Origin: a virus
Lineage: Duplodnaviria > Caudoviricetes
Reading direction: 5' to 3' (one strand)
Length of the DNA stretch: 64,000 bases
Virus record (IMG/VR): IMGVR_UViG_3300024272_002379
Below the pieces are notes generated by a model. The model ran no database searches and was not told the origin of the DNA. It saw nothing but the letters and a program-made list of their open reading frames with translations. Below are positions 1 to 64,000 of this stretch, piece by piece. The number at the start of each line of letters is the position of its first letter. Position 1 is the stretch's first letter. Made by a program: the position numbers and the translations under genes.

Positions 1-1304
1 TGGTCAGGATAAAAATCATTGTCAGCACATTCATCACAATCAAATGGTCTAAACCCATGAAGATTTTCTCTTTCTGATTGAGCAATATCATAAGCAACAC
101 ATTGCATTTGGACACTATACAGGCCAGGGAAACCTGGAACAGTATTGGTGGTTACTGACTCAATCATTACAAATAGAGAACCTGTAAATTCTACAAGTTC
201 TGATTCTAATTTTACAAATCCTACAGAACGTAATTTAATATTATTTCTAGTAAGTAAGTCATTAGCTACTTGGCATTGTTCCAGTGCTTGCACTGTTGAA
301 TAATCCGTTGTCTCAAACGCAATATTGTAAATTGTATCCATGCCACCCATGAATTGTACTGTAGGAGATGAAGAGTCCGACAATTGAATATTAGTTAAAA
401 GATTAGAATAGCCACATTGGAATCCTGTAATTACAACATCTGATTCATTACTATCCAACCAAGTAACGTAATTAGTTGTAAGATTGCCATTTTCGTCATA
501 TCGCACTTTCTTTGTGTCACACACAATTTCCAACATATTTGCTTTTGTAGCTTCTTTTGATGTAAATACACTACTATCTAAAATACTAATTTTAAATCTA
601 TTGTGTTCTTTATTAGGCGGTAAGCTTTGAAGTTTTTTGTAATCATGGTCTTCAGTCAAAAAGCTTTGATAGTAAAATCTAAACAAATCCCAGTCAATCA
701 TGTATTTAAAACATACGTCTGGCATTTCAATATATGGAAACATGTTAACTTCCTGCAATGTAATTTGAGCTGTCATTGCGTTAGGAAAACCTTGTATGGT
801 AGACATTGTAATTGACTGTAATGCAACTGTGAAAATACCATACATACCATTTATCAATTCATTAGATATTGGCAAGAACGGAGTGCATTTAAATTGAGCC
901 AATAACTGTCTTAATCCATCTACATAATAGTCACCTTCTGGACCATCTACTTTATAGCCATTAAGTTGTTCTATACCATTAAACACCAAATCAATTAAAA
1001 TAGTTCTTTTATGATATCCAGCTTTCATTTTCTGAGTATTTTCCTGTCTCAAAGTAACAATACTTTGAGACGTTGACTCAGAATTTACCATGATAAATTC
1101 AGGAGGTATCATGAAATATGTATCACCTATTTGTAAATTGTATGTGTCATATAAGTATCTATGTGAATACGGAACATTATCCATTGCATCCAATGGTTCA
1201 ATACGTCTTTCGTCTTTAATTCTGGAAAGCTTATCAAGCATTTTTAATCCAGTTTCCGTATCTTTGATATTTATAATTTCTGGAGTGTTAAAAGTGATTC
1301 CCAT
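1..1304 (-). CDS. Partial (3'-truncated by window) probable baseplate hub/tail-tip protein; absent from the ORF track
   Basis: SD GGAGG at 1309-1313 and ATG at 1304. The frame reads MGITFNTPEIINIKDTETG...LQIGDTYFMIPPEFIMV...GLRQLLAQFKCTPFLPI...IDWDLFRFYYQ and appears to stay open towards position 1. Function is inferred only from its position after the tape-measure block. Confidence 0.7.
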   Translation of the reverse strand, partial: MGITFNTPEIINIKDTETGLKMLDKLSRIKDERRIEPLDAMDNVPYSHRYLYDTYNLQIGDTYFMIPPEFIMVNSESTSQSIVTLRQENTQKMKAGYHKRTILIDLVFNGIEQLNGYKVDGPEGDYYVDGLRQLLAQFKCTPFLPISNELINGMYGIFTVALQSITMSTIQGFPNAMTAQITLQEVNMFPYIEMPDVCFKYMIDWDLFRFYYQSFLTEDHDYKKLQSLPPNKEHNRFKISILDSSVFTSKEATKANMLEIVCDTKKVRYDENGNLTTNYVTWLDSNESDVVITGFQCGYSNLLTNIQLSDSSSPTVQFMGGMDTIYNIAFETTDYSTVQALEQCQVANDLLTRNNIKLRSVGFVKLESELVEFTGSLFVMIESVTTNTVPGFPGLYSVQMQCVAYDIAQSERENLHGFRPFDCDECADNDFYPD

Positions 1305-1319
1305 AATACCTCCTGCTTT

Positions 1320-4300
1320 CTATGTTAATTCTGCAAATTTATTTGCTAACCAGTTATCGGTTACTCCACTCATATCTGATTGACTGTATACTGATGACTG
1401 TCCGCCACCAGCCATTCCGATAAGTTTAGCATTGTTTCTGTCATCAATGTAGTTTTTTGTTTTTGCTGATACTTTAAATTGTAGTCCACTTTGTTTATCA
1501 TGATATACAACTCTTTGTTTAGAAGCTGGAGCTTGTGCAACAGGAGCTGTCATATCAGGTTCTCCATTGCCACCAGGTCTTCTAGCTGGAGTTAGTGGAG
1601 ATTGGTTTTTCTGATTGTGAAGTATGTTATTTGCAATACCAATTGCTGCTAAAGATGCTACCGTAATTCCTACCGTTTTCATAGGTATTTTACTTACCGC
1701 TTCTTTTGCCGCATCAAAGAAAGAACCACGTAACGTATTCTGCTTCATATTGTTTTGCATTTTTTGATGCATCTTAGAAGCAAGGTTTGCATCGTTAATT
1801 ACTTTATTTGCATCTGCCAATATTTTTCTATGGTGTGCTATAACTTGTTTTGCTTCGGCAGAGCTTGCAGTATATATTCTACCGCTATTAGATGAGTTCT
1901 TTCTAAAATCATATGCTCTTAATGCTCTTTGTGTTCCCAATACAGCATCTGCATATAAGCCTGTCGCTTTTCCTTCGGCAATAATATCGCTAATGCTCTG
2001 CTGAATACGCTGAACATCTTTTGGACTTAGTGATTGGAATTGAATACCCATGTACTCACCAAAACCAACAACAGACGTACTGCTTACTCTATCCCATTCA
2101 AAAACACTAGCCATTTGTTTCGAATCTCTAAACAAACCGTATATTTTCGCTTGTGTTTCTGCTATCAATTTGGAATTGGATGCTTGTAATGCTTGTCGAA
2201 TCTCTCCAAGAGAAGAGCCTCTTGTATTTAATGTATCTCTTAAAGGTCTTACTAAATCTCCTTGAGATAATTCTTCTGCTGCTTGAACATATTTTTCTAT
2301 TTCAGCAAATGACTCTAATAACTTTGATTCTTCACCTATTATATCATATAGACCTTTATTTAAAAAGTCCAAAGATTCGTCATATAATTTTTTACTAAAG
2401 TCTCCAACATTAGTTCTTTTCTGTACAGCTCTAGCCCATTCTTCAGCTCCTCCGCTTGCAGATATAAGTCTTTCTTGAAGTAGCATATCAATAGAACTAT
2501 TAGCATATTTATCTCGATTCTTAGCTATATCAGCATTTAATTGTCTAATTAAAGCATCTACACTTACTCTGCCAGATGCATTAGTAGTATACTGATAAGT
2601 CTGAGCCATTTCATTAATGCTGTCTAATATTTGCTGTCCATTACCTTTAAAAAGACCATTAATGTATTCATAACTAGTTACATTAAATGCCATTTTATCT
2701 ATTTGTGCAAATCTAGGGTCAAAACTTTTAGCTATAGAACCGTCTGCTCCTAGTAATAACGAATTCAATGTTCTGGCTATTTTACGTTCAGCTATATTAC
2801 TATCAGCGATTGCTCGTATTTGACTATTATTTTTATATTCATAAATATTAACGCCAGCACCAGATTCTTTATTAAGTCCAAAAAAGTCTAAAGCTTTGCT
2901 GTTAATTGAGGCTATATTTTTTCCTTCGATTGAAAAAGTTTCACCTGTTTCTTCCAATGTGCTTAAGCTCACTTCTTTGAACATAGCTCTTTTAGACTTT
3001 CCAGAACCCTCAAAACCTGCATACATATATCCTCGGTCATGAGCATCGCCTAAGTCACCTGGTCGAATATATAAAGAATTTTTATCAAATAATATATGTG
3101 TATCACTTGATGCGTCCATAAAAGCTTCTCTAAATGCATTTTGGATTGTGCCATAGATACTACCTTTGTACTCTCCACGATGAGACAGGTCAAGTATCAT
3201 TCTCATGTAATCATCTAATGAGCCTGTATTAATACCTCTGTTAAAAATAACATTGGCACCTTCTAAGTTAGATATATCATACAAACCTCTGAACCATTTT
3301 TTATATATTATTGTCTCGGCGGTTTTTTTATCTACCTTTGAAATCTGTTTATCAAAATCGCTTCTAGTGGTAGACATGATTTCTTGTATAATACTCTTTA
3401 TCTCATCATCGCTGGCTTTAAATAAAACATGATTACTTGCTCGTATCATATTTTCAAGTCCCGCAGCTTTCATTGCTGCTGATGTATCTCTTAAGCTAAA
3501 CATTTGATTTAAGCCAAATGACCACTTAGAAGTTTCAGCAATGTTAAATGCATCAATTAAATGCTTTACGTCGATACCTTTCTGCTCTGTGATGCCAGTT
3601 AAACCTCTGGTTTCAGTTCGCATATTGGACATATCGTTTAATATTGATGTATACTCTTCACGTAATTCATCACTAAACTTAGGGTCATTTACAAATGACA
3701 GTATGGTTTCACGCAAATTAAAGTTTGGTGTGGAAATTGCACCGATATTACTTTTACGTAATGCAGGGGTTAAGGAAGCTTTTATTGAGTCAGCATCTGT
3801 AAGAGTATTGAATCCAGCTCTTTCCCATGCTCCTGTCATAAATTCCGAATGATTAGCTGCATCTAAAAAAGCATCATCTATATCTCTAACGTCTGTATAT
3901 GCATAACCTCTGTCGTCCATGTACGCTTTCACAGCATCCCAATATGCATCTTCTTTGAACGATTTAAGCATTCCAGCAAGAGCATTACCTGTGTCATTCA
4001 ACATATCTTTCTGGAAAGCTTTACCTTCTTCTATCATATTAGCGATAATTTCAGTACCGTAAGTAATACTCTTTTTGTAAGATTGTAACAAGTTATCGTA
4101 TCTATCTTGTCCTATCTTGCCCATGCTGTTACCATCGAGTACTAAATGTAAAAACGTGGTATCACCGTCAAAGTCAACATTTGTGTATACAGACATTGCA
4201 GGGTTTAAGAAACGAATTTGTCTATCCTGAATAGTCCTATCTAATAATACGTTTACGGCAGGCTGCCCTCCAAATACAGGATAACGTAAGTGTTCACCTA

Positions 4301-7300
4301 GTAAACCAACTGTTTCTACGTATTTTTTACCTATCTCTTCAAAGGTTCCAAAGATGCTAGTTAAGGACCCATTTGCAATGCCTCTATTTACATCTCTAAT
4401 GTCAAGCATTGAACTACCAGTTCCAGTATCACCATACAATTCTGTTATTTGTCTGTTTAAAGTTTTTGTGATACCAGCTCCGCCATTTTCAAGCAAATCA
4501 CTATCTGCAATATGGATTCCGTCTATGTCTAACGCATTGATTCTATCAACTACATCTTTTACTTCACTAGGCATAATGGAGAATCTATCCATACCTGGGA
4601 TTGAATATTTGCCTTTTGTACTTCCTTCAAAATCAGCAACAATATCCATACCTGCTTTTCCAAAGTCAAAACCAAGGTCTTTAAAACCTTGTTCTCCTAT
4701 TGCAACCGCATTATTGTAATATTGTTTTCCATCTATAGTTACAATAGAAGCATCACGTAATGTTCTATTTTGAATAGAAGATAGTGGGCTAAGAGTATCT
4801 GCATTTCTTACTTCGCTATCTGCAATTCGAGATAGTTTGGTTCTAATTTCAGCATCTAATTTTGAAAGCTTATTAATATTTTCAAGAGAATCTTCGCCAT
4901 TATGAATAGCTTGTCTTACACTATCTCTTTCTGCAATTAATTTTTGTACGTCATCGCTAAGCATAGAGTCTATAATCGCAGGAGTTTCATCTTGAGCAAG
5001 AAACTGACCAGAATTTGGTAATGCGTATCTACCAAACGCTTTATACATGTCAGAATCTTTTTTCATAATAGCAATTTCGCTATATAGTTGCTGAGCAAAA
5101 TTCTTGTAGTACTCAGACATTTTACCACGCATAGAAGGATTCTTCGCTGCTTCAATCATTTCATTAAAGAAACGAGTAATATTCCTATGCTGGTCCATCA
5201 AGAATTGGCTATCATCTAAGTGAGTTGTAACATTCTGTCTAGGAATTAAAGCACCTCTATATGTTTTTGTATCTTTACCTTTTCCTATTGTTATTTCTTC
5301 TCCAAAATCAAAGAAGATACTGTAACTTTTAGCATCAGTTAATTCAACATTTTGACGTTTAGCTAATGCTTCCAGCCAAGCCGCAGGTTTGCCATCAATA
5401 TCAAAAATGAAATCTTGAAGGTCTTTTACTCTTGCATTCTTTGGAACGTTTTTACCATTCATCAAATCTTGCATTGTAACAGTAACAATATTATATTCCT
5501 TAGGGTTGAAGCTTGCTGGATTTGCATAATAAGCAGAAGCTTCTACAATGCCACGAATGCTGTCTTGATTTGCCAATACACCTCTATTATATCGTCTTAT
5601 TTCACTTATATTGTTTTTCGATATGGCATCTGCTAATTCTTGTATTGCTCCTAAGTCATCACTTAAGAAACCAATACCCTTCCCAACGTCTTTTGACATT
5701 GCATATTCTTTGGTTGCGTCAACATATAAATCATCCCAAGAGCGACCACTTCCACCAACTATACGACCATTAACTCCGTCAATAATACCATCTGTTCCAC
5801 CTGATAAATATTCTTTATTTCTAATACGAATACTTTGCTCAAGTCGCTGGTCCATTCTAAACATGTTACTTAAGTGCTCATTCATATGAACTCTTTGTAA
5901 TGGACCATATATGATGTTATTCTCTCTATTGTATTGAAGTAATTTAGCAATTCTTGAATTAATAACATTACCATCTGTATGTGTTGTAATGTATTTTTCC
6001 AATGCTGTAATTGCTTCAACCATGTGAGCTGCGTTAGTGTTGTCAACAATAAATGTTTGACCGTTATCAGCAATATCTAAAGTCCAATCTTGGAAGTATT
6101 TATATAAACCATTTGACTTATCTTGAATGATGTTCCTTAAATTATCCAACTTACCGAATTTAGCATATTCGGCTTCGATTGTGTACCAAGTAGACCATGA
6201 GGCATAATTGTTATTATGCTTTGATGCAGCAATATTTCCAGCAACACTTGCATTATCGAATATATACTGGAACATTCCATGAGCATATTCCATGGCTTCT
6301 TTTTGTGTACTTATACCAGTATAGCTCATAAACGGTTTCATGCTAATTGTATGAGCAGTAGCTTTTTCTGAGCCAATCATTGTTTTAACGTCACTTATAG
6401 AAGCGTGTTCTGGTATTACATATGTACTTCCCTGTTCAAGTAATTCTTCTATATTCTCAAGGCTAAATTTTGCTTTAGGTCCTCTATAATAAATAGACTG
6501 TCCGCTTTCTGTTACAGCTATAACAGTATTACTGTCTAAATCTTTATATGCTAAATTTCCAAGTATTTTTCTTGTCTTTTGCTCGTCAATGTTGTTAATG
6601 TTAAAACTTACTTTTTTAGCATCAGGAGACTGGAAGAAATCTTGATTGCCTAATAGGGGGTCGAGAAACCATTTACCTTCGTAAACACTACTTAAATCCT
6701 CACGCATATACTGAAGAGTTGCTCTTGCTTTATCAACATCAAGACCCAATGCTTGAGCGATACTCTCTATATTCTTTTCAGCATCACGATATTTTAACTG
6801 TAAATCAATATCACTTATTTGTTTAAAGCGAGTTGTGATAGCTCTTTGCTGTGTATCAAAAGGTAATCCATCTGGAGTAAGTGTTGTTTTCCCAAGCTGC
6901 TGTCTTATACTATATTCTGTTGGAGTTAATGATGTAGGTCTTGCCATTATATACCCGCTTTTCAGTGGGTCATCTACTATTTCACCTTCTAAAGCTTTAA
7001 CATCTATTTCCCCAAGACCAAAATACATAGGTCTATTTTGCTGTGTATAAGTAGGTCTCATAGTACTAAATAATCCAGCAAGATTATTAAAAGCACCAGG
7101 TTTAATAAACGAAATCAACCCATGATTTATAGCAGATTCAGGTAGTAACTGATTAATATAAGGAATTGCTCCTTCAAAAGAAGATAATGCTTCAGCAACA
7201 GATTTTGTATAACGTTTATTATCAGAATCCATAGCTACTGCGTCTTGCATTAGTCGGAAAATACTTTTATCAAAAGACTCTGGTGTATACCCAATATCAT

Positions 7301-10300
7301 CAGGTATATAGGAACTTATTTGCATAGCAGAATCTCTCATTACACTACCATGGAATAGGTTCTTAACAAAAAATTCATTAAAAGCGTTTGATTCTGTAAT
7401 AGCTCTAAACTGTGTGACATTTTTAGCTTCTCTTAAGTCCGCACTTACTATATGCTGCTGCTCATTGAAAATATAGAGCATTTGTTGTATTGGATTGAAA
7501 CCTGATTCCGAATATGTTTCTGCTATTTCACCAATTAATGTCTTTAAACCAGTTACATTCATTTCATATGCATGTAAAAAGTCAGCAGGGTGGTAATTTG
7601 CAATACGTTCAACTCCATTGGCTGTCACATATCCTCTATAACTTGATGGAGATGATAGTTCCTTAAGTTTTGCATTTTGAGTTCTACGAATAGCTGATTG
7701 TGCTTTCTCGAATTCATCATTTAATACGAATTCAATTGCTTTTCCTCCAGCTATTCTATGAGCAACAAGTAAGTCTTCAGCACCCGATTTTATCATGGCA
7801 CTTACTTTTCCATTTTTTGAGTATACGTCAAAAATAGGATTTAAAAACTTTTCTATTCTTCCTTGATTGATAGACGTTAATGTAGCTGTATTTCCTGTAA
7901 TGCCATGTATAGCTTCTGGCATTGAATCACCTAAACTAGTTTTATTTATTCCATACAGTTCTTCTACGGCTCCATGTCCTTCTAATGCACTACTTAATGT
8001 ATGATAATCTACATCATCATTTAAGCCAGAAAGAATTTGTACCACACTATTGCTGTGTTTTTTATTGGTAAGTACTACAAAAGCGTTGGAACTATTTTCT
8101 GGCAGCAAAACGAATGACTGCAATCCTTTTTTAACGTTTTCAGGTGAGTTAATTGCGTAAGGAGCGTAATAAGATTTTCCGTTTTTCTTGTAATGAGATG
8201 AAAACATTTCCTCAACAATTGTTTTCTCATCAGTGCTAAGATTTAATTTACGAGCAATTTTGTTGGAAACGCCATCATGCATGGTTCCTGTATAAAATGA
8301 CATAGAAGTTACATCAGATAAAGATTGTGTAATTCTATCTTCAATAGCTTCTCTGACTGCCTTTTGTCCGAACAAAGAAGACGCCTGATAAAATTTTTCA
8401 CCAGACTGATAACGATAGCGTGACTGAGCACCTGTAAGTAAATTATCAACAATAGATTGCAAGTTCTTATTTGCAATTCTTATATCTGAACCATCAGCTA
8501 GAATTTGTCTATATTCATCTATTGCATTTGATGATGTATTAAATCTATCTGTAATACCAACTAACTGACTTGCTACATCTACAAGAAAACCATTGATGCC
8601 AGCATTTGGCTGGAATGATAAATCTATGCTATGTTTTAAAGATGTTACTTGTTCAGCAGTAATCAAACTTCTTGCTGCTAAGTTTTCTACGACAGAACCT
8701 GCTTCTTGAGCAGTCATGCCATTGAATATATTTCTAAGACCAGGTATGGCACTATCTACTGATTGTGCATTGATTCTTTTAAGCTCATTACCAACTTGAA
8801 CGTCAATACCAAATACGTCACTTAATCCATAATGGGCTTCTTTTGGGGTAAAAGCTATATACTGACTCGTTAAATAATCCATAGTACTATCGTAAGCTTT
8901 TTGTAATGCAATTGTCTTTGTAACATTATTTGCATTACCCATTGTACTATCAATTTGATTAACGATATAGCTAAGAATGTCTTTTTCCTGGCTTAATCTT
9001 TCAAACATACCAGCAAATGCTTGTTCTTGATAAGTACTTCTAAGTGGGCTGTTAGACACACCATGAAGACGAGAAACTAATGCTGGTCTCGCTTTTTTAT
9101 TTGCAAAATCTTCTAATCCATCTAATTCCTCTACAAAACTTAGATATCTTTTTAATCCTTCGAAACCATATTCATCGGTTCCTTTATTTGCACGAACTGA
9201 TAATGGGTCAAAAAATTTTGCGTATTCTCTTCTGCCTTTATCGAGATAGCCCATTACATGCTGTTCGTTAATTTGCTTTTGTGTAACTGCACTATCAGAA
9301 ATCCATGTGGTATTTTTTCTTAAAAACTCGATTGCTTTATCTGGAGTTTCAAACTCTTTATGAATTTCTATAGATTTATCGGCAGGGTTAATAAAGCTCA
9401 AAATAAACTTTTCTTGAGCTTCTCCAGTACTTCCATCTATTACACTTGCAAACCCTGTCTTTTCTGTATTCACTCTCCAATATTCATTACCCATAGAATA
9501 TGACTGAGGAATAGGGTCTCCTGCTATTACAGCCATATCAGATGTAGACTGGTCAATGTATCCTCTATTCATTAAGAATAATGAACCATTTAAATCTACA
9601 TTGTACGCTCCAATTGCATCTCCATTGCCAGTCATTTCTAGTAATGAATCAATAAAGGATTTATTACCATTGTAATGACGGGTGAATATAATATCTCCTT
9701 CGTTTACTGTATCTTCACTACCTATATGTAACTGACTTCTGTTCATGCGTAATGATTCCATGATACTTTCAACAGAAGCAGGTCTATCTGTATCAGATGG
9801 AATAATTCCATGCATTGCATCTGTAAAGCTCAATACAGATTGGCCTTTAGCGGTAGCCATTGTACGAACAGCATTTACAGCGTCAATTGTATTTTCATAT
9901 ATATGTCTAAAGTTAACACCTTGGTTAACCTCTAATCTTCTTGATGTCTGTTCTAATGCAGTAATATCAAATATATTATTTGCTCCTGCTAAAGCAGATG
10001 TATTAGAACCAACAGCATTGTTTATATATGCTGTTAATTGGGGAATGATAGCTTCAGGTCTCGCTCCGCTATTATAAAGTGTCTGTAATCTATCAGCACC
10101 AATTTTCATAATAGCTGGATTCATTGATGATTCGCCAAGTCTATTGACTGTCCAATAATGACCATCTCCAAGAACGGTATCATTTCTACTGAAAAATACG
10201 TCATGGAATGTTGGCAGGCTACCAATTTTACTAACTCTATCAAGAGTTACTTGTTCTGCATTAGTTAAAGCATCCCATCCAGATTTTTCATACTTGCTTA

Positions 10301-10766
10301 TTAAAGATTTAATTGCTAAAGTTTGTTGTTGATTTGTACCAAAAGCAAAAGACACCGCATTGGATAAGTCTGTATTTAATGCTCCATTTTCATAGACACG
10401 TCTACCAATACCAAATTCGGTAATGGTAGCGTATCCATCGTATTTACTTACTTGATGTGCAATATCACCAATAGTTTCAAGGTCCCATACGATTACTTCT
10501 CCAGAGCCTTCAGCTATTGTTTTTGCTTTTTGCCATTGAGGTAATGCACCAAGAGTCTGGAATACAGACTCTTGATTTTGGGAGTTAACGATTCGTAACG
10601 CACCCTCTAATGGATATGAACTTATCGCATTAATTGCAGACTGGTTTGGCTTTAAAACTGTATCTATATATTGTTCTTTGCTGCGTTTATTATATGGTCT
10701 AATATTTGTAATATTATCCCATATCTCTTGTGGGGATACATTATATCCTATAACTTCCATAAACAT
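1320..10766 (-). CDS. Giant virion protein: N-terminal DEDDh 3'-5' exonuclease + single-chain two-barrel (DPBB) RNA polymerase + C-terminal TM segment (putative virion RNA polymerase)
   Basis: beta'-like HLRYP...IRFLNP...NVDFDGD...FLH (R2161, DFDGD 2198-2202, nt 4161-4175). beta-like DVKTMIGSEKAT (K1461/K1468). DEDDh motifs WDLET (D95/E97), ANNIFD (D267) and HIGSED (H347/D352). Hydrophobic VGITVASLAAIGIANNIL near the C-terminus. The SD favours a start at the second ATG (10760). Confidence 0.85.
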   Translation of the reverse strand: MFMEVIGYNVSPQEIWDNITNIRPYNKRSKEQYIDTVLKPNQSAINAISSYPLEGALRIVNSQNQESVFQTLGALPQWQKAKTIAEGSGEVIVWDLETIGDIAHQVSKYDGYATITEFGIGRRVYENGALNTDLSNAVSFAFGTNQQQTLAIKSLISKYEKSGWDALTNAEQVTLDRVSKIGSLPTFHDVFFSRNDTVLGDGHYWTVNRLGESSMNPAIMKIGADRLQTLYNSGARPEAIIPQLTAYINNAVGSNTSALAGANNIFDITALEQTSRRLEVNQGVNFRHIYENTIDAVNAVRTMATAKGQSVLSFTDAMHGIIPSDTDRPASVESIMESLRMNRSQLHIGSEDTVNEGDIIFTRHYNGNKSFIDSLLEMTGNGDAIGAYNVDLNGSLFLMNRGYIDQSTSDMAVIAGDPIPQSYSMGNEYWRVNTEKTGFASVIDGSTGEAQEKFILSFINPADKSIEIHKEFETPDKAIEFLRKNTTWISDSAVTQKQINEQHVMGYLDKGRREYAKFFDPLSVRANKGTDEYGFEGLKRYLSFVEELDGLEDFANKKARPALVSRLHGVSNSPLRSTYQEQAFAGMFERLSQEKDILSYIVNQIDSTMGNANNVTKTIALQKAYDSTMDYLTSQYIAFTPKEAHYGLSDVFGIDVQVGNELKRINAQSVDSAIPGLRNIFNGMTAQEAGSVVENLAARSLITAEQVTSLKHSIDLSFQPNAGINGFLVDVASQLVGITDRFNTSSNAIDEYRQILADGSDIRIANKNLQSIVDNLLTGAQSRYRYQSGEKFYQASSLFGQKAVREAIEDRITQSLSDVTSMSFYTGTMHDGVSNKIARKLNLSTDEKTIVEEMFSSHYKKNGKSYYAPYAINSPENVKKGLQSFVLLPENSSNAFVVLTNKKHSNSVVQILSGLNDDVDYHTLSSALEGHGAVEELYGINKTSLGDSMPEAIHGITGNTATLTSINQGRIEKFLNPIFDVYSKNGKVSAMIKSGAEDLLVAHRIAGGKAIEFVLNDEFEKAQSAIRRTQNAKLKELSSPSSYRGYVTANGVERIANYHPADFLHAYEMNVTGLKTLIGEIAETYSESGFNPIQQMLYIFNEQQHIVSADLREAKNVTQFRAITESNAFNEFFVKNLFHGSVMRDSAMQISSYIPDDIGYTPESFDKSIFRLMQDAVAMDSDNKRYTKSVAEALSSFEGAIPYINQLLPESAINHGLISFIKPGAFNNLAGLFSTMRPTYTQQNRPMYFGLGEIDVKALEGEIVDDPLKSGYIMARPTSLTPTEYSIRQQLGKTTLTPDGLPFDTQQRAITTRFKQISDIDLQLKYRDAEKNIESIAQALGLDVDKARATLQYMREDLSSVYEGKWFLDPLLGNQDFFQSPDAKKVSFNINNIDEQKTRKILGNLAYKDLDSNTVIAVTESGQSIYYRGPKAKFSLENIEELLEQGSTYVIPEHASISDVKTMIGSEKATAHTISMKPFMSYTGISTQKEAMEYAHGMFQYIFDNASVAGNIAASKHNNNYASWSTWYTIEAEYAKFGKLDNLRNIIQDKSNGLYKYFQDWTLDIADNGQTFIVDNTNAAHMVEAITALEKYITTHTDGNVINSRIAKLLQYNRENNIIYGPLQRVHMNEHLSNMFRMDQRLEQSIRIRNKEYLSGGTDGIIDGVNGRIVGGSGRSWDDLYVDATKEYAMSKDVGKGIGFLSDDLGAIQELADAISKNNISEIRRYNRGVLANQDSIRGIVEASAYYANPASFNPKEYNIVTVTMQDLMNGKNVPKNARVKDLQDFIFDIDGKPAAWLEALAKRQNVELTDAKSYSIFFDFGEEITIGKGKDTKTYRGALIPRQNVTTHLDDSQFLMDQHRNITRFFNEMIEAAKNPSMRGKMSEYYKNFAQQLYSEIAIMKKDSDMYKAFGRYALPNSGQFLAQDETPAIIDSMLSDDVQKLIAERDSVRQAIHNGEDSLENINKLSKLDAEIRTKLSRIADSEVRNADTLSPLSSIQNRTLRDASIVTIDGKQYYNNAVAIGEQGFKDLGFDFGKAGMDIVADFEGSTKGKYSIPGMDRFSIMPSEVKDVVDRINALDIDGIHIADSDLLENGGAGITKTLNRQITELYGDTGTGSSMLDIRDVNRGIANGSLTSIFGTFEEIGKKYVETVGLLGEHLRYPVFGGQPAVNVLLDRTIQDRQIRFLNPAMSVYTNVDFDGDTTFLHLVLDGNSMGKIGQDRYDNLLQSYKKSITYGTEIIANMIEEGKAFQKDMLNDTGNALAGMLKSFKEDAYWDAVKAYMDDRGYAYTDVRDIDDAFLDAANHSEFMTGAWERAGFNTLTDADSIKASLTPALRKSNIGAISTPNFNLRETILSFVNDPKFSDELREEYTSILNDMSNMRTETRGLTGITEQKGIDVKHLIDAFNIAETSKWSFGLNQMFSLRDTSAAMKAAGLENMIRASNHVLFKASDDEIKSIIQEIMSTTRSDFDKQISKVDKKTAETIIYKKWFRGLYDISNLEGANVIFNRGINTGSLDDYMRMILDLSHRGEYKGSIYGTIQNAFREAFMDASSDTHILFDKNSLYIRPGDLGDAHDRGYMYAGFEGSGKSKRAMFKEVSLSTLEETGETFSIEGKNIASINSKALDFFGLNKESGAGVNIYEYKNNSQIRAIADSNIAERKIARTLNSLLLGADGSIAKSFDPRFAQIDKMAFNVTSYEYINGLFKGNGQQILDSINEMAQTYQYTTNASGRVSVDALIRQLNADIAKNRDKYANSSIDMLLQERLISASGGAEEWARAVQKRTNVGDFSKKLYDESLDFLNKGLYDIIGEESKLLESFAEIEKYVQAAEELSQGDLVRPLRDTLNTRGSSLGEIRQALQASNSKLIAETQAKIYGLFRDSKQMASVFEWDRVSSTSVVGFGEYMGIQFQSLSPKDVQRIQQSISDIIAEGKATGLYADAVLGTQRALRAYDFRKNSSNSGRIYTASSAEAKQVIAHHRKILADANKVINDANLASKMHQKMQNNMKQNTLRGSFFDAAKEAVSKIPMKTVGITVASLAAIGIANNILHNQKNQSPLTPARRPGGNGEPDMTAPVAQAPASKQRVVYHDKQSGLQFKVSAKTKNYIDDRNNAKLIGMAGGGQSSVYSQSDMSGVTDNWLANKFAELT

Positions 10767-10771
10767 TCCTC

Positions 10772-13700
10772 CTAAATTTGTAATCCAGCTATTTGTCGTG
10801 ATACGTCATCTCTGGCATCTCGTTTTATAAAGAACGATGTTTTATTGCCATTAGATGACTGCATAAAACTTGTTTGAACGTTTTCATATCCCGCCCTACC
10901 AAGTATCTGATTAAGTCTTACTTGTACCTGTCTAGGTCCATTAGTAGCATCAATCATTGGAATAGGGATATTTACTTCATCTGCTTGTTCTAAATCATCA
11001 TCCCAAATATCAAATTCACCTGGGTCTAAATTGTTTTGGTGAACAAGCTTAACTTTAACATCTTCGATGTTTGTACTTTCGTCCCAACCAATCCATGAAG
11101 CATCTGGTAAACCATGGGTTCTAAAATATTCATTTAGAGATGGTTTTTCATCTACTGGCATTCCCCATGCTGATTGTAAAGCTCTTCGTAAATAGCTTGG
11201 TGCAATACGTAAGATTTTTTCTTTTTCTTCCTCTGGAGCATCTACAAAGTGTTGGAAATATTGACGTTCTTTCTTAGGAAGAGCTGTCATGATATTTACA
11301 AGAGATTCTCCAGGGTCATATCCGTACATAGTTTGTTCTGCCGCTTGTTTAAATTCAATGGCTTTTAGTGCATTTTTTGGTAACTTTGTTACCTTACGTT
11401 GACTTTGTAATTCACCCAGCTCTTTATTAATGGCACTTATCGTTTGTTTTTTGCTCATTGATTTATCAACATATTTCGGCTCTCCATACTTAAAATTATA
11501 CCTATCTCTATGTTTGAAATCAAGTTTAACCTTGCGTTTGTAATCTGTAAGTTCTTGTTGTCTTAACTTATTAGATACGCCTTTTGCTTCTTTTGATTTC
11601 ATGAATGTTTCTACGTCAAAGTGGTCTTCTTTTTTAGCTTTCACTTTATATTGTTCATAGAGGCGTATATTTTTAACGTATTTTAAAATGTCTACGTATT
11701 CATTGAGTTTTTCTTGCTCTCTTCTACGTTTTGGTCTCCAGTCTCTATCCTCATTTGAGCCAGCAATAAAAGCTACTTTACCAATAGCTGGAACGGTAGC
11801 TCCAACAACAGTGCCTACTAATTTACCAAATCGCCCTTTTCCAAATAAGCTTCCAATAAAGCCACCCATAAGAATTCCGCCTAAACCGCCAAGAGAATTA
11901 TTTGCAATATTTTCTTCTATATGTGGAATAAGTATATCTCTAATAGGATGATTCCATGACTGGAAATCTTTTGAATAAACTTCACGTTTACGATACTGTT
12001 CATAAGGCGAACGTACTTGCAAAAACTTACTTCCAATAAATGGAATATTTCCAATAACATCATGAGTTAATGTTTCCATAGCTGAACCAAAAGCAATTTC
12101 CCCTTTTGTGTATCTAGCCTGAATTGCTGCTGGGGAATTATCATTCTCTTTTTCTTTAGCATGACCTTTGTTTAATAATACCTGATTTACGTTTACTCCT
12201 CTGGAATGAACTACAGCTCTTATTGAACGAGATGAATCTTTTGAGTATTTATTATGTTCATCAGCATCATAAGAGATTCTGATTCTTGCTCCTGGTCTAA
12301 TATATTTTCTAATGGCACTTCTTGCTGCATCATTTTTGGTACGTTCTTCGTCATACATTTCACTATTAGACATAGATACATTTATGCCAGCAAATTTAAT
12401 AGCATGTTGTTTGCCATATTCTTTCGTAACGATTGTATTGTTATCTATAATCTTAGTCACTGTTACCGTTTCGGTTTTAAGATTCGATGTTTTAAATTTA
12501 TAATCATAAACTCTTAAAGGCTCTTTTTGCTGTTTAATACGTTCTCTTATTTGTGAAGCTTCTTGTTGCTCTTCAGGTGATAAGTCTTCACGACTAAGTT
12601 GAGCAGAAACATCTTTAAATTCCTGTGAATAAGGAGCTACGTCTGCAAGTATTCTAAATCTATCAAGGGTGCTATATAATTCACCTCTTCCGATTTCGCC
12701 TCTTTCTATTGCTTTTCTTATAGTTTGACGAGCTTCGTAAACATTTTGTAATGTCTTCTTAAGTTCGCTTTCGCTGTAATCAAATCCAACGGTATAGGTA
12801 TTATTAGGATTCTCTTTATCAACGTAATAAATGTATCCCTTAGAATTCGTATTTCCAGTTGCCCACAAATAGAAATTAGTTTGTCTCATATGATGAGTTA
12901 ATGGCTTACCCGACTTACGAATTTCATTTAACTTTTTAGCAGATGTGGACTTAATATCTACAATAGCCACGCCAGTAGGAGAAGATAAATCATGAACCTT
13001 TGCATCGTACCATCCAATAATTCCATTACGTTTATCTTCTACTTTACCTTCTACGTCAATCGCTAAACCTGCATCTAACCATGATTGTTGTATCTGTTTA
13101 TGAATTTCGTTACCTTTTTCAAGAGTATCTTCTTCAAATGTGCTCATATATTTATCAGCTTTTAACATGTGCTTAATAATATAATCTTTTTCATATCCGA
13201 TAGAAGAAGAGCCTATATTAAACTCCATTAGACCCTTGATATTATGCAGTCTTTCATATCCCTCTCCAGGTAATCTTTCTTCGCCATTATCTATTTTTGA
13301 ATAAGGGTCTCCATGTTTAAAATCTGTAAAATAATCAGAGCCTGGCATCCATGACGGCATTGTGTTTCTAATAGGGTTTACATACTCTGTTTTATTATTT
13401 CGCTTAGGAATAAAACGACGAGTGATTTCGGATAACGTACCGCCAAAACCGCCTAGATTTTCTTCCCAGAAATCATTATTAAAACTATACGCATACCCAG
13501 AGTTCTCTATCATTCTTGCCTTTTCATTTGCTTCTCCTGTAACGAATGTCTGTAAAGCAAAGCCTTTTAAACCAGCTATATCGCCTAACCAGTTAAACTG
13601 TTCGCCTAATCCATATACAAATGCATTATCTATTAATCTATTGTCGTTACCTACTGGAATTCCAGGCCCAGTAATATTGGATATACTTACTCTTTGTTGA

Positions 13701-16700
13701 GTACCGATTACTTTATTAAGACTGTATCTTTGTAAATCCTGATTAACATTATATAAATTCATTGTATCTGGGACATCTACCACATTTAAAGCACCAGATG
13801 GAGTACTATAAACTTCATAAGGAGTGTTGTATCTATCGTAAGTTCTTACTGGTAAAATACTTCTTTGCTCGAAGTCAATACCTGCATTATCTCTAATGGT
13901 TCTTTTAGTAATCTGTTTCGCTTGATAAGCAGATGTATATAAGTTATTGCTGTCGGCAATAGCAGAAGCGGCTGCACTTTGTTCTGCTCGATTAAAGGTA
14001 TTAATGTCCCTTTCTGAGTTATCAAAAGAAGACCTGCCTTCAGTTAACAATGTACTTGGTAATTCATCCATGGGATTTATCTGGAATCCATTTTGCCAAT
14101 ATTCTAGGTGCATCTTTTGAGGTGGGCTAATAACACTTCCAATAGTAGAACCAAACAATGGTCCTATGATTGGTATATTTTGTCCCACTGGAGCAGTTTG
14201 CAAATATGGTCTATCGTAATAATGTTTTTTATCATAATAATTACGATTAAAAATAAAGTGATTTAATGGAGCCAATGGATTTACAGGATTAGGGAACCAT
14301 GTATTATTATAATACTCTTGACGAGAACCCCATTTAGAATCACTAAACTCTACGTCAGCTTGTACACGACGATATAAATTAGGTCTGAAATACATAATCT
14401 TTCCACCAGTGAAAGGTGTATTACCAGAACCCCAATAGCGTCCTTTACGAATTGGGTCGTAACCATTTTCAATGTATTCTTCACGTTCCTCTGCTGTTTG
14501 TCCTAATCCTAATTGATATACGCCAGGCAATTCGTTTATCTGGTCAGAACCTGGTGTCATTTCTCCTAAGAATTTAAATAACTTTGTAGCCCCTACTAAA
14601 TCCATTGCATGATGAGCCCCAATATCAATTGGTCTTACTACATTACGCATCATGAATTTTGTTATATTGTCTCGGTTACCTGTTTCATCTCCAGACCCAA
14701 AAAATGGTTCTGATAAGTAATTAATTACACCAGGAACTTGAGTAGCTAAAAAGATAGGCAATGCTCTTTTAGTTAGTAAATTCCATGCCATACTAGTAGA
14801 TGAGCGTTTACTATCTATACTTAAGCCTAGTAAGTATGAAGCACTTCCTAATCCTTCTGATAACTGATTTAATATAGACCAAGTAAATCCTGAACGTTCA
14901 GTGAAAAACTCATGCATTGTATTATCGGCATTACGGCCTACAAAGAATTGCTTTGCAAAACCTTCAAGCTCATGAAGGGCTTTATCGGTATCTCCTTGAC
15001 TAAAATAATTATAAGCCTGAGAAACTTTAAATCCTTCTTTTGTGGTGCTGTACATACGAGGCTGAAAATCTTTACCGTCTACTTTGAATTTTTCATGCCC
15101 TTCACCAAATACGCTCTTGTAATTAAACTGTCTTACCTGATTTAGCATTTCCTGAACGTCATCATATTCATAGCCATTTACACGAACTTTCTCTGTCATT
15201 TTATTGATAAGATTGTCCATGAATTCGTCAAAGTTTGTTGCTGTATCCAATGTTCTTTCGACATCTTCTCCCATAGGTCTGGACTCTTGATAACCCATAT
15301 CTAAGAACTTACTAGCTTCGTATTTAAACTTCTGGAATTTATTTAACTCAACACCTTCTTCTCTAAGAAGGGCTTCGTATTTATCTAATGCTATCTTTTG
15401 AGCTTCCCCCATACTTAAGCCACTCATCTGACGTGTAGCATTATGCATAGGTTTTAAACCGTATGATTCGTCTGCATAGGTAATGTCATGTAATTTAAAA
15501 CCACTACCTAACTCTTGAAGCTGGGCATTCCCATCAGTGGTATATGCCTTACCATTAATGATAGCTATATTTTTATATCTATAATCATCCCCAAAAGTTT
15601 CTGCCATCCATTCGCCTATCTTGTATTCTCGTCCACCCATTCTTGTAATATTGGCATCATACTGTTCTGAATTAATTAATCCCATTAAAGGTTTACGACG
15701 ACCTATTTTATCAAATCCAAATAATGTTTTGAATGGATTAAACTGAACTAATGGTAACTTGAAATCATTAGCAAGAGAATGAGCAAATTCTATCATATTA
15801 TTTTTTGACATACGATAATCTATAATGTGACCAGATTCATTGATTCTAATGCTGGAATCTACTATTATGTTTTGCCAATCTCCACTTGCAAAAGCATTGG
15901 TTGGTTTCCCATCTTTCATATATCTATGAGAGCTATATGAAAAGAAATCATTTACACTATCCAATAGTGATTCATATTTTTCATTTGTTCTTGAGTCTAT
16001 ATTGAAATCAATGCCTTCTTTTCTGACCAATTTTCTAACGCCGAATTCATCTCGTGTTAATTCAGCTACATCTCCAAGAGTAAGCTTGCGATAACCAGAT
16101 TCACTTAATTCTTGTGCTGCTTGTCTTGGATTTAAGGTCATTGCATTCATGAATTCCTCTATTGCTTTAGAGGTAAACTGAGTAGCTTGCGTAGGAGCAT
16201 TTTGTCTGGCATCAAGTTCTAGTCCACGCAATTCTTTCATACGATAATGAAGGTCTGTATTTAAATAATTAGTTCTTTGAGTTGCCAAATTACTTTGACT
16301 ATCTTGTATCATTTTGGAAAGAAGACCAATGTCTTGTTTAGTTCCTTCCATTAACTCTCTCATTCGATGAAAATTAGTTTGTCTAGTTCCAGATATATCT
16401 TTAAAGTCTTGCATTAAATCATAGAATACGCTGGATTCCCTATCTCGAAACAAACTCATTTTAGGCATTGTATAGTTTTGATTTTGACTAATAGGTTTAA
16501 GATTTGACCATTGTTTTATTGTACGCATTACCGTACCTGCTCTATCCGTACCTTCTCTGGCAATATTATCTGCAAGCTCAAGCAAAGGTCTCATGATATC
16601 TTTTAATGCTCCGCTTTTAAATAATCCATAACCAGTAGCACCAACAAGTCCAATCTTAATCATATTGTACAATGGGTCATTATCGCTTGTATCCTGATGG

Positions 16701-16756
16701 TCTATATGTGTTTGAGTGTTTAGAATTCTTCTTTCTAATCTGTTGTCTGATAACAT
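10772..16756 (-). CDS. Tape-measure-like protein with embedded PD-(D/E)XK nuclease and degenerate SNase (thermonuclease) domain
   Basis: Follows the tail chaperones. Gly-rich hydrophobic segments (IGLVGATGYGLF; GLGGILMGGFIGSLFG...LVGTVVGATV). GNEIH...GWYD...IVDIKS...QTNFY nuclease motifs. VTKIIDNNTI...IKFAGIN...VNQVLLNKGHA SNase-like motifs. Own SD GAGGTG. Confidence 0.75.
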   Translation of the reverse strand: MLSDNRLERRILNTQTHIDHQDTSDNDPLYNMIKIGLVGATGYGLFKSGALKDIMRPLLELADNIAREGTDRAGTVMRTIKQWSNLKPISQNQNYTMPKMSLFRDRESSVFYDLMQDFKDISGTRQTNFHRMRELMEGTKQDIGLLSKMIQDSQSNLATQRTNYLNTDLHYRMKELRGLELDARQNAPTQATQFTSKAIEEFMNAMTLNPRQAAQELSESGYRKLTLGDVAELTRDEFGVRKLVRKEGIDFNIDSRTNEKYESLLDSVNDFFSYSSHRYMKDGKPTNAFASGDWQNIIVDSSIRINESGHIIDYRMSKNNMIEFAHSLANDFKLPLVQFNPFKTLFGFDKIGRRKPLMGLINSEQYDANITRMGGREYKIGEWMAETFGDDYRYKNIAIINGKAYTTDGNAQLQELGSGFKLHDITYADESYGLKPMHNATRQMSGLSMGEAQKIALDKYEALLREEGVELNKFQKFKYEASKFLDMGYQESRPMGEDVERTLDTATNFDEFMDNLINKMTEKVRVNGYEYDDVQEMLNQVRQFNYKSVFGEGHEKFKVDGKDFQPRMYSTTKEGFKVSQAYNYFSQGDTDKALHELEGFAKQFFVGRNADNTMHEFFTERSGFTWSILNQLSEGLGSASYLLGLSIDSKRSSTSMAWNLLTKRALPIFLATQVPGVINYLSEPFFGSGDETGNRDNITKFMMRNVVRPIDIGAHHAMDLVGATKLFKFLGEMTPGSDQINELPGVYQLGLGQTAEEREEYIENGYDPIRKGRYWGSGNTPFTGGKIMYFRPNLYRRVQADVEFSDSKWGSRQEYYNNTWFPNPVNPLAPLNHFIFNRNYYDKKHYYDRPYLQTAPVGQNIPIIGPLFGSTIGSVISPPQKMHLEYWQNGFQINPMDELPSTLLTEGRSSFDNSERDINTFNRAEQSAAASAIADSNNLYTSAYQAKQITKRTIRDNAGIDFEQRSILPVRTYDRYNTPYEVYSTPSGALNVVDVPDTMNLYNVNQDLQRYSLNKVIGTQQRVSISNITGPGIPVGNDNRLIDNAFVYGLGEQFNWLGDIAGLKGFALQTFVTGEANEKARMIENSGYAYSFNNDFWEENLGGFGGTLSEITRRFIPKRNNKTEYVNPIRNTMPSWMPGSDYFTDFKHGDPYSKIDNGEERLPGEGYERLHNIKGLMEFNIGSSSIGYEKDYIIKHMLKADKYMSTFEEDTLEKGNEIHKQIQQSWLDAGLAIDVEGKVEDKRNGIIGWYDAKVHDLSSPTGVAIVDIKSTSAKKLNEIRKSGKPLTHHMRQTNFYLWATGNTNSKGYIYYVDKENPNNTYTVGFDYSESELKKTLQNVYEARQTIRKAIERGEIGRGELYSTLDRFRILADVAPYSQEFKDVSAQLSREDLSPEEQQEASQIRERIKQQKEPLRVYDYKFKTSNLKTETVTVTKIIDNNTIVTKEYGKQHAIKFAGINVSMSNSEMYDEERTKNDAARSAIRKYIRPGARIRISYDADEHNKYSKDSSRSIRAVVHSRGVNVNQVLLNKGHAKEKENDNSPAAIQARYTKGEIAFGSAMETLTHDVIGNIPFIGSKFLQVRSPYEQYRKREVYSKDFQSWNHPIRDILIPHIEENIANNSLGGLGGILMGGFIGSLFGKGRFGKLVGTVVGATVPAIGKVAFIAGSNEDRDWRPKRRREQEKLNEYVDILKYVKNIRLYEQYKVKAKKEDHFDVETFMKSKEAKGVSNKLRQQELTDYKRKVKLDFKHRDRYNFKYGEPKYVDKSMSKKQTISAINKELGELQSQRKVTKLPKNALKAIEFKQAAEQTMYGYDPGESLVNIMTALPKKERQYFQHFVDAPEEEKEKILRIAPSYLRRALQSAWGMPVDEKPSLNEYFRTHGLPDASWIGWDESTNIEDVKVKLVHQNNLDPGEFDIWDDDLEQADEVNIPIPMIDATNGPRQVQVRLNQILGRAGYENVQTSFMQSSNGNKTSFFIKRDARDDVSRQIAGLQI

Positions 16757-17438
16757 CTAATATCACCTCATCATTCCAGTGTGTTCCACCTATTAATGGG
16801 AAGTCTAATATCTCATGAGTAAATGTAGACTTTAATTCTTCTGAGAAATAATACATAGGGTCAATACCGTTATTCTGTAACTCCTTTATAAATTCTGGAT
16901 TATTAGAGTTCATTTTGCTCATTTCTTCCATGTATTCTTCTGTTTGGTCTTGAATATGCCAATCAAATCCTTTAAGCTCAGCAACTCTTTCCGCACGTAC
17001 TGTCATGTACATAAGTTTTTCCCATGTCCACTCTTCCATTTCCTCATATGTACATTCTGGAATAAATGCTTTAATTAAGTCCATACATTGAAGTTCAAGA
17101 GTTGTAGTTTCTTTCATCTGTCTGTATTCATTAAGTACGTGCTGTATATCTTTTAAACCAGATGTAGTTTGTATAACATCAGCAACGTACTCGTTCAAAC
17201 CTGCAAAACCGCAAGTATCAAAATCATATTCTTCTGGATAGATACAACATGTATTACATATAGCATCTTCCATGTCTAATTGAGAACTACATGATTTTAT
17301 GATGTATTTATACTCTTTTCTGGTTAATGTTCTAAATATAAAATCTGTATCTAAAAAACGGACATAAATAATCTTATGTCCGCTGTAAAGGTCTTTGTAG
17401 TAGTTTAGCAATGTAACATCTACTTTATTATCAGCCAT
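16680..17438 (-). CDS. Tail assembly chaperone paralog with C-terminal extension (GT-like)
   Basis: Directly upstream of the tape measure. N-terminal half aligns with 17450..18013 (FIFRTLTRKEYK vs FVFRTLNRFEYK; ICNTCCIYP vs ICHTCVLWP). Confidence 0.65.
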   Translation of the reverse strand: MADNKVDVTLLNYYKDLYSGHKIIYVRFLDTDFIFRTLTRKEYKYIIKSCSSQLDMEDAICNTCCIYPEEYDFDTCGFAGLNEYVADVIQTTSGLKDIQHVLNEYRQMKETTTLELQCMDLIKAFIPECTYEEMEEWTWEKLMYMTVRAERVAELKGFDWHIQDQTEEYMEEMSKMNSNNPEFIKELQNNGIDPMYYFSEELKSTFTHEILDFPLIGGTHWNDEVILDVIRQQIRKKNSKHSNTYRPSGYKR

Positions 17439-17449
17439 GACAAATCCTC

Positions 17450-18013
17450 CTAAAGTACCTCTATACCATATTCTTTTGTAAATCCTGAGTTCTCCATAAT
17501 GATTTGAGCAAGAGCACTAGGATAGCCGCTGTCTTCTGCTGCCATCTTTTTAAAATCATAGTTAAAAGGCCAAAGGACACATGTATGACAAATAATTTCT
17601 TCTCGATATAAAGCATCAATATTTTCAATTGCTACAATTTGTTTGTATTCGAATCTGTTAAGGGTTCTAAATACAAAATGCTTATCAAGTATCTGTGTGT
17701 GGAAAATCTTCTCTTTTGTGAATTGTTTTTTCCAAATATCAATCTGGGAAACACCAGGACCATTTTCAAAAATCGGAGTATCATTAGGGTCAATATAGTA
17801 CTCATCTTCATTTTCTGGTTCATATTGAATATTGATTGGATTATCGTAATCATATCCTTGTCTGGTAATTTCAGGAACGCCCTGATATGTATCTTCTGAT
17901 TCTAGTTCAGCACGCATATCAGCATATATATCTTCTTCGTTTCCTGCTTGTTTCTGCTGTGTTTCTAATTTAAGTTTCGCTGCATTCATTAAGTCTTGCA
18001 TATTTTGGTCCAT
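17450..18013 (-). CDS. Tail assembly chaperone (G-like)
   Basis: Lies between the tube genes and the tape measure. FRTLxRxEYK motif and acidic N-terminus. Confidence 0.65.
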   Translation of the reverse strand: MDQNMQDLMNAAKLKLETQQKQAGNEEDIYADMRAELESEDTYQGVPEITRQGYDYDNPINIQYEPENEDEYYIDPNDTPIFENGPGVSQIDIWKKQFTKEKIFHTQILDKHFVFRTLNRFEYKQIVAIENIDALYREEIICHTCVLWPFNYDFKKMAAEDSGYPSALAQIIMENSGFTKEYGIEVL

Positions 18014-18029
18014 GGTATTTTCCTCCTAG

Positions 18030-18395
18030 TTATAGTAAACTCTGTGTGCTTTCGCTTATCAAATCATTCATTTTTTGTCTAAGCGATTCGATTTCTTGTC
18101 TTTTATCATTAATGTCTTCTTCGGATGCGTCTTTCTTTTTAAGTAAAGCAAGTTCTTTCTCTCTCTTTGTTTTTTCTTCCTCTACATGTTCCATCTTAGC
18201 CATTGTGAGATAGAATCCAACATAGATACTTGCAAATCCAAAAATAGAGAGAATGAGCTGTGGTAATGCATCATAGTTTGCTGATAAATGCATTTCTAGC
18301 ATTGTATAAACTACGACTACAAGTACAAGTATAATAGCAAATACACCAAGTAATTTAGACATTGCCATAAATCTAAACTTTGGAAGTTTTTTCAT
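18030..18395 (-). CDS. Small two-TM membrane protein with C-terminal coiled coil (holin-like)
   Basis: Two hydrophobic helices (LLGVFAIILVLVVVVYTML; LILSIFGFASIYVGFYL) followed by a charged helical tail. Confidence 0.55.
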   Translation of the reverse strand: MKKLPKFRFMAMSKLLGVFAIILVLVVVVYTMLEMHLSANYDALPQLILSIFGFASIYVGFYLTMAKMEHVEEEKTKREKELALLKKKDASEEDINDKRQEIESLRQKMNDLISESTQSLL

Positions 18396-18476
18396 ATTAT
18401 ATCATCCTTTCTTGAAATTCTCTACCTATTTTTATAGGCTTTGTAATTACTTGAAGTATGAGTACTTTATAATGCA

Positions 18477-19091
18477 TTAAAACTTAAAATTATATTTAAT
18501 ATCTGAAGAGGCTGAACTTTCTTCTGAAGTATATTTGTCTACGTCAGATATTTCATCGGATTCCGTTATATCTCTAGCAATGAACTCGTATATCTCGGAT
18601 ACGGGATTACCAGATGTATCAACTTCAACACTTACGCTTCTCATAAATACATCTTTGATTGTTTTAGTAATAGAGTTGTTACCGAAAACAATTCTAATAT
18701 CTTTTCGATTACGTCTATGCATTTTATAGTTATCGTCATCAAAAAAGGAATTGTAATGTGGTGAAGTGCTTGAGTCATCATTTGAATGCTCTTCATTATC
18801 ACTGTTATCTTCTACTGTGTCGCTCATTTTATTTGAGTATACAATCATAGCTTGTAATGTGTCTGTTGTTAATATTCCAGTAGAGTTCATGCCTACCATC
18901 TGTTGAAATTGAGATACAGCATCGGCTACGGTGTTATCATATGTTGTGGTGTAAGTAATTTCTATTCCACATTTATCTAGTAACTGACAAACTTGGTTTA
19001 CGAAATCTCCATTAATTAAAGTACCTGCACTGTTGTAATATAATTCACTATATTCATATCTTGTAAGCTCAGGTATTGATTGTGGTATCAT
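18477..19091 (-). CDS. Peptidoglycan-binding domain + C-terminal half of a tail-tube fold
   Basis: PGBD-like TVADAVSQFQQMVGMNSTGILTTDT. C-terminal DIRIVFG...IKDV...YEFIARD matches the tube C-terminus. Confidence 0.65.
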   Translation of the reverse strand: MIPQSIPELTRYEYSELYYNSAGTLINGDFVNQVCQLLDKCGIEITYTTTYDNTVADAVSQFQQMVGMNSTGILTTDTLQAMIVYSNKMSDTVEDNSDNEEHSNDDSSTSPHYNSFFDDDNYKMHRRNRKDIRIVFGNNSITKTIKDVFMRSVSVEVDTSGNPVSEIYEFIARDITESDEISDVDKYTSEESSASSDIKYNFKF

Positions 19092-19103
19092 TGTTACACC
19101 TCC

Positions 19104-19865
19104 TTAAGTTTCTATGTAACCTTCTACTCCATTTTTTGTCATTACATATGCCCAACCGTCATTCCAGTTGTCCAACACATAAACATCTTGAGGTTCACTT
19201 AGAACTTCATATGCAAAACTAGGAGAAGGCCCTAAGTACAACTTAGTATTTGCTGGTACTGATATGATTTGATTATTACTTTCAGAAACTGCTTTGTCTA
19301 TTTCCTTTTTTGTTTCCGTAGTAAGAATACCGTTTGCATCTAAGTTATGAGCTGCCTGGAATCTTTTAATTTGCTGTTCCAATATAAACTTGCTCGAATT
19401 GTAATCTAAATCATACCCTAAGTTAATAAGTTTTGTTCTATATTCAAATACTTCATCGCTTTCAACATACACTGTATCTGAATTAGTTATCTCTTGTTCA
19501 GTAATCCATTCAACAGCATCCATCAATTCTTGTTGATTGTTATTGTAATCCTCAAGAGTATTGCTCTGACTTCTTTTGATAATATCGTACATTGGAGATT
19601 GTGCTTCTGGATTTTTAATAGGTACTTTAAATGTTCCAGTAACAATACGATTTCCCACTGCTACATCATCAAAGGTTCTTGAAGCGTACCCATATAAAGG
19701 CTTTAATTGTTCTTGTAATGAATAACTTATATAGGCAATTTCTGTCTGTTCAACATCGTCTATATAAATTTTGGTATCAGTACTAGAATAATATTCTTCC
19801 ATAAATAGGTTTTCTTCTGTTTGTTCTATTCGAGGAATATATCTATGTGTTAATGAGGTTGCCAT
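19104..19865 (-). CDS. N-terminal half of a tail-tube fold + peptidoglycan-binding domain + SH3-like domain
   Basis: YSSTDTKIYI...ISYSLQEQLKPLYGY...GNRIVTGTF resembles the tube N-terminus. QIKRFQAAHNLDANGILTTET is PGBD-like. GWAYVMTKNGVEGYI is SH3b-like. Confidence 0.65.
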   Translation of the reverse strand: MATSLTHRYIPRIEQTEENLFMEEYYSSTDTKIYIDDVEQTEIAYISYSLQEQLKPLYGYASRTFDDVAVGNRIVTGTFKVPIKNPEAQSPMYDIIKRSQSNTLEDYNNNQQELMDAVEWITEQEITNSDTVYVESDEVFEYRTKLINLGYDLDYNSSKFILEQQIKRFQAAHNLDANGILTTETKKEIDKAVSESNNQIISVPANTKLYLGPSPSFAYEVLSEPQDVYVLDNWNDGWAYVMTKNGVEGYIET

Positions 19866-19877
19866 TTCATCACCCCT

Positions 19878-21569
19878 TTACGAATACATAATTGTCCATT
19901 TGTATGGCTTTTTATTGTAAGGATAAATAACATAATCTACTTGCTTTGGAATTTTGCCATACTTAGGATTGTAATTAAAAGAATTTTTGAAAGTTTCCAG
20001 TGATATTTCTTGAGAATCCTGAATAATCAAAGTTTGAGTAGATACTTCGGACGTTGACTCGTCATAAGTAGCAGTAGCGGTAACTTTGACATTAATTGGA
20101 TTATCACAAGAAATTGTTGTTTTAAACAGATTCATTTCGTTTAATATGTTACTACTTGAAAGCTGATATGTATCTGGTACTGTGGTAAATTCTATATTGA
20201 AATTATCATCTGATACTTGTGTTGATATATTACCAGATAAAGATTGTAATAATAACCAAGTGTCGTTATCAATAATGCCACTTGCATGAATGCCATAGCT
20301 TTCTTGTAGCGTTTTAACTTGAGCCTCTGTTAATTCATCATATTCTCCAGTGATTTGCGTAAACTCTGGATATATTGTTGCAAGAGCTGATTGTACCAGC
20401 GTAACGTAAGAACCAGAATCTCCATACTGAATTTGAGGAAATTCTATAATACTACCTGTATAATAAGAGCTATAGATATCTTCTTCTGTTACATACCCAG
20501 TATCAGTTCTATACCATTTCTGGAAATACCCATCTTCGTTTGAACTATCAATTTCATACAAGTTTATTTGCTCTCGATATTGTTTTGTGTCTACGATATC
20601 GGAATGAACACTTTTTTCTCTATACACATAAGCTCCGTATTTATTGACAACTACCCCAACCTGAATATCATTAGTAACGGTTTGATTGATGAGACGATTG
20701 TACAACATATTGTCAACTATGCCATCTATTTGGTCGTCTCCAATTAATGATTGATATCGTCGTATAGCTTCATCCATTGCATTGTCAAATACGCCGTTAA
20801 TTGGAAGTTCAAATAAACCTGTTCGGTTTAATAACTCCTGAATTTCAGCGACATCATTTCCCATCATAGTTTTTGATGAAGAATAATATAATTCACGAGA
20901 TAGCGTATACCATTTAGGGTTTGGTTTAGAGTACTCCATTTTTGCTTTTGCGAACTCTTCCTCTAAATTATAAAGGTCATCAAGAGTGATAGGACTAGAA
21001 TCCAAAACATAAAGCTTTTGAGAAAATTCATCATACTTATTGCCGTTACTGCTTTTATGTGACGGACTCATTTTAATATCGCCTGCTCTAAAAGGGGATA
21101 CGTCTCTTGCAATAAAGCTAAATGTATTTTCTGTAAATAAATCCTCAACTGATATTGTTTGAGCTTCATCAGTAAAATCTATACCGTATATGTACATAGT
21201 TGCACAATTACCATATTCATTTGCTGATACAATCATAATATCAAATAAAGGTAATTCATCTACCTTAAGTTCTTCAAATCCCTTAAGCCAGTCTAATTGT
21301 TCTTGAAGTTCTCTTAACCAATGTTGATTGATTAAAGTAAAAATCATTGTACCTGCAAAAATACGGGAACCTCTTGTTACGCCATTAATATTAGTGCGAC
21401 CTATATTAATGACAGGTTTCTTATTTCTAAACATGGAATAACTGATTGTAGTAAGAGAACCAATGACAACAGGAGAAGACCCTGGCATTAAAATAAAAGC
21501 TAAAGTGTCAGTTCCAGAAAAAGATTTATAATATTTTGATATTTGATTTCCAATACTAACTTTATCCAA
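19878..21569 (-). CDS. Tail tube paralog (tube initiator) fused to PGBD, SH3-like and second PGBD domains
   Basis: SFSGTD...RGSRIFAGTMIF...DELPLFDI...NEYG...FIAR parallels the tube protein. GNDVAEIQELLN...AIRRYQS...DGIVD and GDSGSYVTLVQSAL...GIIDNDTW are PGBD-like. TTG start with SD. Confidence 0.75.
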   Translation of the reverse strand: MDKVSIGNQISKYYKSFSGTDTLAFILMPGSSPVVIGSLTTISYSMFRNKKPVINIGRTNINGVTRGSRIFAGTMIFTLINQHWLRELQEQLDWLKGFEELKVDELPLFDIMIVSANEYGNCATMYIYGIDFTDEAQTISVEDLFTENTFSFIARDVSPFRAGDIKMSPSHKSSNGNKYDEFSQKLYVLDSSPITLDDLYNLEEEFAKAKMEYSKPNPKWYTLSRELYYSSSKTMMGNDVAEIQELLNRTGLFELPINGVFDNAMDEAIRRYQSLIGDDQIDGIVDNMLYNRLINQTVTNDIQVGVVVNKYGAYVYREKSVHSDIVDTKQYREQINLYEIDSSNEDGYFQKWYRTDTGYVTEEDIYSSYYTGSIIEFPQIQYGDSGSYVTLVQSALATIYPEFTQITGEYDELTEAQVKTLQESYGIHASGIIDNDTWLLLQSLSGNISTQVSDDNFNIEFTTVPDTYQLSSSNILNEMNLFKTTISCDNPINVKVTATATYDESTSEVSTQTLIIQDSQEISLETFKNSFNYNPKYGKIPKQVDYVIYPYNKKPYKWTIMYS

Positions 21570-21601
21570 GATGATTCTCTCCTTTCAAATAATTCATATA
21601 A

Positions 21602-21630
21602 ATTATAGCATACATAGTAAAATGAGCCAA
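21602..21630 (-). promoter_or_regulatory. sigmaA-type promoter with extended -10
   Basis: Minus strand reads TTGGCT-N17-TATAAT with TGn before the -10 (TATGCTATAAT), about 30 nt upstream of the 21569 start. Confidence 0.55.
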
Positions 21631-21656
21631 GCCATTTTTATGGCCTGACTCATTTT
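21619..21656 (-). terminator. Intrinsic terminator after the tail tube gene
   Basis: Minus strand reads AAAATGAGTCAGGCCAT-AAAA-ATGGCTTGGCTCATTTT. The two non-Watson-Crick pairs are G-U only on the minus strand, and the stem ends in a T run. Confidence 0.75.
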
Positions 21657-21682
21657 GTTTATTTCTAATCTGATTGATTGAA

Positions 21683-22531
21683 TTAGCCTTCTTTTGAAGC
21701 TTCTGTAGGAATCTTGCCTTTGATTACGCCACCTTCTTCACGAGTGTAAACACCACGGATTAATGGACTTAATCTACGAGCAATCCATGTTACCTGACGA
21801 GCCATAACGACTGTATCAACAGAAGCACCTGAGCTTTCATTTAAGATATCAACGTCATAAATCTTCTGGAATGCTGTATGACCATATTCAGAAGCAAATG
21901 TTAATGTGATATCAAATGGTGGCAATGTATCTGCGTAAATTACGTTTTCACCACGAATCGGTGCGAAACCAGCAGGAACGTAAATTCTATCACCGTCAGA
22001 TTCCCAGCCTACAACATGACCTGTTGTTCTGTCAATCTTAGGTGTGTTGTTAGAACCGTTTGCTGACTGAGCACTGATTTCATTTCCATATCTACCAGCC
22101 ATATTGCCAGTTGCTGAATATGAGAAACCATAACCAGCTCTACTTGCTGTCTCTTCATCAAGAGCAGCTTCAGATACTGTAGCGTTCCATTTAATCATGT
22201 CAAGAGCATTTGTAAAGTCTTCTGAGTTTGCCATTACGTTATTAGCTGCTGCTGTAAACATTGCAGATGGAGCGATATCGTCCCATACGCTCTGTAAAGC
22301 AGATACTAATGCGTCATGGTCAAATACTGCGAATACCATAGAACCTGCAAGACCACGTTTACCTCTTGAGAATGAACGTGCATCTGGAGAACCACAAGTA
22401 AACACAGGAGCTTTATCTCTTTGTACTGCCCATGAAATCTGCTGAAGTTCGCCAATTACTTTATTAGCAAAAGTAGCAACTAAGTCAGCACCAGAGAAAC
22501 TTGTTAAGGTTTGAATTGTTGGACTTGCCAT
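21683..22531 (-). CDS. Major tail tube protein
   Basis: Directly downstream of the sheath. TSFSGAD...IGELQQISW...RGKRGLAGSMVF...LPPFDITL...WIAR. Followed by a terminator, consistent with high expression. Confidence 0.8.
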   Translation of the reverse strand: MASPTIQTLTSFSGADLVATFANKVIGELQQISWAVQRDKAPVFTCGSPDARSFSRGKRGLAGSMVFAVFDHDALVSALQSVWDDIAPSAMFTAAANNVMANSEDFTNALDMIKWNATVSEAALDEETASRAGYGFSYSATGNMAGRYGNEISAQSANGSNNTPKIDRTTGHVVGWESDGDRIYVPAGFAPIRGENVIYADTLPPFDITLTFASEYGHTAFQKIYDVDILNESSGASVDTVVMARQVTWIARRLSPLIRGVYTREEGGVIKGKIPTEASKEG

Positions 22532-22558
22532 AATTTGTTTCCTCCTCTTTCAAATTAT

Positions 22559-22586
22559 GGGCTAGGGAGCTTTTTGCTCCCCGCCC
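22559..22586. other. GC-rich intergenic hairpin between sheath and tube
   Basis: GGGC-TA-GGGAGC-TTTTT-GCTCCC-C-GCCC, with no clear U-tract on the coding strand. Confidence 0.55.
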
Positions 22587-22595
22587 GATTTATTC

Positions 22596-25004
22596 TTAGG
22601 CAGCAGCTCTAAGAGCAACTACTGTTGTAATCTTGCGTAATTCCATTGGACATACAAGTGTTAATGCGATTGAGCATTCACCAAGTACCTGCTGCTGGAT
22701 TGTTGCATTGATTTCGAACTCATAGTGAAGGATTTCACCCTGTTCCATCAAGTAGCTTAATCTCTTAGAGATAAGTGCAGATAATGCATTACGCTGTTCC
22801 ACTGTATTTGGCTCACCAATGAATGGGTCAGATACTTCACGAATCTGGTCTACAACGTCAGTTACTACTTTTACAGTAGATAATCTAGCGTAGTCAGAAC
22901 CAGGAGCACCTGCTGTACAGCCATCTACTACATAAGGAACAGATGAAGCTGTTGTTGTACCTTCATTCTTAAGCTTAAATACAACCATTCTGTTACCTAT
23001 TAATTCGTTCATCTGTTTGTTAGAGAATTTATATTTCATTCCCTTAACTCCTGGAAGAGCTTTATTAGTAGGAGCAGATTGTGGGTTTAAGGAACCGTTT
23101 AATGCTGCATATGCAATCGCTGGAGAACCGTAATATGTTCCAAGTGTATCAGAAATCATTACTGGTTCTGGACCAACAACAACTGATGTATACCAGCCGA
23201 TATCCATCTTATTGCCTGCTGTGTCAACGATATCATTGCCATCAGCATCCTGCATATAATGAACATTGTTGTATTCAAGTAATTTTGAAACGTAATTCTG
23301 AATACCAACAAGTGTAGTATTTGAATTAGGTTTAACATCAATGAAACCATGTGTCATCTTTGTTCTGTAAGTTAATACAGCACAGAGTAACGCAAGTTCA
23401 CGATGGAAGCTGCTATTTGGATTTACTGTCTGTTTTGAATCAGCGTAAACACCAGCAGGATAGATGTAATCTACATTGTAGTTTTCAAGAATCTGGTAAG
23501 CACCCTGTTCTTCAAGGTAACCAGCAGAATTTCTCTTACCTGATAATGCTTCAAACATCTGGTTATTTGTTACAACAACGCCGTCTTCACCACCGTTAAC
23601 AAGAGTACTGCTGAATACAGGGAAGTCACTTGTTAAGATATCTTCGTTATCTGTAACGATTTCGAATACGTTATTTAACGAATAGTTAGCTAATGCCTGT
23701 TTAAGCATACCAACTGTTGGGCATTCAAATGATGTAAAGTAGAATGGTAAGTCTGCATCAGAGTATCTCTTAGCTTCAGGCTTTGTGAAAGTGAACTTTC
23801 TACCTTCTACACCGTTATCATCTGTAATTGCTGTAATTGTAATTGTAGCAGGATTATAGATAGCACCACCATAAATGGCACGAACAATCATTGATTCCTT
23901 GTACTCTGTTACTTCTTCGTATTTGTAAGCAATAGAGAACTTATCATTGATTGTAAAGTTACCTGCTGTTAATGATACTGTGTCTCCTACAACAGTATAA
24001 TCTGATGCTGGAACAACAGCACCTGCTACTGTTAAAACAACAGTACCAGCTTTTGGCATTTTTGGAAGAGTGATAACCTGGTCTGTATCAGTTAATGCAA
24101 CTGTTTCACTTGCACCAGTAACTTTTGTGAATACATAGTATTCAATATCCACTGTATTAGTAAGGGCAACTGCTCCGCCACTAACAAATGATAATACGTT
24201 ACCAGCAATTGTGTAGTCTGTGCCTTCAACAAGTACAGAACCATCATCCATTGTTACTTTTACGCCATCAGTAACTGGGTATACACCAGCCGCATCTGTA
24301 ATAGGCTGACCAAAAGTATCTCTTGGTGTAACATAAATTTCCTGATTAGCTACTGGGTCAAACTGTAATAAAACAGTATCAAAAGCAACGCCATCAGTTG
24401 AAGCTGCAACTGTTAAATGTTCTTTCTTTGTTGTATCAATATCCTTATAGTCATAAGTAGCAACTAATGTACTATTCTTAGAAACGATACCTGCTGGAAC
24501 AACAAATTCGCCTTCATATTCTACATAATTGCCTTTAACTACTTCAAGACCGCCTGCTGTAAGTGTTAAGGATGCTCCATAAATCGGTGTATTTGTTACT
24601 CTCAGAGTTGCTTCTGCATTACCCTGAATAGAGCCAATAACAGGTGTAGCGTCGATTTCTTCTGTAGTTGTAGAAACTACTTTAGGAATCTCTACGTATG
24701 CCTGAGAGCCAGTTACTCTCATACATCTTACATCGGTAAAGCCATTTCTAAACGCCTGCTTTGCATACTTTGTAAGAGTTGCACCGTTAGGATATCCATT
24801 TTCATTTACTTCTGAACCAAATAACTGACCAACAGTATCTTTGTCAATCTTTACTGGCTCATTTACAGGACCGTCAAATGCAGTACCTAAGATAAGTAAG
24901 CTTTTACCACCAGTTACTTCTGTGTTGGAAGTTAACTGTAAGCCGCCGTCTTTAAATTCTACAAGATGTCCAGGTAGATTTGGATATAAATTTGTAACAG
25001 CCAT
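22596..25004 (-). CDS. Major tail sheath protein with inserted beta-sandwich domains
   Basis: N-terminal LPGHLVEFKDG...ILGTAFDGPVNEP. C-terminal YARLSTVKVV...FIGEPN...LTLVCPMELRKI typical of contractile sheaths. Thr/Val-rich central insertion. Confidence 0.88.
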   Translation of the reverse strand: MAVTNLYPNLPGHLVEFKDGGLQLTSNTEVTGGKSLLILGTAFDGPVNEPVKIDKDTVGQLFGSEVNENGYPNGATLTKYAKQAFRNGFTDVRCMRVTGSQAYVEIPKVVSTTTEEIDATPVIGSIQGNAEATLRVTNTPIYGASLTLTAGGLEVVKGNYVEYEGEFVVPAGIVSKNSTLVATYDYKDIDTTKKEHLTVAASTDGVAFDTVLLQFDPVANQEIYVTPRDTFGQPITDAAGVYPVTDGVKVTMDDGSVLVEGTDYTIAGNVLSFVSGGAVALTNTVDIEYYVFTKVTGASETVALTDTDQVITLPKMPKAGTVVLTVAGAVVPASDYTVVGDTVSLTAGNFTINDKFSIAYKYEEVTEYKESMIVRAIYGGAIYNPATITITAITDDNGVEGRKFTFTKPEAKRYSDADLPFYFTSFECPTVGMLKQALANYSLNNVFEIVTDNEDILTSDFPVFSSTLVNGGEDGVVVTNNQMFEALSGKRNSAGYLEEQGAYQILENYNVDYIYPAGVYADSKQTVNPNSSFHRELALLCAVLTYRTKMTHGFIDVKPNSNTTLVGIQNYVSKLLEYNNVHYMQDADGNDIVDTAGNKMDIGWYTSVVVGPEPVMISDTLGTYYGSPAIAYAALNGSLNPQSAPTNKALPGVKGMKYKFSNKQMNELIGNRMVVFKLKNEGTTTASSVPYVVDGCTAGAPGSDYARLSTVKVVTDVVDQIREVSDPFIGEPNTVEQRNALSALISKRLSYLMEQGEILHYEFEINATIQQQVLGECSIALTLVCPMELRKITTVVALRAAA

Positions 25005-25032
25005 TTTTGTTTTCCTCCTTTTAATATTAGGT

Positions 25033-25890
25033 TTAAAAATCGTAAGTTATTCCGTTGTCGCCATCAAAGAATTCTAATTCAATCGGGTCAGAGTTTTTTG
25101 ACGAGTTACTAATCAACGTCTTAACTTTATCTGTGCTAAGTTGATTAGCACCAATTTCAGCATTAATGCTGTTGATAAGGCTTTGACGTATAGGCGTAAT
25201 ACTTTCGAACCTTATATAATAATATATACAACGCATAGGAACCGATTCGTCGTAATTAAGAGAATATTTTGGTGAAACCTCTCTAAGAAAGAACATTTCA
25301 CTAACGCCTTGTCTCTTTATATAACCAGTATAAACTGTTAAGAGATTTTCGAACTTTGTTCTTAACTCTCTAGCCTGTTTATTGGTTTTGCCGTAGATAT
25401 CAAACTCAACATCGCATTCATACCATTGACGGTAAATTAAAAATGCATCACCAGTTTCATTACCGTTTTCGTCAAGTTCTTTTATAATATCTACAAGCTG
25501 AGGCTTAAGCCCCATACCTTCCGCAATATCTTTTGTATTAATATCTACAGTAATTTGCGGAAGCATGATGTTCGAGCTATTCTCACCTTTCTTTAAATCG
25601 GTTGATAACTCACCCCAGTCTGGTCCCCAAGCTGCATTACATAATTTCTTAAGTATTTCAGCTAACTGTTCAACATCATCTATATTACCATCTGCAACAT
25701 GCCTACATGCCTGTGAATTGTATTCTTTGCTTGTAGTAGTTTCTAATATATGTATTCTTGCTGCCTTTTCAGACTCATAGATATTCTCATTAGCATTCTC
25801 TTGAAGAACCGTAGATTTTTCTTCTGGATTGCCATGGAAATATCTGAGTAAAGCCTGTTCTAATTGGTCCATATTATTCCTCCTCTGCAA
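25033..25890 (-). CDS. Probable tail completion/terminator protein
   Basis: Directly upstream of the sheath. YRQWYECDVEFDIYGKTNKQARELRTKFE pattern. The SD suggests the start is ATG 25872. Confidence 0.45.
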   Translation of the reverse strand: MQRRNNMDQLEQALLRYFHGNPEEKSTVLQENANENIYESEKAARIHILETTTSKEYNSQACRHVADGNIDDVEQLAEILKKLCNAAWGPDWGELSTDLKKGENSSNIMLPQITVDINTKDIAEGMGLKPQLVDIIKELDENGNETGDAFLIYRQWYECDVEFDIYGKTNKQARELRTKFENLLTVYTGYIKRQGVSEMFFLREVSPKYSLNYDESVPMRCIYYYIRFESITPIRQSLINSINAEIGANQLSTDKVKTLISNSSKNSDPIELEFFDGDNGITYDF

Positions 25891-27460
25891 ATTCTACATT
25901 TATCACAGAACATATTTGTACGGCTTTCACCATATAACATGTTTTCAGATTTAAATATACTTTAATTTCGCCTTTTGCATAATAAGGCACAATACTAAAA
26001 TCATACTGAGTGATAATGTTTCTTGATGATAAAGTTTTCAGTATGTTTGTTAAGTCTCCTGCTATAATGTTTTCCTTAATAAGTTGCACCATGTCATGTC
26101 CTACATAATACTGAAATAACTTGTTAATGTATGACATACACATCTGTATCATTCTTACATTACAGTACAATTTCAGGTTTTCATTCTTAGGAGATGCGGT
26201 AATGCCGTCATATACAACAGGTGTTTCATATAACGGGCTATGTCTAAAAGTTACTATTCCTGCATCGGATAATTCTTTTAAGACATCTTCCGAAAATTCA
26301 TGATACAAACTAATTGTATCTGAGATTGGTATGTTTGTTGTACCATTGGTCACTATGGTATTAGCACATAATGCTGCATACGCAAGGTATCCATTATCTA
26401 TAATTGTTCCTTTATTGTAGCGGATATCCCCACCAACAACAGATACCAGAAAGGCATAAAACGGGTTTTCGCATTGACATAAATTGTAATCGTAACAAGC
26501 TTTGTACATATGAGCAATATCATCAGCTTCTGCTAAATAATTACTCCAGTATTTATAGCTTGAATTGAATCCGATTATACCTGTTGTAACAATACCAAAA
26601 TTCAATTGCTTTAAACAGAAGTTTAGAAGTTGATTCATAAACGATAACTTACCTGTAAAATCCTCTGTTAAGTAATCTTTTGTGTGCTGATAGTATGTCA
26701 TATTGTATTGATGCTGTGTACCTTCTGAATCATCTGGATGAATATCATCCATAAATGCGTCTACTGGTATTACTATATCAATATCATGTGATTCAAGAAT
26801 GTCGTATGTATTTCTCAGACAATTATACAGCAAATTCTTTGAATAATTCAATCCACATTGTCCACCATACATATAAACATTCGTAGGATTACAAGAGAAA
26901 AACGCATGTTGTACAGGTGTTGCTGGGTCAACAGAATGATATGCGTATACATAACTTCGCTTCTGTTTTGTATCCTTATTTATTGCAGAGGTTAATTTAT
27001 CTATAGTTGGATAGTCAGAATAACGATATTCTATACTATTTACACCTAAGTCCTCTGGAAATACAAAAGTTATTTTATCTGTATCTATAATGATTTCGAT
27101 ATCATTAAATACTTCATTACTCTGTGACGAGACTAGAGTAAAAGCATTCTCTATAATTTCACCATTGTAAATGTTAACATTTAAATATGCTGTTGCATGT
27201 TCACCTGTTGTCTTTACAAGATAAACCATATTGTTTTGATTTGTGTATTTAAGAGCATGGAAGGCATCAATCAAAGTTCCTTGCTTTCCGAATTTGTTAT
27301 ATAACCCAACCGTTGATTTAACCAATACAGGTTCATTGGTTGGTCCAAATTCAGCAGAACCAAGTAAATATATACGCTTGCCATGTAAATCGCTTTGAAG
27401 AATTTCGCTAATTAATTGCCTTCTTTCTTCTCTTAATTGCCGAGTAATTTGCTGGGCCAT
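25874..27460 (-). CDS. Second, divergent tail sheath-family protein
   Basis: LLGSAEFGPTNEPVLV vs ILGTAFDGPVNEPVKI in the major sheath. Shared AYAAL, TN, VxDGxT motifs and C-terminal sheath pattern. Confidence 0.72.
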   Translation of the reverse strand: MAQQITRQLREERRQLISEILQSDLHGKRIYLLGSAEFGPTNEPVLVKSTVGLYNKFGKQGTLIDAFHALKYTNQNNMVYLVKTTGEHATAYLNVNIYNGEIIENAFTLVSSQSNEVFNDIEIIIDTDKITFVFPEDLGVNSIEYRYSDYPTIDKLTSAINKDTKQKRSYVYAYHSVDPATPVQHAFFSCNPTNVYMYGGQCGLNYSKNLLYNCLRNTYDILESHDIDIVIPVDAFMDDIHPDDSEGTQHQYNMTYYQHTKDYLTEDFTGKLSFMNQLLNFCLKQLNFGIVTTGIIGFNSSYKYWSNYLAEADDIAHMYKACYDYNLCQCENPFYAFLVSVVGGDIRYNKGTIIDNGYLAYAALCANTIVTNGTTNIPISDTISLYHEFSEDVLKELSDAGIVTFRHSPLYETPVVYDGITASPKNENLKLYCNVRMIQMCMSYINKLFQYYVGHDMVQLIKENIIAGDLTNILKTLSSRNIITQYDFSIVPYYAKGEIKVYLNLKTCYMVKAVQICSVINVEFAEEE

Positions 27461-28029
27461 ATATACTTACCTCCCTTCAGCAACTGAGATACTGCTTTCT
27501 TTGGAAGTGAAGATAAGACATCAGAAAAAGGCTTCACTAAGTCTGTTCTGTTATCAATCAAACATCCATTTAATTCAACTCTGCCTTTGTCTCCACGCAT
27601 TTCATATACATTGACAATCTCAAGTACTTTTAGTACATCTACGGGATTACCCTGTTTATCCCATGTTACTTTGAGAATCATATCTCGTTCTTTCGGATTA
27701 AACTGATGACGAATATAATATACTTCGCTTTTCTGGTCAGTTACGCCGATAGGCGTTTGCTTTATTGAATTATTTGAGGAATAAGCACTATTAGAGCTTT
27801 CTATTGCTTTTATCTTCTGAATGCTGGCAAAATGTCCAGTACCCATACATAATTTACAATTAGGGTCTCCTACTTTATTCAGGTCATCAAAACAAGTGCA
27901 TCTTACAAATTTACAATTACGAACATATAAAACATTAATACCGAATTCATCTGATAACAATTCGGAATCATGTCTGAGGTCAATTTCAACATTTCGAACT
28001 TCTGATTCTTGATTTGTAAATTTATACAT
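27433..28029 (-). CDS. Neck/head-closure protein with zinc-binding motif
   Basis: RCTCFD...PNCKLCMGTG motif; lies between the adaptor-like gene and the tail genes. Confidence 0.5.
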   Translation of the reverse strand: MYKFTNQESEVRNVEIDLRHDSELLSDEFGINVLYVRNCKFVRCTCFDDLNKVGDPNCKLCMGTGHFASIQKIKAIESSNSAYSSNNSIKQTPIGVTDQKSEVYYIRHQFNPKERDMILKVTWDKQGNPVDVLKVLEIVNVYEMRGDKGRVELNGCLIDNRTDLVKPFSDVLSSLPKKAVSQLLKGGKYIWPSKLLGN

Positions 28030-28903
28030 TAGAAATTAGTCTCCCTTGCCCAATCATCATAACTGTAATTATCAATGCCCTTAACACCTGCTGCTACTAT
28101 ATTAATACCTCTGATAGTATTGTCAGCTTCTTCAAACTGGTCTTTTAATCTACCAAGTAAGTTATCAATATATGGTAGTTAGTGCTTTTCTCAATAGCAA
28201 TATCGCCTACTTCTTTTCTGACTGAACCATATCTATACGAAATACCATAGTATCTTGCCATTACAAGGTCTATTTCTGTTTTGAATTTAACCCAGTTTCT
28301 GATAGCACGATATGTTGTTGTATAATTACCGTCATTATCTATTTCATAAGTTACGTTTTCAACAGCTTCGTCCTGATTTGCCAATTCATCAATCAATTCT
28401 ACTACTTCTACGCTGTTTCTATAAATCATTGAATTTATGTATTCTTCTGTAAAGCCTTCAATGAACTCGCCAATGTCTTCCCATATTTTTTTAGAACTAA
28501 CAAATAATGGATTTAACTTAGATACAAAGTACCACTTAAAGATTTCTTTATCTATACAGATTTGCACTTCGTATTTGTTATTTTCCTTTAATCGTTTTAC
28601 AGTTCCGTATTTCTTATACAAAGCATTTGGCTTATCGGCTCTTCCTGTAGATACAATTTCAAGATTTACTTTATTAGAAGCAATATTTGAAATAACAGAT
28701 ACGATATCTCCTTCATTTAACGGATTATGAAAGATTACCTTACCAGTATCTTGTACGGTAAGGTAATCTTTATCTTCTCCCAGGGTTTGGAGATTTCCGT
28801 TAATAAATACAGATATTGTATCATTAATGAAAGGCTTTTCGATATTAAAAACTTGCTGCCCATCAGTAGCTGTAAAATTTTCATTAATCGAATAATGCCT
28901 CAT
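28029..28903 (-). CDS. Head-tail adaptor/neck protein carrying an apparent 1-nt frameshift near 28179-28180
   Basis: The ORF track stops at 28145. The -1 frame continues for 49 codons (LPYIDNLLGRLKDQFEEAD...WARETNF) to a TAA overlapping the next ATG (TAATG). N-terminal FTATDGQQVF beta-sandwich domain. Confidence 0.6.
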
Positions 28904-28916
28904 GATACATCACCTA

Positions 28917-29258
28917 TTATCCTTCGTCTTTTTTGCCTTGTAACTGAGAATGTAAATTCACCATGGTATGTATACTTGGAACCTCAGGATGTAATTTTTC
29001 TGTCATTATCATTGTGTATTCAAGATTACTAAGACGTTTTTCATGGTCTTCAATCTTGCTATCCTGGCTTTCAAGATGGTCCCATATTCTTTTATGGCTT
29101 TTATTGTTGTCCTCTTCCATTTTATCAATTGCATTTTGCAGAACTTCTACAGAATTGTTTAACTTAATAATGCTTGTATTAAGTTTCATCATAGGGCCTG
29201 TAACTGCAACAACGAAACTGAAGAGAGCAGCTATACCTAAGAAAATCTCCCATGTCAT
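28917..29258 (-). CDS. Single-TM coiled-coil membrane protein (XhlA/holin-like)
   Basis: N-terminal IFLGIAALFSFVVAVTG followed by heptad coiled coil ...HKRIWDHLE...DHEKRLSNLE. Confidence 0.55.
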   Translation of the reverse strand: MTWEIFLGIAALFSFVVAVTGPMMKLNTSIIKLNNSVEVLQNAIDKMEEDNNKSHKRIWDHLESQDSKIEDHEKRLSNLEYTMIMTEKLHPEVPSIHTMVNLHSQLQGKKDEG

Positions 29259-29284
29259 AGCCTAATATCTCCTTTCGTCAACTA

Positions 29285-30073
29285 TTATGGAGTAGTAGTG
29301 CCATCATCTGTTGTATATGTTACAACGTCTTTCAATGCTTCTGTGATTGCAGCATTTACGGCTGGAAGAACGGCGTTAGTAACGTAGTTTACTAATGCTT
29401 CTTCTGTAACAAGTTTTTCAGCAGATGGAGCTTCGCCACCGTCGGCTGTACCATCACCATCATTAATGGTTGTGGCTTTTTCAATGTATACACCATCAGC
29501 ACCTACTTTAAGAGATGCTTCATCGGCTTTGACTTTAAGATTAGCAGTAATCTTATTATCTGTACCTGTAACCATCTCAATGGAGTCAGTAGATTCAAAT
29601 GTATATACACTCTGCAAGTAGTTCTTAAGCGAGATAAAGTAGTAAGTTTCGCCACCATCTTCACCGTCAGTATCTGCTGTGAATAACAAACCGATATCAC
29701 CTTCTACAGTACCTTCTGGTAATGTGATAGCAGAGTTAGTCAAATCGTCGGCTGTAATTGTATGACTTACTACTTTTCTAAAGAATGAAGTTGTAAGAAC
29801 ACCAGAAATGTTGCTTACTTTAGCTGTTACATAGTCAACGATAGCTTTTGTACTAGCAACAGAAGTATCATCACCTGTATAATCTGTACCAGTCATATCT
29901 GTTATGATATCTTCAAAAGCATCTGCTGTGGCATCGAATAATTTTGTTGTTCCAAGATAACCGATACCTGTATTGAGTAAATAGAAAGTCATAGCATCTT
30001 TTGTAGTAATCGCATCATACTGTGCCTGTGGGTCAGTACCTGTGAGTATTTTAAACTGAAATCTGCTTGCCAT
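29285..30073 (-). CDS. Fibre-like virion protein
   Basis: QAQYDAITTKDAMTFY N-terminal motif seen in phage fibre proteins. Thr/Asp-rich, strong SD and an upstream promoter-like motif. Confidence 0.5.
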   Translation of the reverse strand: MASRFQFKILTGTDPQAQYDAITTKDAMTFYLLNTGIGYLGTTKLFDATADAFEDIITDMTGTDYTGDDTSVASTKAIVDYVTAKVSNISGVLTTSFFRKVVSHTITADDLTNSAITLPEGTVEGDIGLLFTADTDGEDGGETYYFISLKNYLQSVYTFESTDSIEMVTGTDNKITANLKVKADEASLKVGADGVYIEKATTINDGDGTADGGEAPSAEKLVTEEALVNYVTNAVLPAVNAAITEALKDVVTYTTDDGTTTP

Positions 30074-30110
30074 TATTGAGTCCTCCTTTTTAATAATATT
30101 CTTTATATAT

Positions 30111-30120
30111 TATAATATAC
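30111..30120 (-). promoter_or_regulatory. Candidate phage late-promoter motif GTATATTATA
   Basis: Exact 10-mer shared with intergenic sites at 52701 and 61214, each just upstream of an SD. Confidence 0.5.
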
Positions 30121-30158
30121 CTTCGATATTAAATCAAAAGATATATTTAATATTTATC

Positions 30159-30986
30159 TTATTGTTGTTCTTGATAAGGTTCTTTTGTTATCATTTCATA
30201 CTCTTCTTTTGTGATAACATTTTTGCCTACCATATTGTAGACTCTTGTTTGACTCCAAAGTTTATTATCAAAATAGTTTTTAATGTCATGATACTTGTAA
30301 CTATACTCATCAGTAGGCATAGCTGGATAATCATCTAATATAACTCCTGACATTAAAGCAATATAGTCAATATCTGCTCTTTGCTGTTTTACGTGCGTAG
30401 GTAATTCCTGAATAAATTGTTCTTCTGCTTTTTGCTCAGCATTAGCTTTTTCGTCAGCTATTCTCTGAGCTTCTAATTCATCATATTTTTCTTGAGAAAA
30501 AGTCCATTCTTTTATAATAACGATTTTTTCAACGTCTTCATATACCAGATTACCTTTTTCGTCAATTTTATTTGATATAAAAATTTTAGCTCTTTCTTCA
30601 TCAGTTAAAGCTTCGTATTCTTCTTTGGTTAATTCAATTTGAACGACTTTAGGTATCTGAGTAATAACAACATTCTCCTTCTCTTCATCAGATAAAGCAT
30701 TGTATTCTTCTTCTGTAATTTCATTAATTACCTCAGCACCTTCTTCGTCAATTGTTTTAATTTCATAATGAGTATCGAATTCTGTTTCGCTTTCTGTATA
30801 TTTCAAGTACGCTTTTGCAGGCACTTGTTCTATTTCAATCTCTTCTCTGAAATTGATATAATAACATAATGCATTCTCTTCTGGAGGAAGTGAAGGCATA
30901 TCTATACCGTTTTGAATTTTTCCTATTTTTGCATAAGCATTCTGGTAAAAATAATTTTCATCTACTTTTACACTATACATTTTCAA
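30159..30986 (-). CDS. Tail-fibre assembly-type protein with C-terminal XkdX-like domain
   Basis: C-terminal IKNYFDNKLWSQTRVYNMVGKNVITKEEYEMITKEPY. Internal repeat EITEEEYNALSDEEK / ELTKEEYEALTDEER. Confidence 0.55.
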   Translation of the reverse strand: MKMYSVKVDENYFYQNAYAKIGKIQNGIDMPSLPPEENALCYYINFREEIEIEQVPAKAYLKYTESETEFDTHYEIKTIDEEGAEVINEITEEEYNALSDEEKENVVITQIPKVVQIELTKEEYEALTDEERAKIFISNKIDEKGNLVYEDVEKIVIIKEWTFSQEKYDELEAQRIADEKANAEQKAEEQFIQELPTHVKQQRADIDYIALMSGVILDDYPAMPTDEYSYKYHDIKNYFDNKLWSQTRVYNMVGKNVITKEEYEMITKEPYQEQQ

Positions 30987-30996
30987 ATCTCCTTTA

Positions 30997-32238
30997 CTAC
31001 ATTTTTAAGAAAATTCCATTATAAGTAGCTTTATCTGGATATGTTGCGTCTACACCAATATCCTCTGGAATATAGTAAGTTTCGCCATCTATCGTATAAT
31101 ATTGCCCCCTGGTAAATGTATGGTATTTTTCACTTATTTCTCCAACAATTAAGTTATCGAATACAATCAAACCATTAAGAGCTTGAAGTTTTATCTTAGC
31201 AAATTTTGTATTATCAATGCCAAGATACTCATTCATAAATGGATACTTATCTATATTAAAAGTACGCATTACTTCCATATCTTGTTCATATAAGTTATTG
31301 CCAGTTTTAATGTCCCATACAGATATTCTGGTAAACATATTGGTAATATTGTCACTATATGCATTATCCAAAGCGATATTATTGGACAATATAGTAGGCG
31401 ATAAAGTTGTTAACAATACTTCGCTATTTAAACAATCTATACCTTTAATAAAAAAACCAATTGGAAACTCATTAACATATCCGTCATGTAAAGTACTATA
31501 AGTAAGATATAAGTAATTGTCATTATAGTAAAGATTTATTTTGTATTTTATAGTATTTCTTAATGTATAACTTTCGCACAAAGAAGCTATAAGATTAAAA
31601 CCTATAAAATTATAAATTTCTCCATATCCTGTATGGCCACCACTGGCAGTGAAATACGCATTCTGATAAGTTCCAGAAAGATTTGTAGCTGAATAATTTA
31701 TATGATAATCATGAATAAATCTATTAAAAGATTTATTAAAGCCATTTACATGATAAGTGCTACTTGTCACTTCAGAACCGTTTGCCCAGTATCCATTTAT
31801 TTCTTTCGTTCCATTATTAACTGCTGTACTTCCATTTGAATTGACTTGACTTGAACTCACTGCTCCGCCTTCATATATATTAGCACAAGGATTGCTTATA
31901 TAGTTTTCTTTATACAAAATAGGAACAATAGAATATCTTGCTTCTTGAACTGCTGTACTAGCTGCATATTGCACCTCGATACAGAAACAGTAAAATTTCT
32001 GTCCAAATAAAGTAAATGATTTATCCGTTTCGTCACAAACAACATCTAATCCATTAGAAGCCGCTTCTTCTAGTAAAATCTTTAAGTCATTGTAAAATAC
32101 CTCAGTATACTCTTTTACCTGATGATAAGGAACATATCCGCCATCTTCTGTATTAACCGTATAAAACCCTGTAGGGTCATTTAAGTAACATGTAAATGTA
32201 TCAAGTATTTGTTCGTTTAATCGTGATATGTATGGCAT
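30997..32238 (-). CDS. Hypothetical protein of the fibre cluster
   Basis: 413-aa Asn/Tyr-rich ORF with SD; no motif recognised. Confidence 0.6.
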   Translation of the reverse strand: MPYISRLNEQILDTFTCYLNDPTGFYTVNTEDGGYVPYHQVKEYTEVFYNDLKILLEEAASNGLDVVCDETDKSFTLFGQKFYCFCIEVQYAASTAVQEARYSIVPILYKENYISNPCANIYEGGAVSSSQVNSNGSTAVNNGTKEINGYWANGSEVTSSTYHVNGFNKSFNRFIHDYHINYSATNLSGTYQNAYFTASGGHTGYGEIYNFIGFNLIASLCESYTLRNTIKYKINLYYNDNYLYLTYSTLHDGYVNEFPIGFFIKGIDCLNSEVLLTTLSPTILSNNIALDNAYSDNITNMFTRISVWDIKTGNNLYEQDMEVMRTFNIDKYPFMNEYLGIDNTKFAKIKLQALNGLIVFDNLIVGEISEKYHTFTRGQYYTIDGETYYIPEDIGVDATYPDKATYNGIFLKM

Positions 32239-32532
32239 TTATACTTCCTCCTCTATCTGTATTACATTATCTGTAAAAGTAAATGTTGTTCCTGTTAATA
32301 TATTTAACGCTGGTTCATATATTTTAGTACAGTAATAATCGTTAGTTGTAGTGTCATAATCTGGAAACTTTATATCAAGACCACCACTAGATGATGTTTC
32401 TAATTTTCTAATTACATCTCCAAGTTCTTTTAAAGTAATACCATCAAGTACATATCCTTTTTCTTGCAAAGCTTTTTTAATGTCCTGAACGGCGTTACAT
32501 GTGTATTGTATTTTTTCGATTAAAGTTCCCAT
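32239..32532 (-). CDS. Small fibre-associated protein
   Basis: MGTLIEKIQY...DIKKALQEKG...LKELGDVIRKL motif common in Firmicute phage tail modules; start overlaps the upstream stop. Confidence 0.55.
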   Translation of the reverse strand: MGTLIEKIQYTCNAVQDIKKALQEKGYVLDGITLKELGDVIRKLETSSSGGLDIKFPDYDTTTNDYYCTKIYEPALNILTGTTFTFTDNVIQIEEEV

Positions 32533-34181
32533 TATACCACCTCACCGTTCAACTCATCTAAAATTTGCTCCAACAAGGCAATTTCCTGTTCAAGTTTTTC
32601 ATCGGTATTGATATATTGAACTGTAACATTGTCTGCACAAAAATATGTTGGTTCATATTTAATATAAGAAAATGGTCCTAATACAGCCCCAAATAACCTT
32701 ATGTCTCCTAAACCACGATTTGAATTACCTGTAGTATGAGTAGAGTAAACAATTATTCGAAAAAATTTATATCTTATATTAGATACTAATTCATAGTCAT
32801 AATATTTGACGTCATCATCAGGTAACACATCCGTTAATAGCGTATCAAAATTTATACCATCTTCAGAGGCTTGAACTTCAAAATCCTTACATCTATTAAC
32901 AGAACCGTATTTTATATTACGTAAACTTATTTTGTCTATTTTTCTTACTTTACTGTCAATAAATTCTATTTGTATATAATCTGATACTGTATTGTTTGCA
33001 AACCAACCTGTTGAATCACTTCTATCAAATGCATAATACCCTTTATATGCCGTAGAATATTCACTACCTTGTGTAACAATACAAGTATTGTTGTAGTAAT
33101 TATTCATTTGAGGCACCAATCCATACACTGTGTCATTTTCCGTGTTAATATTGAGATTGGGTACACAAAAAGTATTAATGCCATCTCCACCAAAATAATT
33201 ATAACTACCAAATTCATTTAGTATATGCTCAGCTAAATATGTGTAATCTGCAATATTATATTCGCTACCATCACATGCTAAATAATGCTTGGGAACTTCC
33301 ATGCCCATGTGAGAGATTGTATGACCTACAGGTGTATCTTCAATGCCAATAACTTCATTTTCATATCCTAAAATATTAAGATTATATTGCTTACCATATT
33401 CAATAGAAGAATTAACGAATTCCATATCAGCAGTGTAATTTGACAATATTTCTTCTTGAGCAAGAATTCTGTCGTAAATTCTTATTCGATACATATTTCC
33501 TTGAAAATTAGCTGAACCGCTATAAGAACGTCTGCCTATATATGTTCCTGTAAAAGTTGATGTATTCCAAGTATCAGTTTTGTCTTGCTCTTCAAGTTTT
33601 ACGCCGTTTACATATATAGTCATAGTGTCTTCGTTTTCATAACAAATAGTTAGCAAGTTTACTTTGTTTGTTAATTCAGAAAAATCGTAAAGAAAAGTTT
33701 TGCCTCCTTTGTGTCTTCCGCTAAAATAAGTACTCCAATATCCGCAAACTATTCGTGGACTATAGTTTTCAAAAAATACAATTTGATTTTTTGAGCTATC
33801 AAATTGCAATAAAAACTCTAATGTTACTGGATATTGTATCTTAATATCTTGTGCGTGCAAATATTGGCTATTTCCAAAAACACCTTTTTTATTGTTAATA
33901 AAAACTCCATTATTTTGAGCATATTGTTCATTATTAATAACGTTATAAACATAGCTAACATCAGGACTTCTATAAGAATCCAGAAAATCTATGTAGTATG
34001 TTAGACCCTCAGTAATAATACCATTACAAGGGTCATAATCATCTACAAAGATAAAATTACTTCTGTTAAGTTGTCTTCTGATTTTGTTATCAGCAGCATC
34101 AATATATTCAAGTGCTCTTCTGTTATTTTCAGATAAGGCTAATTCTAAGTTAGCCTTATCAATAGCCTTACCTTCCGCCAT
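32532..34181 (-). CDS. Tail fibre protein: LamG/ConA-like + tail collar + F5/8 type C (discoidin) domains
   Basis: FQGNMYRIRIYDRILAQEEI (LamG). TPVGHTI...YLACDGSEYNIADY...GGDGINTFCVPNL (collar). YAFD...GW...YIQIEF...KDFEVQASEDGINF...YKFFRI (discoidin). Confidence 0.78.
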   Translation of the reverse strand: MAEGKAIDKANLELALSENNRRALEYIDAADNKIRRQLNRSNFIFVDDYDPCNGIITEGLTYYIDFLDSYRSPDVSYVYNVINNEQYAQNNGVFINNKKGVFGNSQYLHAQDIKIQYPVTLEFLLQFDSSKNQIVFFENYSPRIVCGYWSTYFSGRHKGGKTFLYDFSELTNKVNLLTICYENEDTMTIYVNGVKLEEQDKTDTWNTSTFTGTYIGRRSYSGSANFQGNMYRIRIYDRILAQEEILSNYTADMEFVNSSIEYGKQYNLNILGYENEVIGIEDTPVGHTISHMGMEVPKHYLACDGSEYNIADYTYLAEHILNEFGSYNYFGGDGINTFCVPNLNINTENDTVYGLVPQMNNYYNNTCIVTQGSEYSTAYKGYYAFDRSDSTGWFANNTVSDYIQIEFIDSKVRKIDKISLRNIKYGSVNRCKDFEVQASEDGINFDTLLTDVLPDDDVKYYDYELVSNIRYKFFRIIVYSTHTTGNSNRGLGDIRLFGAVLGPFSYIKYEPTYFCADNVTVQYINTDEKLEQEIALLEQILDELNGEVV

Positions 34182-34183
34182 AA

Positions 34184-34582
34184 TTATTCACTCCAAATTC
34201 CAGCTATCATAGCAGTAATTTCTTCATCACTGTAGCTTTCTAAAGTTACTGTAATACCTGCAAGTAATTCATCAATTTCTGTTTTATTGTAGTAGTTGCT
34301 TAAATCTACAGAGCCTGCATCAACCTGTCCTAAGATTTCCCAACCAACACCTTCTTTGTAAACATATTCGTTATAGATGTTATTAGTGATTGTTGATAAA
34401 TCACTTTTTACAAGGTAGATAGTAGTTGTTGAGATGTCCGATTCAGGTAATGCATCAACCCACTTGATGTCAATAACTTTAACGTTAGCAATTTGGGCTT
34501 CTACCCATTCTTTCATTTTTGTGTTGTTTTGTGACATAGCAGCTTGAAGATTGCTCATGCTTAATGTTTTTTGGTCAGCCAT
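34184..34582 (-). CDS. Short fibre-associated protein
   Basis: VDALPESDISTTTIYLV...NIYNEYVY...WEILG...VDLSNYYNKTEID motif typical of phage fibre proteins. Confidence 0.6.
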   Translation of the reverse strand: MADQKTLSMSNLQAAMSQNNTKMKEWVEAQIANVKVIDIKWVDALPESDISTTTIYLVKSDLSTITNNIYNEYVYKEGVGWEILGQVDAGSVDLSNYYNKTEIDELLAGITVTLESYSDEEITAMIAGIWSE

Positions 34583-34594
34583 TATTTTGTCCTC

Positions 34595-35299
34595 CTATAA
34601 TAATCTTTGATAATACGGAACGATAATATTTATTATCTGTTCTCCGTCTGGGTACTTAATTTTCACATTATATTCTCCAGATTGAGTGAATGTACCTTTA
34701 ATATATCCTGGCATGTACATTAAAGCATCTGGAAGATTAGTTACGTCTATTACACTATCTGATAACTTTATTTCTATAAAACAGTTCTTTTGAACTACAA
34801 TAGACATATCAGAATAATCCGTTATTTTTTCAGGTATTACAACTTGCACCTTACTATTTACATTAACAGACACACCAGCAAATGTTAAAACACTTTCTTT
34901 TTGTTCTGAGTCAAGAACAATTGCCGATTTTGGATTGTATTTAATATTGGTTGACTGCAATTTTGACACGTACACTTCTTTGATTTTACATTCTGGATTT
35001 TGCTTGTCATTTGCAACAGCATTCCTTATACACATAAAAGTTTGCGGTTTAAGAGATTCGTACTCTTTTTCTTTATACACTTGAACAGTATAAGGAATTA
35101 ACCCATTTGAATAGTGTATTTTTGTATTATTTAAAATATTTGGATTATTGGTATGTAACGGATAAACGAATGCTTCACTTCTATTTCTCATGATACAGAT
35201 AGGATATTCGTTTTCATGTATTACAAATGCATGTCCATGCTCTGAGATAAAATTTTTAACATTTATATTTTTTACAAATGCTTTTCCGTCAAAATTCAT
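34595..35299 (-). CDS. Hypothetical protein, possible C-terminal Ig-like domain
   Basis: NLPDALMY...IKGTFTQSGEYNVKI resembles a putative Ig (He_PIG-like) repeat. Confidence 0.5.
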   Translation of the reverse strand: MNFDGKAFVKNINVKNFISEHGHAFVIHENEYPICIMRNRSEAFVYPLHTNNPNILNNTKIHYSNGLIPYTVQVYKEKEYESLKPQTFMCIRNAVANDKQNPECKIKEVYVSKLQSTNIKYNPKSAIVLDSEQKESVLTFAGVSVNVNSKVQVVIPEKITDYSDMSIVVQKNCFIEIKLSDSVIDVTNLPDALMYMPGYIKGTFTQSGEYNVKIKYPDGEQIINIIVPYYQRLL

Positions 35300-35310
35300 A
35301 TCATCACATC

Positions 35311-36867
35311 CTAACTGATAAATTTAGGATAAATAGTAATTGGACTAGCTCCTGTTATAGTAAGACCGATTTGTTGTTTGCCCATTCCATTGTATGTAAA
35401 TCTTAATGTCGAAGTATTATTTTCTGCAAACACCGCTGGACCACTAATTGTAAGTTCAAATATACCAACAAAGTGTTCTTCGAGATAGTTCAATGCAGAG
35501 AATTCTATGTATGTACTAATTGATGAACCTGTATAATCATAGTACTCCTTTTCGAATTCAATTTCAACTGATTGTGCATCTTCCATGTTAATCATATGAA
35601 CTGAACTATCAGTTTTAAGATACCAAACTCTTTGAAGTTCATCTAATCCCACTGAGTAGCACCCTGTGATTTCAAAATTAGTAGATTCGTATCTTAATGT
35701 TGTCTGATTGAATTTCAGAATCTGGAATGCATTTTGCTTAGCAATTAGCAAATGTTCTTTAGATTCATTATAGATAAAACCACCGATTTGTTTAGCTTCA
35801 TCTATTTGATTATATCCTGTAAAAGTCAAACTTGTTGCAGAATTAATTCGAAATGTATAAATACCTTGAGTAGCTATAAAGCTACCGTGCTCGTAATTGT
35901 ATCTATACACAACTACATTAAGATATTTAATGCCATTAAAATCAGCGATAAAATTCCTAACTGTATTATATTGAGAATTATTATAACTTGCAACCGTGTC
36001 AAAGAAATCTATTTTAGTTTTCCCTCCGCTCCATGCAATTGTAGTTTTTTGCATCGTAAATCCTTCAGCGTAAGTTTTACTTGTATCAAATTGATAAAAA
36101 TCAATTGGCTGAGCTGGGTCAGTTACATTACACAAGAATAAACCAAATGTATTATCATCTATCTGATAAGGATTATCACTAATATTAGTTAAATAATAAT
36201 TACCACCTATATCTGATTGTCCTCTAAATATTGCTTGAGATGTACTAAACCCATGAGATGATTTATTTAATGTTGCAGCGTACATATTTTGTTCGGAAGC
36301 ATATACAAAGTAAATATTAACATCATCTTCATGTATTTTTCTCAAACGAGCATAATTATAACTAGCTGATGTATACCATATTCTTGATACACTAAAATTG
36401 TCTTTATTAAAACTATATATTGAATATGTTGTATTACTTCTTTGAGTCCAAAATACATAATGGTCGTTTTGACCTACGAACTCTAAAAATTGATAATCGC
36501 CCATATTATATACATTAAGAACTGTAGTTTCTCCATTTTCGGTTTCTTCCATAGTGATTAATCTTGATTCTCTACTTCCAGAGATATATCCAGTAAGAGT
36601 TCTTAAGTAATATCTATTAGGGTACACAGAGTCTCTTAAAATGCCAATTTCGTCATTAGGGTCACTCCATGAGAAACCCTGTAAATATAACTGTTTTCTA
36701 GTACACAAACTATAAGGGGAGCCGTATAAATCACACACCTCAAAAGGTACAGGTGATAACTTTTCTTTTGTATAGTATTGTGTATTTAATAAAAACCCTT
36801 TAGTTGTTTCTATTACCTTAGGTGCTATGTCTGTAATTGTTGTATTTGCTGGATTTATTATTTTCAT
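35311..36867 (-). CDS. Beta-rich (propeller-like) virion protein, paralog of 36878..38452
   Basis: Shares N-terminal PKxxET...NTQ...L.P.P and C-terminal F.A.N.L.E...L...GP.VF.EN...ITG motifs with its neighbour. Confidence 0.6.
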   Translation of the reverse strand: MKIINPANTTITDIAPKVIETTKGFLLNTQYYTKEKLSPVPFEVCDLYGSPYSLCTRKQLYLQGFSWSDPNDEIGILRDSVYPNRYYLRTLTGYISGSRESRLITMEETENGETTVLNVYNMGDYQFLEFVGQNDHYVFWTQRSNTTYSIYSFNKDNFSVSRIWYTSASYNYARLRKIHEDDVNIYFVYASEQNMYAATLNKSSHGFSTSQAIFRGQSDIGGNYYLTNISDNPYQIDDNTFGLFLCNVTDPAQPIDFYQFDTSKTYAEGFTMQKTTIAWSGGKTKIDFFDTVASYNNSQYNTVRNFIADFNGIKYLNVVVYRYNYEHGSFIATQGIYTFRINSATSLTFTGYNQIDEAKQIGGFIYNESKEHLLIAKQNAFQILKFNQTTLRYESTNFEITGCYSVGLDELQRVWYLKTDSSVHMINMEDAQSVEIEFEKEYYDYTGSSISTYIEFSALNYLEEHFVGIFELTISGPAVFAENNTSTLRFTYNGMGKQQIGLTITGASPITIYPKFIS

Positions 36868-36877
36868 TTTAGCCTCC

Positions 36878-38452
36878 TTATGTGTTTTGCGTAATAATCA
36901 CTTCTATAGAGCCATACCCTGTAATTGTTACAGGAACTGTTCGCTGTCCAGTTTTTAATGTAGAAACTACAAGTTCGGTCGAATTATTTTCTTTAAAAAC
37001 CACTGGTCCAATCAATGTAAGCTTTACACTTGTTTCTAGGTACTCATCTAAAAAGTTTTTAGCATAAAAACTTACAGTGGTGTCTACAGGACCTGTGTTT
37101 TTTTCATAAATTTCATTCTGAAAATCTGCCTTAAGTATACAAGCATTTGTTTCCGTTAGTATTTCTATTGCGTTTGACGAATGGTGTATGTAGAAACGAT
37201 TTAACGAATCGAATCCTGCTAATCTTGGAACAGCACCTTTTCTAAATGTCTGTACAAATCTTTGTTTTGTATGGTCGAATGAGTAAAATATACAAGCATT
37301 TTCCAAAACAAAAACTGGCTTTTCATAATCTTCTTCTACAAACAACACGCCTTTACATCCGTCTGTTAATGGTATTATTTGCAATATATAAAATCCATCA
37401 TCCTTTAATTCCAATAGTACATGCTTGTGCTGAGCGTAAGTTGATTTATAATTTGGCGATGAATAAATGGTGCATTCGACATAAATATGTCCGTTAGATT
37501 CAAATGTTTGTAATTGGTTCCATAGCTCATGTCCATATGGCAATGTGTTATCAACAGAACTATCCATTTTAAATGAATCATAGTTTTTAATTTCTACGGT
37601 TTCATAGGCTATTGTGTCATCATTCGTGTTTAACTTTAGCTTTCTAAAGCCGTATTTATGCGAAGCACTTGCTGAATCATAATTATCAAACAACATATAG
37701 TAGTATCCATTTATTTTTATAGGATTACTACCTATACGATTTGTTCCAGGTATTGTTTCTCCTATCTGTGCAAGTGTATTGGCTGAAGTATTGATTTTAT
37801 ATATTACATAACTTGCATAACTAAACCTTAAAACATATCCAATATCATTAGAATGTTCCATGTAATATGTCTGATTGTATACGTTACAATTATTAGTTAA
37901 TAAATAAGTAGGAGCTAATGTTTTTTTATTTAACTTTCCTAATGTATAACAAGTGTATTGTCCAAAACCATGATTGTAATAGTCTCCTTTGTATGTAAAA
38001 ACAAAATCGTTTTCTGTTTCATATAATATTACAAAGTCAGCTTTATTAATCCATTCTGTATTACCAAAACCATTAGATACTAATCGAGTTTCCACTGTGT
38101 ATTCATTATTTTTTTCTCTTATTTTTGCAATGTACTGACTGTCGTAACTGTTCCATTTACCTATAACATAAAAAACATCACTATCGTATTTGTCTCTAAT
38201 AATATTTTTGTAATTACCTATTCGTTGACAGTTTGCGTATAACAAAGAACTTTGCTCAAAAGTAGAATCGTATATACCTGTATTTAAAACACTAGTTGCA
38301 TATCCGCTTTGAACAGGGATACTAAATTTCATAGGAATAGGCTTTAGTGTTTGTTTATCATGAATCTGTGTATTCATGATAAGATGTTTGGGAGTTTCAA
38401 AAATTTTAGGGATAGCTCCCTGTATAGTGCTTACGTCATTAATTAACTCCAT
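36878..38452 (-). CDS. Beta-rich (propeller-like) virion protein, paralog of 35311..36867
   Basis: Shares N- and C-terminal motifs with its neighbour; Tyr/Asn-rich centre. Confidence 0.6.
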   Translation of the reverse strand: MELINDVSTIQGAIPKIFETPKHLIMNTQIHDKQTLKPIPMKFSIPVQSGYATSVLNTGIYDSTFEQSSLLYANCQRIGNYKNIIRDKYDSDVFYVIGKWNSYDSQYIAKIREKNNEYTVETRLVSNGFGNTEWINKADFVILYETENDFVFTYKGDYYNHGFGQYTCYTLGKLNKKTLAPTYLLTNNCNVYNQTYYMEHSNDIGYVLRFSYASYVIYKINTSANTLAQIGETIPGTNRIGSNPIKINGYYYMLFDNYDSASASHKYGFRKLKLNTNDDTIAYETVEIKNYDSFKMDSSVDNTLPYGHELWNQLQTFESNGHIYVECTIYSSPNYKSTYAQHKHVLLELKDDGFYILQIIPLTDGCKGVLFVEEDYEKPVFVLENACIFYSFDHTKQRFVQTFRKGAVPRLAGFDSLNRFYIHHSSNAIEILTETNACILKADFQNEIYEKNTGPVDTTVSFYAKNFLDEYLETSVKLTLIGPVVFKENNSTELVVSTLKTGQRTVPVTITGYGSIEVIITQNT

Positions 38453-38463
38453 ATTTGTACCTC

Positions 38464-39282
38464 CTATACATAAGTAACGTACAAAAATAACTGATAGTTA
38501 CCTTTTATAAATATTTCTATATTAGGAATATTAGGTAACTTATATCTTTGTATTTCTGATTTGGCTAATGTATCATTTAAAGTTTGAATACCGTTTTCCA
38601 GTATTTTTACGTTTATTTGGTCAGTATCTGATTTATTGATTAACATAAATTCTAAATCCAATATAACATCTGATGACAAACTATACAATGTAGAAATATC
38701 AATAACACTATCGAGAAACAAATTATAGCCATTGTATTCATGTGTTTGAGATTTGGTTGTATTGCCAGCAATAACTTTAATTTTCTCTGTAATTATATCA
38801 TATCTTTCATTGAATATTTGGGTTTGTTGGATTATTTTGTCATCTATTTCATCTTTTGCCGCATCTATATCATCTGTAGTAGCGTTATTTGCTGGTATTT
38901 TTGGTACATAATACCCATCTGCATATTTTGTCAGGGCGTTATTAACTTGCCCAGAAATCAGGAAAGCTTGTACGTAATATCCGTTACCATACTTAACTAA
39001 AGCGTTGTTTGCTGCTGGAGAGATGACAATATCTTTATCGACAACAGTGGTTCCACCGCCTGTAGCTATATCATTCCACTTACCGTTATAATACTGAAGT
39101 TTTTTATTATAGTACCTTAAACCATGAATACCCGCTTCTGTATTTACACTTAACGTTTCATGTGTAGATGTAGCTATTATTGGTTTTCCTTTATATAGCA
39201 AAACAGAATCGGGTGATTCTGTAAATTGCTTCAATATATCATAATTCTCGTGTACATGTGTTTTTATCAATGAAGAACTCAT
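38464..39282 (-). CDS. Fibre-like protein with short internal repeat
   Basis: ISPAANNALVKYGNGYYV / ISGQVNNALTKYADGYYV repeat; GIHGLRYYNKKLQYY motif. Confidence 0.55.
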   Translation of the reverse strand: MSSSLIKTHVHENYDILKQFTESPDSVLLYKGKPIIATSTHETLSVNTEAGIHGLRYYNKKLQYYNGKWNDIATGGGTTVVDKDIVISPAANNALVKYGNGYYVQAFLISGQVNNALTKYADGYYVPKIPANNATTDDIDAAKDEIDDKIIQQTQIFNERYDIITEKIKVIAGNTTKSQTHEYNGYNLFLDSVIDISTLYSLSSDVILDLEFMLINKSDTDQINVKILENGIQTLNDTLAKSEIQRYKLPNIPNIEIFIKGNYQLFLYVTYV

Positions 39283-39293
39283 CTAATCACCCC

Positions 39294-40808
39294 TTACCAT
39301 AAGCTATCAATCATGCTAATAACTTCATCACTGGTGTAATACACTAATTCAGCCCCATCTAAAGTATACATGTTTGCTCTTTGGATATTTATCAAAAGAC
39401 CAGTACTAATTTTTATACCTAATGGTTTTATATAATTTTTAGGGCTATCTGTTAATGCCCCCACTGATTCATCAGATAAATATAATACAGTTCCATCTGG
39501 ATAAGCATCATACATACTTGTCTGAAATTCGCCAGAAACTGTAATAGTAAAATTGTTAGCATTTGTTACTTCGGTCACAATACCAACTACTTCTATTCGT
39601 TCTGTATCTTCTCCAAATGCTTTTGCATATTTACCGTCTGTTTTTAAATACACAGGATTCCCAACTGTTAATCCATGACTGTCTTGCTGTATACTTAGAA
39701 CATTACTATTAGAACTTCCTGGTCCACTACCGCCACCACAATACAAACCATTATCTCGGACTACTAAATGATTTCCATCATCTGGCGAAATAATAGCTGT
39801 AGCCTTTAACGGACCTTTTCCTTTAAAGTAAATATCTGTAAAATAAGACTTTGCCTGTGACTGGTTACAATAACCATACTGCACTCTTCCAGTAAAATAA
39901 TGTCCCCACTCATAATCATGTAGGTCTATAGAAATTACAGTGCTTAAGTTAATATCTAATGAATTCCAGTTACTTATGCTACACTCGACAGCGTTACCAG
40001 ATTTAGACACTTCCATGGTAATGTAACTATTACTCCAACCGTTTCTATTATGACCGCTACTCATTGTACCAGTTTTAATTACCTGCTGTCCTGCTAAGCT
40101 TTTATTGTAGACTAACGCATAAAAGAAACTACCTGCATGAGATTCTCCGCCTTTATTAATGATACAAGATAAAGTATGAGGGTGACCATTTTCATCCAGT
40201 ACATATGCAATAATTAAACCGTTTGCATCATTATCGCCGTCACTAGAACGTAATGTAGCTCTGTGAGTATATGTTCTGTATTTAATATTTGATACAAAAC
40301 CTGTAAATGTAGTAGTATTTTTAGGTTGTACAAAGGACTGCAATGTATAGTCAAAATACCAAGCGTTTGCTTCTGAGGCACTTGCAATATTGTTTGTTCC
40401 ACCATTATGTGAAAATACATTACCACCATGATACATGGTTTCAAGAGTTTCACCAGCACCTTCTGTGTATAAATGAATAGAAGCGGTATCCTCTGTTTCT
40501 ATTTCTGGATATTTATCAACGAACAATCCAGTTACTTTTTCTTGTATAGCATTATCTTCTGAATCAAATATTTTTACATTAGCAGTTAACGTATCAGTAT
40601 CTTCATCTATATCGAAATGTATTGACCTTGAATCTTCATAATTTTTTACAAGACCATCCAATATTTCCTGTAGGCCAGTAATAGCACTAATAGGATGTTG
40701 ATTTGCTAAATCACGGTTTACTAATTCATTATGGTCGTATGTGCCATCAACGTTACCGCCACCGCCAGAAATAACGCCATTATTGTATCTGACCAATCTA
40801 ACTCCCAT
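39294..40808 (-). CDS. Fibre protein with lectin-like central domain and C-terminal cement-like domain
   Basis: DHNELVNRDLANQHPISAITGL fibre motif. LRSSDGDNDANGLII lectin-like core. HGLTVGNPVYL...VVGIV...GTVLYLS C-terminal domain. Confidence 0.6.
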   Translation of the reverse strand: MGVRLVRYNNGVISGGGGNVDGTYDHNELVNRDLANQHPISAITGLQEILDGLVKNYEDSRSIHFDIDEDTDTLTANVKIFDSEDNAIQEKVTGLFVDKYPEIETEDTASIHLYTEGAGETLETMYHGGNVFSHNGGTNNIASASEANAWYFDYTLQSFVQPKNTTTFTGFVSNIKYRTYTHRATLRSSDGDNDANGLIIAYVLDENGHPHTLSCIINKGGESHAGSFFYALVYNKSLAGQQVIKTGTMSSGHNRNGWSNSYITMEVSKSGNAVECSISNWNSLDINLSTVISIDLHDYEWGHYFTGRVQYGYCNQSQAKSYFTDIYFKGKGPLKATAIISPDDGNHLVVRDNGLYCGGGSGPGSSNSNVLSIQQDSHGLTVGNPVYLKTDGKYAKAFGEDTERIEVVGIVTEVTNANNFTITVSGEFQTSMYDAYPDGTVLYLSDESVGALTDSPKNYIKPLGIKISTGLLINIQRANMYTLDGAELVYYTSDEVISMIDSLW

Positions 40809-40822
40809 GCTATTCTCACCTT

Positions 40823-42154
40823 CTATTCTATCATTATTTTGAATCTGTAAGAATTAGCTGTCATGTAGAAATCCTGAATTGGTCTATCTATAAGTTTTAT
40901 ATAGATACTTTTACCTTCTGATGGATTGATGGAATCAATAACAACTTCCTTACCATAAGGTAAATCTTTTTCTGCTCTACTTTCATCATATAAGGCAACA
41001 GCTACTTCTTCTTCGCCTCCATAATACTCAGAATATTTAATAACTCTTACTTTTACATTTGTTAATACATAGTTTTCATTATTATGTAAGTCTAACTTGA
41101 CGAAATAAGAGCCACGATAAAATGTACCTAAATCATATAATTCAAGTGGATTAATTTCTTTATTGTCGATATAAAGTCTAATATCTCTTTCAATACTAAA
41201 TCCATCTCCACCATATAATTCTTCACTTAATACAAAATTATTTATCGTTGTTTTGTATTTACCGCTAGGAAATATTCTAAGTTGGGCGTTCTTTATAGGG
41301 GTTGGTAATGTCATTGTATTTATTACAAGTTTTTTACCTGCTCGATTTATCAATGGAGAATACGCTACATTGTCACTTCTGAAATAAACCGTATCTTCAT
41401 TGTAGATTTCAATTTCATGATTTTCCTCTACGCCATCAATAGTGATATATTTGTCAGTATATATGGCGAATGTTTTAAAATAACAGTGGCTTTTTCTAAT
41501 CAGTTTTTCATCTTCGGTTCCATATAAAAAGAAGCCGATAACACCAGCGTCCTTAAAAGATGTGTTACCGATTTCAATCCAAGTAAAACCATCCGTACTT
41601 GCTAAAAATCTATATTTAGTTTTTTCCTTCGAAAACTTAATATATTTATATATTTTATCAACAAAAGTACTATCTGCTATTGTAGCTGGTTTATCTAAAT
41701 CAATAGACAATGCTGCTATTGGAGACGTACTTGAATCATCTATTGAGTATGTAATGTAGCTGTCTAGTCTTTCATTCATAAGAGCGTAAATCAATTCTTC
41801 TAAGTCTCCAGAAATTTGATTACCTCCGTTTGTTATTTCAGAAGGACCTTTTGCCATATAAGACTGGCATTCAGCATAGTCTTTTGTCGTTGACATTACT
41901 ATAATGCCTGCAATGTCTTCTTCACTTAATGGAGTGTGGTCTAGTTGTACAACACAAGAATATTGCTCCATTTCTGGCTCAATAATCGTATAGGTAACAT
42001 AACTACTATTGTGCTGTATTTGAAGACCATCATCCCCAAATGACAAGCAATTTATGTCAGATGGGGATTGGGTCCACATTAAGGTTTTTTCTGAAAAATC
42101 ATCAAAGAAAAGTAATCCGCTACTTGTTTTATTTATCTTTGACATAATCATCAC
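40823..42154 (-). CDS. ConA/lectin-like fold virion protein (adhesin-like)
   Basis: GLLFFDDF...W...AGII...YRFLASTDGFTWIEIG...IGFF beta-sandwich signature. Confidence 0.55.
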   Translation of the reverse strand: MMIMSKINKTSSGLLFFDDFSEKTLMWTQSPSDINCLSFGDDGLQIQHNSSYVTYTIIEPEMEQYSCVVQLDHTPLSEEDIAGIIVMSTTKDYAECQSYMAKGPSEITNGGNQISGDLEELIYALMNERLDSYITYSIDDSSTSPIAALSIDLDKPATIADSTFVDKIYKYIKFSKEKTKYRFLASTDGFTWIEIGNTSFKDAGVIGFFLYGTEDEKLIRKSHCYFKTFAIYTDKYITIDGVEENHEIEIYNEDTVYFRSDNVAYSPLINRAGKKLVINTMTLPTPIKNAQLRIFPSGKYKTTINNFVLSEELYGGDGFSIERDIRLYIDNKEINPLELYDLGTFYRGSYFVKLDLHNNENYVLTNVKVRVIKYSEYYGGEEEVAVALYDESRAEKDLPYGKEVVIDSINPSEGKSIYIKLIDRPIQDFYMTANSYRFKIMIE

Positions 42155-42156
42155 CT

Positions 42157-42837
42157 TTATACAATTTCAATATACTGGTCGAGAGGAACTACCTTTCCAA
42201 TTTTTACCGACTCTTTGCCAAGCAAGTTAACTAATGTTCTTGCTTTTGCCATTGCAGAATTTAATGAAGCATAGCTTGAATGTAAAAACCATGGGTCTAA
42301 TTTAATACGTTTCATACGTTCATAGTAAACATATGGAATTTGCTTATCATCTCCTGCTGGTGGATTGTAATCTGCTTCACCAGTGACAGACTCTGATTTT
42401 GCGATGCCATCATACATAAATACCATATCGTATTTTGGATTATTTGCCGTTGCTTCATCTATAACGATTTGATAATTTGCCATATCTCTTTCTGCCTGAG
42501 CCTTTTTTGCGTCACCTGTTGTACCAGAATCAGCAGGTTCGACGATGCAATACTCTATAACAATTTGACGCTTAGCAATTTTATCCTGAATATCTTCGTA
42601 ATGTTTACATGTGTCATAGATATTTAACTCAACAACGTCGAGTAAATCTGGTCTGAGTGCTCCCGAAAGTATTGCTGTCTTAAGAGCCAGATACTGTGTT
42701 TCATTTGCTTCATAAAAATCTGAAAGTCCTTTAAACTCTTCTGCACTAATCCACTCGATAGGAGTTCTGTTTGTTAACGAACGGTTAACATTTTCATTTA
42801 AATATCTACAAAATATCTGATATTGTGTTGAAGCCAT
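42157..42837 (-). CDS. Hypothetical virion protein, paralog of 42850..43839
   Basis: Shares MAxTxYQ..RY.NE..N...TN, NPK..M.F.Y.G and KRI.L.PWF..S.Y.SL..A...A.TLV...G...VK..K.VP.DQ.I.I. Confidence 0.65.
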   Translation of the reverse strand: MASTQYQIFCRYLNENVNRSLTNRTPIEWISAEEFKGLSDFYEANETQYLALKTAILSGALRPDLLDVVELNIYDTCKHYEDIQDKIAKRQIVIEYCIVEPADSGTTGDAKKAQAERDMANYQIVIDEATANNPKYDMVFMYDGIAKSESVTGEADYNPPAGDDKQIPYVYYERMKRIKLDPWFLHSSYASLNSAMAKARTLVNLLGKESVKIGKVVPLDQYIEIV

Positions 42838-42849
42838 GTTTATCCCTCC

Positions 42850-43839
42850 TTATTTAATTTTTATAAACTGGTCAAATGGAACAAGTTTAATAAGCTTAAC
42901 ATTGTTGATGCCAATCATGTCTACTAGTGTTTTTGCTCTCTCAAGAGCTGCTTCTAAAGAACCATATGTTGAATTTACAAACCATGGACTTAATTGGATT
43001 CTCTTATATGTGTCCTTAATTAAATACGGTGCTTCAGTAGCTTCTTCATAATGACCAGGAATAAGTGTAGTTTTAAGCTGTGCTCTAGTAATGGTAACTC
43101 TACTGTATAAGTTCTGAGCTGTTGGTTGTCCATATACAGAAGCACTTCCATAACCTAAGTGTGTAGTCATTGCATTACCTTCAATAGCTATAGGTCCGTT
43201 GTAGTATGGTTGTGTGTCACCCCATTTATTAATGACAAGACGTACAGTGTTAGATGCAGCTACATGCTCTTCGTACCCTGTAGTATTTAATGCAAACATT
43301 GTTGCCTCGGTAATCATTTTTTCCATTTTGGCTCTAGTATAATATGGATTTTCTCGTGTTCCGCTATCGGCTTCGCTATTATCACTGGTAACGCCTATAA
43401 GCGATGGACAGTATTTTTCCATAACTGATTGTGTACAAACTACAACTCCTCCGTCTTCAGGAGTTGTTGCTCCAAGAGTTGTAAACTCTTTAGTAAAATC
43501 TCCTTGATTACCAATTCTGTCACGAATACCACTCCAGTCTCGTACTACGTAACCAACCTGTTCATTTATCCAATTCTGATGGTTGATTTTCTGTGTACCA
43601 TTATAAGCAAAAAGCATATTGGTTTTCGGATTATCTGAGCTATTCCCAAAAGTAATCATTTCCTGCTGTTCTCTCATTGCATCTGCTTTTACTGCAAGGT
43701 CAGTAGAAAATATCTTATGATTTGGGTCAGTATAAAATTCACAAACTTTCTGGTATTCGTTACTCATATCGTTTGTGATAGGTGTATTAGTAGATTCGTT
43801 GATGTATCTATAAAGCACCTGATATTTTGTTGCTGCCAT
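42850..43839 (-). CDS. Hypothetical virion protein, paralog of 42157..42837 with a larger central insertion
   Basis: Same conserved termini as its neighbour. Confidence 0.65.
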   Translation of the reverse strand: MAATKYQVLYRYINESTNTPITNDMSNEYQKVCEFYTDPNHKIFSTDLAVKADAMREQQEMITFGNSSDNPKTNMLFAYNGTQKINHQNWINEQVGYVVRDWSGIRDRIGNQGDFTKEFTTLGATTPEDGGVVVCTQSVMEKYCPSLIGVTSDNSEADSGTRENPYYTRAKMEKMITEATMFALNTTGYEEHVAASNTVRLVINKWGDTQPYYNGPIAIEGNAMTTHLGYGSASVYGQPTAQNLYSRVTITRAQLKTTLIPGHYEEATEAPYLIKDTYKRIQLSPWFVNSTYGSLEAALERAKTLVDMIGINNVKLIKLVPFDQFIKIK

Positions 43840-43858
43840 ATAAAAATCCTTCCTTTCT

Positions 43859-46800
43859 TTAAGTTTCCTTAATTGTTAATCGTTTACCTTTTGTTTTATT
43901 TTGATGGTGTAGTTCCCAATATTCTGCTAATTTCTTGTAAGTTTCGCTAACACCTAAGTTACCTTTTTTAATGATATCGTATACTTCTTGCCTATTGTCG
44001 TGCAAGTTGGCAAACGCTATCATTTTTTTAGCCACTTCATCCAAAGGCTTGTTTCCAGCTTTTAACGTTGGGTCAAATTCTATAGATAGATTTTTAAAAG
44101 TACCATTTGGAACTTTAATATTACCGATATAAAATGTTCCGTTTAGATTATGAGATGCAGTTTTTTCTATTTTAACTATATTAACGTCTCCTGTATACGG
44201 TAGTGGGTAAGTTAAATTTAATGCTGACCTTGAAACTGTATCTACCAGAACATTGTTTATATATATATTAACCGAACCAATGGTATTTGACAATGAAAAT
44301 GTAAATGTAGTGTTCTTTCTGTTGTCGATTTCAAATGTTACATAGGCATCTTGTGTTCCTATGTACGCTGGATTGTTTCGAATAACACCTAACGAGGCAT
44401 CGACATACATACTGTGATTGGTTAACAAGTCATTTGGAATCAGACAAGTACCTGTCGTAAGCTTTGATTCTAAAGTTCCATATTCATAAGATACTATGTA
44501 TTGAGAATTTCTAATGATACTTGTTTCACTGTACCATCTTATCTGTCTAAATACTCTCAATGCCTGCTCTAATTGGTCAACTGGGAAATACTCCATAATC
44601 CATACATATATATAATCCAGCATTTGCTTAACAGATTGAACCATCGTCATTGTTCCGAATTCAAATATTTTGCTTTGCCATATCCTGTAATACTTTAAGA
44701 ATATCGTATGCATAATACTTGTTTCAACGTCTATATATTCAATACCTATTTTGTCATAGTCTGGAGTTGGATGTTTAATTGGGTATTTGGCTATAAACGT
44801 TGTTTCGTCTATTTTTTTAACAGGGTTTTTTGGTCTCATCTGCTCCTTATCAAATATGATATTTTCAAAATCCTCATATCTTGTATCGTTCTCTGGTAAC
44901 AATAATTCATCAATACCATACCTTACGCCATCAAATGGGTCTGGGTCTTCGTACACCCATACCCAATTACCAAAATCATTTGGTAGGATATTTAATTCCT
45001 TAGATATTTGATGAGCTCCTGCTATTTGTTTAAATAACTCAGATTCTGAAATAAACTTATTTCCAAATATTTCATGGTCATAAAAACCTTTTAATTCTTT
45101 TTTTGCTGTTGCTCCAATACAATCCAGCATATGGATATTTCGTTTATCTCTGTAACCTTGAAGCTGTGTTTGAATTTGCATGTCTATTTCTTTACCGTCG
45201 CCCCAAGTAAATCCATAATCATAGTAACACATTTGACTTAATTTATCTACAAATAATGAATCTTGTGTATTTATTTTATAGCTTACTTTCGATGCTCCCA
45301 AAAATTCTTTTGTAAAGGTATCTTTAGCTTTTTTAAATACATTTGAACCTTCGTCTATAAAGACGTTATTTGCCTTTCTGAAGGCTTTTATTCCTTGGGT
45401 AAGCCACATACCATCTATTGTTCTATCTGCCCAAATTACAGCCTTTAAATCGCTCAGGTGACGTGCTTTTACTTGAGCCATTATGTCTTTACTAATTATA
45501 AGGTATAATTTTGTTCTTGTTATCTGTAAATTCTTATACTCAAGGTAAAGATTGTGCTCTTTTCTGTCACACATTAAACCTAACTCTAACTGCATTTTTC
45601 CAGACAGTACAGAAGCAAATATAGATTCAGATAAAAATCCTTTACCAATTGTTTTCTGGACCATAACATTGATGTTGTCTATATAGGCTTGGTTTTTTAC
45701 TTTAGACACTGGTATCATTAATCCACCAAAACCATGATGAAGTGCATTTACGTAATTAGCAGGAATATCATTTCTAATAACAGAATCAAAGTCAATATAG
45801 TCCATACTTACAATCTTTTTAATTAAGCTTTGACCATTTTCAAAGATTCCTGCAAAATAGTTTTCCTTGCTTGCCAATATATCTTTTATAAAGTGATTAA
45901 TGTTATGAATACCTTTTTCTAGCCATGGTGTTCCAAAAAAATACCATTCCATTCCTGTGTATGGAAGTCTATATGCAAAATCCTGATTATAATTAATCGA
46001 AGAGCCTTTTTTTATCTTCCACACAAAATCAGGTTTTTGAATGATACTAAATCGACTTGAATCTTTTAAGTATCCAGGCAGATGACTTTCCAATACAAAA
46101 GAACTAGATTCTTTTTTATAGCCAGGTAAATGGCTTTCTAACTCAAAAGAGATTCTGTCTTTTCTGTATCCTGTGGCATCATCTTTGATTTCAAAATCTA
46201 CACCATCTTTATACATAAAAACATGTTCGCCATATCTATCCTGAAGTCGTACAGGATATGACTCTCTTTCGATAAAGTATGTGGTATATAGAATTTTAAA
46301 CCATTTTCTACATTTATCTAGTCGTTCGTATTTATTATTGATAGATGTTTGTTTTTGCCCCTTATCTAATGTCTCGTGTACATTATCAATAAAAGCTGAT
46401 TTATGATTTTTCTGCAAAAAAGTTCCAGACTGAGTTACTGTATCTATTGCATCTAAATCTAATGTAACGCCAGTACTTTGATAACAAGATTTAATATTTT
46501 TATCTGTCCAGAAATATTCCCACTCTGTATCTCCGATTGTTTCCATGTCCAAGAATATAGAAATGCCATCAATGGCAAGCGTTTGCTTTGTATCTTTTTC
46601 TACAAATATATCAAATATTTCAAGGTCAAGTCCGCATAATAACCCGTGTTTACGCTGAAGAAAATACTGTTTTTCAAAGAATGTTCTTTTTGGCAACAAA
46701 TCCATTGTAATATGATTATTAAATCTGCTTGTTTCCTTACCATACTTATGACCAAACATGTGACTACTTACACAACAAGCTTGTTGATAAAGACGTTTTA

Positions 46801-47743
46801 CTTGTATTGATGACAAATAATTAGCTACTAGTTCACTTCTTGTTGATTGAACTATACCCTGTACTGCAATAAATATATCCTTGCTTCGTTCTAGGGATAC
46901 ACTAGAATCAGTTACTAAGTGTTTATCTATATTTTTTCCAGAAACAGTGCTTGTAATGTTTGTTTTAAATTCATTTTTGGATTTGGCTCCATAAGTAATT
47001 AATTGATTTAACGACAGTTTTCTTTTTGGTTTTGATGTAATCTGTTCCATGATATTCACATGGTTAACACTTTCTGGAGCTAATTCGTATAATTCTTGAA
47101 TATACAATTCTAAAACCAAAGAGCTGATTATTGGATTCTGAAACACATTAACTATATTTGTATACGGGTTGATTGCACCATAGAAGTTATTTGCGTTTAC
47201 AATATTGTCATAGCGTTTAATGCCAAAAATGTCTTTATGTGTATTGCCACCATCATTAAATAACTTATTCCCTGAGTATGCCCAATAAGGAGCATTACCT
47301 ATATTTTCATTGGTATACACTTCGTAAAACTGAGTAGTATACATATATTTACGATTACCTATGGCATTAAAACCATTTTTATCATTTGCAGATTTAATAC
47401 TTGTAACCCCTGATAATATTTTATCTTTGTTAAGACTTTTAATTTCTGTAGACCCAGAATAATTATCAGTAGTAAACGCATTCCCGATTTCATTTGATAA
47501 TCCATTGATTGAATTGGTACATACAGTATAAATATTTCTTGCTGCGAATAAATCTCTTAAGTCAGATAGCCCAGTTGCTACCTTTGTGATAACAACTGGG
47601 CTATTGAATATGCTTGCATCAGAAAAGGCGACATATCTTTGGTAAGCAAAACCGTATTCTATTGACTCAGAGAGCCAGTACTTAAAAGCCATTTCTTGAA
47701 CAGCTTCTGTAACTGCTTGATATTTAAATGATATTTCGCCCAT
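43859..47743 (-). CDS. Large virion protein with long degenerate ~16-aa repeat region
   Basis: Periodicity visible in FELESHLPGYKKESSS / FVLESHLPGYLKDSSR. Globular C-terminal ~350 aa. Confidence 0.6.
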   Translation of the reverse strand: MGEISFKYQAVTEAVQEMAFKYWLSESIEYGFAYQRYVAFSDASIFNSPVVITKVATGLSDLRDLFAARNIYTVCTNSINGLSNEIGNAFTTDNYSGSTEIKSLNKDKILSGVTSIKSANDKNGFNAIGNRKYMYTTQFYEVYTNENIGNAPYWAYSGNKLFNDGGNTHKDIFGIKRYDNIVNANNFYGAINPYTNIVNVFQNPIISSLVLELYIQELYELAPESVNHVNIMEQITSKPKRKLSLNQLITYGAKSKNEFKTNITSTVSGKNIDKHLVTDSSVSLERSKDIFIAVQGIVQSTRSELVANYLSSIQVKRLYQQACCVSSHMFGHKYGKETSRFNNHITMDLLPKRTFFEKQYFLQRKHGLLCGLDLEIFDIFVEKDTKQTLAIDGISIFLDMETIGDTEWEYFWTDKNIKSCYQSTGVTLDLDAIDTVTQSGTFLQKNHKSAFIDNVHETLDKGQKQTSINNKYERLDKCRKWFKILYTTYFIERESYPVRLQDRYGEHVFMYKDGVDFEIKDDATGYRKDRISFELESHLPGYKKESSSFVLESHLPGYLKDSSRFSIIQKPDFVWKIKKGSSINYNQDFAYRLPYTGMEWYFFGTPWLEKGIHNINHFIKDILASKENYFAGIFENGQSLIKKIVSMDYIDFDSVIRNDIPANYVNALHHGFGGLMIPVSKVKNQAYIDNINVMVQKTIGKGFLSESIFASVLSGKMQLELGLMCDRKEHNLYLEYKNLQITRTKLYLIISKDIMAQVKARHLSDLKAVIWADRTIDGMWLTQGIKAFRKANNVFIDEGSNVFKKAKDTFTKEFLGASKVSYKINTQDSLFVDKLSQMCYYDYGFTWGDGKEIDMQIQTQLQGYRDKRNIHMLDCIGATAKKELKGFYDHEIFGNKFISESELFKQIAGAHQISKELNILPNDFGNWVWVYEDPDPFDGVRYGIDELLLPENDTRYEDFENIIFDKEQMRPKNPVKKIDETTFIAKYPIKHPTPDYDKIGIEYIDVETSIMHTIFLKYYRIWQSKIFEFGTMTMVQSVKQMLDYIYVWIMEYFPVDQLEQALRVFRQIRWYSETSIIRNSQYIVSYEYGTLESKLTTGTCLIPNDLLTNHSMYVDASLGVIRNNPAYIGTQDAYVTFEIDNRKNTTFTFSLSNTIGSVNIYINNVLVDTVSRSALNLTYPLPYTGDVNIVKIEKTASHNLNGTFYIGNIKVPNGTFKNLSIEFDPTLKAGNKPLDEVAKKMIAFANLHDNRQEVYDIIKKGNLGVSETYKKLAEYWELHHQNKTKGKRLTIKET
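46057..46150. repeat. Imperfect 48-bp tandem duplication in the 1294-aa gene
   Basis: tatccaggcagatgactttccaatacaaaaga vs tagccaggtaaatggctttctaactcaaaaga, 48 nt apart. Confidence 0.65.
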
Positions 47744-47769
47744 ATCAAATACTCCTTACTTGTAGATTA

Positions 47770-49206
47770 TTATGGTGATGGAGTTACAGGTGTTGTAACA
47801 ATTCCTGATGTATCAATAATGAATTGTGAATATCTTGAATTCATTAATGGGCTACCGCCAGGAGTGATACCATTTGCAGAGTATCCAGCAACAGAAATCT
47901 TAGCTCCACAAGCAAATTTCTTCTTAGAAGAGTCTGCATCTTTAATAGCATCATAGTCGATTACGAGTTTCATGTAAGTATCACCATCAGCATTCTGGAA
48001 TCCGCCACCAAATGCAGTTGTCAATAATGATGTATCTGCATAATTGGTTGAACCGTTAAACTCTAATACCTCATTTGTGATAGCTACGCCGATAATATCG
48101 CCAGCCCCAAGTCTAAGTTCTGTAGATTGGAATGTTTCACTACCTCTGTTACCATATGCTTTAAGTGTATATGTACCACCAGTTGATGGAGCAACAAGAG
48201 TTTCGAATGAAGCATCTGCTGTTGTTTTATATGGAACTTTAACTCCATCTTCTTTAAATACTGTAAGATTAGCAAGTACAACTTCCATAACTTCTTCATT
48301 TGTAAGATACTTACTGATAGTTGAACATGCAAATACGATATTCTTAGAAGCTGCTCCAAGTTTAAGCTTAGCTGTCAATGTTAAGCCGCCAATACGTACA
48401 CGGTTCTGTAATGAGTTAGAGCTACTACCGATAACTTTAACTGATGTACCGTAAATACTATCAACCATCTTACATGCATCTTTGTAGCTGCATCTGTTAA
48501 CTGCACCTGTACTTTCATTAATACGAGGTTCGCTATAAATACCACTAGCAGAAGCAAGTGTAAGTGTATTGTCGATTACAGACCATTCGATATCAACAGG
48601 TTCAACAGACATTGTATCAACTTCCTTAGTTGCAATCAATGTTAATGGACTAGAGATATTGTTATGACCTGACCATTCAGAACCTTGCTGGTAAGAATCG
48701 TTTGCTCCTCTAATAGAAGCCCATAAAGCTGCTTGAGTAAATGTTGTATCGCTTAATACTTCTTGTGCTGTAATAGATTTTACAGTTGCTGCAATTCTTG
48801 ATGTTAAGCTTGCTTCATTTTTTGAAACAGTAATTTCAACATAACCTGCTGCATTTCCTTCGCCATATTTTGGTCTATTAGTGATTTTACCATCTTCTCC
48901 AAGGTAATCACTTAACAATGGTGCAACTATGTCAATGATACGATATGTAATTGTAGTACCATTAATACCGTTATATGAGAAGATAACATCATTTGTAAGA
49001 CCATTCATGTCTTGAGCTGTATTTATCTTATTTACGGCAGTTGCATGGTCAATTACACAACATGAAAAATCATCAAGAGCATTAGCTTTTACTTTTACCT
49101 TAAAGATTTTCTTGGCAGATTTGGTTTTGTTTTTAGTAACCACTTTTGCCATTAAGCTTACACCTGTATCTTTTTCTTTTCTAGTAACTAATCCGATAAA
49201 AGACAT
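47770..49206 (-). CDS. Virion structural protein with Ig-like repeats
   Basis: Ser/Thr-rich. DGKITNRPKYGEGNAAGYVEITVSKN and GLTLTAKLKLG patterns resemble Ig-like modules. Confidence 0.5.
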   Translation of the reverse strand: MSFIGLVTRKEKDTGVSLMAKVVTKNKTKSAKKIFKVKVKANALDDFSCCVIDHATAVNKINTAQDMNGLTNDVIFSYNGINGTTITYRIIDIVAPLLSDYLGEDGKITNRPKYGEGNAAGYVEITVSKNEASLTSRIAATVKSITAQEVLSDTTFTQAALWASIRGANDSYQQGSEWSGHNNISSPLTLIATKEVDTMSVEPVDIEWSVIDNTLTLASASGIYSEPRINESTGAVNRCSYKDACKMVDSIYGTSVKVIGSSSNSLQNRVRIGGLTLTAKLKLGAASKNIVFACSTISKYLTNEEVMEVVLANLTVFKEDGVKVPYKTTADASFETLVAPSTGGTYTLKAYGNRGSETFQSTELRLGAGDIIGVAITNEVLEFNGSTNYADTSLLTTAFGGGFQNADGDTYMKLVIDYDAIKDADSSKKKFACGAKISVAGYSANGITPGGSPLMNSRYSQFIIDTSGIVTTPVTPSP

Positions 49207-49226
49207 AATTCTCCTCCTTTATTATT

Positions 49227-49249
49227 ACCCCAGGCCTAAAGCCTGGGGT
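49227..49249. other. Perfect 9-bp intergenic hairpin
   Basis: ACCCCAGGC-CTAAA-GCCTGGGGT. The T-run follows on the plus (antisense) strand, not the coding strand. Confidence 0.65.
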
Positions 49250-49255
49250 TTATTT

Positions 49256-52200
49256 TTATATAACTACTGGCTCAAATGTAACCTTAATTTGTGAATTAAC
49301 AGTTACATTATCAAGTTTAATTCCCTGATAATTTACACCAGCTATATCAATTGTTTCAAATGATGTAATGACTTCCATAACAGCATTTGTGTCTGCGTTA
49401 ACAACTGTTACTCCTTTAATTGCATAACCATCAGCAGGAATCAAAGGAAGTGTAAATGTTCCATCGTATTCAACATTTGTACTAACTGATGTCACTACTT
49501 GATTGTTATATAACATAGTACCTTTACCACCTTCAATGTAAGTATTGATATAGCAAGGATACTGCAACAACCAGTTGTCATCATTTGATGAATCCTTAAG
49601 AGGAGTGCAAGAGAATTTTGTAATGATAAATTTCTGTACTCCATTTGTATCCATTTCTTCTTTTACAGAATATAATACAAGGTACTTATCTGGAGCTGCA
49701 TCTGTTAACATGATGTCTCCACTTGGAATACTGTCGCCAATTTCACCAGTAAAAGGTACGCCATTAATGTTATACTCAAATGCTTCATTATCTACTGTAC
49801 CGTCATGTAAAACAACTTTAATTTGAGCACCTTCACCAAATGAATTAATTGGATTAGCTGAAATACCATAGAAAACTTTTTCGTCAGTATTAGGGTCAAA
49901 TCCTGCAATACCAACATAAGCTTTTGTACTATCTGCTTTAATTGTACCTTGAGAAAGAGTAACGCCAATTGTTGGAAGAATTGGATTATTTAAGTCACCC
50001 TGATACTCGCTTGTATTGATAACTGCAAGCTGAACAGGTACATAATCAGATGGAGTTGATTCATCACCAATCCAAGCTGTATCTGGAAGAACTTTCCAGT
50101 AAACACTACATCCGTTACTTGTTGTATCTCTTGGAATAATATCTTTATCCACAGGCCACCAAGCTTCTTCTGCAAGTTTTCCAAGCTCATCTATAGCAAT
50201 CTTAAGAACTTTGTCTTCATCAGCATATTCAGGCTCAACTTCCTGCTTCTTAATTGCAAGACCATATCTTGCATTAGGAGAGTCGCTAAGCGGTGAATAA
50301 GGAGCTGTAATTGGGAAGTATACGAATGTTTCTTCGTATTCGTCTGGTTCCTTTTCGAAATCCTTGTTGATTACTAATTCATCAAGAGCATATAAGCTTG
50401 AGCTGTCAATAACAAGTAAATCACTTAATGTTCCACGAGGACCATCGTTACCATGAGTAACTTTGATACGGTCTGCATAGTATTCGCCTGTATAGCTTGA
50501 TTTACCATACATAACCTTACTCATATACTCTTCTGTTGTTGCGAACATCATGTGATGTTTCTGATAGTAAGCTTTTGAGCGTGTATGATACATCATGATA
50601 GATGTAACACCATCTGATGTATTGTTACCGTAATCTCTGATTTTATCTACATCAATTACATTGCCGAATACATCTCTTGAAACGCCGCTATTGATAACAA
50701 ATTTTTCCTGATAATATCCGAAGCTTATAAAGATTGTATAAGTTTCGTCATATACATGACTTGGGTCAACAGTTAACTGTAAGATATCTGCTTTGCCATT
50801 TGTCATAACAAAGTTTCTCTTGTATGCTGTAACCACTCCAGTAACTGGTTTACCAGATGGGTCAACGATAACATATTTAGGCCAGTTCTCTCTGTTGAAG
50901 TAATTGTTTTCAGCTAACTGTACATAGTATGCACTACTATTTGTACATGGGCTGCTCCAAGGACATGAATCAATGAATTTCTGGAATTCATCTGCATCAT
51001 AAGTACCATCAGTAGCTTCTCTTTCTGTCATTGCGTAATTTGACATTGCATAGTTCACTTTTTCTGTTACTAATGTTGTATTACAAGGTTCTGTACTTGA
51101 TGAAGTAAACAGTGCAAAGTTACCTGCTGTATCGTTAATTGAGTTCTCGAATGAATCAATCTTACCACAATAACAAGCTGAAACCAAATGACGGTCTCTT
51201 TCGTAATCAAGAGAAGGATTACCCATTACAATAACAGAGAATCTGTCATTATTGGTATTAATCCAGTATCTCATTTTTGTATCAGCATTTAAACCTGCTG
51301 TTTCCAATGGAACCATTACTGTACCGTCATGGATACTTGATAAGTTTACGTCTTCGTCAATTGCGTCAATCATAACTTCTTCAAAGTCCTGATACCATGA
51401 CAACTTAGACCATGGAGAAATATGAGAATTTGTCTGAATAATTTCTCCGCTTGAATTGTAAACATTATCCATTGGGCCATTCATTTCTTCGTTAATGTTA
51501 TCAAACAATCTCATTAATACATAGTGGTTGTTTAATAAAGTAACTCTATCAGAAATAATGCTTTGACCTGATGTATCATATGTATATCTGATTACCAATA
51601 AACCGTCGATAGACGCTTCAAAAGTAACAGTATCGTCAAAGATGATACGCTTATTATCTACATGATACAATGCTGTATCTAATGGAATATAAATACCATC
51701 TAAGTAGAATTCAGGATTCAACCCTTCTGCTGGTACGTGCTGTACAACAAATTCACTACCTCTTGGAATAGTGTAAGTTGTTAACTTCTTAAGACCCTGG
51801 AAGATTACCGTATAGAGGTCTCCCTCTTTTGTAATCTCAATAGTAAGAGAATTTAGTAATGAATATTCTTTAGGTTCAATACCTTCTCCACCATCAAGAG
51901 TTCTAAGAATTAAATCGTATAAATCAGCATCGTCCTGTTTAATCTTTGTAAGGTAAGCAGCATTAACTACGATAGATGTTGAATTACCATCTGTAGATGG
52001 AACAGTGAATGATGTGCTACCATAAATGTTATTAAGTTTGCTTACGTAAGCATCGCAAACAGTAAATGTCATTTCGGTAGAACCAATAGTTGTATCGTCT
52101 TTCTTATCAACGCTACAAATAGAAGATGTATAGATATACTCTTCTGTTGCATGACGAGTTCTTAACGATTCTTCATAAAGCTCTTTTGTGATTACTTTAG

Positions 52201-52669
52201 GTGTAATACCTTTTCTCTCACAATCAAGAGGATAGCTTTCTGGGTTTGCAATGTAAGTAGGTTTGTAAATCTCTAAGTACATTGTCAAAGATGATTTGTT
52301 TTGGTCGCTATCAACTGTTAAATCGTCAATTTCTTCCTCAGCCAACTCTTTTGGAGTTGTGGTAGTTTTTAAGATAACTGTGTCTGAAATCTTATTAACC
52401 TGATTGAGAATCTTTCTTTCGTATTCTTCTGTTGTTAAGTTTTCAAGGTCAAGTCCCAATGATACATCTGGTATAGGATATACGATATCCCAGTTCTTTG
52501 ATTTAAGAATAAAAGGTTCTTCAATGATTTTACCATCCGTATCTCTAACTGGTTGTGACTTTACACCTAATGCTAATACTTTTGCTATTTCCTTTGGAAA
52601 GTCAGCAGAAGAACATAAGCCTTCATAGTATTTGAATACTCTGTATTCTCCACTAGCATTTGCAGCCAT
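49256..52669 (-). CDS. Large virion structural protein (possible fibre/appendage subunit)
   Basis: 1137 aa with strong SD and an upstream promoter-like motif. C-terminal TFTLPLIPADGYAIKGVTV resembles a bacterial repeat/Ig-like domain. Confidence 0.55.
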   Translation of the reverse strand: MAANASGEYRVFKYYEGLCSSADFPKEIAKVLALGVKSQPVRDTDGKIIEEPFILKSKNWDIVYPIPDVSLGLDLENLTTEEYERKILNQVNKISDTVILKTTTTPKELAEEEIDDLTVDSDQNKSSLTMYLEIYKPTYIANPESYPLDCERKGITPKVITKELYEESLRTRHATEEYIYTSSICSVDKKDDTTIGSTEMTFTVCDAYVSKLNNIYGSTSFTVPSTDGNSTSIVVNAAYLTKIKQDDADLYDLILRTLDGGEGIEPKEYSLLNSLTIEITKEGDLYTVIFQGLKKLTTYTIPRGSEFVVQHVPAEGLNPEFYLDGIYIPLDTALYHVDNKRIIFDDTVTFEASIDGLLVIRYTYDTSGQSIISDRVTLLNNHYVLMRLFDNINEEMNGPMDNVYNSSGEIIQTNSHISPWSKLSWYQDFEEVMIDAIDEDVNLSSIHDGTVMVPLETAGLNADTKMRYWINTNNDRFSVIVMGNPSLDYERDRHLVSACYCGKIDSFENSINDTAGNFALFTSSSTEPCNTTLVTEKVNYAMSNYAMTEREATDGTYDADEFQKFIDSCPWSSPCTNSSAYYVQLAENNYFNRENWPKYVIVDPSGKPVTGVVTAYKRNFVMTNGKADILQLTVDPSHVYDETYTIFISFGYYQEKFVINSGVSRDVFGNVIDVDKIRDYGNNTSDGVTSIMMYHTRSKAYYQKHHMMFATTEEYMSKVMYGKSSYTGEYYADRIKVTHGNDGPRGTLSDLLVIDSSSLYALDELVINKDFEKEPDEYEETFVYFPITAPYSPLSDSPNARYGLAIKKQEVEPEYADEDKVLKIAIDELGKLAEEAWWPVDKDIIPRDTTSNGCSVYWKVLPDTAWIGDESTPSDYVPVQLAVINTSEYQGDLNNPILPTIGVTLSQGTIKADSTKAYVGIAGFDPNTDEKVFYGISANPINSFGEGAQIKVVLHDGTVDNEAFEYNINGVPFTGEIGDSIPSGDIMLTDAAPDKYLVLYSVKEEMDTNGVQKFIITKFSCTPLKDSSNDDNWLLQYPCYINTYIEGGKGTMLYNNQVVTSVSTNVEYDGTFTLPLIPADGYAIKGVTVVNADTNAVMEVITSFETIDIAGVNYQGIKLDNVTVNSQIKVTFEPVVI

Positions 52670-52700
52670 ATTTGTTACCTCCTTTTAGAATGTCTTAATA

Positions 52701-52710
52701 TATAATATAC
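52701..52710 (-). promoter_or_regulatory. Candidate phage late-promoter motif GTATATTATA
   Basis: Same 10-mer as 30111 and 61214, about 20 nt upstream of the SD. Confidence 0.5.
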
Positions 52711-52725
52711 CAGTAAGATGAATGA

Positions 52726-53247
52726 TTATGAGCCCAAAATGGCGTCCATTTCTACACTCGTTATTTCGCCTGTTGGTTCTGATACAGCAAAAGTATCTAT
52801 TAAATCAACAGTTATTCGTTCCTCTTTAACTGGATTTCTTAGCGTTCTTACGCCAAGCCATACTTTCTTGGCAGTGCCACTAATGTTAACGAATTTAAGC
52901 TTAATATTTGAAGTAGGTGGAAGTTCATACACATATGTAGATGTACCTACATATAAGCCTTCTTTTACTTCCGTAGGAAACCAAGTATCAAACCATAATT
53001 CGTCATTTACGTATAAATTATAATAGTCGTTTTCTCCGTACCCACTACATGTAACAACTAATGACAATAATTCCATCTTTTCGTCTGGACTTGTATAATC
53101 TAAGTCATACACGCCAGCTATGGCTGGAATATTAATCATTTTCATTTTATTGTAAGGTTGGCTAAGCTGAGCGAAGTTCTTGATTTTCTGAACGTACTTG
53201 ACTTTATCAAGTTCTCCGCCAGCTACATATACAACTTGGAATCCCAT
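52726..53247 (-). CDS. Hypothetical virion protein
   Basis: 173-aa ORF with SD inside the structural operon; beta-rich. Confidence 0.6.
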   Translation of the reverse strand: MGFQVVYVAGGELDKVKYVQKIKNFAQLSQPYNKMKMINIPAIAGVYDLDYTSPDEKMELLSLVVTCSGYGENDYYNLYVNDELWFDTWFPTEVKEGLYVGTSTYVYELPPTSNIKLKFVNISGTAKKVWLGVRTLRNPVKEERITVDLIDTFAVSEPTGEITSVEMDAILGS

Positions 53248-53257
53248 ACTGTCACCT

Positions 53258-53926
53258 CTATCCTATACTTTGAACATAAGGCACATTATTATTAAACAAA
53301 TCAGGGTCCCCAATAAACTGATAATCATGAATGTCTTCAATGGGCAATACAACAGTATACTCGGTGTCTTCTGTTGTAATTAAAATATCATCATAGCTTA
53401 TACCAGAAATTTCATTCTGTGTTAAGCCTTCGAAATGAGCTTTGATATATCCAATATTGCTTTCTGGAATAACGTCACTAATTTCGTTGGCGTCTCGTAT
53501 ATCATAACTTACACACTCTACATATAAGTCATTAACCAATACCTTAATTACAAATCTCTTTGTTAGTTCGCCATCGCTATTAGGAACAAGTAAATTTACA
53601 ATATCCTGAGCTGTTAACCATTTATCATTTGCTTCGCTTTTAAGTGTAATATAAATATCACCAGGCTCCGCATCACTAACAACGGTGTTCATTTTATAAG
53701 TGATAAGCTCTGATATGATGTATTTGGATGATTTCAGTGAATTTATAACATTGTCTAACATGTTATTTATGAGCATTTTTGTATTTTTTGAAACGCCTTG
53801 AGTGAGTAAATACTCTTTGAAATCCCCTACAGATACCTGTTTTGTGTCTTCTCCGTCCTGTATAACCAAAATATCAGTATCTTGTATTTCAAGTGACGTT
53901 TTGGTTGTCATGTTATTAATTTTCAC
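53258..53926 (-). CDS. Hypothetical virion protein
   Basis: N-terminal MKINNM...DTDILVIQDGEDTKQVSVGDFK motif seen at fibre-protein N-termini. Confidence 0.55.
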   Translation of the reverse strand: MKINNMTTKTSLEIQDTDILVIQDGEDTKQVSVGDFKEYLLTQGVSKNTKMLINNMLDNVINSLKSSKYIISELITYKMNTVVSDAEPGDIYITLKSEANDKWLTAQDIVNLLVPNSDGELTKRFVIKVLVNDLYVECVSYDIRDANEISDVIPESNIGYIKAHFEGLTQNEISGISYDDILITTEDTEYTVVLPIEDIHDYQFIGDPDLFNNNVPYVQSIG

Positions 53927-54998
53927 CTTCTACACCTCCAGTCGTAACTTGAATCAGATTGCCACTTCTGAGCGTTTCAAGGAATTCTAATTCTTCCACT
54001 TCATCTATATTTACAGGAGTAAATATAACATAAGTTACGTCATAATAAGCATCATACACAACAGTCCATTTACCGTCCACTGTTTCATGTGCGTATTCCT
54101 CATGTTCTTCATCAAAACTTTCACCATAGACATAGCAATCATCTAATTTAAGTCTATTTTCATCAACTTTCCCTTTTATTTTAATATAAATAATATTCGT
54201 TTTCAAGTTATTATTTATACTGTCATCAGCAGGGAAAAACTCAAGAACTTCAATAGGCTCCTCTAATCCATCAAGAAACTCTTCAAGATGTATAATTTCT
54301 GGTGTATCCTGTTCCGAAACCACTGCATCTGTGATTTCTTTTATAAATATTTGATGGACATTACTCCATTCACCATTCTCACTTTTAACCCTTACATGAT
54401 ACATTCCTTCTTTAGCGTTAAAGCTAGGAGTGTACTTCATATTGTCTTCTATCTTATTGCCAGGAATTATCTCGTTACACAACAAAAGCTCGAAAGTATT
54501 ACTCTTTGAAATCTGGAATACATAAGACTCAGAGCATTGGTTCTTCCATACAAATTCAGGAATTGCATTTACAATACTTCCGTATTTTGGTGAAATGATT
54601 TCACATCTTGGGAAGCTTGCAATTGATTCTGTATAGAAGCAAGACACATGCTTCTTAATCATTTTGTTTCCAGTAATATCAGTGATACCATCGCTTAACA
54701 TTACCACATAACAGGTATCTGTATGGAATGGTTCGTTAGGCGTATAAGTAAGGACCTTATCGTTATACGATATAGAACCCTTAACAACACTGTATTGCGA
54801 ATAATCTTTCAAGCTATTGATATTTTTATATATTTTGTTGTAGTCTTCAAGAACGACAATATTCTTTACGAAGCTTGCAGGGTTAATATCAGCACTAAAC
54901 TTAATTTCTATACTTGAATGTACATTTATATTGTTAGTCTGGTTACTAGGAGATACTTCCAACACTCTTAAACCAATCGTTTCATTGTTGTTGTTCAT
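53916..54998 (-). CDS. Ig-like (Big_5-type) domain protein
   Basis: VLEVSPSN...IEIKFSADINP...LTYTPNEPF..DTCY.V....GITDITGN. The SD suggests the start is ATG at 54998. Confidence 0.65.
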   Translation of the reverse strand: MNNNNETIGLRVLEVSPSNQTNNINVHSSIEIKFSADINPASFVKNIVVLEDYNKIYKNINSLKDYSQYSVVKGSISYNDKVLTYTPNEPFHTDTCYVVMLSDGITDITGNKMIKKHVSCFYTESIASFPRCEIISPKYGSIVNAIPEFVWKNQCSESYVFQISKSNTFELLLCNEIIPGNKIEDNMKYTPSFNAKEGMYHVRVKSENGEWSNVHQIFIKEITDAVVSEQDTPEIIHLEEFLDGLEEPIEVLEFFPADDSINNNLKTNIIYIKIKGKVDENRLKLDDCYVYGESFDEEHEEYAHETVDGKWTVVYDAYYDVTYVIFTPVNIDEVEELEFLETLRSGNLIQVTTGGVEGEN

Positions 54999-55015
54999 AT
55001 CTTCACCCTCTATTT

Positions 55016-55384
55016 TTATTCAGCATCTTCTTTGGCTTTTTTGCCTTTTTTAGCTGCTGGTTTTTCTTCTACAGGAGCTTCCTGTTCAGCTTTATTATCG
55101 CTTACTTTTTCTGGTTCAGAACTTTTCTGTTCTGGGGCTTTTGCTTCCTGAGCAGGTTTCTTCTCTTCAGCAGTTTTAGCCTGCTTGCCCTTAACTGTAC
55201 CTGTTTTAATGTCGATTACTCCATCAACATCCAAGACTGTTTCAGCTTTAAGAGCCTTTAAAATAGCAGGAGTAACCTCGTTGGCATAACCAACGGGGCT
55301 ACTCACTGTTAAATGCAATCTTGAAACAGGACAGAAGAAAGCATAGTTATTAAATTTACGAGTATTTAACGCTAATTTGAACAT
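55016..55384 (-). CDS. Small protein with Lys/Ala/Glu/Pro-rich C-terminal tail
   Basis: Directly after the MCP, with a low-complexity C-terminus. Confidence 0.6.
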   Translation of the reverse strand: MFKLALNTRKFNNYAFFCPVSRLHLTVSSPVGYANEVTPAILKALKAETVLDVDGVIDIKTGTVKGKQAKTAEEKKPAQEAKAPEQKSSEPEKVSDNKAEQEAPVEEKPAAKKGKKAKEDAE

Positions 55385-55407
55385 CTGCTTTTCCCCCTGT
55401 TCTTATA

Positions 55408-56583
55408 TTACGGATTTAAGATGATTGTTCTTTCTGGTGTAGCGTAAGACTTAGCCATGCTAATATTCTTAGCTGAGCAGATTGCACGACCTTCATTATA
55501 TGTACCGAAACCGTAACGTTCGATAACTTTAACGTTGTTAAGGTCACGAGATGGGTCTCTGAACTCTTCTGTCTTTAACTCATCTTTAACAATCTGAACA
55601 CCAACGTTGTTTGCGTCAACACAGAACATATCGAATGTCTTGCCAACTCTGTCGATAGGAGCAAATGGAGAAAGATTAACATTGAACGAGAATGGTAATC
55701 TACCCTGAATGCTTTCTGGTCCTAACTTGAACTGAGCATTAGGCATTTCTCTCTTTGTCTCACGGTCAAATGGAGCTGTAAGAGAACCTGTTAAACCGTT
55801 ACGTGCAAATACTGTCCAAACGAGTGGATGCATGATAAGGTCTGTAGGTGTGTATTCATTGTTGTAAACAGCAATGATGATATCAAGTAAGTCGTCGATA
55901 CTCATTGTATCGTTTAAATTACCCTGGAAGTCAAGACCTGTTGTACCTGCTTCTGGGATTTGAGCTCTTAACTTGTTATCAAAAACTGTCCAGCCATGAC
56001 GTAACCATTCGTCAAAAGCTTTCTGTTCTTTTAAGCGTGCCATTGCACGACCAGCTTCCTGTAATAATACAGAGATAAGGTCAAATTCTAAATCAGACTG
56101 AAGTTCATCAGAGTACTGGATTCTTACACCACTCTTACCAACGTGGATAAGAGAATTTTTGTGTAACTGCCAGTCAACTGTTTCTTCTGGAATTTCCTGA
56201 CCTTCGGCTACGTCATGAGCTCTCATAACACCGATGGATGGGAACATTACCGCCTGACCATTTTTAAGACGAATTTTCTTATAGAATTTTGATGCTAAAT
56301 ATACAGGGTCTGCTGCCTGTCTCATTGTACCGATGATTACTCTAGGAATCAAAACTTTAGCTGAAGGAGATGCTAAGAAGTCCTTAAAGTTAAAGCCTGG
56401 TACATTTTTGCCGTCAAGAACATCACCGAAAGCTTTGAATACTTTTTCATCGCTATCAGTAAGCTGATACTGGTCTAATTCAGCATCTGTAAGACTTTGG
56501 CCTTTTTCTAATTTATCTTGTAATTCTTTCTGGAGAGAGGCATTTGCCTGCTCCATCTGGTCTAAAATGTTTACTAATGCCAT
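55408..56583 (-). CDS. Major capsid protein (HK97 fold)
   Basis: VAEGQEIPE...VGKSGVRIQYSDEL...AGRAMARLKEQKAF...PTDLIMHPLVW...KVIERYGFG; follows the protease and decoration genes. Confidence 0.9.
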   Translation of the reverse strand: MALVNILDQMEQANASLQKELQDKLEKGQSLTDAELDQYQLTDSDEKVFKAFGDVLDGKNVPGFNFKDFLASPSAKVLIPRVIIGTMRQAADPVYLASKFYKKIRLKNGQAVMFPSIGVMRAHDVAEGQEIPEETVDWQLHKNSLIHVGKSGVRIQYSDELQSDLEFDLISVLLQEAGRAMARLKEQKAFDEWLRHGWTVFDNKLRAQIPEAGTTGLDFQGNLNDTMSIDDLLDIIIAVYNNEYTPTDLIMHPLVWTVFARNGLTGSLTAPFDRETKREMPNAQFKLGPESIQGRLPFSFNVNLSPFAPIDRVGKTFDMFCVDANNVGVQIVKDELKTEEFRDPSRDLNNVKVIERYGFGTYNEGRAICSAKNISMAKSYATPERTIILNP

Positions 56584-56609
56584 TTTATATTCCTCCTATT
56601 TTTAATACC

Positions 56610-56631
56610 GCTGCCTCAATTAAGAGGCAGC
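56610..56631. other. Perfect 8-bp intergenic hairpin before the MCP
   Basis: GCTGCCTC-AATTAA-GAGGCAGC, with a T-rich flank on the plus strand only. Confidence 0.65.
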
Positions 56632-56638
56632 TTGTTTA

Positions 56639-57835
56639 TTATTTCTTAAGCAGAACATACATAGCACCCTGAACACCCTTGAAATCAGCCCAAGATGGAG
56701 TTCCATAGTGAAGTGCCTTGTAAGTTGCAGTTACTGTCTTACCAGCATCTGCTGCTGTCATTGCTACAGAGATAAGACCTTTCTGGTAATTGATTGTTAC
56801 TCTATCAGCAGGTACTTCAACGTTGTCAATCTTAACAACAACGCCATTCTGAAGATTTGCTAATTTACCACCAGCAAAGTCAACAGCCTGGAACTGCATG
56901 ATTGTACCATCGCTGATACCTAATGTAACAGTACCAATTTCCATATTGGTGTACTCTGTATCATTCTTACCGAAGCCATCATAGTTACCAGAACCGTCAT
57001 GTAAACCAACGATACCTGTAGGATTGTTGATAAGTCTTGACTGGTAATTCTGGAAGATTGTATTGCCTTCAGCGTAACCTGGGTCAAATGGATATCCTTC
57101 ATCAGAAGGTAAGTTAGAAACACCTGAACGGTTGATGAACTGGTCATCATCTTTGAGATACTGTTCTTCCCATAACATCCATTTCAACCAGCCTGTAGGC
57201 TCAGCGTTAAGGTCTGATGCAAGAACCTGACCAACGATTTCATGAGGAGCGTCTGTACCTGGAATCCATTTTGTTAAACGTCCTGATGGTGTAGCTTTTA
57301 AGTAATCACCATTCTGACATTCGCCAATAACAGCACCCCAAGGCATTCTGTTATCAACTGTAAGTTCCTGTTCCTCTTTTAATACGCCAGTTACGTCGTA
57401 TGTAGTCTGAGCTGTAAAGCCAGGCATGTATGGTAACTGAACATAGTCAAGAGTGATGATTGATGGCTGATTACCACCAAATCTGTCCATTTGGAACCAA
57501 TCTTTTGTAAAGTTGTATGGAGCCATACCGATTGTGTTTGCATTTAATGCAAGACCTGGTAATGTAATAGATGCCAAGAATTTCTTTGAAACATAATCTT
57601 TAACTGATGCACCAACGCCGACAACACGACCCTTTGGAATAACTACTTCATCCATACCAGGACCGCCATATTGGTAGTTGAATAATACACCATCTTTAAA
57701 GATGCTGCTCATTTTCTTGTCTAAGAACTGTGGGTCAAGAATCCATTTCTCTGCTGGTGACATATGACCAGAACGTACTAACGCTGTATGAGAACGTGAA
57801 CCCTGTTGGTTTTCATAACCTCTAAATAAAGCCAT
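56639..57835 (-). CDS. Head decoration/minor capsid protein
   Basis: Lies between the scaffold and the MCP. VVIPKGRVV...GDYLK..PSGRL..W...IVGQV beta-tulip-like pattern with an inserted beta-sandwich. Confidence 0.6.
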   Translation of the reverse strand: MALFRGYENQQGSRSHTALVRSGHMSPAEKWILDPQFLDKKMSSIFKDGVLFNYQYGGPGMDEVVIPKGRVVGVGASVKDYVSKKFLASITLPGLALNANTIGMAPYNFTKDWFQMDRFGGNQPSIITLDYVQLPYMPGFTAQTTYDVTGVLKEEQELTVDNRMPWGAVIGECQNGDYLKATPSGRLTKWIPGTDAPHEIVGQVLASDLNAEPTGWLKWMLWEEQYLKDDDQFINRSGVSNLPSDEGYPFDPGYAEGNTIFQNYQSRLINNPTGIVGLHDGSGNYDGFGKNDTEYTNMEIGTVTLGISDGTIMQFQAVDFAGGKLANLQNGVVVKIDNVEVPADRVTINYQKGLISVAMTAADAGKTVTATYKALHYGTPSWADFKGVQGAMYVLLKK

Positions 57836-57852
57836 CTTTTTTTCCTCCTTTA

Positions 57853-59325
57853 TTATTTAAACAACTTACCAACAATGTCATTTGCAAAGTCGTCTACGGT
57901 CTTCTTTGCGTTGCTGTCAGTAGTTTTTTGTTTATTAGCATCGGCAGAGCCGTTACTATCTTTGTTATCGTCCACTTTCACTGGACTTGCTACCTGTGCA
58001 GGTGTGCGTGGAGCTTTGGAATCTGCTGCATCTTTCTGGAGTTCACTTAACTCTTTCATAGACATTGCAACCAATTCCTCTTTACGAGAATCCTTATTCT
58101 CTTCTGTTAAAGAACCTGCTGTGAGCTCTTTAACGATAATGCTATCAGCTACTAATTCTTTATTGGCTACTGCAAGTGTATGACATTTTTCTTTCATGTC
58201 ATTAGCCTCTGTCTGAGCTGCTGTTAATTCCTCTTTTGCTTTTTCAAGAGCATCTTTTGTCTCTGTTAATTCTGCTTCAAGAGATTCATTTTTAGCAGTT
58301 GCATCAGCTAATTGCTGTTTTAACTGTTCTAATTCCTCATTAGAATCATTCACCTGTGAATCAGTTTCTGGTGTTTTGCTGTCATCTACAGTTCCTTCTG
58401 GTGTTTTATCATCACCTTCTGGAGTTTGTGGTTCTTGCGAATCTGTAGTTGACGCTGTTGCATTACCTAATAACTGGTCAATCATATCACAAACGCTTTT
58501 CTTTACATTTTCAGCGTTCTGGTTTTTGTCAGTATTAGTTCCAGCCATTGCGTTTTCCTCCTTATTATCCTTTTTCTCATTACTGTCTGTTACAACAGTA
58601 ACTTTTATAATTTGTGCAAAGTCATCAGCAGGATTATTAACTGTAGATACCTCATGATATTCAATATCTTTGGCACCCCAGTAACATATCTGGTCTTTGT
58701 ATGTTTCTCCTCGCCAATGTCCACAGAATTTAAATTTACCGTCCTTTAGGATGGTTTTGCCACAAACGTTACATGTGACAGTACCCATTGTTCCACCAAT
58801 ACTTACTGTACCATAACGTCCATCAAGGAACTTAGGAATTGCATCCTGGTCTGTGATTCTTGTTTTTAAATGAATAGCACTTCTTTCATCTGTTAATTGA
58901 GATGGTCCATGCCAAGCTTGAGTAATACGACCAAGTGGCTCTCCACTATAATCATTATGATTTTTTAATACTGGTTTCTTAAAAGGATTAACGAATGATT
59001 CAGCGTCTTTCTCCATGCTGTCTTCATAATATATACAGTAATTATGATTCTTACCAGAATGGGTAGCTTCCATTTCGACATCAAGAGCAAGTACCTGAGT
59101 TTTACCAGATGCCATGTCTTTCAATAATTGCATTGAATCAATGACTTGTCCATTCTGGTCTACATATTCAACGTCGTGAACTTTTTGTACTCTATTCTTT
59201 ATACCGTCAGTGATGGAAGCAGATGAATTTTCACCTAAATCACCGTTAATATCACAAATTTTAGACACATCTACGGAAAAGCTTTTTCCGTTAGCGTCTG
59301 TAACTTGTTGAATTACATCTGCCAT
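57853..59325 (-). CDS. Prohead protease fused to scaffold
   Basis: KPVLKNHN...PLGRI...GRYGTVSIGG...CNVCG...CGH...EVSTVNNPAD protease domain, followed by an acidic linker and coiled-coil scaffold. Confidence 0.85.
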   Translation of the reverse strand: MADVIQQVTDANGKSFSVDVSKICDINGDLGENSSASITDGIKNRVQKVHDVEYVDQNGQVIDSMQLLKDMASGKTQVLALDVEMEATHSGKNHNYCIYYEDSMEKDAESFVNPFKKPVLKNHNDYSGEPLGRITQAWHGPSQLTDERSAIHLKTRITDQDAIPKFLDGRYGTVSIGGTMGTVTCNVCGKTILKDGKFKFCGHWRGETYKDQICYWGAKDIEYHEVSTVNNPADDFAQIIKVTVVTDSNEKKDNKEENAMAGTNTDKNQNAENVKKSVCDMIDQLLGNATASTTDSQEPQTPEGDDKTPEGTVDDSKTPETDSQVNDSNEELEQLKQQLADATAKNESLEAELTETKDALEKAKEELTAAQTEANDMKEKCHTLAVANKELVADSIIVKELTAGSLTEENKDSRKEELVAMSMKELSELQKDAADSKAPRTPAQVASPVKVDDNKDSNGSADANKQKTTDSNAKKTVDDFANDIVGKLFK

Positions 59326-59326
59326 T

Positions 59327-61201
59327 TTAGGAACTCCTTTCCACCAACTGCGTTTGCAGTGATTTATAATTTGTTAAGTATTTAATTAAAGAGTCCTTAT
59401 AAATACTTATTCGGACATCTATAATATCAATAATTGAAGATTCCGTATTAGCAAATGTATTCATACCAACCATATCGCTATGTATTTGATTTGCCAAACG
59501 AGCTGACATGTTTGCTATTTTATTTTTTATATCTTCTGTATTGTCGGAACTTCTTGAGATAGTGTATAACATTTCTTTGTTACAAGCAACTATTTTTTCA
59601 TTCAATTTCGTTTGTAATATCTGTGTATCAGTTGCAAAACATTCTTTAATGTAATTATCTATTGAATTTTCCATATTGTCAATAGAATCCTTAACTAAAC
59701 CAATGGTTTTTGGGTCTAAACTATCTTTTTTACTTGAAGATTTCTTGTTTCCTGTACCACCAGAAGTTTTGCCACCTTGGTTTTTCTGTTTATTGTTTGT
59801 TTCACCAGTACCTTGCTGCTTAGCAGCTTCTTTTTGAGCCTGTAAATTAAGCTCTGCTTCAAGTCTAAGATTTTCTCTAGTAATAAGCTCAACAAACATT
59901 TTTTCTCTATCACCATCAGGAATTGGGTCTTTACCGAGTTCATCACGCATTTCATCTTCTGTGATAGCGTTATGTTCGTATTTGTAAATTGCATGAACCT
60001 CTTTCTTAATCATTACGTCAACTTCATTGTCATTGAACTTGAATTCAACAGCTTGGTCTGGATTAAGAACAGGGTCATAACCACCTTCCATGAGAAGTTC
60101 TTTTATAATGAAAGAGTTAAAGAACATTTCTATAACTCTACAGATAGCTCTTATTCTATCAGCCATTTCTGATGTCATATTATCGCCAGTGGAACGATTT
60201 GCTGTATTACCACGACCAAACATGATTTCAGGAATACCCATACCAGAAAATACTCTGGCTTCCATATATTTAAGATACGGTTCTGCATCTATAACTTTAT
60301 CAGAAGCAATTGGAGTGATTTTAACTCTTTCGGTAGTAACCAATCCACCTTCCACATCCATACCATCTAAGGCTGTCTTTAACTGGTCTACTTCTTTTGA
60401 TGTACCAGTTTGTTCTTCTGTACCAACAGCTATATGATAAAATGGATAGATGTTACGATACATCATCTTAAGAACATTTTCTTCCGCTTGTCTTAATGCC
60501 CTTACGTCATCAAGTACTGGGATTAAAAAACTTGTTCCGTAAGCATTCCCCTTTTCACGCTTATAATAGAAGTGGACCACATCTTCTGGAGAAAATGTTT
60601 GAGTACCTCCATCATTATCCTGTTGCCATTCGGTTATTGTTCCGTACTCGTCTCGTTTACATTTCATTGTAACTGGATTAGCACAAAAATAACCAACTAC
60701 TGGGTCTTTACCGTACAAACCTGTTACAGTTGTGCCTTGAGGTAAAGCATTTTGGTCGCTATTTCTTGCTTTAACAATCATACAGTTACCGTATTTTACA
60801 ACGTCTTCGGCTATATCCATGAGCAACTGATTTGTTGGAGTATTACTTGCCTCTGCGATATAAGCAAGTCTAAGTTTTAAGTATTCTACAGCATTTGAAT
60901 CTGTACCGTAAAAACTATAGCCTTCCTTAAATATCTGGTCTACGTATTTATCAACGCCTTGCCGTATGTAAGAGTCGGTATTGTATCCGTTTTGTATGTC
61001 GGCAAGGTCAAAATCTGGGTCTTCAAAGTCAGTATCATTATTTTCTTTGTATGTAACCCTTTTGACAAATTCAGATGCTAACTCTCTACCAGCACCACCG
61101 CCGCTTCCTGATGCATCCTTTTCAATTCCAGATACGGGCAATAATTCTTTAAAGAATCTTTTGGCTACGAACATTTTAATTCGATTCATATATTTCACCA
61201 T
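59327..61201 (-). CDS. Portal protein
   Basis: DVVKYGN...FSPEDVVHF...AYGTSFLIPV...GRGNTANRSTG...AITEDEMRDELGKDP; lies between the terminase and the protease. Confidence 0.88.
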   Translation of the reverse strand: MVKYMNRIKMFVAKRFFKELLPVSGIEKDASGSGGGAGRELASEFVKRVTYKENNDTDFEDPDFDLADIQNGYNTDSYIRQGVDKYVDQIFKEGYSFYGTDSNAVEYLKLRLAYIAEASNTPTNQLLMDIAEDVVKYGNCMIVKARNSDQNALPQGTTVTGLYGKDPVVGYFCANPVTMKCKRDEYGTITEWQQDNDGGTQTFSPEDVVHFYYKREKGNAYGTSFLIPVLDDVRALRQAEENVLKMMYRNIYPFYHIAVGTEEQTGTSKEVDQLKTALDGMDVEGGLVTTERVKITPIASDKVIDAEPYLKYMEARVFSGMGIPEIMFGRGNTANRSTGDNMTSEMADRIRAICRVIEMFFNSFIIKELLMEGGYDPVLNPDQAVEFKFNDNEVDVMIKKEVHAIYKYEHNAITEDEMRDELGKDPIPDGDREKMFVELITRENLRLEAELNLQAQKEAAKQQGTGETNNKQKNQGGKTSGGTGNKKSSSKKDSLDPKTIGLVKDSIDNMENSIDNYIKECFATDTQILQTKLNEKIVACNKEMLYTISRSSDNTEDIKNKIANMSARLANQIHSDMVGMNTFANTESSIIDIIDVRISIYKDSLIKYLTNYKSLQTQLVERSS

Positions 61202-61213
61202 CCCGCCTTAATT

Positions 61214-61223
61214 TATAATATAC
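61214..61223 (-). promoter_or_regulatory. Candidate phage late-promoter motif GTATATTATA
   Basis: Same 10-mer, in the 26-nt gap upstream of the portal gene. Confidence 0.5.
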
Positions 61224-61227
61224 TTCG

Positions 61228-62265
61228 TCAATTCTGCGAATTGTAGTTAAAACTAGCGTAAATATTCATTAAAAAATGCTTTTCTTGTTCTAAACTAGCT
61301 ACTTCTGATAAAAAGTGTTGATTTCCAACAAATGTTCTATTGATATTAGTAACTGCATTGTCCAGATGTTTTTTGCATTTTTCGATTTTACTTCCTATGA
61401 AGACAGATTCTTGATTCTCACTAAATATATCATATAGAGCAATTATTTTTTGTCGTTCAATATAATAATTGTATAATGTTTTCTGCATTATTTCAACACT
61501 TTGTTGCTCTCTATATGAAGCTTTTCGATATTCTATTTCTTCATTTACCTCTTCAAAAAGCTTTTTTATTAGTGATGCTTTTGATGGATTCGTAGAAGAA
61601 TCCTCTAATTTAGTTACAACATTTGCCATATCTATTGCTTTTTTATTTATACCAAAAGCATACATTGATACGGAGCGACTTAAAAGCGAGTCATACGATA
61701 TACTTAGATAATTTATTTTCTGAGTATCATTACTTGTCTCATATGATTGCATTTTTTGCAAATAAGCATTGTCGATACTTTGTACTTCTTCTAATGTAAG
61801 ATTTGAATTACCATAACATAACTCCTTAAGGGTTTCTTGCAATGATTCAAGCCTCTGTTCTGTATTATGTATTGCACCGATTAATTCAGGAACGATACTG
61901 CCTGTAATATTGTTTTTATGATATTCAATAAAATTGTTAATATATTCTTCATTGCCACTTTCGATAGCACTTAAAAATGAAGATATTTCACCATACTGAC
62001 TCCAATTTCCATTTTTAAATGAAGTTGCCAATTTATCAATTAACGTTTTCATACTATTTATAGCATAATCAATATTAACAAGAGCATTACTAGGAAGATT
62101 ATTTGCAAAACTATTTAAAGTTTTACTGTACTTTACCTTTCCAGAATAATCAGTAGCAGAGGAGGTGTCTAACACTTGCTCCTCTGCGTTATTGCTCTTT
62201 TTATATTCTAACGTAGGTTTATATCCGATGACTGCTCCGCTGTCTTCAAGCTGATTTATACCCAT
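61228..62265 (-). CDS. Hypothetical helical protein between terminase and portal
   Basis: 345-aa ORF whose start overlaps the terminase stop; no motif recognised. Confidence 0.6.
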   Translation of the reverse strand: MGINQLEDSGAVIGYKPTLEYKKSNNAEEQVLDTSSATDYSGKVKYSKTLNSFANNLPSNALVNIDYAINSMKTLIDKLATSFKNGNWSQYGEISSFLSAIESGNEEYINNFIEYHKNNITGSIVPELIGAIHNTEQRLESLQETLKELCYGNSNLTLEEVQSIDNAYLQKMQSYETSNDTQKINYLSISYDSLLSRSVSMYAFGINKKAIDMANVVTKLEDSSTNPSKASLIKKLFEEVNEEIEYRKASYREQQSVEIMQKTLYNYYIERQKIIALYDIFSENQESVFIGSKIEKCKKHLDNAVTNINRTFVGNQHFLSEVASLEQEKHFLMNIYASFNYNSQN

Positions 62266-64000
62266 TAGAATTTCCTCCTCTGATATGTGCTGGCTCTTTT
62301 GTTAACAGTCTGATTACTAAAATTAGTTACTCCAATAATTCCATAAGTACTACTTGGAGCAAATGAGCCAAATAACTTTTCTTCGTCTTCGTCAAATGCA
62401 CGACTCTTAACATCAACATCACGGTTATCAAGTGTTCCGATGAATACTGTCTTTATTGAGAAAACTTTCTTTAAGAGAGTACCATATTTCTGTTCAAATA
62501 TCAATAATGCCAAATTCATTGAGTCAATAGCATGTTCATTTTCATCAGTATACTGAGGCAAGCCTGATGAACTAATAGATTTAACACGATACTCTTCAAG
62601 CTGTTGAATCATGGTTTTATCCTTAGGGTCAAGAACAATCTTGCCTTTTTCAAATAGATTAACTGAATTGTTAACCATAAATGGTTTAAGATGTTTTTGG
62701 TCTTTCTTTCGAGTATATGGGTCAGTTACTTCAATTTTTTGTGAGAACTGATAACCAATAACTTTATCAGCAAGTCCTGTTTCTGGATGTTCTTCACCAT
62801 ATTTATGAAGCATTTCAAGCTGAACTTCACCATAACCACGGTCAATTGCTATCCAATCGAATTTATATTCATCATTTAATTCGATAATTTTATTCATTGC
62901 ATTTACATATGTAAATTCTGAACGAGCAATTTCTATACGGAATAACATTTTGAAGATAGGTACGATACGACCTTCTGCATCTTGATGGAACCTATCAAAT
63001 TCCATACATACCATATTGGTAGCCGCTGCATATTTATCCCAGTCAACACCAAGAATTCTGATACACTGACCCTGAGTACGCTTAAGATATGATTCTCTGT
63101 CTTCTGGAGCCCATTTAGTAATGTATCTATATTTAAGTCTTTCACCTTCCATAATGGCTTGCTGAATGTATTTCTTCTGGTATACACCGAGTTCTTCTTC
63201 ACCAAACTCAGCCATAACTTCTTGGACATAACGCATTTCAGATAATTCATCTCGAATGTCTTCAAGATATGTCTGTAATGTATCAGGGTTCATCTTAAGA
63301 AGTTCTTTATTAACGTTTGAAGGGGCATAGATTTCAGTCCAACCATTACCTTCACCAACGGCTTTTTCTTCTATCTGATATCCACTAAATCTATTGTTCT
63401 TAATGTCTTCCTGTGTAGGGAAATACTTTTTAGAAGCACCAGTACACCAACGATAATACTCTTCATGTTTACCAGATGGTGTTGAGGCACAAATAAGTCG
63501 AATACGTTCAGGAGCTTCGTTACGAATATTAAGGATATTAGTAACCTGACTAGAACCTATGTAATCACATTCATCAAGGATAATAACATCGGCACGCTGA
63601 CCACGAGTAGAATTCGCTCCGCCAGATGCATTGTTAGCACCAGCAGTAAGTCCTAATATATTGGAAGTAACTCCATTAATATTAAAACAAATATTATGAT
63701 GAACGTCTCTTGAGAGTAATCCCATAAGTAATGGAGATATTTCTATTAACTGATGAAGACGCTTAAAAATTAAGTCAATCTGTGTCTCATATGGTGTTGC
63801 AATGATAATATCATATTGATTATTTGGACCTTTATTATATTGCGTGTATGCAAACCAGAGAATCAATACGCACATATCGTCTGTTTTTCCAAGACGACGA
63901 CCCAATCTGAGTACTAATTTCTTGGATTTTTTACCTTCTGTTAATATAGCAAACTGATAATCTCTTGCTTCCCAGTCTAAGTATACCTTAGCCCAGAGAA
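62265..64000 (-). CDS. terL: Terminase large subunit (5' end outside window)
   Basis: The frame stays open past 63905 (LWAKVYLDWEARDYQ...). Walker A GRRLGKT, Walker B VIILDE, coupling motif ASTP and nuclease LGVDWD...AIDRGYG...EHAIDS. Confidence 0.93.
   Translation of the reverse strand, partial: LWAKVYLDWEARDYQFAILTEGKKSKKLVLRLGRRLGKTDDMCVLILWFAYTQYNKGPNNQYDIIIATPYETQIDLIFKRLHQLIEISPLLMGLLSRDVHHNICFNINGVTSNILGLTAGANNASGGANSTRGQRADVIILDECDYIGSSQVTNILNIRNEAPERIRLICASTPSGKHEEYYRWCTGASKKYFPTQEDIKNNRFSGYQIEEKAVGEGNGWTEIYAPSNVNKELLKMNPDTLQTYLEDIRDELSEMRYVQEVMAEFGEEELGVYQKKYIQQAIMEGERLKYRYITKWAPEDRESYLKRTQGQCIRILGVDWDKYAAATNMVCMEFDRFHQDAEGRIVPIFKMLFRIEIARSEFTYVNAMNKIIELNDEYKFDWIAIDRGYGEVQLEMLHKYGEEHPETGLADKVIGYQFSQKIEVTDPYTRKKDQKHLKPFMVNNSVNLFEKGKIVLDPKDKTMIQQLEEYRVKSISSSGLPQYTDENEHAIDSMNLALLIFEQKYGTLLKKVFSIKTVFIGTLDNRDVDVKSRAFDEDEEKLFGSFAPSSTYGIIGVTNFSNQTVNKRASTYQRRKF

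What the first reader, a model, noticed from the sequence alone, without database searches (positions are those of the whole stretch)
1320..16756. Tail-loaded enzyme cassette: exonuclease-RNA polymerase giant plus nuclease-bearing tape measure
Seen: two giant genes fill the slot between the tail chaperones and the baseplate gene. Both have membrane-like segments, and together they carry four enzyme-like domains (two-barrel RNAP, DEDDh exonuclease, PD-(D/E)XK nuclease, SNase-like). Known: tape-measure proteins are ejected into the host, crAss-like phages inject a virion RNAP, and Thermus phage P23-45 has an RNAP fused to its tape measure. Inference: this phage injects a membrane-anchored machine that transcribes early genes and processes or degrades nucleic acid at entry. 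I do not know of this four-domain, two-protein combination being described.
Basis: partly seen in the sequence, partly recalled or inferred. Interest (0 to 1): 0.92.

Follow-up and report, generated by a model that had tools for sequence, protein, structure and literature searches.

The report
Tail-slot giants carrying RNA polymerase and nucleases
An uncultivated ~210-kb gut phage with a contractile tail encodes, in its tape-measure slot, a 3148-residue protein holding a previously unannotated RNA polymerase plus an exonuclease, and next to it a 1994-residue nuclease-bearing protein; both look built to be shot into the host cell, which extends a trick known from only a few other phages.

Summary
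Two minus-strand ORFs (10772-16756, 1994 aa; 1320-10766, 3148 aa) lie between a duplicated tail-chaperone pair and the hub/lysozyme gene of a jumbo myophage of the Bacillus phage 0305phi8-36 lineage, found in animal gut metagenomes.

- **RNA polymerase.** The fold of residues 1350-2500 of the 3148-aa protein (pLDDT 88) matches only two-barrel RNA polymerases (Z up to 9.1). DFDGD, R-x-P and two lysines are invariant in 59 diverse homologues.
- **DEDDh exonuclease.** The N-terminus has all the DEDDh motifs, invariant. Profile matches are weak and no fold was made.
- **Nucleases.** The 1994-aa protein has a RecB/Cas4/lambda-exo-like nuclease (Z 13.7) and an SNase fold (Z 11.1) whose catalytic residues look degenerate.

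The 1994-aa protein is the orthologue of 0305phi8-36 gp145. The 3148-aa protein shares position and C-terminal module with gp146, the published tape-measure candidate. Both were found in virions by mass spectrometry. So the RNA polymerase giant, not the nuclease one, is the literature's tape-measure candidate.

Both giants contain no cysteine at all (p about 2e-23), like lambda gpH, T7 gp15/16, N4 gp50 and P23-45 gp96. Close relatives also encode a separate YonO-like polymerase. Homologues in cultured Bacillus phages are annotated only as structural proteins.

Verdict: a new variant of a known kind.

The parts
1320..10766 (-). Gene for the 3148-aa giant (P0001; likely start at codon 3, nt 10760). 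Order of parts: DEDDh exonuclease, ~900 aa unknown, two-barrel RNAP, ~500 aa unknown, TM segment, conserved C-terminal module. No cysteine.
9687..10514 (-). DEDDh (DnaQ-like) 3'-5' exonuclease domain, aa ~85-360. ExoI is D95/E97, ExoII is N263/D267, ExoIII is H347/D352. An unusually long insert lies between ExoI and ExoII.
   Evidence: Motif residues invariant or nearly so in 39 sequences. PDB profile hits are all 3'-5' exonucleases, mostly DnaQ/DEDDh-type, E 0.006-0.8.
3267..6719 (-). Single-chain two-barrel (DPBB) RNA polymerase module, aa 1350-2500. The beta-like barrel comes first, then the beta-prime-like barrel, which is split by a large insert, then a helical bridge-helix-like region.
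   Evidence: AF2 pLDDT 88.2; fold searches; hhalign to the P23-45 gp96 catalytic barrel, E 3e-4
6363..6386 (-). K1461 ... E1467-K1468: invariant basic pair on strands of the first (beta-like) barrel
   Evidence: 59/59 sequences; strands E111-115 and E118-123 of the model
4161..4175 (-). DFDGD (aa 2198-2202), the metal-binding catalytic motif. R2161-x-P2163 lies upstream of it.
   Evidence: 59/59 invariant; aligned to 779-DFDGD-783 of P23-45 gp96
1617..1688 (-). Single hydrophobic, TM-like segment, aa 3027-3050
1323..1616 (-). Conserved C-terminal module (aa 3051-3148, ending ...DNWLANKFAE). It is homologous to the C-terminus of 0305phi8-36 gp146 and KLEB27-3 gp034. Inferred to dock on the hub.
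   Evidence: hhalign E 0.0018, collinear; HMM E 2e-6
10772..16756 (-). Gene for the 1994-aa giant (P0002), the orthologue of 0305phi8-36 gp145. It overlaps the end of the chaperone gene by 77 nt, as in 0305phi8-36. No cysteine.
   Evidence: (30% identity over 98%)
12695..13219 (-). PD-(D/E)XK nuclease of the RecB/Cas4/lambda-exo type, aa 1180-1354. Motif residues are H1219, D1251, D1267-x-K1269 and Q1292-xxx-Y1296. No Fe-S cysteines.
   Evidence: (Z 13.7 Cas4 SSO0001, 13.2 LHK-Exo, 12.2 lambda exonuclease)
12107..12484 (-). SNase (thermonuclease) OB-fold domain, aa ~1425-1550. Catalytic residues appear degenerate (IDNNT in place of IDGDT).
   Evidence: E 6e-7; Z 11.1. The residue reading is by eye, against a remembered SNase sequence.
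11756..11896 (-). Glycine-zipper-like hydrophobic pair, aa 1621-1667
   Evidence: (weak Rick_17kDa_Anti)
16680..18013 (-). Tail-chaperone pair made by duplication. The C-terminal half of the first gene is homologous to the N-terminal part of the second, as in 0305phi8-36 gp143/gp144.
   Evidence: reciprocal phrog_29362/29368 hits; PMC2147016
3..1304 (-). N-terminal 434 aa of the hub/lysozyme giant (0305phi8-36 gp147 homologue). It runs off the window.
   Evidence: (phrog_20474, E 2e-101)

Best explanation
The window is the structural arm of an uncultivated ~210-kb contractile-tailed jumbo phage of the 0305phi8-36 lineage. It comes from animal gut and its host is probably Gram-positive. The two giants are virion proteins assembled with the tail and expelled into the host at infection.

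The 3148-aa protein is the positional and C-terminal-module counterpart of gp146, the lineage's tape-measure candidate. Its body has been built around a single-chain two-barrel RNA polymerase with a DEDDh 3'-5' exonuclease at the N-terminus.

The 1994-aa protein is the gp145 orthologue. It carries an intact RecB/Cas4/lambda-exo-like nuclease and a probably non-catalytic SNase-fold module just upstream of a hydrophobic pair.

Inferred mechanism:
1. After sheath contraction the C-proximal hydrophobic segments enter the cytoplasmic membrane.
2. The cysteine-free, unfolded N-terminal enzyme parts thread into the cytoplasm and refold next to the incoming DNA end.
3. The polymerase starts host-independent transcription of the first-entering genes. 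In close relatives these include a separate YonO-like non-virion polymerase encoded near a genome end.
4. The exonuclease and the nuclease act on nucleic acid at entry, either processing the phage's terminally repeated ends or attacking host nucleic acid or defence molecules.

Shown here: gene structure, synteny, folds, catalytic-residue conservation, cysteine exclusion and the distribution among relatives. Inferred: virion location in this phage, ejection, enzymatic activity, and what each enzyme acts on.
For: **Context.**
- The C-terminal module of the 3148-aa protein aligns collinearly with the gp146 C-terminus.

**Polymerase.**
- The RNAP fold has high model confidence, and the top hits are exclusively RNAPs.
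- K1461, K1468, R2161, P2163 and D2198/D2200/G2201/D2202 are invariant in 59 sequences, down to ~20% identity.
- The catalytic barrel aligns to the proven gp96 active site.
- Pfam RNA_pol_Rpb1_2 gives sub-threshold hits (E 7e-5 to 5e-4) exactly inside the homologous giants of WH1, KLEB27-3 and two IMG/VR phages.

**Nucleases.** Folds and motifs.

**Cysteine exclusion.**
- 0 Cys in 5142 residues, against 1.01% in the other 40 ORFs of the window (p ~2e-23).
- This is conserved across both families.
- It is shared with lambda gpH, T7 gp15/gp16, N4 gp50 and P23-45 gp96, but not with sheath, hub, fibres or the non-virion YonO-like RNAPs, which have 10-14 Cys.

**Relatives and polarity.**
- G001-G004, four complete genomes that also carry the RNAP giant, encode a separate PF05183 RNAP (in three of them within ~15 kb of a record end); so does 0305phi8-36, which lacks the giant's RNAP.
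- Polarity is the same as in gp96: enzymes lie N-terminal to the membrane segments.
Against: - There is no direct evidence for this phage: no proteomics, and no RNA run holding it.
- The body of the 3148-aa protein has no detectable similarity to gp146 outside the C-terminus.
- 0305phi8-36 gp146 and the L009 giant have an exonuclease motif but no DxDGD. So the lineage does not need a tail-borne RNAP.
- In crAss-like phages a giant RNAP gene also sits among tail genes, yet the protein is capsid cargo. Gene position therefore does not prove a tail-lumen location.
- An 1100-aa globular polymerase cannot sit folded in a tail tube.
- The DEDDh fold was not modelled.
- The SNase active site looks degenerate.
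- The cysteine control set is small.
- The RNAP fold matches are moderate (Z ~9; best Foldseek E 0.02), although uniform.
Confidence: 0.62

Rival explanations
1. The giants are virion proteins, but capsid-packaged cargo or ejection proteins (as in crAss-like phages, N4 gp50 and T7 gp14-16). They are not tail-lumen or tape-measure proteins. They leave through the tail after the portal opens, and a third, unrecognised protein measures the tail.
For: Folded enzyme domains of this size do not fit a tail tube. crAss and N4 precedents exist (PMC10770324 discussion). Cysteine exclusion is also seen in the head-stored N4 gp50 and T7 gp15/16.
Against: The genes sit directly after the G/GT-like chaperone pair and before the hub, which is the canonical tape-measure slot. 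No other long ORF lies between the tube gene and the hub gene. Both proteins have C-proximal hydrophobic segments, and the 3148-aa protein also has a conserved C-terminal module, as tape measures do. P23-45 shows that an RNAP can be part of a tape measure.
Confidence: 0.2
2. The two-barrel module is active but does not express early genes. It could make primers or other RNA on the incoming genome, act as an RNA-dependent polymerase like QDE-1, or serve mainly as a motor that pulls DNA in.
For: QDE-1 and RDR2 are among the best matches that span both barrels (Z 8.8 and 8.7). A fused 3'-5' exonuclease is typical of replicative enzymes, not transcriptases. 0305phi8-36 manages without a tail RNAP.
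Against: Every characterised virion RNAP (N4, crAss phi14:2, phiKZ/AR9, P23-45) transcribes early genes. Fold scores do not discriminate among RNAP families. Transcription-driven entry is judged too slow for ~200-kb genomes (PMC2147016).
Confidence: 0.1
3. The enzyme-like domains are inactive relics. Both proteins serve only as structural tape measure and tail-plug proteins.
For: The SNase-like domain appears to have lost its Ca2+ ligands. In this clade the RNAP is not detected by Pfam or PHROG models.
Against: The catalytic residues of the RNAP, DEDDh and PD-(D/E)XK domains are strictly invariant across families that have diverged to ~20% identity. Relics would not keep them.
Confidence: 0.05

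Closest known systems
Thermus phage P23-45 gp96, the tape-measure-fused virion RNA polymerase (Chaban et al. 2024, PMC10770324; PDB 8H2M/8H2N)
   Same: Both are giant cysteine-free proteins in the tape-measure slot, with a single-chain two-barrel RNAP (DFDGD) N-terminal to the membrane segments. In both cases the phage clade also has a second, non-virion two-barrel RNAP. The catalytic barrels align (hhalign E 3e-4).
   Different: - gp96 belongs to a siphovirus with an 800-nm non-contractile tail; this is a jumbo myovirus.
- The gp96 RNAP is at the extreme N-terminus, with no exonuclease, and gp96 carries a metallopeptidase.
- Structural similarity is only Z 5.4-5.5.
- Here a second, nuclease-bearing giant accompanies the RNAP protein.
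- No sequence link was found between this tail RNAP and the phage clade's own YonO-like enzyme.
Bacillus phage 0305phi8-36 gp145 and gp146 (Hardies et al. 2007, PMC2147016)
   Same: The gene order is the same: chaperone pair, giant 1, giant 2, hub. gp145 is a full-length orthologue of the 1994-aa protein, with the nuclease residues conserved. gp146 shares the TM segment and C-terminal module, and an exonuclease ExoI motif. Both are virion proteins by mass spectrometry.
   Different: gp146 has no DxDGD and no match to the RNAP profile. Its exonuclease motif is mid-protein. No enzyme domain was described for either protein.
crAss-like phage phi14:2 gp66 virion RNAP (PDB 6VR4) and N4 gp50
   Same: Both are giant virion-delivered polymerases embedded in multi-domain proteins. 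gp66 is a single-chain two-barrel enzyme (Z 6.4, 363 residues aligned). N4 gp50 is also cysteine-free.
   Different: Both come from podovirus-like virions and are stored in the capsid. gp50 is T7-like, not two-barrel. Neither has a fused DEDDh exonuclease or sits in a tape-measure slot. gp66 has 2 Cys.
Polyvalent proteins of phages and conjugative elements (Iyer et al. 2017, PMC5512222)
   Same: The concept matches: large multi-enzyme proteins delivered with the DNA for early life-cycle and conflict functions.
   Different: That survey lists N4-type RNAP modules only. It does not mention 0305phi8-36 or DEDDh domains, and in the passages read its RNAP modules are only N4-type.

Membership tests
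Two-barrel (DPBB) RNA polymerase superfamily | Beta-prime-like barrel carrying the DxDxD metal-binding triad | tested here: met
   DFDGD at 2198-2202 is invariant in 59/59 sequences, preceded by invariant R-x-P. It lies between strands of a DPBB in the model.
Two-barrel (DPBB) RNA polymerase superfamily | Second (beta-like) barrel supplying two conserved basic residues | tested here: met
   K1461 and K1468 are invariant in 59/59 sequences and lie on adjacent strands of the N-terminal barrel. The QDE-1 alignment spans both barrels. That these two lysines are the catalytic pair is inferred.
Two-barrel (DPBB) RNA polymerase superfamily | Overall fold similar to solved RNAPs | tested here: met
   The top 16 VIA rows are all RNAPs (Z 9.1-7.0). 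All 50 listed Foldseek rows are RNAP largest subunits, though the best E is only 0.02. All Atlas rows are RNAP clusters.
Two-barrel (DPBB) RNA polymerase superfamily | Template-dependent RNA synthesis | not testable with these tools
   Needs an in vitro assay
Tape-measure-fused virion RNAP (P23-45 gp96 type) | The RNAP is part of the tape measure polypeptide | tested here: inconclusive
   The gene lies in the tape-measure slot, and its C-terminal module is homologous to gp146, the assigned tape measure. That assignment rests on length alone, and the adjacent 1994-aa protein is an equal candidate.
Tape-measure-fused virion RNAP (P23-45 gp96 type) | Present in virions | not testable with these tools
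   Support is indirect only: mass spectrometry of gp145/gp146, 'structural protein' labels of WH1 gp095 and KLEB27-3 gp034, and cysteine exclusion.
Tape-measure-fused virion RNAP (P23-45 gp96 type) | Specific sequence or structure kinship with gp96 | tested here: inconclusive
   hhalign gives 38.7% probability and E 3e-4, limited to the catalytic barrel. Z is 5.4-5.5, lower than to cellular RNAPs.
DEDDh (DnaQ-like) 3'-5' exonuclease | ExoI (DxE), ExoII (NxxxD) and ExoIII (Hx4D) motifs in order | tested here: met
   D95, E97, N263, H347 and D352 are invariant, and D267 is at least 90% conserved, in 39 sequences
DEDDh (DnaQ-like) 3'-5' exonuclease | RNase H-like fold, or a significant profile match | tested here: inconclusive
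   All 8 PDB profile hits are 3'-5' exonucleases, mostly DnaQ/DEDDh-type, but E is 0.006-0.8. Pfam Rv2179c-like or RNase_T matches only 3 of 39 members. hhalign to E. coli epsilon covers ExoI only.
PD-(D/E)XK nuclease, RecB/Cas4/lambda-exonuclease group | D...(D/E)xK core plus QxxxY motif, and the fold | tested here: met
   D1251 and K1269 are invariant; D1267, Q1292 and Y1296 are at least 90% conserved. Pfam is above its cut-off. Z is 13.7 to Cas4, 13.2 to LHK-Exo and 12.2 to lambda exonuclease.
Cas4 proper | Four-cysteine Fe-S cluster | tested here: not met
   No cysteine in the whole protein
Staphylococcal nuclease (thermonuclease) family | OB-fold of SNase | tested here: met
   Foldseek E 6e-7, TM 0.67; Z 11.1; profile E 0.0085
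Staphylococcal nuclease (thermonuclease) family | Catalytic Ca2+ ligands and Arg/Glu (D21, D40, R35, E43, R87) | tested here: inconclusive
   By eye against a remembered SNase sequence: D21 becomes an invariant N, D40 becomes N, R35 becomes K, and E43 becomes M here (E in most relatives). No residue-level structural alignment was available.
Phage tape measure protein | Gene after the tail chaperones and before the hub; hydrophobic segment(s); length sets tail length | tested here: inconclusive
   Position and hydrophobic segments are met by both giants. The ruler function cannot be tested from sequence.

The most novel reading that the evidence does not exclude
A widespread, previously unannotated family of tail-delivered single-chain two-barrel RNA polymerases with a cis-fused DEDDh exonuclease exists in jumbo contractile-tailed phages of Gram-positive hosts, including cultured Bacillus phages WH1 and KLEB27-3. 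The polymerase is part of the tape-measure or tail-lumen protein. It is ejected unfolded, anchored at the membrane by its C-terminal segment, and makes the first transcripts independently of the host enzyme. The fused exonuclease acts on the nascent RNA 3' end or the entering DNA end, an arrangement not known for any RNA polymerase.
Probability: 0.4. Interest if true: 0.85.

Novelty: new variant of a known kind. Interest (0 to 1): 0.72.

Why it matters
**Generality.** Virion RNA polymerases are known from N4, crAss-like, phiKZ-like and P23-45 phages. A polymerase built into a tape-measure-slot protein has been shown only once, in a siphovirus. This finding suggests the same solution exists in a large clade of jumbo myophages: 84 clusters at 50% identity, in animal guts, and in cultured Bacillus phages.

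**Why it was missed.** No Pfam or PHROG model detects this RNAP family. It is annotated only as 'structural protein'.

**New biochemistry.** The polymerase is fused to a proofreading-type exonuclease and paired with an injected RecB-like nuclease. That raises testable questions about what happens to nucleic acids in the first seconds of infection.

**A possible screen.** Complete cysteine exclusion, shared with all the proven ejected proteins checked here except crAss gp66 (2 Cys), may be a simple sequence signature for proteins that must thread through the tail channel.

Tried and rejected
**Hypotheses rejected**
- First guess, a crAss-like phage (giant DFDGD protein, low G+C). Rejected because of a sheath, tube, G/GT-like chaperones and synteny with 0305phi8-36.
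- Paralogy between the tail RNAP and the clade's YonO-like RNAP. hhalign of A3 against the G001 and 0305phi8-36 enzymes gave nothing. A single sequence against a profile is a weak test.
- An RNAP hidden in 0305phi8-36 gp146. hhalign and HMM searches were negative and there is no DxDGD.

**Searches that found nothing**
- Megablast of the whole region, and tblastn of aa 1900-2500, against 50,697 phage records: no match.
- Pfam and PHROGs on the 3148-aa protein: nothing meaningful.
- phmmer and profile search of the whole protein against PDB sequences: nothing.
- Pattern-based search of IMG/VR with the RNAP alignment: no relatives. This was a false negative, because loci found through the 1994-aa protein do contain homologues.
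- PF05183 was not found in WH1, KLEB27-3, MTATph1, G006 or G007. This is no proof of absence.
- PF00929 gave one weak hit only.
- ESM Atlas feature searches of the exonuclease region and of aa 640-1180 of the 1994-aa protein: no usable hit.
- Profile of aa 1180-1600 against PDB sequences: nothing useful.
- No paper on WH1 or KLEB27-3 is in the library.

**Not available or not used**
- No whole genome is held for the window.
- No RNA holder is listed for this DNA.

Full report
**1. The observation.**

All ORFs of 100 aa or more that are not nested inside a longer ORF lie on the minus strand. They are 5 nt apart. P0001 has GGAGGA upstream and probably starts at its third codon. P0002 has GAGGTGA six nt before its ATG and overlaps the preceding gene by 77 nt.

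PHROG matches identify the neighbours:
- terminase, portal and capsid upstream;
- an 802-aa tail sheath (22596-25004);
- the tube and tube paralogues with PG_binding_1 domains;
- a pair of small proteins that match each other's families;
- downstream of the giants, the start of a huge hub/lysozyme protein.

So this is a contractile-tailed phage, not a crAss-like one as the DFDGD motif first suggested.

**2. What phage it is.**

- No genome is held for the window.
- The identical proteins occur on metagenomic contigs of up to 213 kb.
- The DNA is held by animal faeces and gut runs, one of them bovine.
- tblastn of P0002 finds Bacillus phage 0305phi8-36 ORF145 at 30% identity over 98% of the query. 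It also finds partial matches in the jumbo Bacillus phages WH1, Edson and KLEB27-3 and in Moorella phage MTATph1.
- The 0305phi8-36 record shows the same gene order: sheath, tube, tube paralogue, gp142, chaperonins gp143/gp144, gp145 (virion protein by mass spectrometry), gp146 ('hypothetical tape measure protein', virion protein by mass spectrometry), gp147 (hub with wall-degrading domains).
[quoted passage not shown] They noted that only its last ~60 residues are conserved in relatives, and that the chaperone pair arose by duplication rather than frameshift (PMC2147016). The same chaperone duplication is seen here.

**3. The 3148-aa protein.**

*Homologues and sequence searches.*
- Sixteen full-length homologues of 3126-3423 aa were found with word-based search.
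- An exhaustive profile search gave 84 clusters at 50% identity, 73 of them below E 1e-30. Nearly all are 3000-3650 aa long.
- Pfam, PHROGs and PDB sequence searches see nothing.

*Polymerase fold.* An alignment of 59 diverse sequences of aa 1350-2500 gave an AlphaFold model with mean pLDDT 88.2 and pTM 0.87.

| Search | Result |
|---|---|
| Foldseek, PDB | 50 listed rows, all RNA polymerase largest subunits (AR9 and phiKZ non-virion RNAPs, bacterial beta-prime, Pol I/III); best E only 0.02 |
| VIA-align, 48,161 chains | Pol II Rpb1 Z 9.1; M. tuberculosis beta-prime 9.1; Pol I 9.0; QDE-1 8.8 (280 residues, rmsd 4.2, spanning both barrels); maize RDR2 8.7; archaeal, AR9, phiKZ, vaccinia and ASFV enzymes; P74 gp62 7.0; crAss phi14:2 gp66 6.4; P23-45 gp96 5.4-5.5; then isolated DPBB domains |
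| ESM Atlas | Only RNAP clusters, including proteins with fused Rpb2_6 and Rpb1_2 domains |

*Polymerase residues.*
- Invariant in 59 of 59 sequences: K1461, E1467, K1468, H1517, R1641, R2161, P2163, D2198, D2200, G2201, D2202, G2342, S2345, E2394, Q2395, K2401.
- The segment LRYPVFG...FLNPAMSVYTNVDFDGDTTF has the form of the beta-prime catalytic barrel.
- hhalign places it on FRNPVMG...STGVDFDGDT of P23-45 gp96, the experimentally proven active site (E 3e-4).

I conclude that aa ~1350-2500 is a single-chain two-barrel RNA polymerase of a family not covered by current models.

*Exonuclease.*
- The N-terminus carries ExoI (VWDLETIG), ExoII (GANNIFD) and ExoIII (HIGSED).
- D95, E97, N263, H347 and D352 are invariant, and D267 nearly so, in 39 sequences that fall to 19% identity.
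- A profile of this region hits only 3'-5' exonucleases in the PDB, mostly DnaQ/DEDDh-type (exodeoxyribonuclease III entries, PolC exonuclease domain, RNase T, DnaQ, an entry named 'DEDDh'). The E-values are weak, 0.006-0.8.
- Pfam sees it in only a few members.
- The exonuclease call is therefore probable, not proven.

*C-terminal end.*
- A single hydrophobic segment lies at aa 3027-3050.
- It is followed by the best-conserved part of the protein.
- That module aligns collinearly with the C-terminus of 0305phi8-36 gp146 (hhalign E 0.0018) and of KLEB27-3 gp034 (HMM E 2e-6).
- The rest of gp146 shows no similarity and has no DxDGD, although it has an ExoI motif mid-protein.

**4. The 1994-aa protein.**

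- It has more than 200 homologue clusters, mostly 1960-2100 aa. It is highly conserved, and 0305phi8-36 gp145 joins the alignment at 34% identity.
- Pfam PD-(D/E)XK_1 scores just above its cut-off, and PHROG 1706 (Cas4-like) gives E 8e-11.
- The model of aa 1180-1600 (pLDDT 77) has two domains:
  - The first matches Cas4 SSO0001 (Z 13.7), LHK-Exo (13.2), MGME1, lambda exonuclease (12.2), RecE and Dna2.
  - The second matches staphylococcal nuclease (Foldseek E 6e-7; Z 11.1) and Tudor-SN.
- In the first domain D1251 and K1269 are invariant, and H1219, D1267, Q1292 and Y1296 are at least 90% conserved. There are no cysteines, so it is not a Cas4 with an Fe-S cluster.
- In the SNase-like domain the calcium ligands seem replaced (IDNNT for IDGDT; N for D40; M here for E43). 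This reading is by eye against a remembered sequence, so it is tentative. The domain may only bind nucleic acid.
- A glycine-zipper-like hydrophobic pair follows at aa 1621-1667.

**5. Distribution among relatives.**

| Phage or locus | Second giant |
|---|---|
| Six IMG/VR loci from contigs of 66-218 kb (L003-L008; four are complete 208-218-kb genomes) | Same pair, with the RNAP and exonuclease profiles matching |
| L010 (224-kb phage, more distant) | 2235 aa, with FDLETTG at 104 and NADFDGDQ at 1745 |
| L013 | Similar architecture |
| Bacillus phage vB_BceM_WH1 gp095 (cultured) | 2515 aa |
| Bacillus phage vB_BauM_KLEB27-3 gp034 (cultured) | 2434 aa |
| 0305phi8-36 and L009 | Exonuclease motif but no polymerase |

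- The WH1 and KLEB27-3 giants match the exonuclease profile (E 3e-8 and 8e-18) and the RNAP profile (E 2e-9 and 8e-11). They are annotated only as structural proteins.
- Pfam RNA_pol_Rpb1_2 gives sub-threshold hits (E 7e-5 to 5e-4) inside exactly these ORFs. This is an independent sequence link to the beta-prime catalytic domain.
- All five complete genomes tested in the inner clade, including 0305phi8-36 (gp99), encode a separate PF05183/YonO-like polymerase. In four of them it lies within ~15 kb of an end of the record.
- That family was not detected in WH1, KLEB27-3, MTATph1 or two outer IMG/VR genomes.
- So three states exist: tail RNAP plus YonO-like RNAP, YonO-like only, and tail RNAP only as far as detected.

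**6. An unexpected signature: no cysteine.**

| Protein(s) | Length | Cys |
|---|---|---|
| P0001 + P0002 | 5142 residues | 0 |
| Other 40 ORFs of the window | 15,735 residues | 159 (1.01%) |
| P0001 family | 76 members over 3000 aa | 0 in 72, 1 in the rest |
| P0002 family | about 110 members of 1900-2200 aa | 0 in all but three, which have 1 |
| 0305phi8-36 gp145, gp146 | 1930, 2537 aa | 0 |
| WH1 gp095, gp096; KLEB27-3 gp034 | 2515, 2025, 2434 aa | 0 |
| P23-45 gp96 | 5002 aa | 0 |
| lambda gpH | 853 aa | 0 |
| T7 gp15, gp16 | 747, 1318 aa | 0 |
| N4 gp50 | 3500 aa | 0 |
| crAss phi14:2 gp66 | 2180 aa | 2 |
| YonO-like non-virion RNAPs (G001, 0305phi8-36 gp99) | 1278, 1247 aa | 14, 10 |

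- The chance of zero in 5142 residues at the window's background rate is about 2e-23.
- Sheath, hub, fibre and terminase proteins of the same phages do contain cysteine.
- The control set is small. Even so, the pattern fits proteins that are stored outside the cell and threaded unfolded through the tail channel. It is the strongest in-sequence hint that both giants are ejected.

**7. How it most likely works (inference).**

- Both giants are assembled into the tail with the help of the chaperone pair.
- Their polarity matches P23-45 gp96: enzymes lie N-terminal, and membrane segments and the conserved end lie C-terminal. In tape measures the C-terminal end sits at the tail tip and leaves first.
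- On contraction the hydrophobic segments enter the membrane. The rest threads into the cytoplasm and refolds beside the entering DNA end.
- The polymerase then transcribes the first genes without the host enzyme. In the inner clade these may include the YonO-like polymerase, by analogy with the virion and non-virion RNAP relay of P23-45 (PMC10770324).
- The RecB-like nuclease, probably a 5'-3' exonuclease by its nearest folds, and the DEDDh 3'-5' exonuclease have several candidate roles:
  - resecting the direct terminal repeats for annealing;
  - trimming or proofreading RNA;
  - destroying host DNA or defence nucleotides.
- Nothing here discriminates among these roles.

**8. What is known and what is new.**

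- The two-giant arrangement, and the virion location of gp145 and gp146, were published in 2007.
- A tape-measure-fused RNAP was published in 2024 for a siphovirus.
- Comparative surveys list only the YonO-like enzyme for 0305phi8-36 (PMC7824862), or only N4-type RNAP modules in polyvalent proteins (PMC5512222).
- Full-text searches found no description of an RNAP, exonuclease or nuclease in these tail giants.
- I therefore rate this a new variant of a known kind. It is a sequence-orphan two-barrel RNAP family in the tape-measure slot of jumbo myophages, fused to a DEDDh exonuclease and partnered with a nuclease-bearing giant.

**9. Limits.**

- Virion location and activity are not shown for this phage.
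- The tape-measure identity is open between the two giants.
- The DEDDh fold is unmodelled.
- About 2500 residues of the two proteins remain without any assignment.

Noticed in passing
window 1320-16756 and homologues: Neither giant has any cysteine (0 in 5142 aa, against 1.01% in the other ORFs of the window). This is conserved across both families. It is shared with lambda gpH, T7 gp15/16, N4 gp50 and P23-45 gp96, but not with non-ejected virion proteins or the non-virion RNAPs. It may be a general signature of proteins threaded through the tail.
   Followed up: partly
homologues of window 10772-16756 (P0022, P0072, P0128, P0133, P0138): Some homologues of the 1994-aa protein are 2400-2880 aa long because inteins (LAGLIDADG_3 / Intein_splicing) are inserted. 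The two sites are invariant ones: about aa 780 (WGSGN|TPFTGGK) and about aa 1153-1174 (GDPYSKIDNGEERLPGEGYERL). This points to an unrecognised, functionally critical core in the unassigned N-terminal 1170 residues.
   Followed up: partly
window 16680-18013: The tail-chaperone pair is made by duplication, not frameshift. The C-terminal half of the first gene matches the N-terminal part of the second, as reported for 0305phi8-36 gp143/gp144.
   Followed up: partly
window 18477-21569: Three genes after the tube gene carry PG_binding_1 domains. One of them (19878-21569) is a tube paralogue. Peptidoglycan-binding modules on tube-like proteins suggest a Gram-positive host.
   Followed up: no
L024 (Moorella phage MTATph1) 15870-23226: In this cultured relative the second-giant slot holds a 1309-aa ORF, then a transposase gene and two small ORFs before the hub gene. 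The second giant may have been disrupted by an insertion.
   Followed up: no
L026 9235-22872 and L025 16421-23725: Cultured Bacillus phages vB_BceM_WH1 (gp095) and vB_BauM_KLEB27-3 (gp034) carry the exonuclease-RNAP giant, annotated only as a structural protein. WH1 gp096 matches the linker and SNase part of the 1994-aa protein, but not its PD-(D/E)XK domain.
   Followed up: partly
relatives G001-G005 (L016-L022): Each complete genome of the inner clade encodes a separate YonO/RdRP-like (PF05183) polymerase. In four of the five it lies within ~15 kb of a record end. G002 has matches at both ends of the record.
   Followed up: partly
window 18030-18395: A 121-aa ORF between the chaperones and the tube paralogues has weak matches to two-TM families (SLATT_fungal, DUF1003). 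Both are below the Pfam cut-offs.
   Followed up: no

What the first reader, a model, noticed from the sequence alone, without database searches (positions are those of the whole stretch)
3540..6700. Single-chain two-barrel RNA polymerase core inside the 3148-aa protein
Seen: LRYPVFGGQPAVNVLLDRTIQDRQIRFLNPAMSVYTNVDFDGDTTFLH aligns by eye with the beta' catalytic segment (NRxP...IxLHP...NADFDGD...H). About 700 aa upstream, VYEGKWFL and DVKTMIGSEKAT match the beta-side barrel with its two lysines. Downstream, SNIGAIS and EQKGIDVKH resemble the IGxI and xIDxxK elements of YonO/QDE-1-type single-chain enzymes. Inference: an intact catalytic RNAP.
Basis: partly seen in the sequence, partly recalled or inferred. 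Interest (0 to 1): 0.88.

Follow-up and report, generated by a model that had tools for sequence, protein, structure and literature searches.

The report
Hidden RNA polymerase in giant tail protein
A 3,148-residue protein in the tail gene block of an uncultured ~210-kb contractile-tailed phage contains a complete-looking, very divergent single-chain version of the cell-type RNA polymerase core, so the phage probably carries its own transcription enzyme in the particle and injects it.

Summary

**Motifs and conservation**
- All quoted motifs lie in one ORF (window 1320-10766, minus strand, 3,148 aa).
- DxDGD is kept in every full-length family member retrieved. These are about 65 metagenomic clusters, nearly all 3,100-3,650 aa.
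- Mean column identity across the family is only 19%.

**Sequence searches fail.** Pfam, PHROGs, PDB sequences and cultured-phage genomes recognise nothing.

**The fold does.** AlphaFold2 on 73 sequences (aa 1338-2423) gives pLDDT 87 and pTM 0.87.
- In an exhaustive comparison with 48,161 PDB chains, the top 17 are all two-barrel RNA polymerases.
- These include QDE-1 (Z 9.9), RDR2 (9.3) and the P74-26 non-virion RNAP (8.1), followed by cellular, viral, crAss gp66 and P23-45 gp96 enzymes.
- The single-chain enzymes align across both halves of the model.

**Context**
- The flanking genes are homologues of virion proteins gp145 and gp147 of Bacillus phage 0305phi8-36.
- The giant gene sits in the slot of gp146, the "hypothetical tape measure". 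gp146 lacks the motif.
- A complete relative also encodes a YonO-like second polymerase.

**Not shown:** enzymatic activity and virion packaging.

This is a new, sequence-unrelated lineage of a kind published for Thermus phage P23-45. This scan has already flagged tape-measure-slot polymerases in at least 19 other genomes.

The parts
1320..10766 (-). Whole ORF, 3,148 aa (P0001): giant protein in the tail/tape-measure slot that carries the polymerase core
   Evidence: Full-length homologues of 3,100-3,650 aa in metagenomes. No cysteine in the whole chain.
3498..6755 (-). Modelled polymerase core, aa 1338-2423 (model residue n = aa n+1337)
   Evidence: AlphaFold2 on alignment A3: pLDDT 87.4, pTM 0.87. 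Top PDB, ESM-Atlas and Foldseek neighbours are all RNA polymerases.
5817..6692 (-). Beta-like barrel region (DPBB-B side), about aa 1359-1650. It includes VYEGKWFL and the invariant or near-invariant K1516-H1517 and D1639-x-R1641.
   Evidence: Single-chain RNAP alignments start at model residue 22-24. ESM-Atlas clusters carrying PF00562+PF00623 align from model residue 18-41. Conservation. The boundaries are approximate.
6351..6392 (-). Beta-hairpin DVKTMIGSEKATAH (aa 1459-1472) with K1461 and K1468. Candidate counterpart of the two active-site lysines of the beta-side barrel.
   Evidence: K1461, E1467 and K1468 are at least 90% conserved in 73 sequences. Two strands are predicted at model 123-127 and 130-135. 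The mapping onto beta K1065/K1073 is inference (own knowledge of E. coli beta).
5031..5525 (-). Connector/clamp-like region, about aa 1748-1912
   Evidence: Largest subunits of cellular and viral RNAPs align from model residue ~411 with their N-terminal (clamp) parts. The archaeal RNAP clamp chain 3qqc_A aligns at Z 4.5 on model 393-567. Weak evidence.
4137..5030 (-). Beta'-like barrel (DPBB-A), about aa 1913-2210, apparently interrupted by a ~130-aa helical insertion (about aa 2024-2154)
   Evidence: Stand-alone DPBB domains (Cdc48 N domain, designed DPBB 7dww/7dvc, VAT 7dbo) align to model ~580-900 at Z 4.5-5.3. Strand pattern.
4161..4286 (-). Catalytic segment R2161-Y-P2163 ... N-V-D2198-F-D2200-G-D2202
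   Evidence: R, P and the three D are invariant. hhalign aligns it to E. coli beta' 422-469 (E 0.0031) and to P23-45 gp96 733-888, which includes RNP...GVDFDGDT (E 3.8e-4).
3690..3758 (-). Bridge-helix-like helix RKSNIGAISTPNFNLRETILSFV (aa 2337-2359)
   Evidence: G2342 and S2345 are invariant; K2338 and I2341 are at least 90% conserved. Helix at model 1004-1022. Alignments to beta'/Rpb1 run through this region. The assignment is inference.
3561..3605 (-). Trigger-loop-like motif GLTGITEQKGIDVKH (aa 2388-2402)
   Evidence: E2394, Q2395 and K2401 are invariant in 75 sequences. Alignments end at M. tuberculosis beta' ~1013 and Rpb1 ~1116, where their trigger loops lie (trigger-loop positions from own knowledge). 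The assignment is inference.
9711..10502 (-). N-terminal region with DEDDh-exonuclease-like motifs (aa 89-352): DLETIG, GANNIFD, HIGSED
   Evidence: D95, E97, N263, H347 and D352 are invariant and D267 nearly so in 33 sequences. hhalign against E. coli DnaQ aligns only the ExoII motif, E 0.079. No Pfam hit. Not established.
1617..1688 (-). Single hydrophobic, transmembrane-like segment (aa 3027-3050)
   Evidence: The only Kyte-Doolittle peak above 1.4 in the protein. Conserved in the family.
1323..1514 (-). Conserved C-terminal tail (aa 3085-3148) ending ...GVTDNWLANKFAELT
   Evidence: Many invariant columns in A1. The same C-terminal motif is present in distant members. A similar ...RSWLEKQFGD tail occurs in 0305phi8-36 gp146 (not significant).
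10772..16756 (-). Upstream neighbour, 1,994 aa: homologue of 0305phi8-36 virion protein gp145, with a PD-(D/E)XK nuclease domain
   Evidence: BLASTP 31% identity over ~2,000 aa, 854 bits. PF12705 E 9.3e-5 and phrog_1706 E 8e-11.
3..1304 (-). Downstream neighbour (runs off the window): homologue of 0305phi8-36 gp147 (annotated endolysin, peptidoglycan-degrading tail protein)
   Evidence: BLASTP 31% identity over 389 aa, E 3e-49.

Best explanation
Residues ~1340-2420 of the 3,148-aa protein form a catalytically competent, single-chain two-barrel (double-psi beta-barrel) nucleic-acid-templated RNA polymerase.

**Proposed anatomy (N to C)**
- A beta-like barrel supplies conserved basic residues (K1461, K1468, K1516/H1517, R1641).
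- A long connector/clamp-like region follows.
- A beta'-like barrel binds the catalytic Mg2+ through D2198, D2200 and D2202, and holds the RNA 3' end with R2161-x-P2163.
- A bridge-helix-like helix (aa 2337-2359) and a trigger-loop-like element (aa 2388-2402) come next.

**Proposed role**
- The enzyme is embedded mid-chain in a giant protein made with the tail genes of a ~210-kb contractile-tailed phage related to Bacillus phage 0305phi8-36.
- The gene occupies the slot of that phage's virion protein gp146, the 'hypothetical tape measure'.
- I infer that the protein is built into the particle, is ejected with the DNA through the tail (probably unfolded or extended), and is anchored at the membrane by its C-terminal hydrophobic segment.
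- There it would transcribe the first phage genes without host RNA polymerase.
- A separately encoded YonO-like non-virion polymerase would then take over.

**Shown:** motifs, their conservation, fold, and gene neighbourhood.
**Inferred:** catalysis, template type, packaging, ejection, and the two-polymerase relay.
For: **Motifs and conservation**
- All motifs are present.
- The three aspartates and RxP are invariant in 73-75 sequences of 19% mean identity.

**Model.** pLDDT 87.4, pTM 0.87, built without templates.

**Exhaustive PDB comparison.** Ranks 1-17 of 48,161 chains are all two-barrel RNAPs.
- QDE-1 7y7p_A: Z 9.9, rmsd 4.0 A, 288 residues aligned, model 23-1086.
- ZmRDR2 7w84_A: Z 9.3.
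- P74-26 gp62 8f5m_A: Z 8.1.
- Pol II, Pol I, archaeal, AR9, M. tuberculosis beta', vaccinia and phiKZ: Z 6.4-6.9, on model 411-1086.
- crAss gp66 6vr4_B: Z 6.2, 336 residues aligned.
- P23-45 gp96 8h2m_A: Z 5.9.
- Isolated DPBB domains align on model ~580-900.

**Other structure libraries**
- Foldseek against PDB: all top 50 hits are RNAP largest subunits. AR9 7s01_d has probability 0.97.
- ESM Atlas: 10 of 10 nearest clusters are RNAPs. Rows 1-3 are fused Rpb2_6+Rpb1_2 proteins aligned over model 18-1024.

**Profile comparisons.** hhalign puts the catalytic segment on E. coli beta' 422-469 (E 0.0031) and on gp96 (E 3.8e-4, probability 36%).

**Gene context**
- The window holds terminase, portal, capsid, sheath and related genes on the same strand.
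- The flanking genes are homologues of gp145 and gp147.
- In the 0305phi8-36 record, gp145 and gp146 are annotated as identified in virions by mass spectrometry; gp147 carries no such note.
- The same three-gene arrangement occurs in a complete 208-kb relative.

**Second polymerase**
- A YonO/RdRP-type gene (PF05183, 66.6 bits) is present in that relative and in 0305phi8-36.
- An unchecked note of this scan reports one in the window's own genome.

**Precedent.** P23-45 gp96 is a tape-measure-fused virion RNAP acting together with a non-virion RNAP (PMC10770324).
Against: - No sequence method recognises an RNAP: Pfam, PHROGs, PDB phmmer/hmmsearch and tblastn all give nothing.
- No Foldseek E-value against PDB is below 1e-3, and the best Z is only 9.9. 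The case rests on the uniformity and collinearity of the hits rather than on one strong score.
- No residue-level superposition was available, so the roles assigned to the lysines, bridge helix and trigger loop are not verified.
- The positional counterpart in the nearest cultured phage, gp146, shows no detectable similarity and has no DxDxD. Its virion status therefore transfers only by gene position.
- The gene immediately after the tail chaperone-like genes is the 1,994-aa protein, not this one. A ruler role for the 3,148-aa protein is open.
- The best structural neighbours, QDE-1 and RDR2, are RNA-dependent enzymes, so the template is not settled.
- A ~1,100-residue globular core with a clamp-like part would have to unfold to pass through a tail tube.
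Confidence: 0.68

Rival explanations
1. It is a real, active two-barrel polymerase with a different job from early-gene transcription. It might act as an RNA-dependent RNA polymerase, a primase-like starter of phage DNA replication, or a maker of RNA that counters host defence. In this reading it may work inside the infected cell without being delivered by the particle.
For: - The top structural neighbours are the RNA-dependent enzymes QDE-1 and RDR2.
- The chain also carries DEDDh-exonuclease-like motifs at its N-terminus.
- The phage lineage already has a YonO-like polymerase that could do the transcription.
- gp146 of 0305phi8-36, in the same slot, has no polymerase motif.
Against: - QDE-1 also uses DNA templates (PMC9508822 abstract).
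- The gene is co-oriented with and embedded in the late structural/tail block, between homologues of the 0305phi8-36 tail-module proteins gp145 (MS-identified in virions) and gp147.
- It has a C-terminal membrane-type segment like ejected tail proteins.
- The three giant phage-borne polymerases discussed in the papers consulted (N4, crAss gp66, P23-45 gp96) are virion enzymes for early genes (abstracts).
Confidence: 0.17
2. The polymerase fold is an inactive relic. The protein would be purely structural, serving as a tape measure or ejection conduit, with the barrels kept only as a scaffold.
For: - The slot counterpart gp146 has no motif.
- crAss gp66 crystallised with its motif in a non-catalytic conformation (bioRxiv 10.1101/2020.03.07.982082).
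- No activity data exist for this family.
Against: - A scaffold would not keep exactly the metal-binding aspartates, RxP, the lysines and the EQK motif invariant while everything else drifts to 19% identity.
- Only one of about 75 members changes the motif, and only G to A.
Confidence: 0.08
3. The resemblance is an artefact: a chance DFDGD in a large helical tail protein combined with an over-confident model.
For: - All sequence searches are negative.
- Foldseek E-values lie between 0.017 and 0.14.
Against: - Three libraries searched with different methods return only RNA polymerases.
- The first, poorer model, built from 17 sequences, already gave a list dominated by beta' chains.
- hhalign independently picks the catalytic segments of beta' and gp96.
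Confidence: 0.03

Closest known systems
Thermus phage P23-45 gp96 (also P74-26, G20c, TSP4): tape-measure-fused virion RNA polymerase (PMC10770324; PDB 8H2M/8H2N)
   Same: - Single-chain two-barrel RNAP with DFDGD inside a giant tail-module protein that also has a membrane segment.
- Almost undetectable by sequence.
- The phage lineage also encodes a second, non-virion single-chain RNAP.
- hhalign aligns the catalytic segments (E 3.8e-4, probability 36%).
- Structural match Z 5.9 over 158 residues.
   Different: - Its host phage is a siphovirus with an 84-kb genome. Here the phage is a ~210-kb contractile-tailed phage related to 0305phi8-36.
- The gp96 polymerase is N-terminal (DFDGD at 779 of 5,002). 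Here it is central (2198 of 3,148), behind ~1,340 residues that include exonuclease-like motifs.
- gp96 is clamp-less and flat. This model has a region that aligns with RNAP clamps.
- No metallopeptidase domain was detected.
- The two P23-45 enzymes resemble each other. This core shows no similarity to its lineage's YonO-like enzyme.
- It is not the gene directly after the tail chaperones.
QDE-1 / plant RDR2 and phage YonO family (Pfam PF05183 RdRP)
   Same: - Best structural neighbours: Z 9.9 and 9.3, aligned across both barrels.
- Same beta-like then beta'-like order in one chain.
   Different: - No Pfam PF05183 match in any of 75 members.
- No hhalign similarity to the YonO-like protein of a related phage.
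- Embedded in a 3,148-aa tail-module protein rather than free-standing.
crAss-like phage phi14:2 gp66 virion RNA polymerase (PDB 6VR4)
   Same: - Giant (2,180 aa) virion protein with a central two-barrel core.
- Encoded beside other giant structural genes.
- Structural match Z 6.2 over 336 residues spanning both barrels.
   Different: - gp66 comes from a podovirus.
- Its motif is DFDID rather than DFDGD.
- No sequence or profile similarity.
Bacillus phage 0305phi8-36 gp145-gp146-gp147 tail-module giants
   Same: - Same gene order.
- gp145 and gp147 are clear homologues of the neighbours (31% identity).
- The sheath is 37% identical.
- gp146 is a giant MS-identified virion protein in the same slot, with a similar extreme C-terminal tail.
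- The phage has a YonO-like RNAP.
   Different: - gp146 (2,537 aa) has no DxDxD motif.
- It shows no detectable similarity to the polymerase core.
Multisubunit RNAP beta/beta' and fused beta-beta' phage proteins (PF00562 + PF00623)
   Same: - The catalytic segment aligns with beta' 422-469.
- The beta' N-terminal half through the trigger-loop region aligns with model 411-1071.
- Fused viral beta-beta' clusters are the nearest ESM-Atlas models.
   Different: - No Pfam match.
- No Zn-binding cysteines; there are no cysteines at all.
- No detectable similarity to beta by hhalign.

Membership tests
Two-barrel (double-psi beta-barrel) RNA polymerase superfamily | Beta'-type barrel carrying the metal-binding DxDxD (NADFDGD-like) loop | tested here: met
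   - NVDFDGD is present, with the three D invariant.
- hhalign registers it on E. coli beta' 458-464 and on the DFDGD of gp96.
- DPBB-only domains align to model ~580-900.
Two-barrel (double-psi beta-barrel) RNA polymerase superfamily | [RK]xP 20-100 residues upstream of DxDxD (the filter used in PMC10770324, Supplementary Data 4 description) | tested here: met
   R2161-Y-P2163 lies 34 residues before D2198. It is the only such match in the protein. R and P are invariant. The filter wording was read.
Two-barrel (double-psi beta-barrel) RNA polymerase superfamily | A second, beta-type barrel in the same active-site assembly | tested here: met
   - Single-chain RNAPs (QDE-1, RDR2, gp62, gp66, gp96) align from model residue 22-24 onward.
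- ESM-Atlas clusters with PF00562+PF00623 align over model 18-1024.
- This is fold-level evidence from a predicted model.
Two-barrel (double-psi beta-barrel) RNA polymerase superfamily | Two conserved basic residues of the beta-type barrel at the active site | tested here: inconclusive
   K1461 and K1468 are at least 90% conserved and sit on a predicted hairpin. No residue-level superposition was available, and hhalign against E. coli beta found nothing.
Two-barrel (double-psi beta-barrel) RNA polymerase superfamily | Bridge helix and trigger loop after the beta'-type barrel | tested here: inconclusive
   Conserved helix at aa 2337-2359 and EQKGIDVKH motif. Alignments to beta'/Rpb1 extend to their trigger-loop regions. 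There is no residue-level check.
Two-barrel (double-psi beta-barrel) RNA polymerase superfamily | Mg2+- and template-dependent RNA synthesis | not testable with these tools
   Needs a biochemical assay.
YonO / QDE-1 / RdRP family (Pfam PF05183) | Match to the family profile | tested here: not met
   - No PF05183 hit for the protein or for any of 75 members at E<=1.
- The same profile does find the separate YonO-like genes of G001 and 0305phi8-36.
- hhalign against the G001 YonO-like protein is negative.
- Structurally, however, this family is the nearest one.
crAss-like virion RNAP (phi14:2 gp66 family) | Sequence or profile similarity to gp66 | tested here: not met
   PHROGs gives no hit. hhalign is negative. 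Only fold-level similarity, Z 6.2.
P23-45 gp96-type tape-measure-fused virion RNAP | Homology of the polymerase module to gp96 | tested here: inconclusive
   hhalign probability 36%, E 3.8e-4, confined to the catalytic segment. Z 5.9 over 158 residues, lower than for QDE-1 or gp62.
P23-45 gp96-type tape-measure-fused virion RNAP | The carrier protein is the tail tape measure | tested here: inconclusive
   - The gene lies in the slot of 0305phi8-36 gp146, annotated 'hypothetical tape measure protein'.
- It has one membrane-type segment.
- The 1,994-aa gene is the one directly after the chaperone-like genes.
- There is no similarity to gp146.
P23-45 gp96-type tape-measure-fused virion RNAP | Presence in the virion and ejection into the host | not testable with these tools
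   Support is indirect only: the flanking homologue gp145 and the slot counterpart gp146 are annotated as MS-identified virion proteins in NC_009760; gp147 is not.

The most novel reading that the evidence does not exclude
A previously undescribed and widespread lineage of 0305phi8-36-like jumbo myoviruses delivers a mid-chain, clamp-bearing two-barrel RNA polymerase through a contractile tail. The polymerase is fused to an N-terminal DEDDh-type exonuclease. It is delivered alongside a neighbouring giant protein that carries a PD-(D/E)XK nuclease. Together with a YonO-like non-virion enzyme, this would give these phages fully host-independent transcription. It would have arisen independently of phiKZ-like, crAss-like, N4-like and P23-45-like solutions. 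It would also mean that 'tape-measure-slot' proteins are a general vehicle for injecting enzymes.
Probability: 0.4. Interest if true: 0.75.

Novelty: new variant of a known kind. Interest (0 to 1): 0.62.

Why it matters
- Injected polymerases let a phage start its programme without, or against, the host's transcription machinery.
- Only a few such solutions are documented: N4, phiKZ-like, crAss-like and P23-45.
- This family shows the same trick in large contractile-tailed phages related to 0305phi8-36. Its core is so divergent that every sequence-based annotation misses it.
- It adds a well-sampled family (about 65 clusters at 50% identity) for tracing how two-barrel polymerases diversified.
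- It raises the question of how a ~1,100-residue enzyme embedded in a 3,148-residue chain passes through a tail and refolds.
- It suggests that giant 'tape measure' or 'minor tail' proteins should be screened by structure for enzymatic cargo.

Tried and rejected
**Sequence recognition: nothing found**
- Pfam and PHROGs on the whole protein.
- Pfam on 75 family members.
- PDB sequence searches with the protein and with profiles A2 and A4.
- tblastn of aa 1300-2500, and of the NCBI-derived member P0051, against 50,697 phage records.

**hhalign: negative**
- Against crAss gp66.
- Against the YonO-like protein of the related phage G001.
- Against E. coli beta.
- Against 0305phi8-36 gp146.

**First model**
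- Built from 17 sequences; pLDDT 62.9 and pTM 0.38.
- The whole-library VIA search with it was swamped by helical hairpins.
- Foldseek and pdb_via gave only weak beta' matches, Z 5.0-5.7 with rmsd ~15 A.
- It was superseded by the 73-sequence model.

**Acinetobacter phage vB_AbaM_ME3**
- BFVD gave a weak hit, E 7.5e-3.
- The profile search of its genome was empty.
- Its two DxDGD sites lie in small ORFs. The lead was dropped.

**Reaching the rest of the window's own genome**
- No genome is held for the window.
- The terminase is not on record.
- The portal contigs were returned without DNA.
- The second polymerase was therefore checked only in the relative G001 and in 0305phi8-36.

**Other checks**
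- Language-model look-up of the N-terminal 520 aa: uninformative, score 0.77.
- PF00940 (T7-like RNAP) in G001: no match, but the control was also silent, so this is uninformative.
- Cluster look-up: no member carries a name.

Full report
**1. Observation.**
The window is a single-strand block of phage structural genes: terminase, portal, protease-like, major capsid, two sheath paralogues, and tail and fibre proteins. It ends in three giant ORFs:
- a 1,994-aa ORF (10772-16756);
- a 3,148-aa ORF (1320-10766, P0001);
- an ORF that runs off the window (3-1304).

DFDGD is at aa 2198-2202, the RYP...NVDFDGD segment at aa 2160-2207, VYEGKWFL at 1361, DVKTMIGSEKAT at 1459, SNIGAIS at 2339 and EQKGIDVKH at 2394. 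The finding's coordinates correspond to aa 1356-2409.

**2. Family and conservation.**
- A word-indexed search found 17 full-length relatives of 39-85% identity.
- An exhaustive phmmer run over 1.84 billion representatives found 65 clusters. Nearly all are 3,100-3,650 aa; there are a few fragments and one of 4,205 aa.
- Contigs reach 213-218 kb. No member carries a name.
- DxDGD is present in every full-length member. The middle residue varies freely, and one member has DHDAD.
- In a 73-sequence alignment of the core (A3) with 19% mean column identity, only 11 columns are invariant: H1517, R1641, P1842, G2154, R2161, P2163, D2198, D2200, D2202, G2342 and S2345.
- K1461, E1467, K1468, K1516, D1639, K2338, E2394 and Q2395 are at least 90% conserved (for the C-terminal part).
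- This pattern points to selection on an active site, not on a scaffold.

**3. Sequence methods do not see a polymerase.**
- Pfam, PHROGs, PDB sequences (single sequence and profiles) and tblastn against 50,697 phage records give nothing.
- The only sequence-level signals are profile-versus-sequence hhalign hits confined to the catalytic segment.
- E. coli beta' 422-469 (NRAPTLH...NADFDGDQMAVH) is the sole hit in that 1,407-aa protein, E 0.0031.
- P23-45 gp96 733-888 (RNP...GVDFDGDT) gives E 3.8e-4, probability 36%.
- gp96 itself was reported to lack detectable similarity to known RNAPs outside its DFDGD (PMC10770324).

**4. Structure.**
A first model from 17 sequences was poor (pLDDT 62.9), yet its Foldseek list was already dominated by beta' chains. 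With the 73-sequence alignment, AlphaFold2 gave pLDDT 87.4 and pTM 0.87 for aa 1338-2423.

*Foldseek against PDB.* All 50 top rows are RNAP largest subunits, with E 0.017-0.14. AR9 non-virion RNAP has probability 0.97.

*VIA-align against all 48,161 PDB cluster representatives.* This search does not depend on Foldseek.

| Rank | Chain | Z | Notes |
|---|---|---|---|
| 1 | QDE-1 7y7p_A | 9.9 | rmsd 4.0 A, 288 aligned, model 23-1086 |
| 2 | maize RDR2 7w84_A | 9.3 | |
| 3 | P74-26 gp62 8f5m_A (non-virion RNAP of the P23-45 group) | 8.1 | |
| 4-12 | Pol II, Pol I, archaeal, AR9, M. tuberculosis beta', vaccinia, phiKZ, Pol IV | 6.4-6.9 | all on model ~411-1086 |
| 13 | crAss phi14:2 gp66 6vr4_B | 6.2 | 336 aligned, model 23-1073 |
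| 16 | P23-45 gp96 8h2m_A | 5.9 | |

- Below these come isolated double-psi beta-barrels (Cdc48 N domain, designed DPBBs) on model ~580-900.
- Single-chain enzymes therefore cover both halves. Multisubunit largest subunits cover only the C-terminal, beta'-like half, as expected for a beta-then-beta' fusion.

*ESM Atlas.* All ten nearest clusters are RNAPs. The first three are fused Rpb2_6+Rpb1_2 proteins, mostly viral, aligned over model 18-1024.

*BFVD.* Two strong hits are unnamed or labelled 'Minor tail protein' and come from metagenomic phages, E 6e-11 and 5e-8.

No single score is overwhelming. Their unanimity across methods, their collinearity and the motif registers make a two-barrel polymerase core the only reasonable reading.

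**5. Anatomy (shown versus inferred).**
*Shown:*
- a beta-like part at about aa 1359-1650;
- a long connector with a region that aligns with RNAP clamps, about aa 1748-1912 (3qqc_A Z 4.5, weak);
- a beta'-like barrel at about aa 1913-2210, split by a ~130-aa helical insertion;
- conserved helices after it.

*Inferred:*
- K1461/K1468 on a hairpin correspond to the two beta lysines. In E. coli these are K1065/K1073 in GDKMAGRHGNKG (my own knowledge).
- RKSNIGAISTPNFNLR is the bridge helix.
- GLTGITEQKGIDVKH is the start of the trigger loop. Alignments end at M. tuberculosis beta' ~1013 and Rpb1 ~1116, where those loops lie.

*Outside the core:*
- N-terminal DEDDh-like motifs are invariant in 33 sequences but are not supported by Pfam. 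hhalign against DnaQ gives only E 0.079.
- There is one membrane-type segment at aa 3027-3050.
- The C-terminal tail is strongly conserved.
- The chain has no cysteine at all.

**6. Context.**
- The nearest cultured phage is the 219-kb myovirus Bacillus phage 0305phi8-36, with a sheath 37% identical.
- Its tail module reads: sheath, tube, chaperones, gp145 (1,930 aa), gp146 (2,537 aa, 'hypothetical tape measure protein'), gp147 (1,903 aa, peptidoglycan hydrolase).
- gp145 and gp146 are annotated there as identified in virions by mass spectrometry.
- The window's 1,994-aa protein is a full-length homologue of gp145 (31% identity, 854 bits).
- The downstream ORF is a homologue of gp147 (E 3e-49).
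- P0001 therefore sits exactly in the gp146 slot. gp146, however, has no DxDxD and no detectable similarity beyond a similar extreme C-terminal tail.
- A complete 208-kb relative from IMG/VR (G001) has the same three giants: 1,990, 3,134 and 1,925 aa.

*Second polymerase:*
- G001 has one other polymerase gene, a YonO/RdRP-type protein of at least 1,278 aa with DHDGD (PF05183, 66.6 bits).
- G001 has no beta'-type gene.
- 0305phi8-36 has a YonO-like gene too, as Iyer et al. noted (PMC7824862).
- An unchecked note of this scan reports such a gene 10.9 kb beyond this window. I could not reach that DNA.

**7. Mechanism.**
- Most likely (0.68) the protein is assembled into the particle with the tail and ejected with the DNA. 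It would then be anchored by its C-terminal segment and transcribe the first genes independently of the host.
- The YonO-like enzyme would be made afterwards and take over. This is the relay shown for P23-45 (PMC10770324).
- Packaging, ejection, template and the relay are all inferences.
- Rival readings are another polymerase job (0.17), an inactive relic (0.08) and artefact (0.03).

**8. Comparison and novelty.**
- The protein works like the P23-45 gp96, crAss gp66 and N4 virion polymerases.
- It is not a sequence member of the gp66 or PF05183 families. Its link to gp96 is weak.
- It differs from gp96 in several ways: a contractile-tailed jumbo-phage host lineage, a mid-chain position, a clamp-like region, no peptidase domain, and no resemblance to its partner polymerase.
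- I found no paper describing this family.
- Within this scan, however, tape-measure-slot polymerases have been flagged in at least 19 other genomes. One is a 3,221-aa protein that may belong to this family.
- I rate it a new variant of a known kind, with interest 0.62.

Noticed in passing
window 10772-16756 (-): The 1,994-aa protein directly after the tail chaperone-like genes is a full-length homologue of 0305phi8-36 virion protein gp145 (31% identity). It carries a PD-(D/E)XK nuclease domain at about aa 1204-1354 (PF12705 E 9.3e-5; phrog_1706 E 8e-11) and a glycine-zipper-like segment near aa 1623-1655. It is a candidate second injected enzyme.
   Followed up: partly
window 9711-10502 (-), aa 89-352 of the 3,148-aa protein: DEDDh-exonuclease-like motifs (DLETIG, GANNIFD, HIGSED) have D95, E97, N263, H347 and D352 invariant in 33 diverse family members. 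Pfam finds nothing. hhalign against E. coli DnaQ aligns only the ExoII motif (E 0.079).
   Followed up: partly
window 1320-10766 (-): The 3,148-residue protein contains no cysteine at all, which is unusual for a polymerase of this superfamily. It has a single membrane-type segment (aa 3027-3050) ahead of a highly conserved C-terminal tail ending in NWLANKFAELT.
   Followed up: partly
L011 (NC_009760) 16624-24237; record 52623-60236: 0305phi8-36 gp146 occupies the same slot and is an MS-identified virion protein, but it has no DxDxD motif and no detectable similarity to the polymerase core. Its extreme C-terminus (...RSWLEKQFGD...) resembles the family's C-terminal tail. Whether it is a degenerate relative was not tested by folding.
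   Followed up: partly
NC_009760 record 206204-206218 and 209484-211547: Besides its YonO-like gene (PF05183, 69.1 bits; DTDGD at 209952), 0305phi8-36 has a DNDGD-coding site about 3.7 kb away. This may be a second YonO-like paralogue.
   Followed up: no
window 22596-25004 and 25874-27460 (-): There are two tail-sheath paralogues (802 and 528 aa), as in 0305phi8-36 (gp139 and gp137).
   Followed up: no
L005 (G001 192788-196987), ORF 367-4200: The complete 208-kb relative encodes a YonO/RdRP-type polymerase of at least 1,278 aa with DHDGD. This is far longer than the 582-position Pfam RdRP (PF05183) profile, of which only positions 161-508 matched, so it must carry extra domains.
   Followed up: no
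BFVD entries A0A7R7G2L5 and A0A8S5SD80: Two UniProt viral proteins match the model strongly (E 6e-11 and 5e-8). One is unnamed and the other is labelled 'Minor tail protein' of Siphoviridae sp. ctnpt50. Public annotation of such look-alikes, whose family membership was not checked, therefore misses the polymerase.
   Followed up: no
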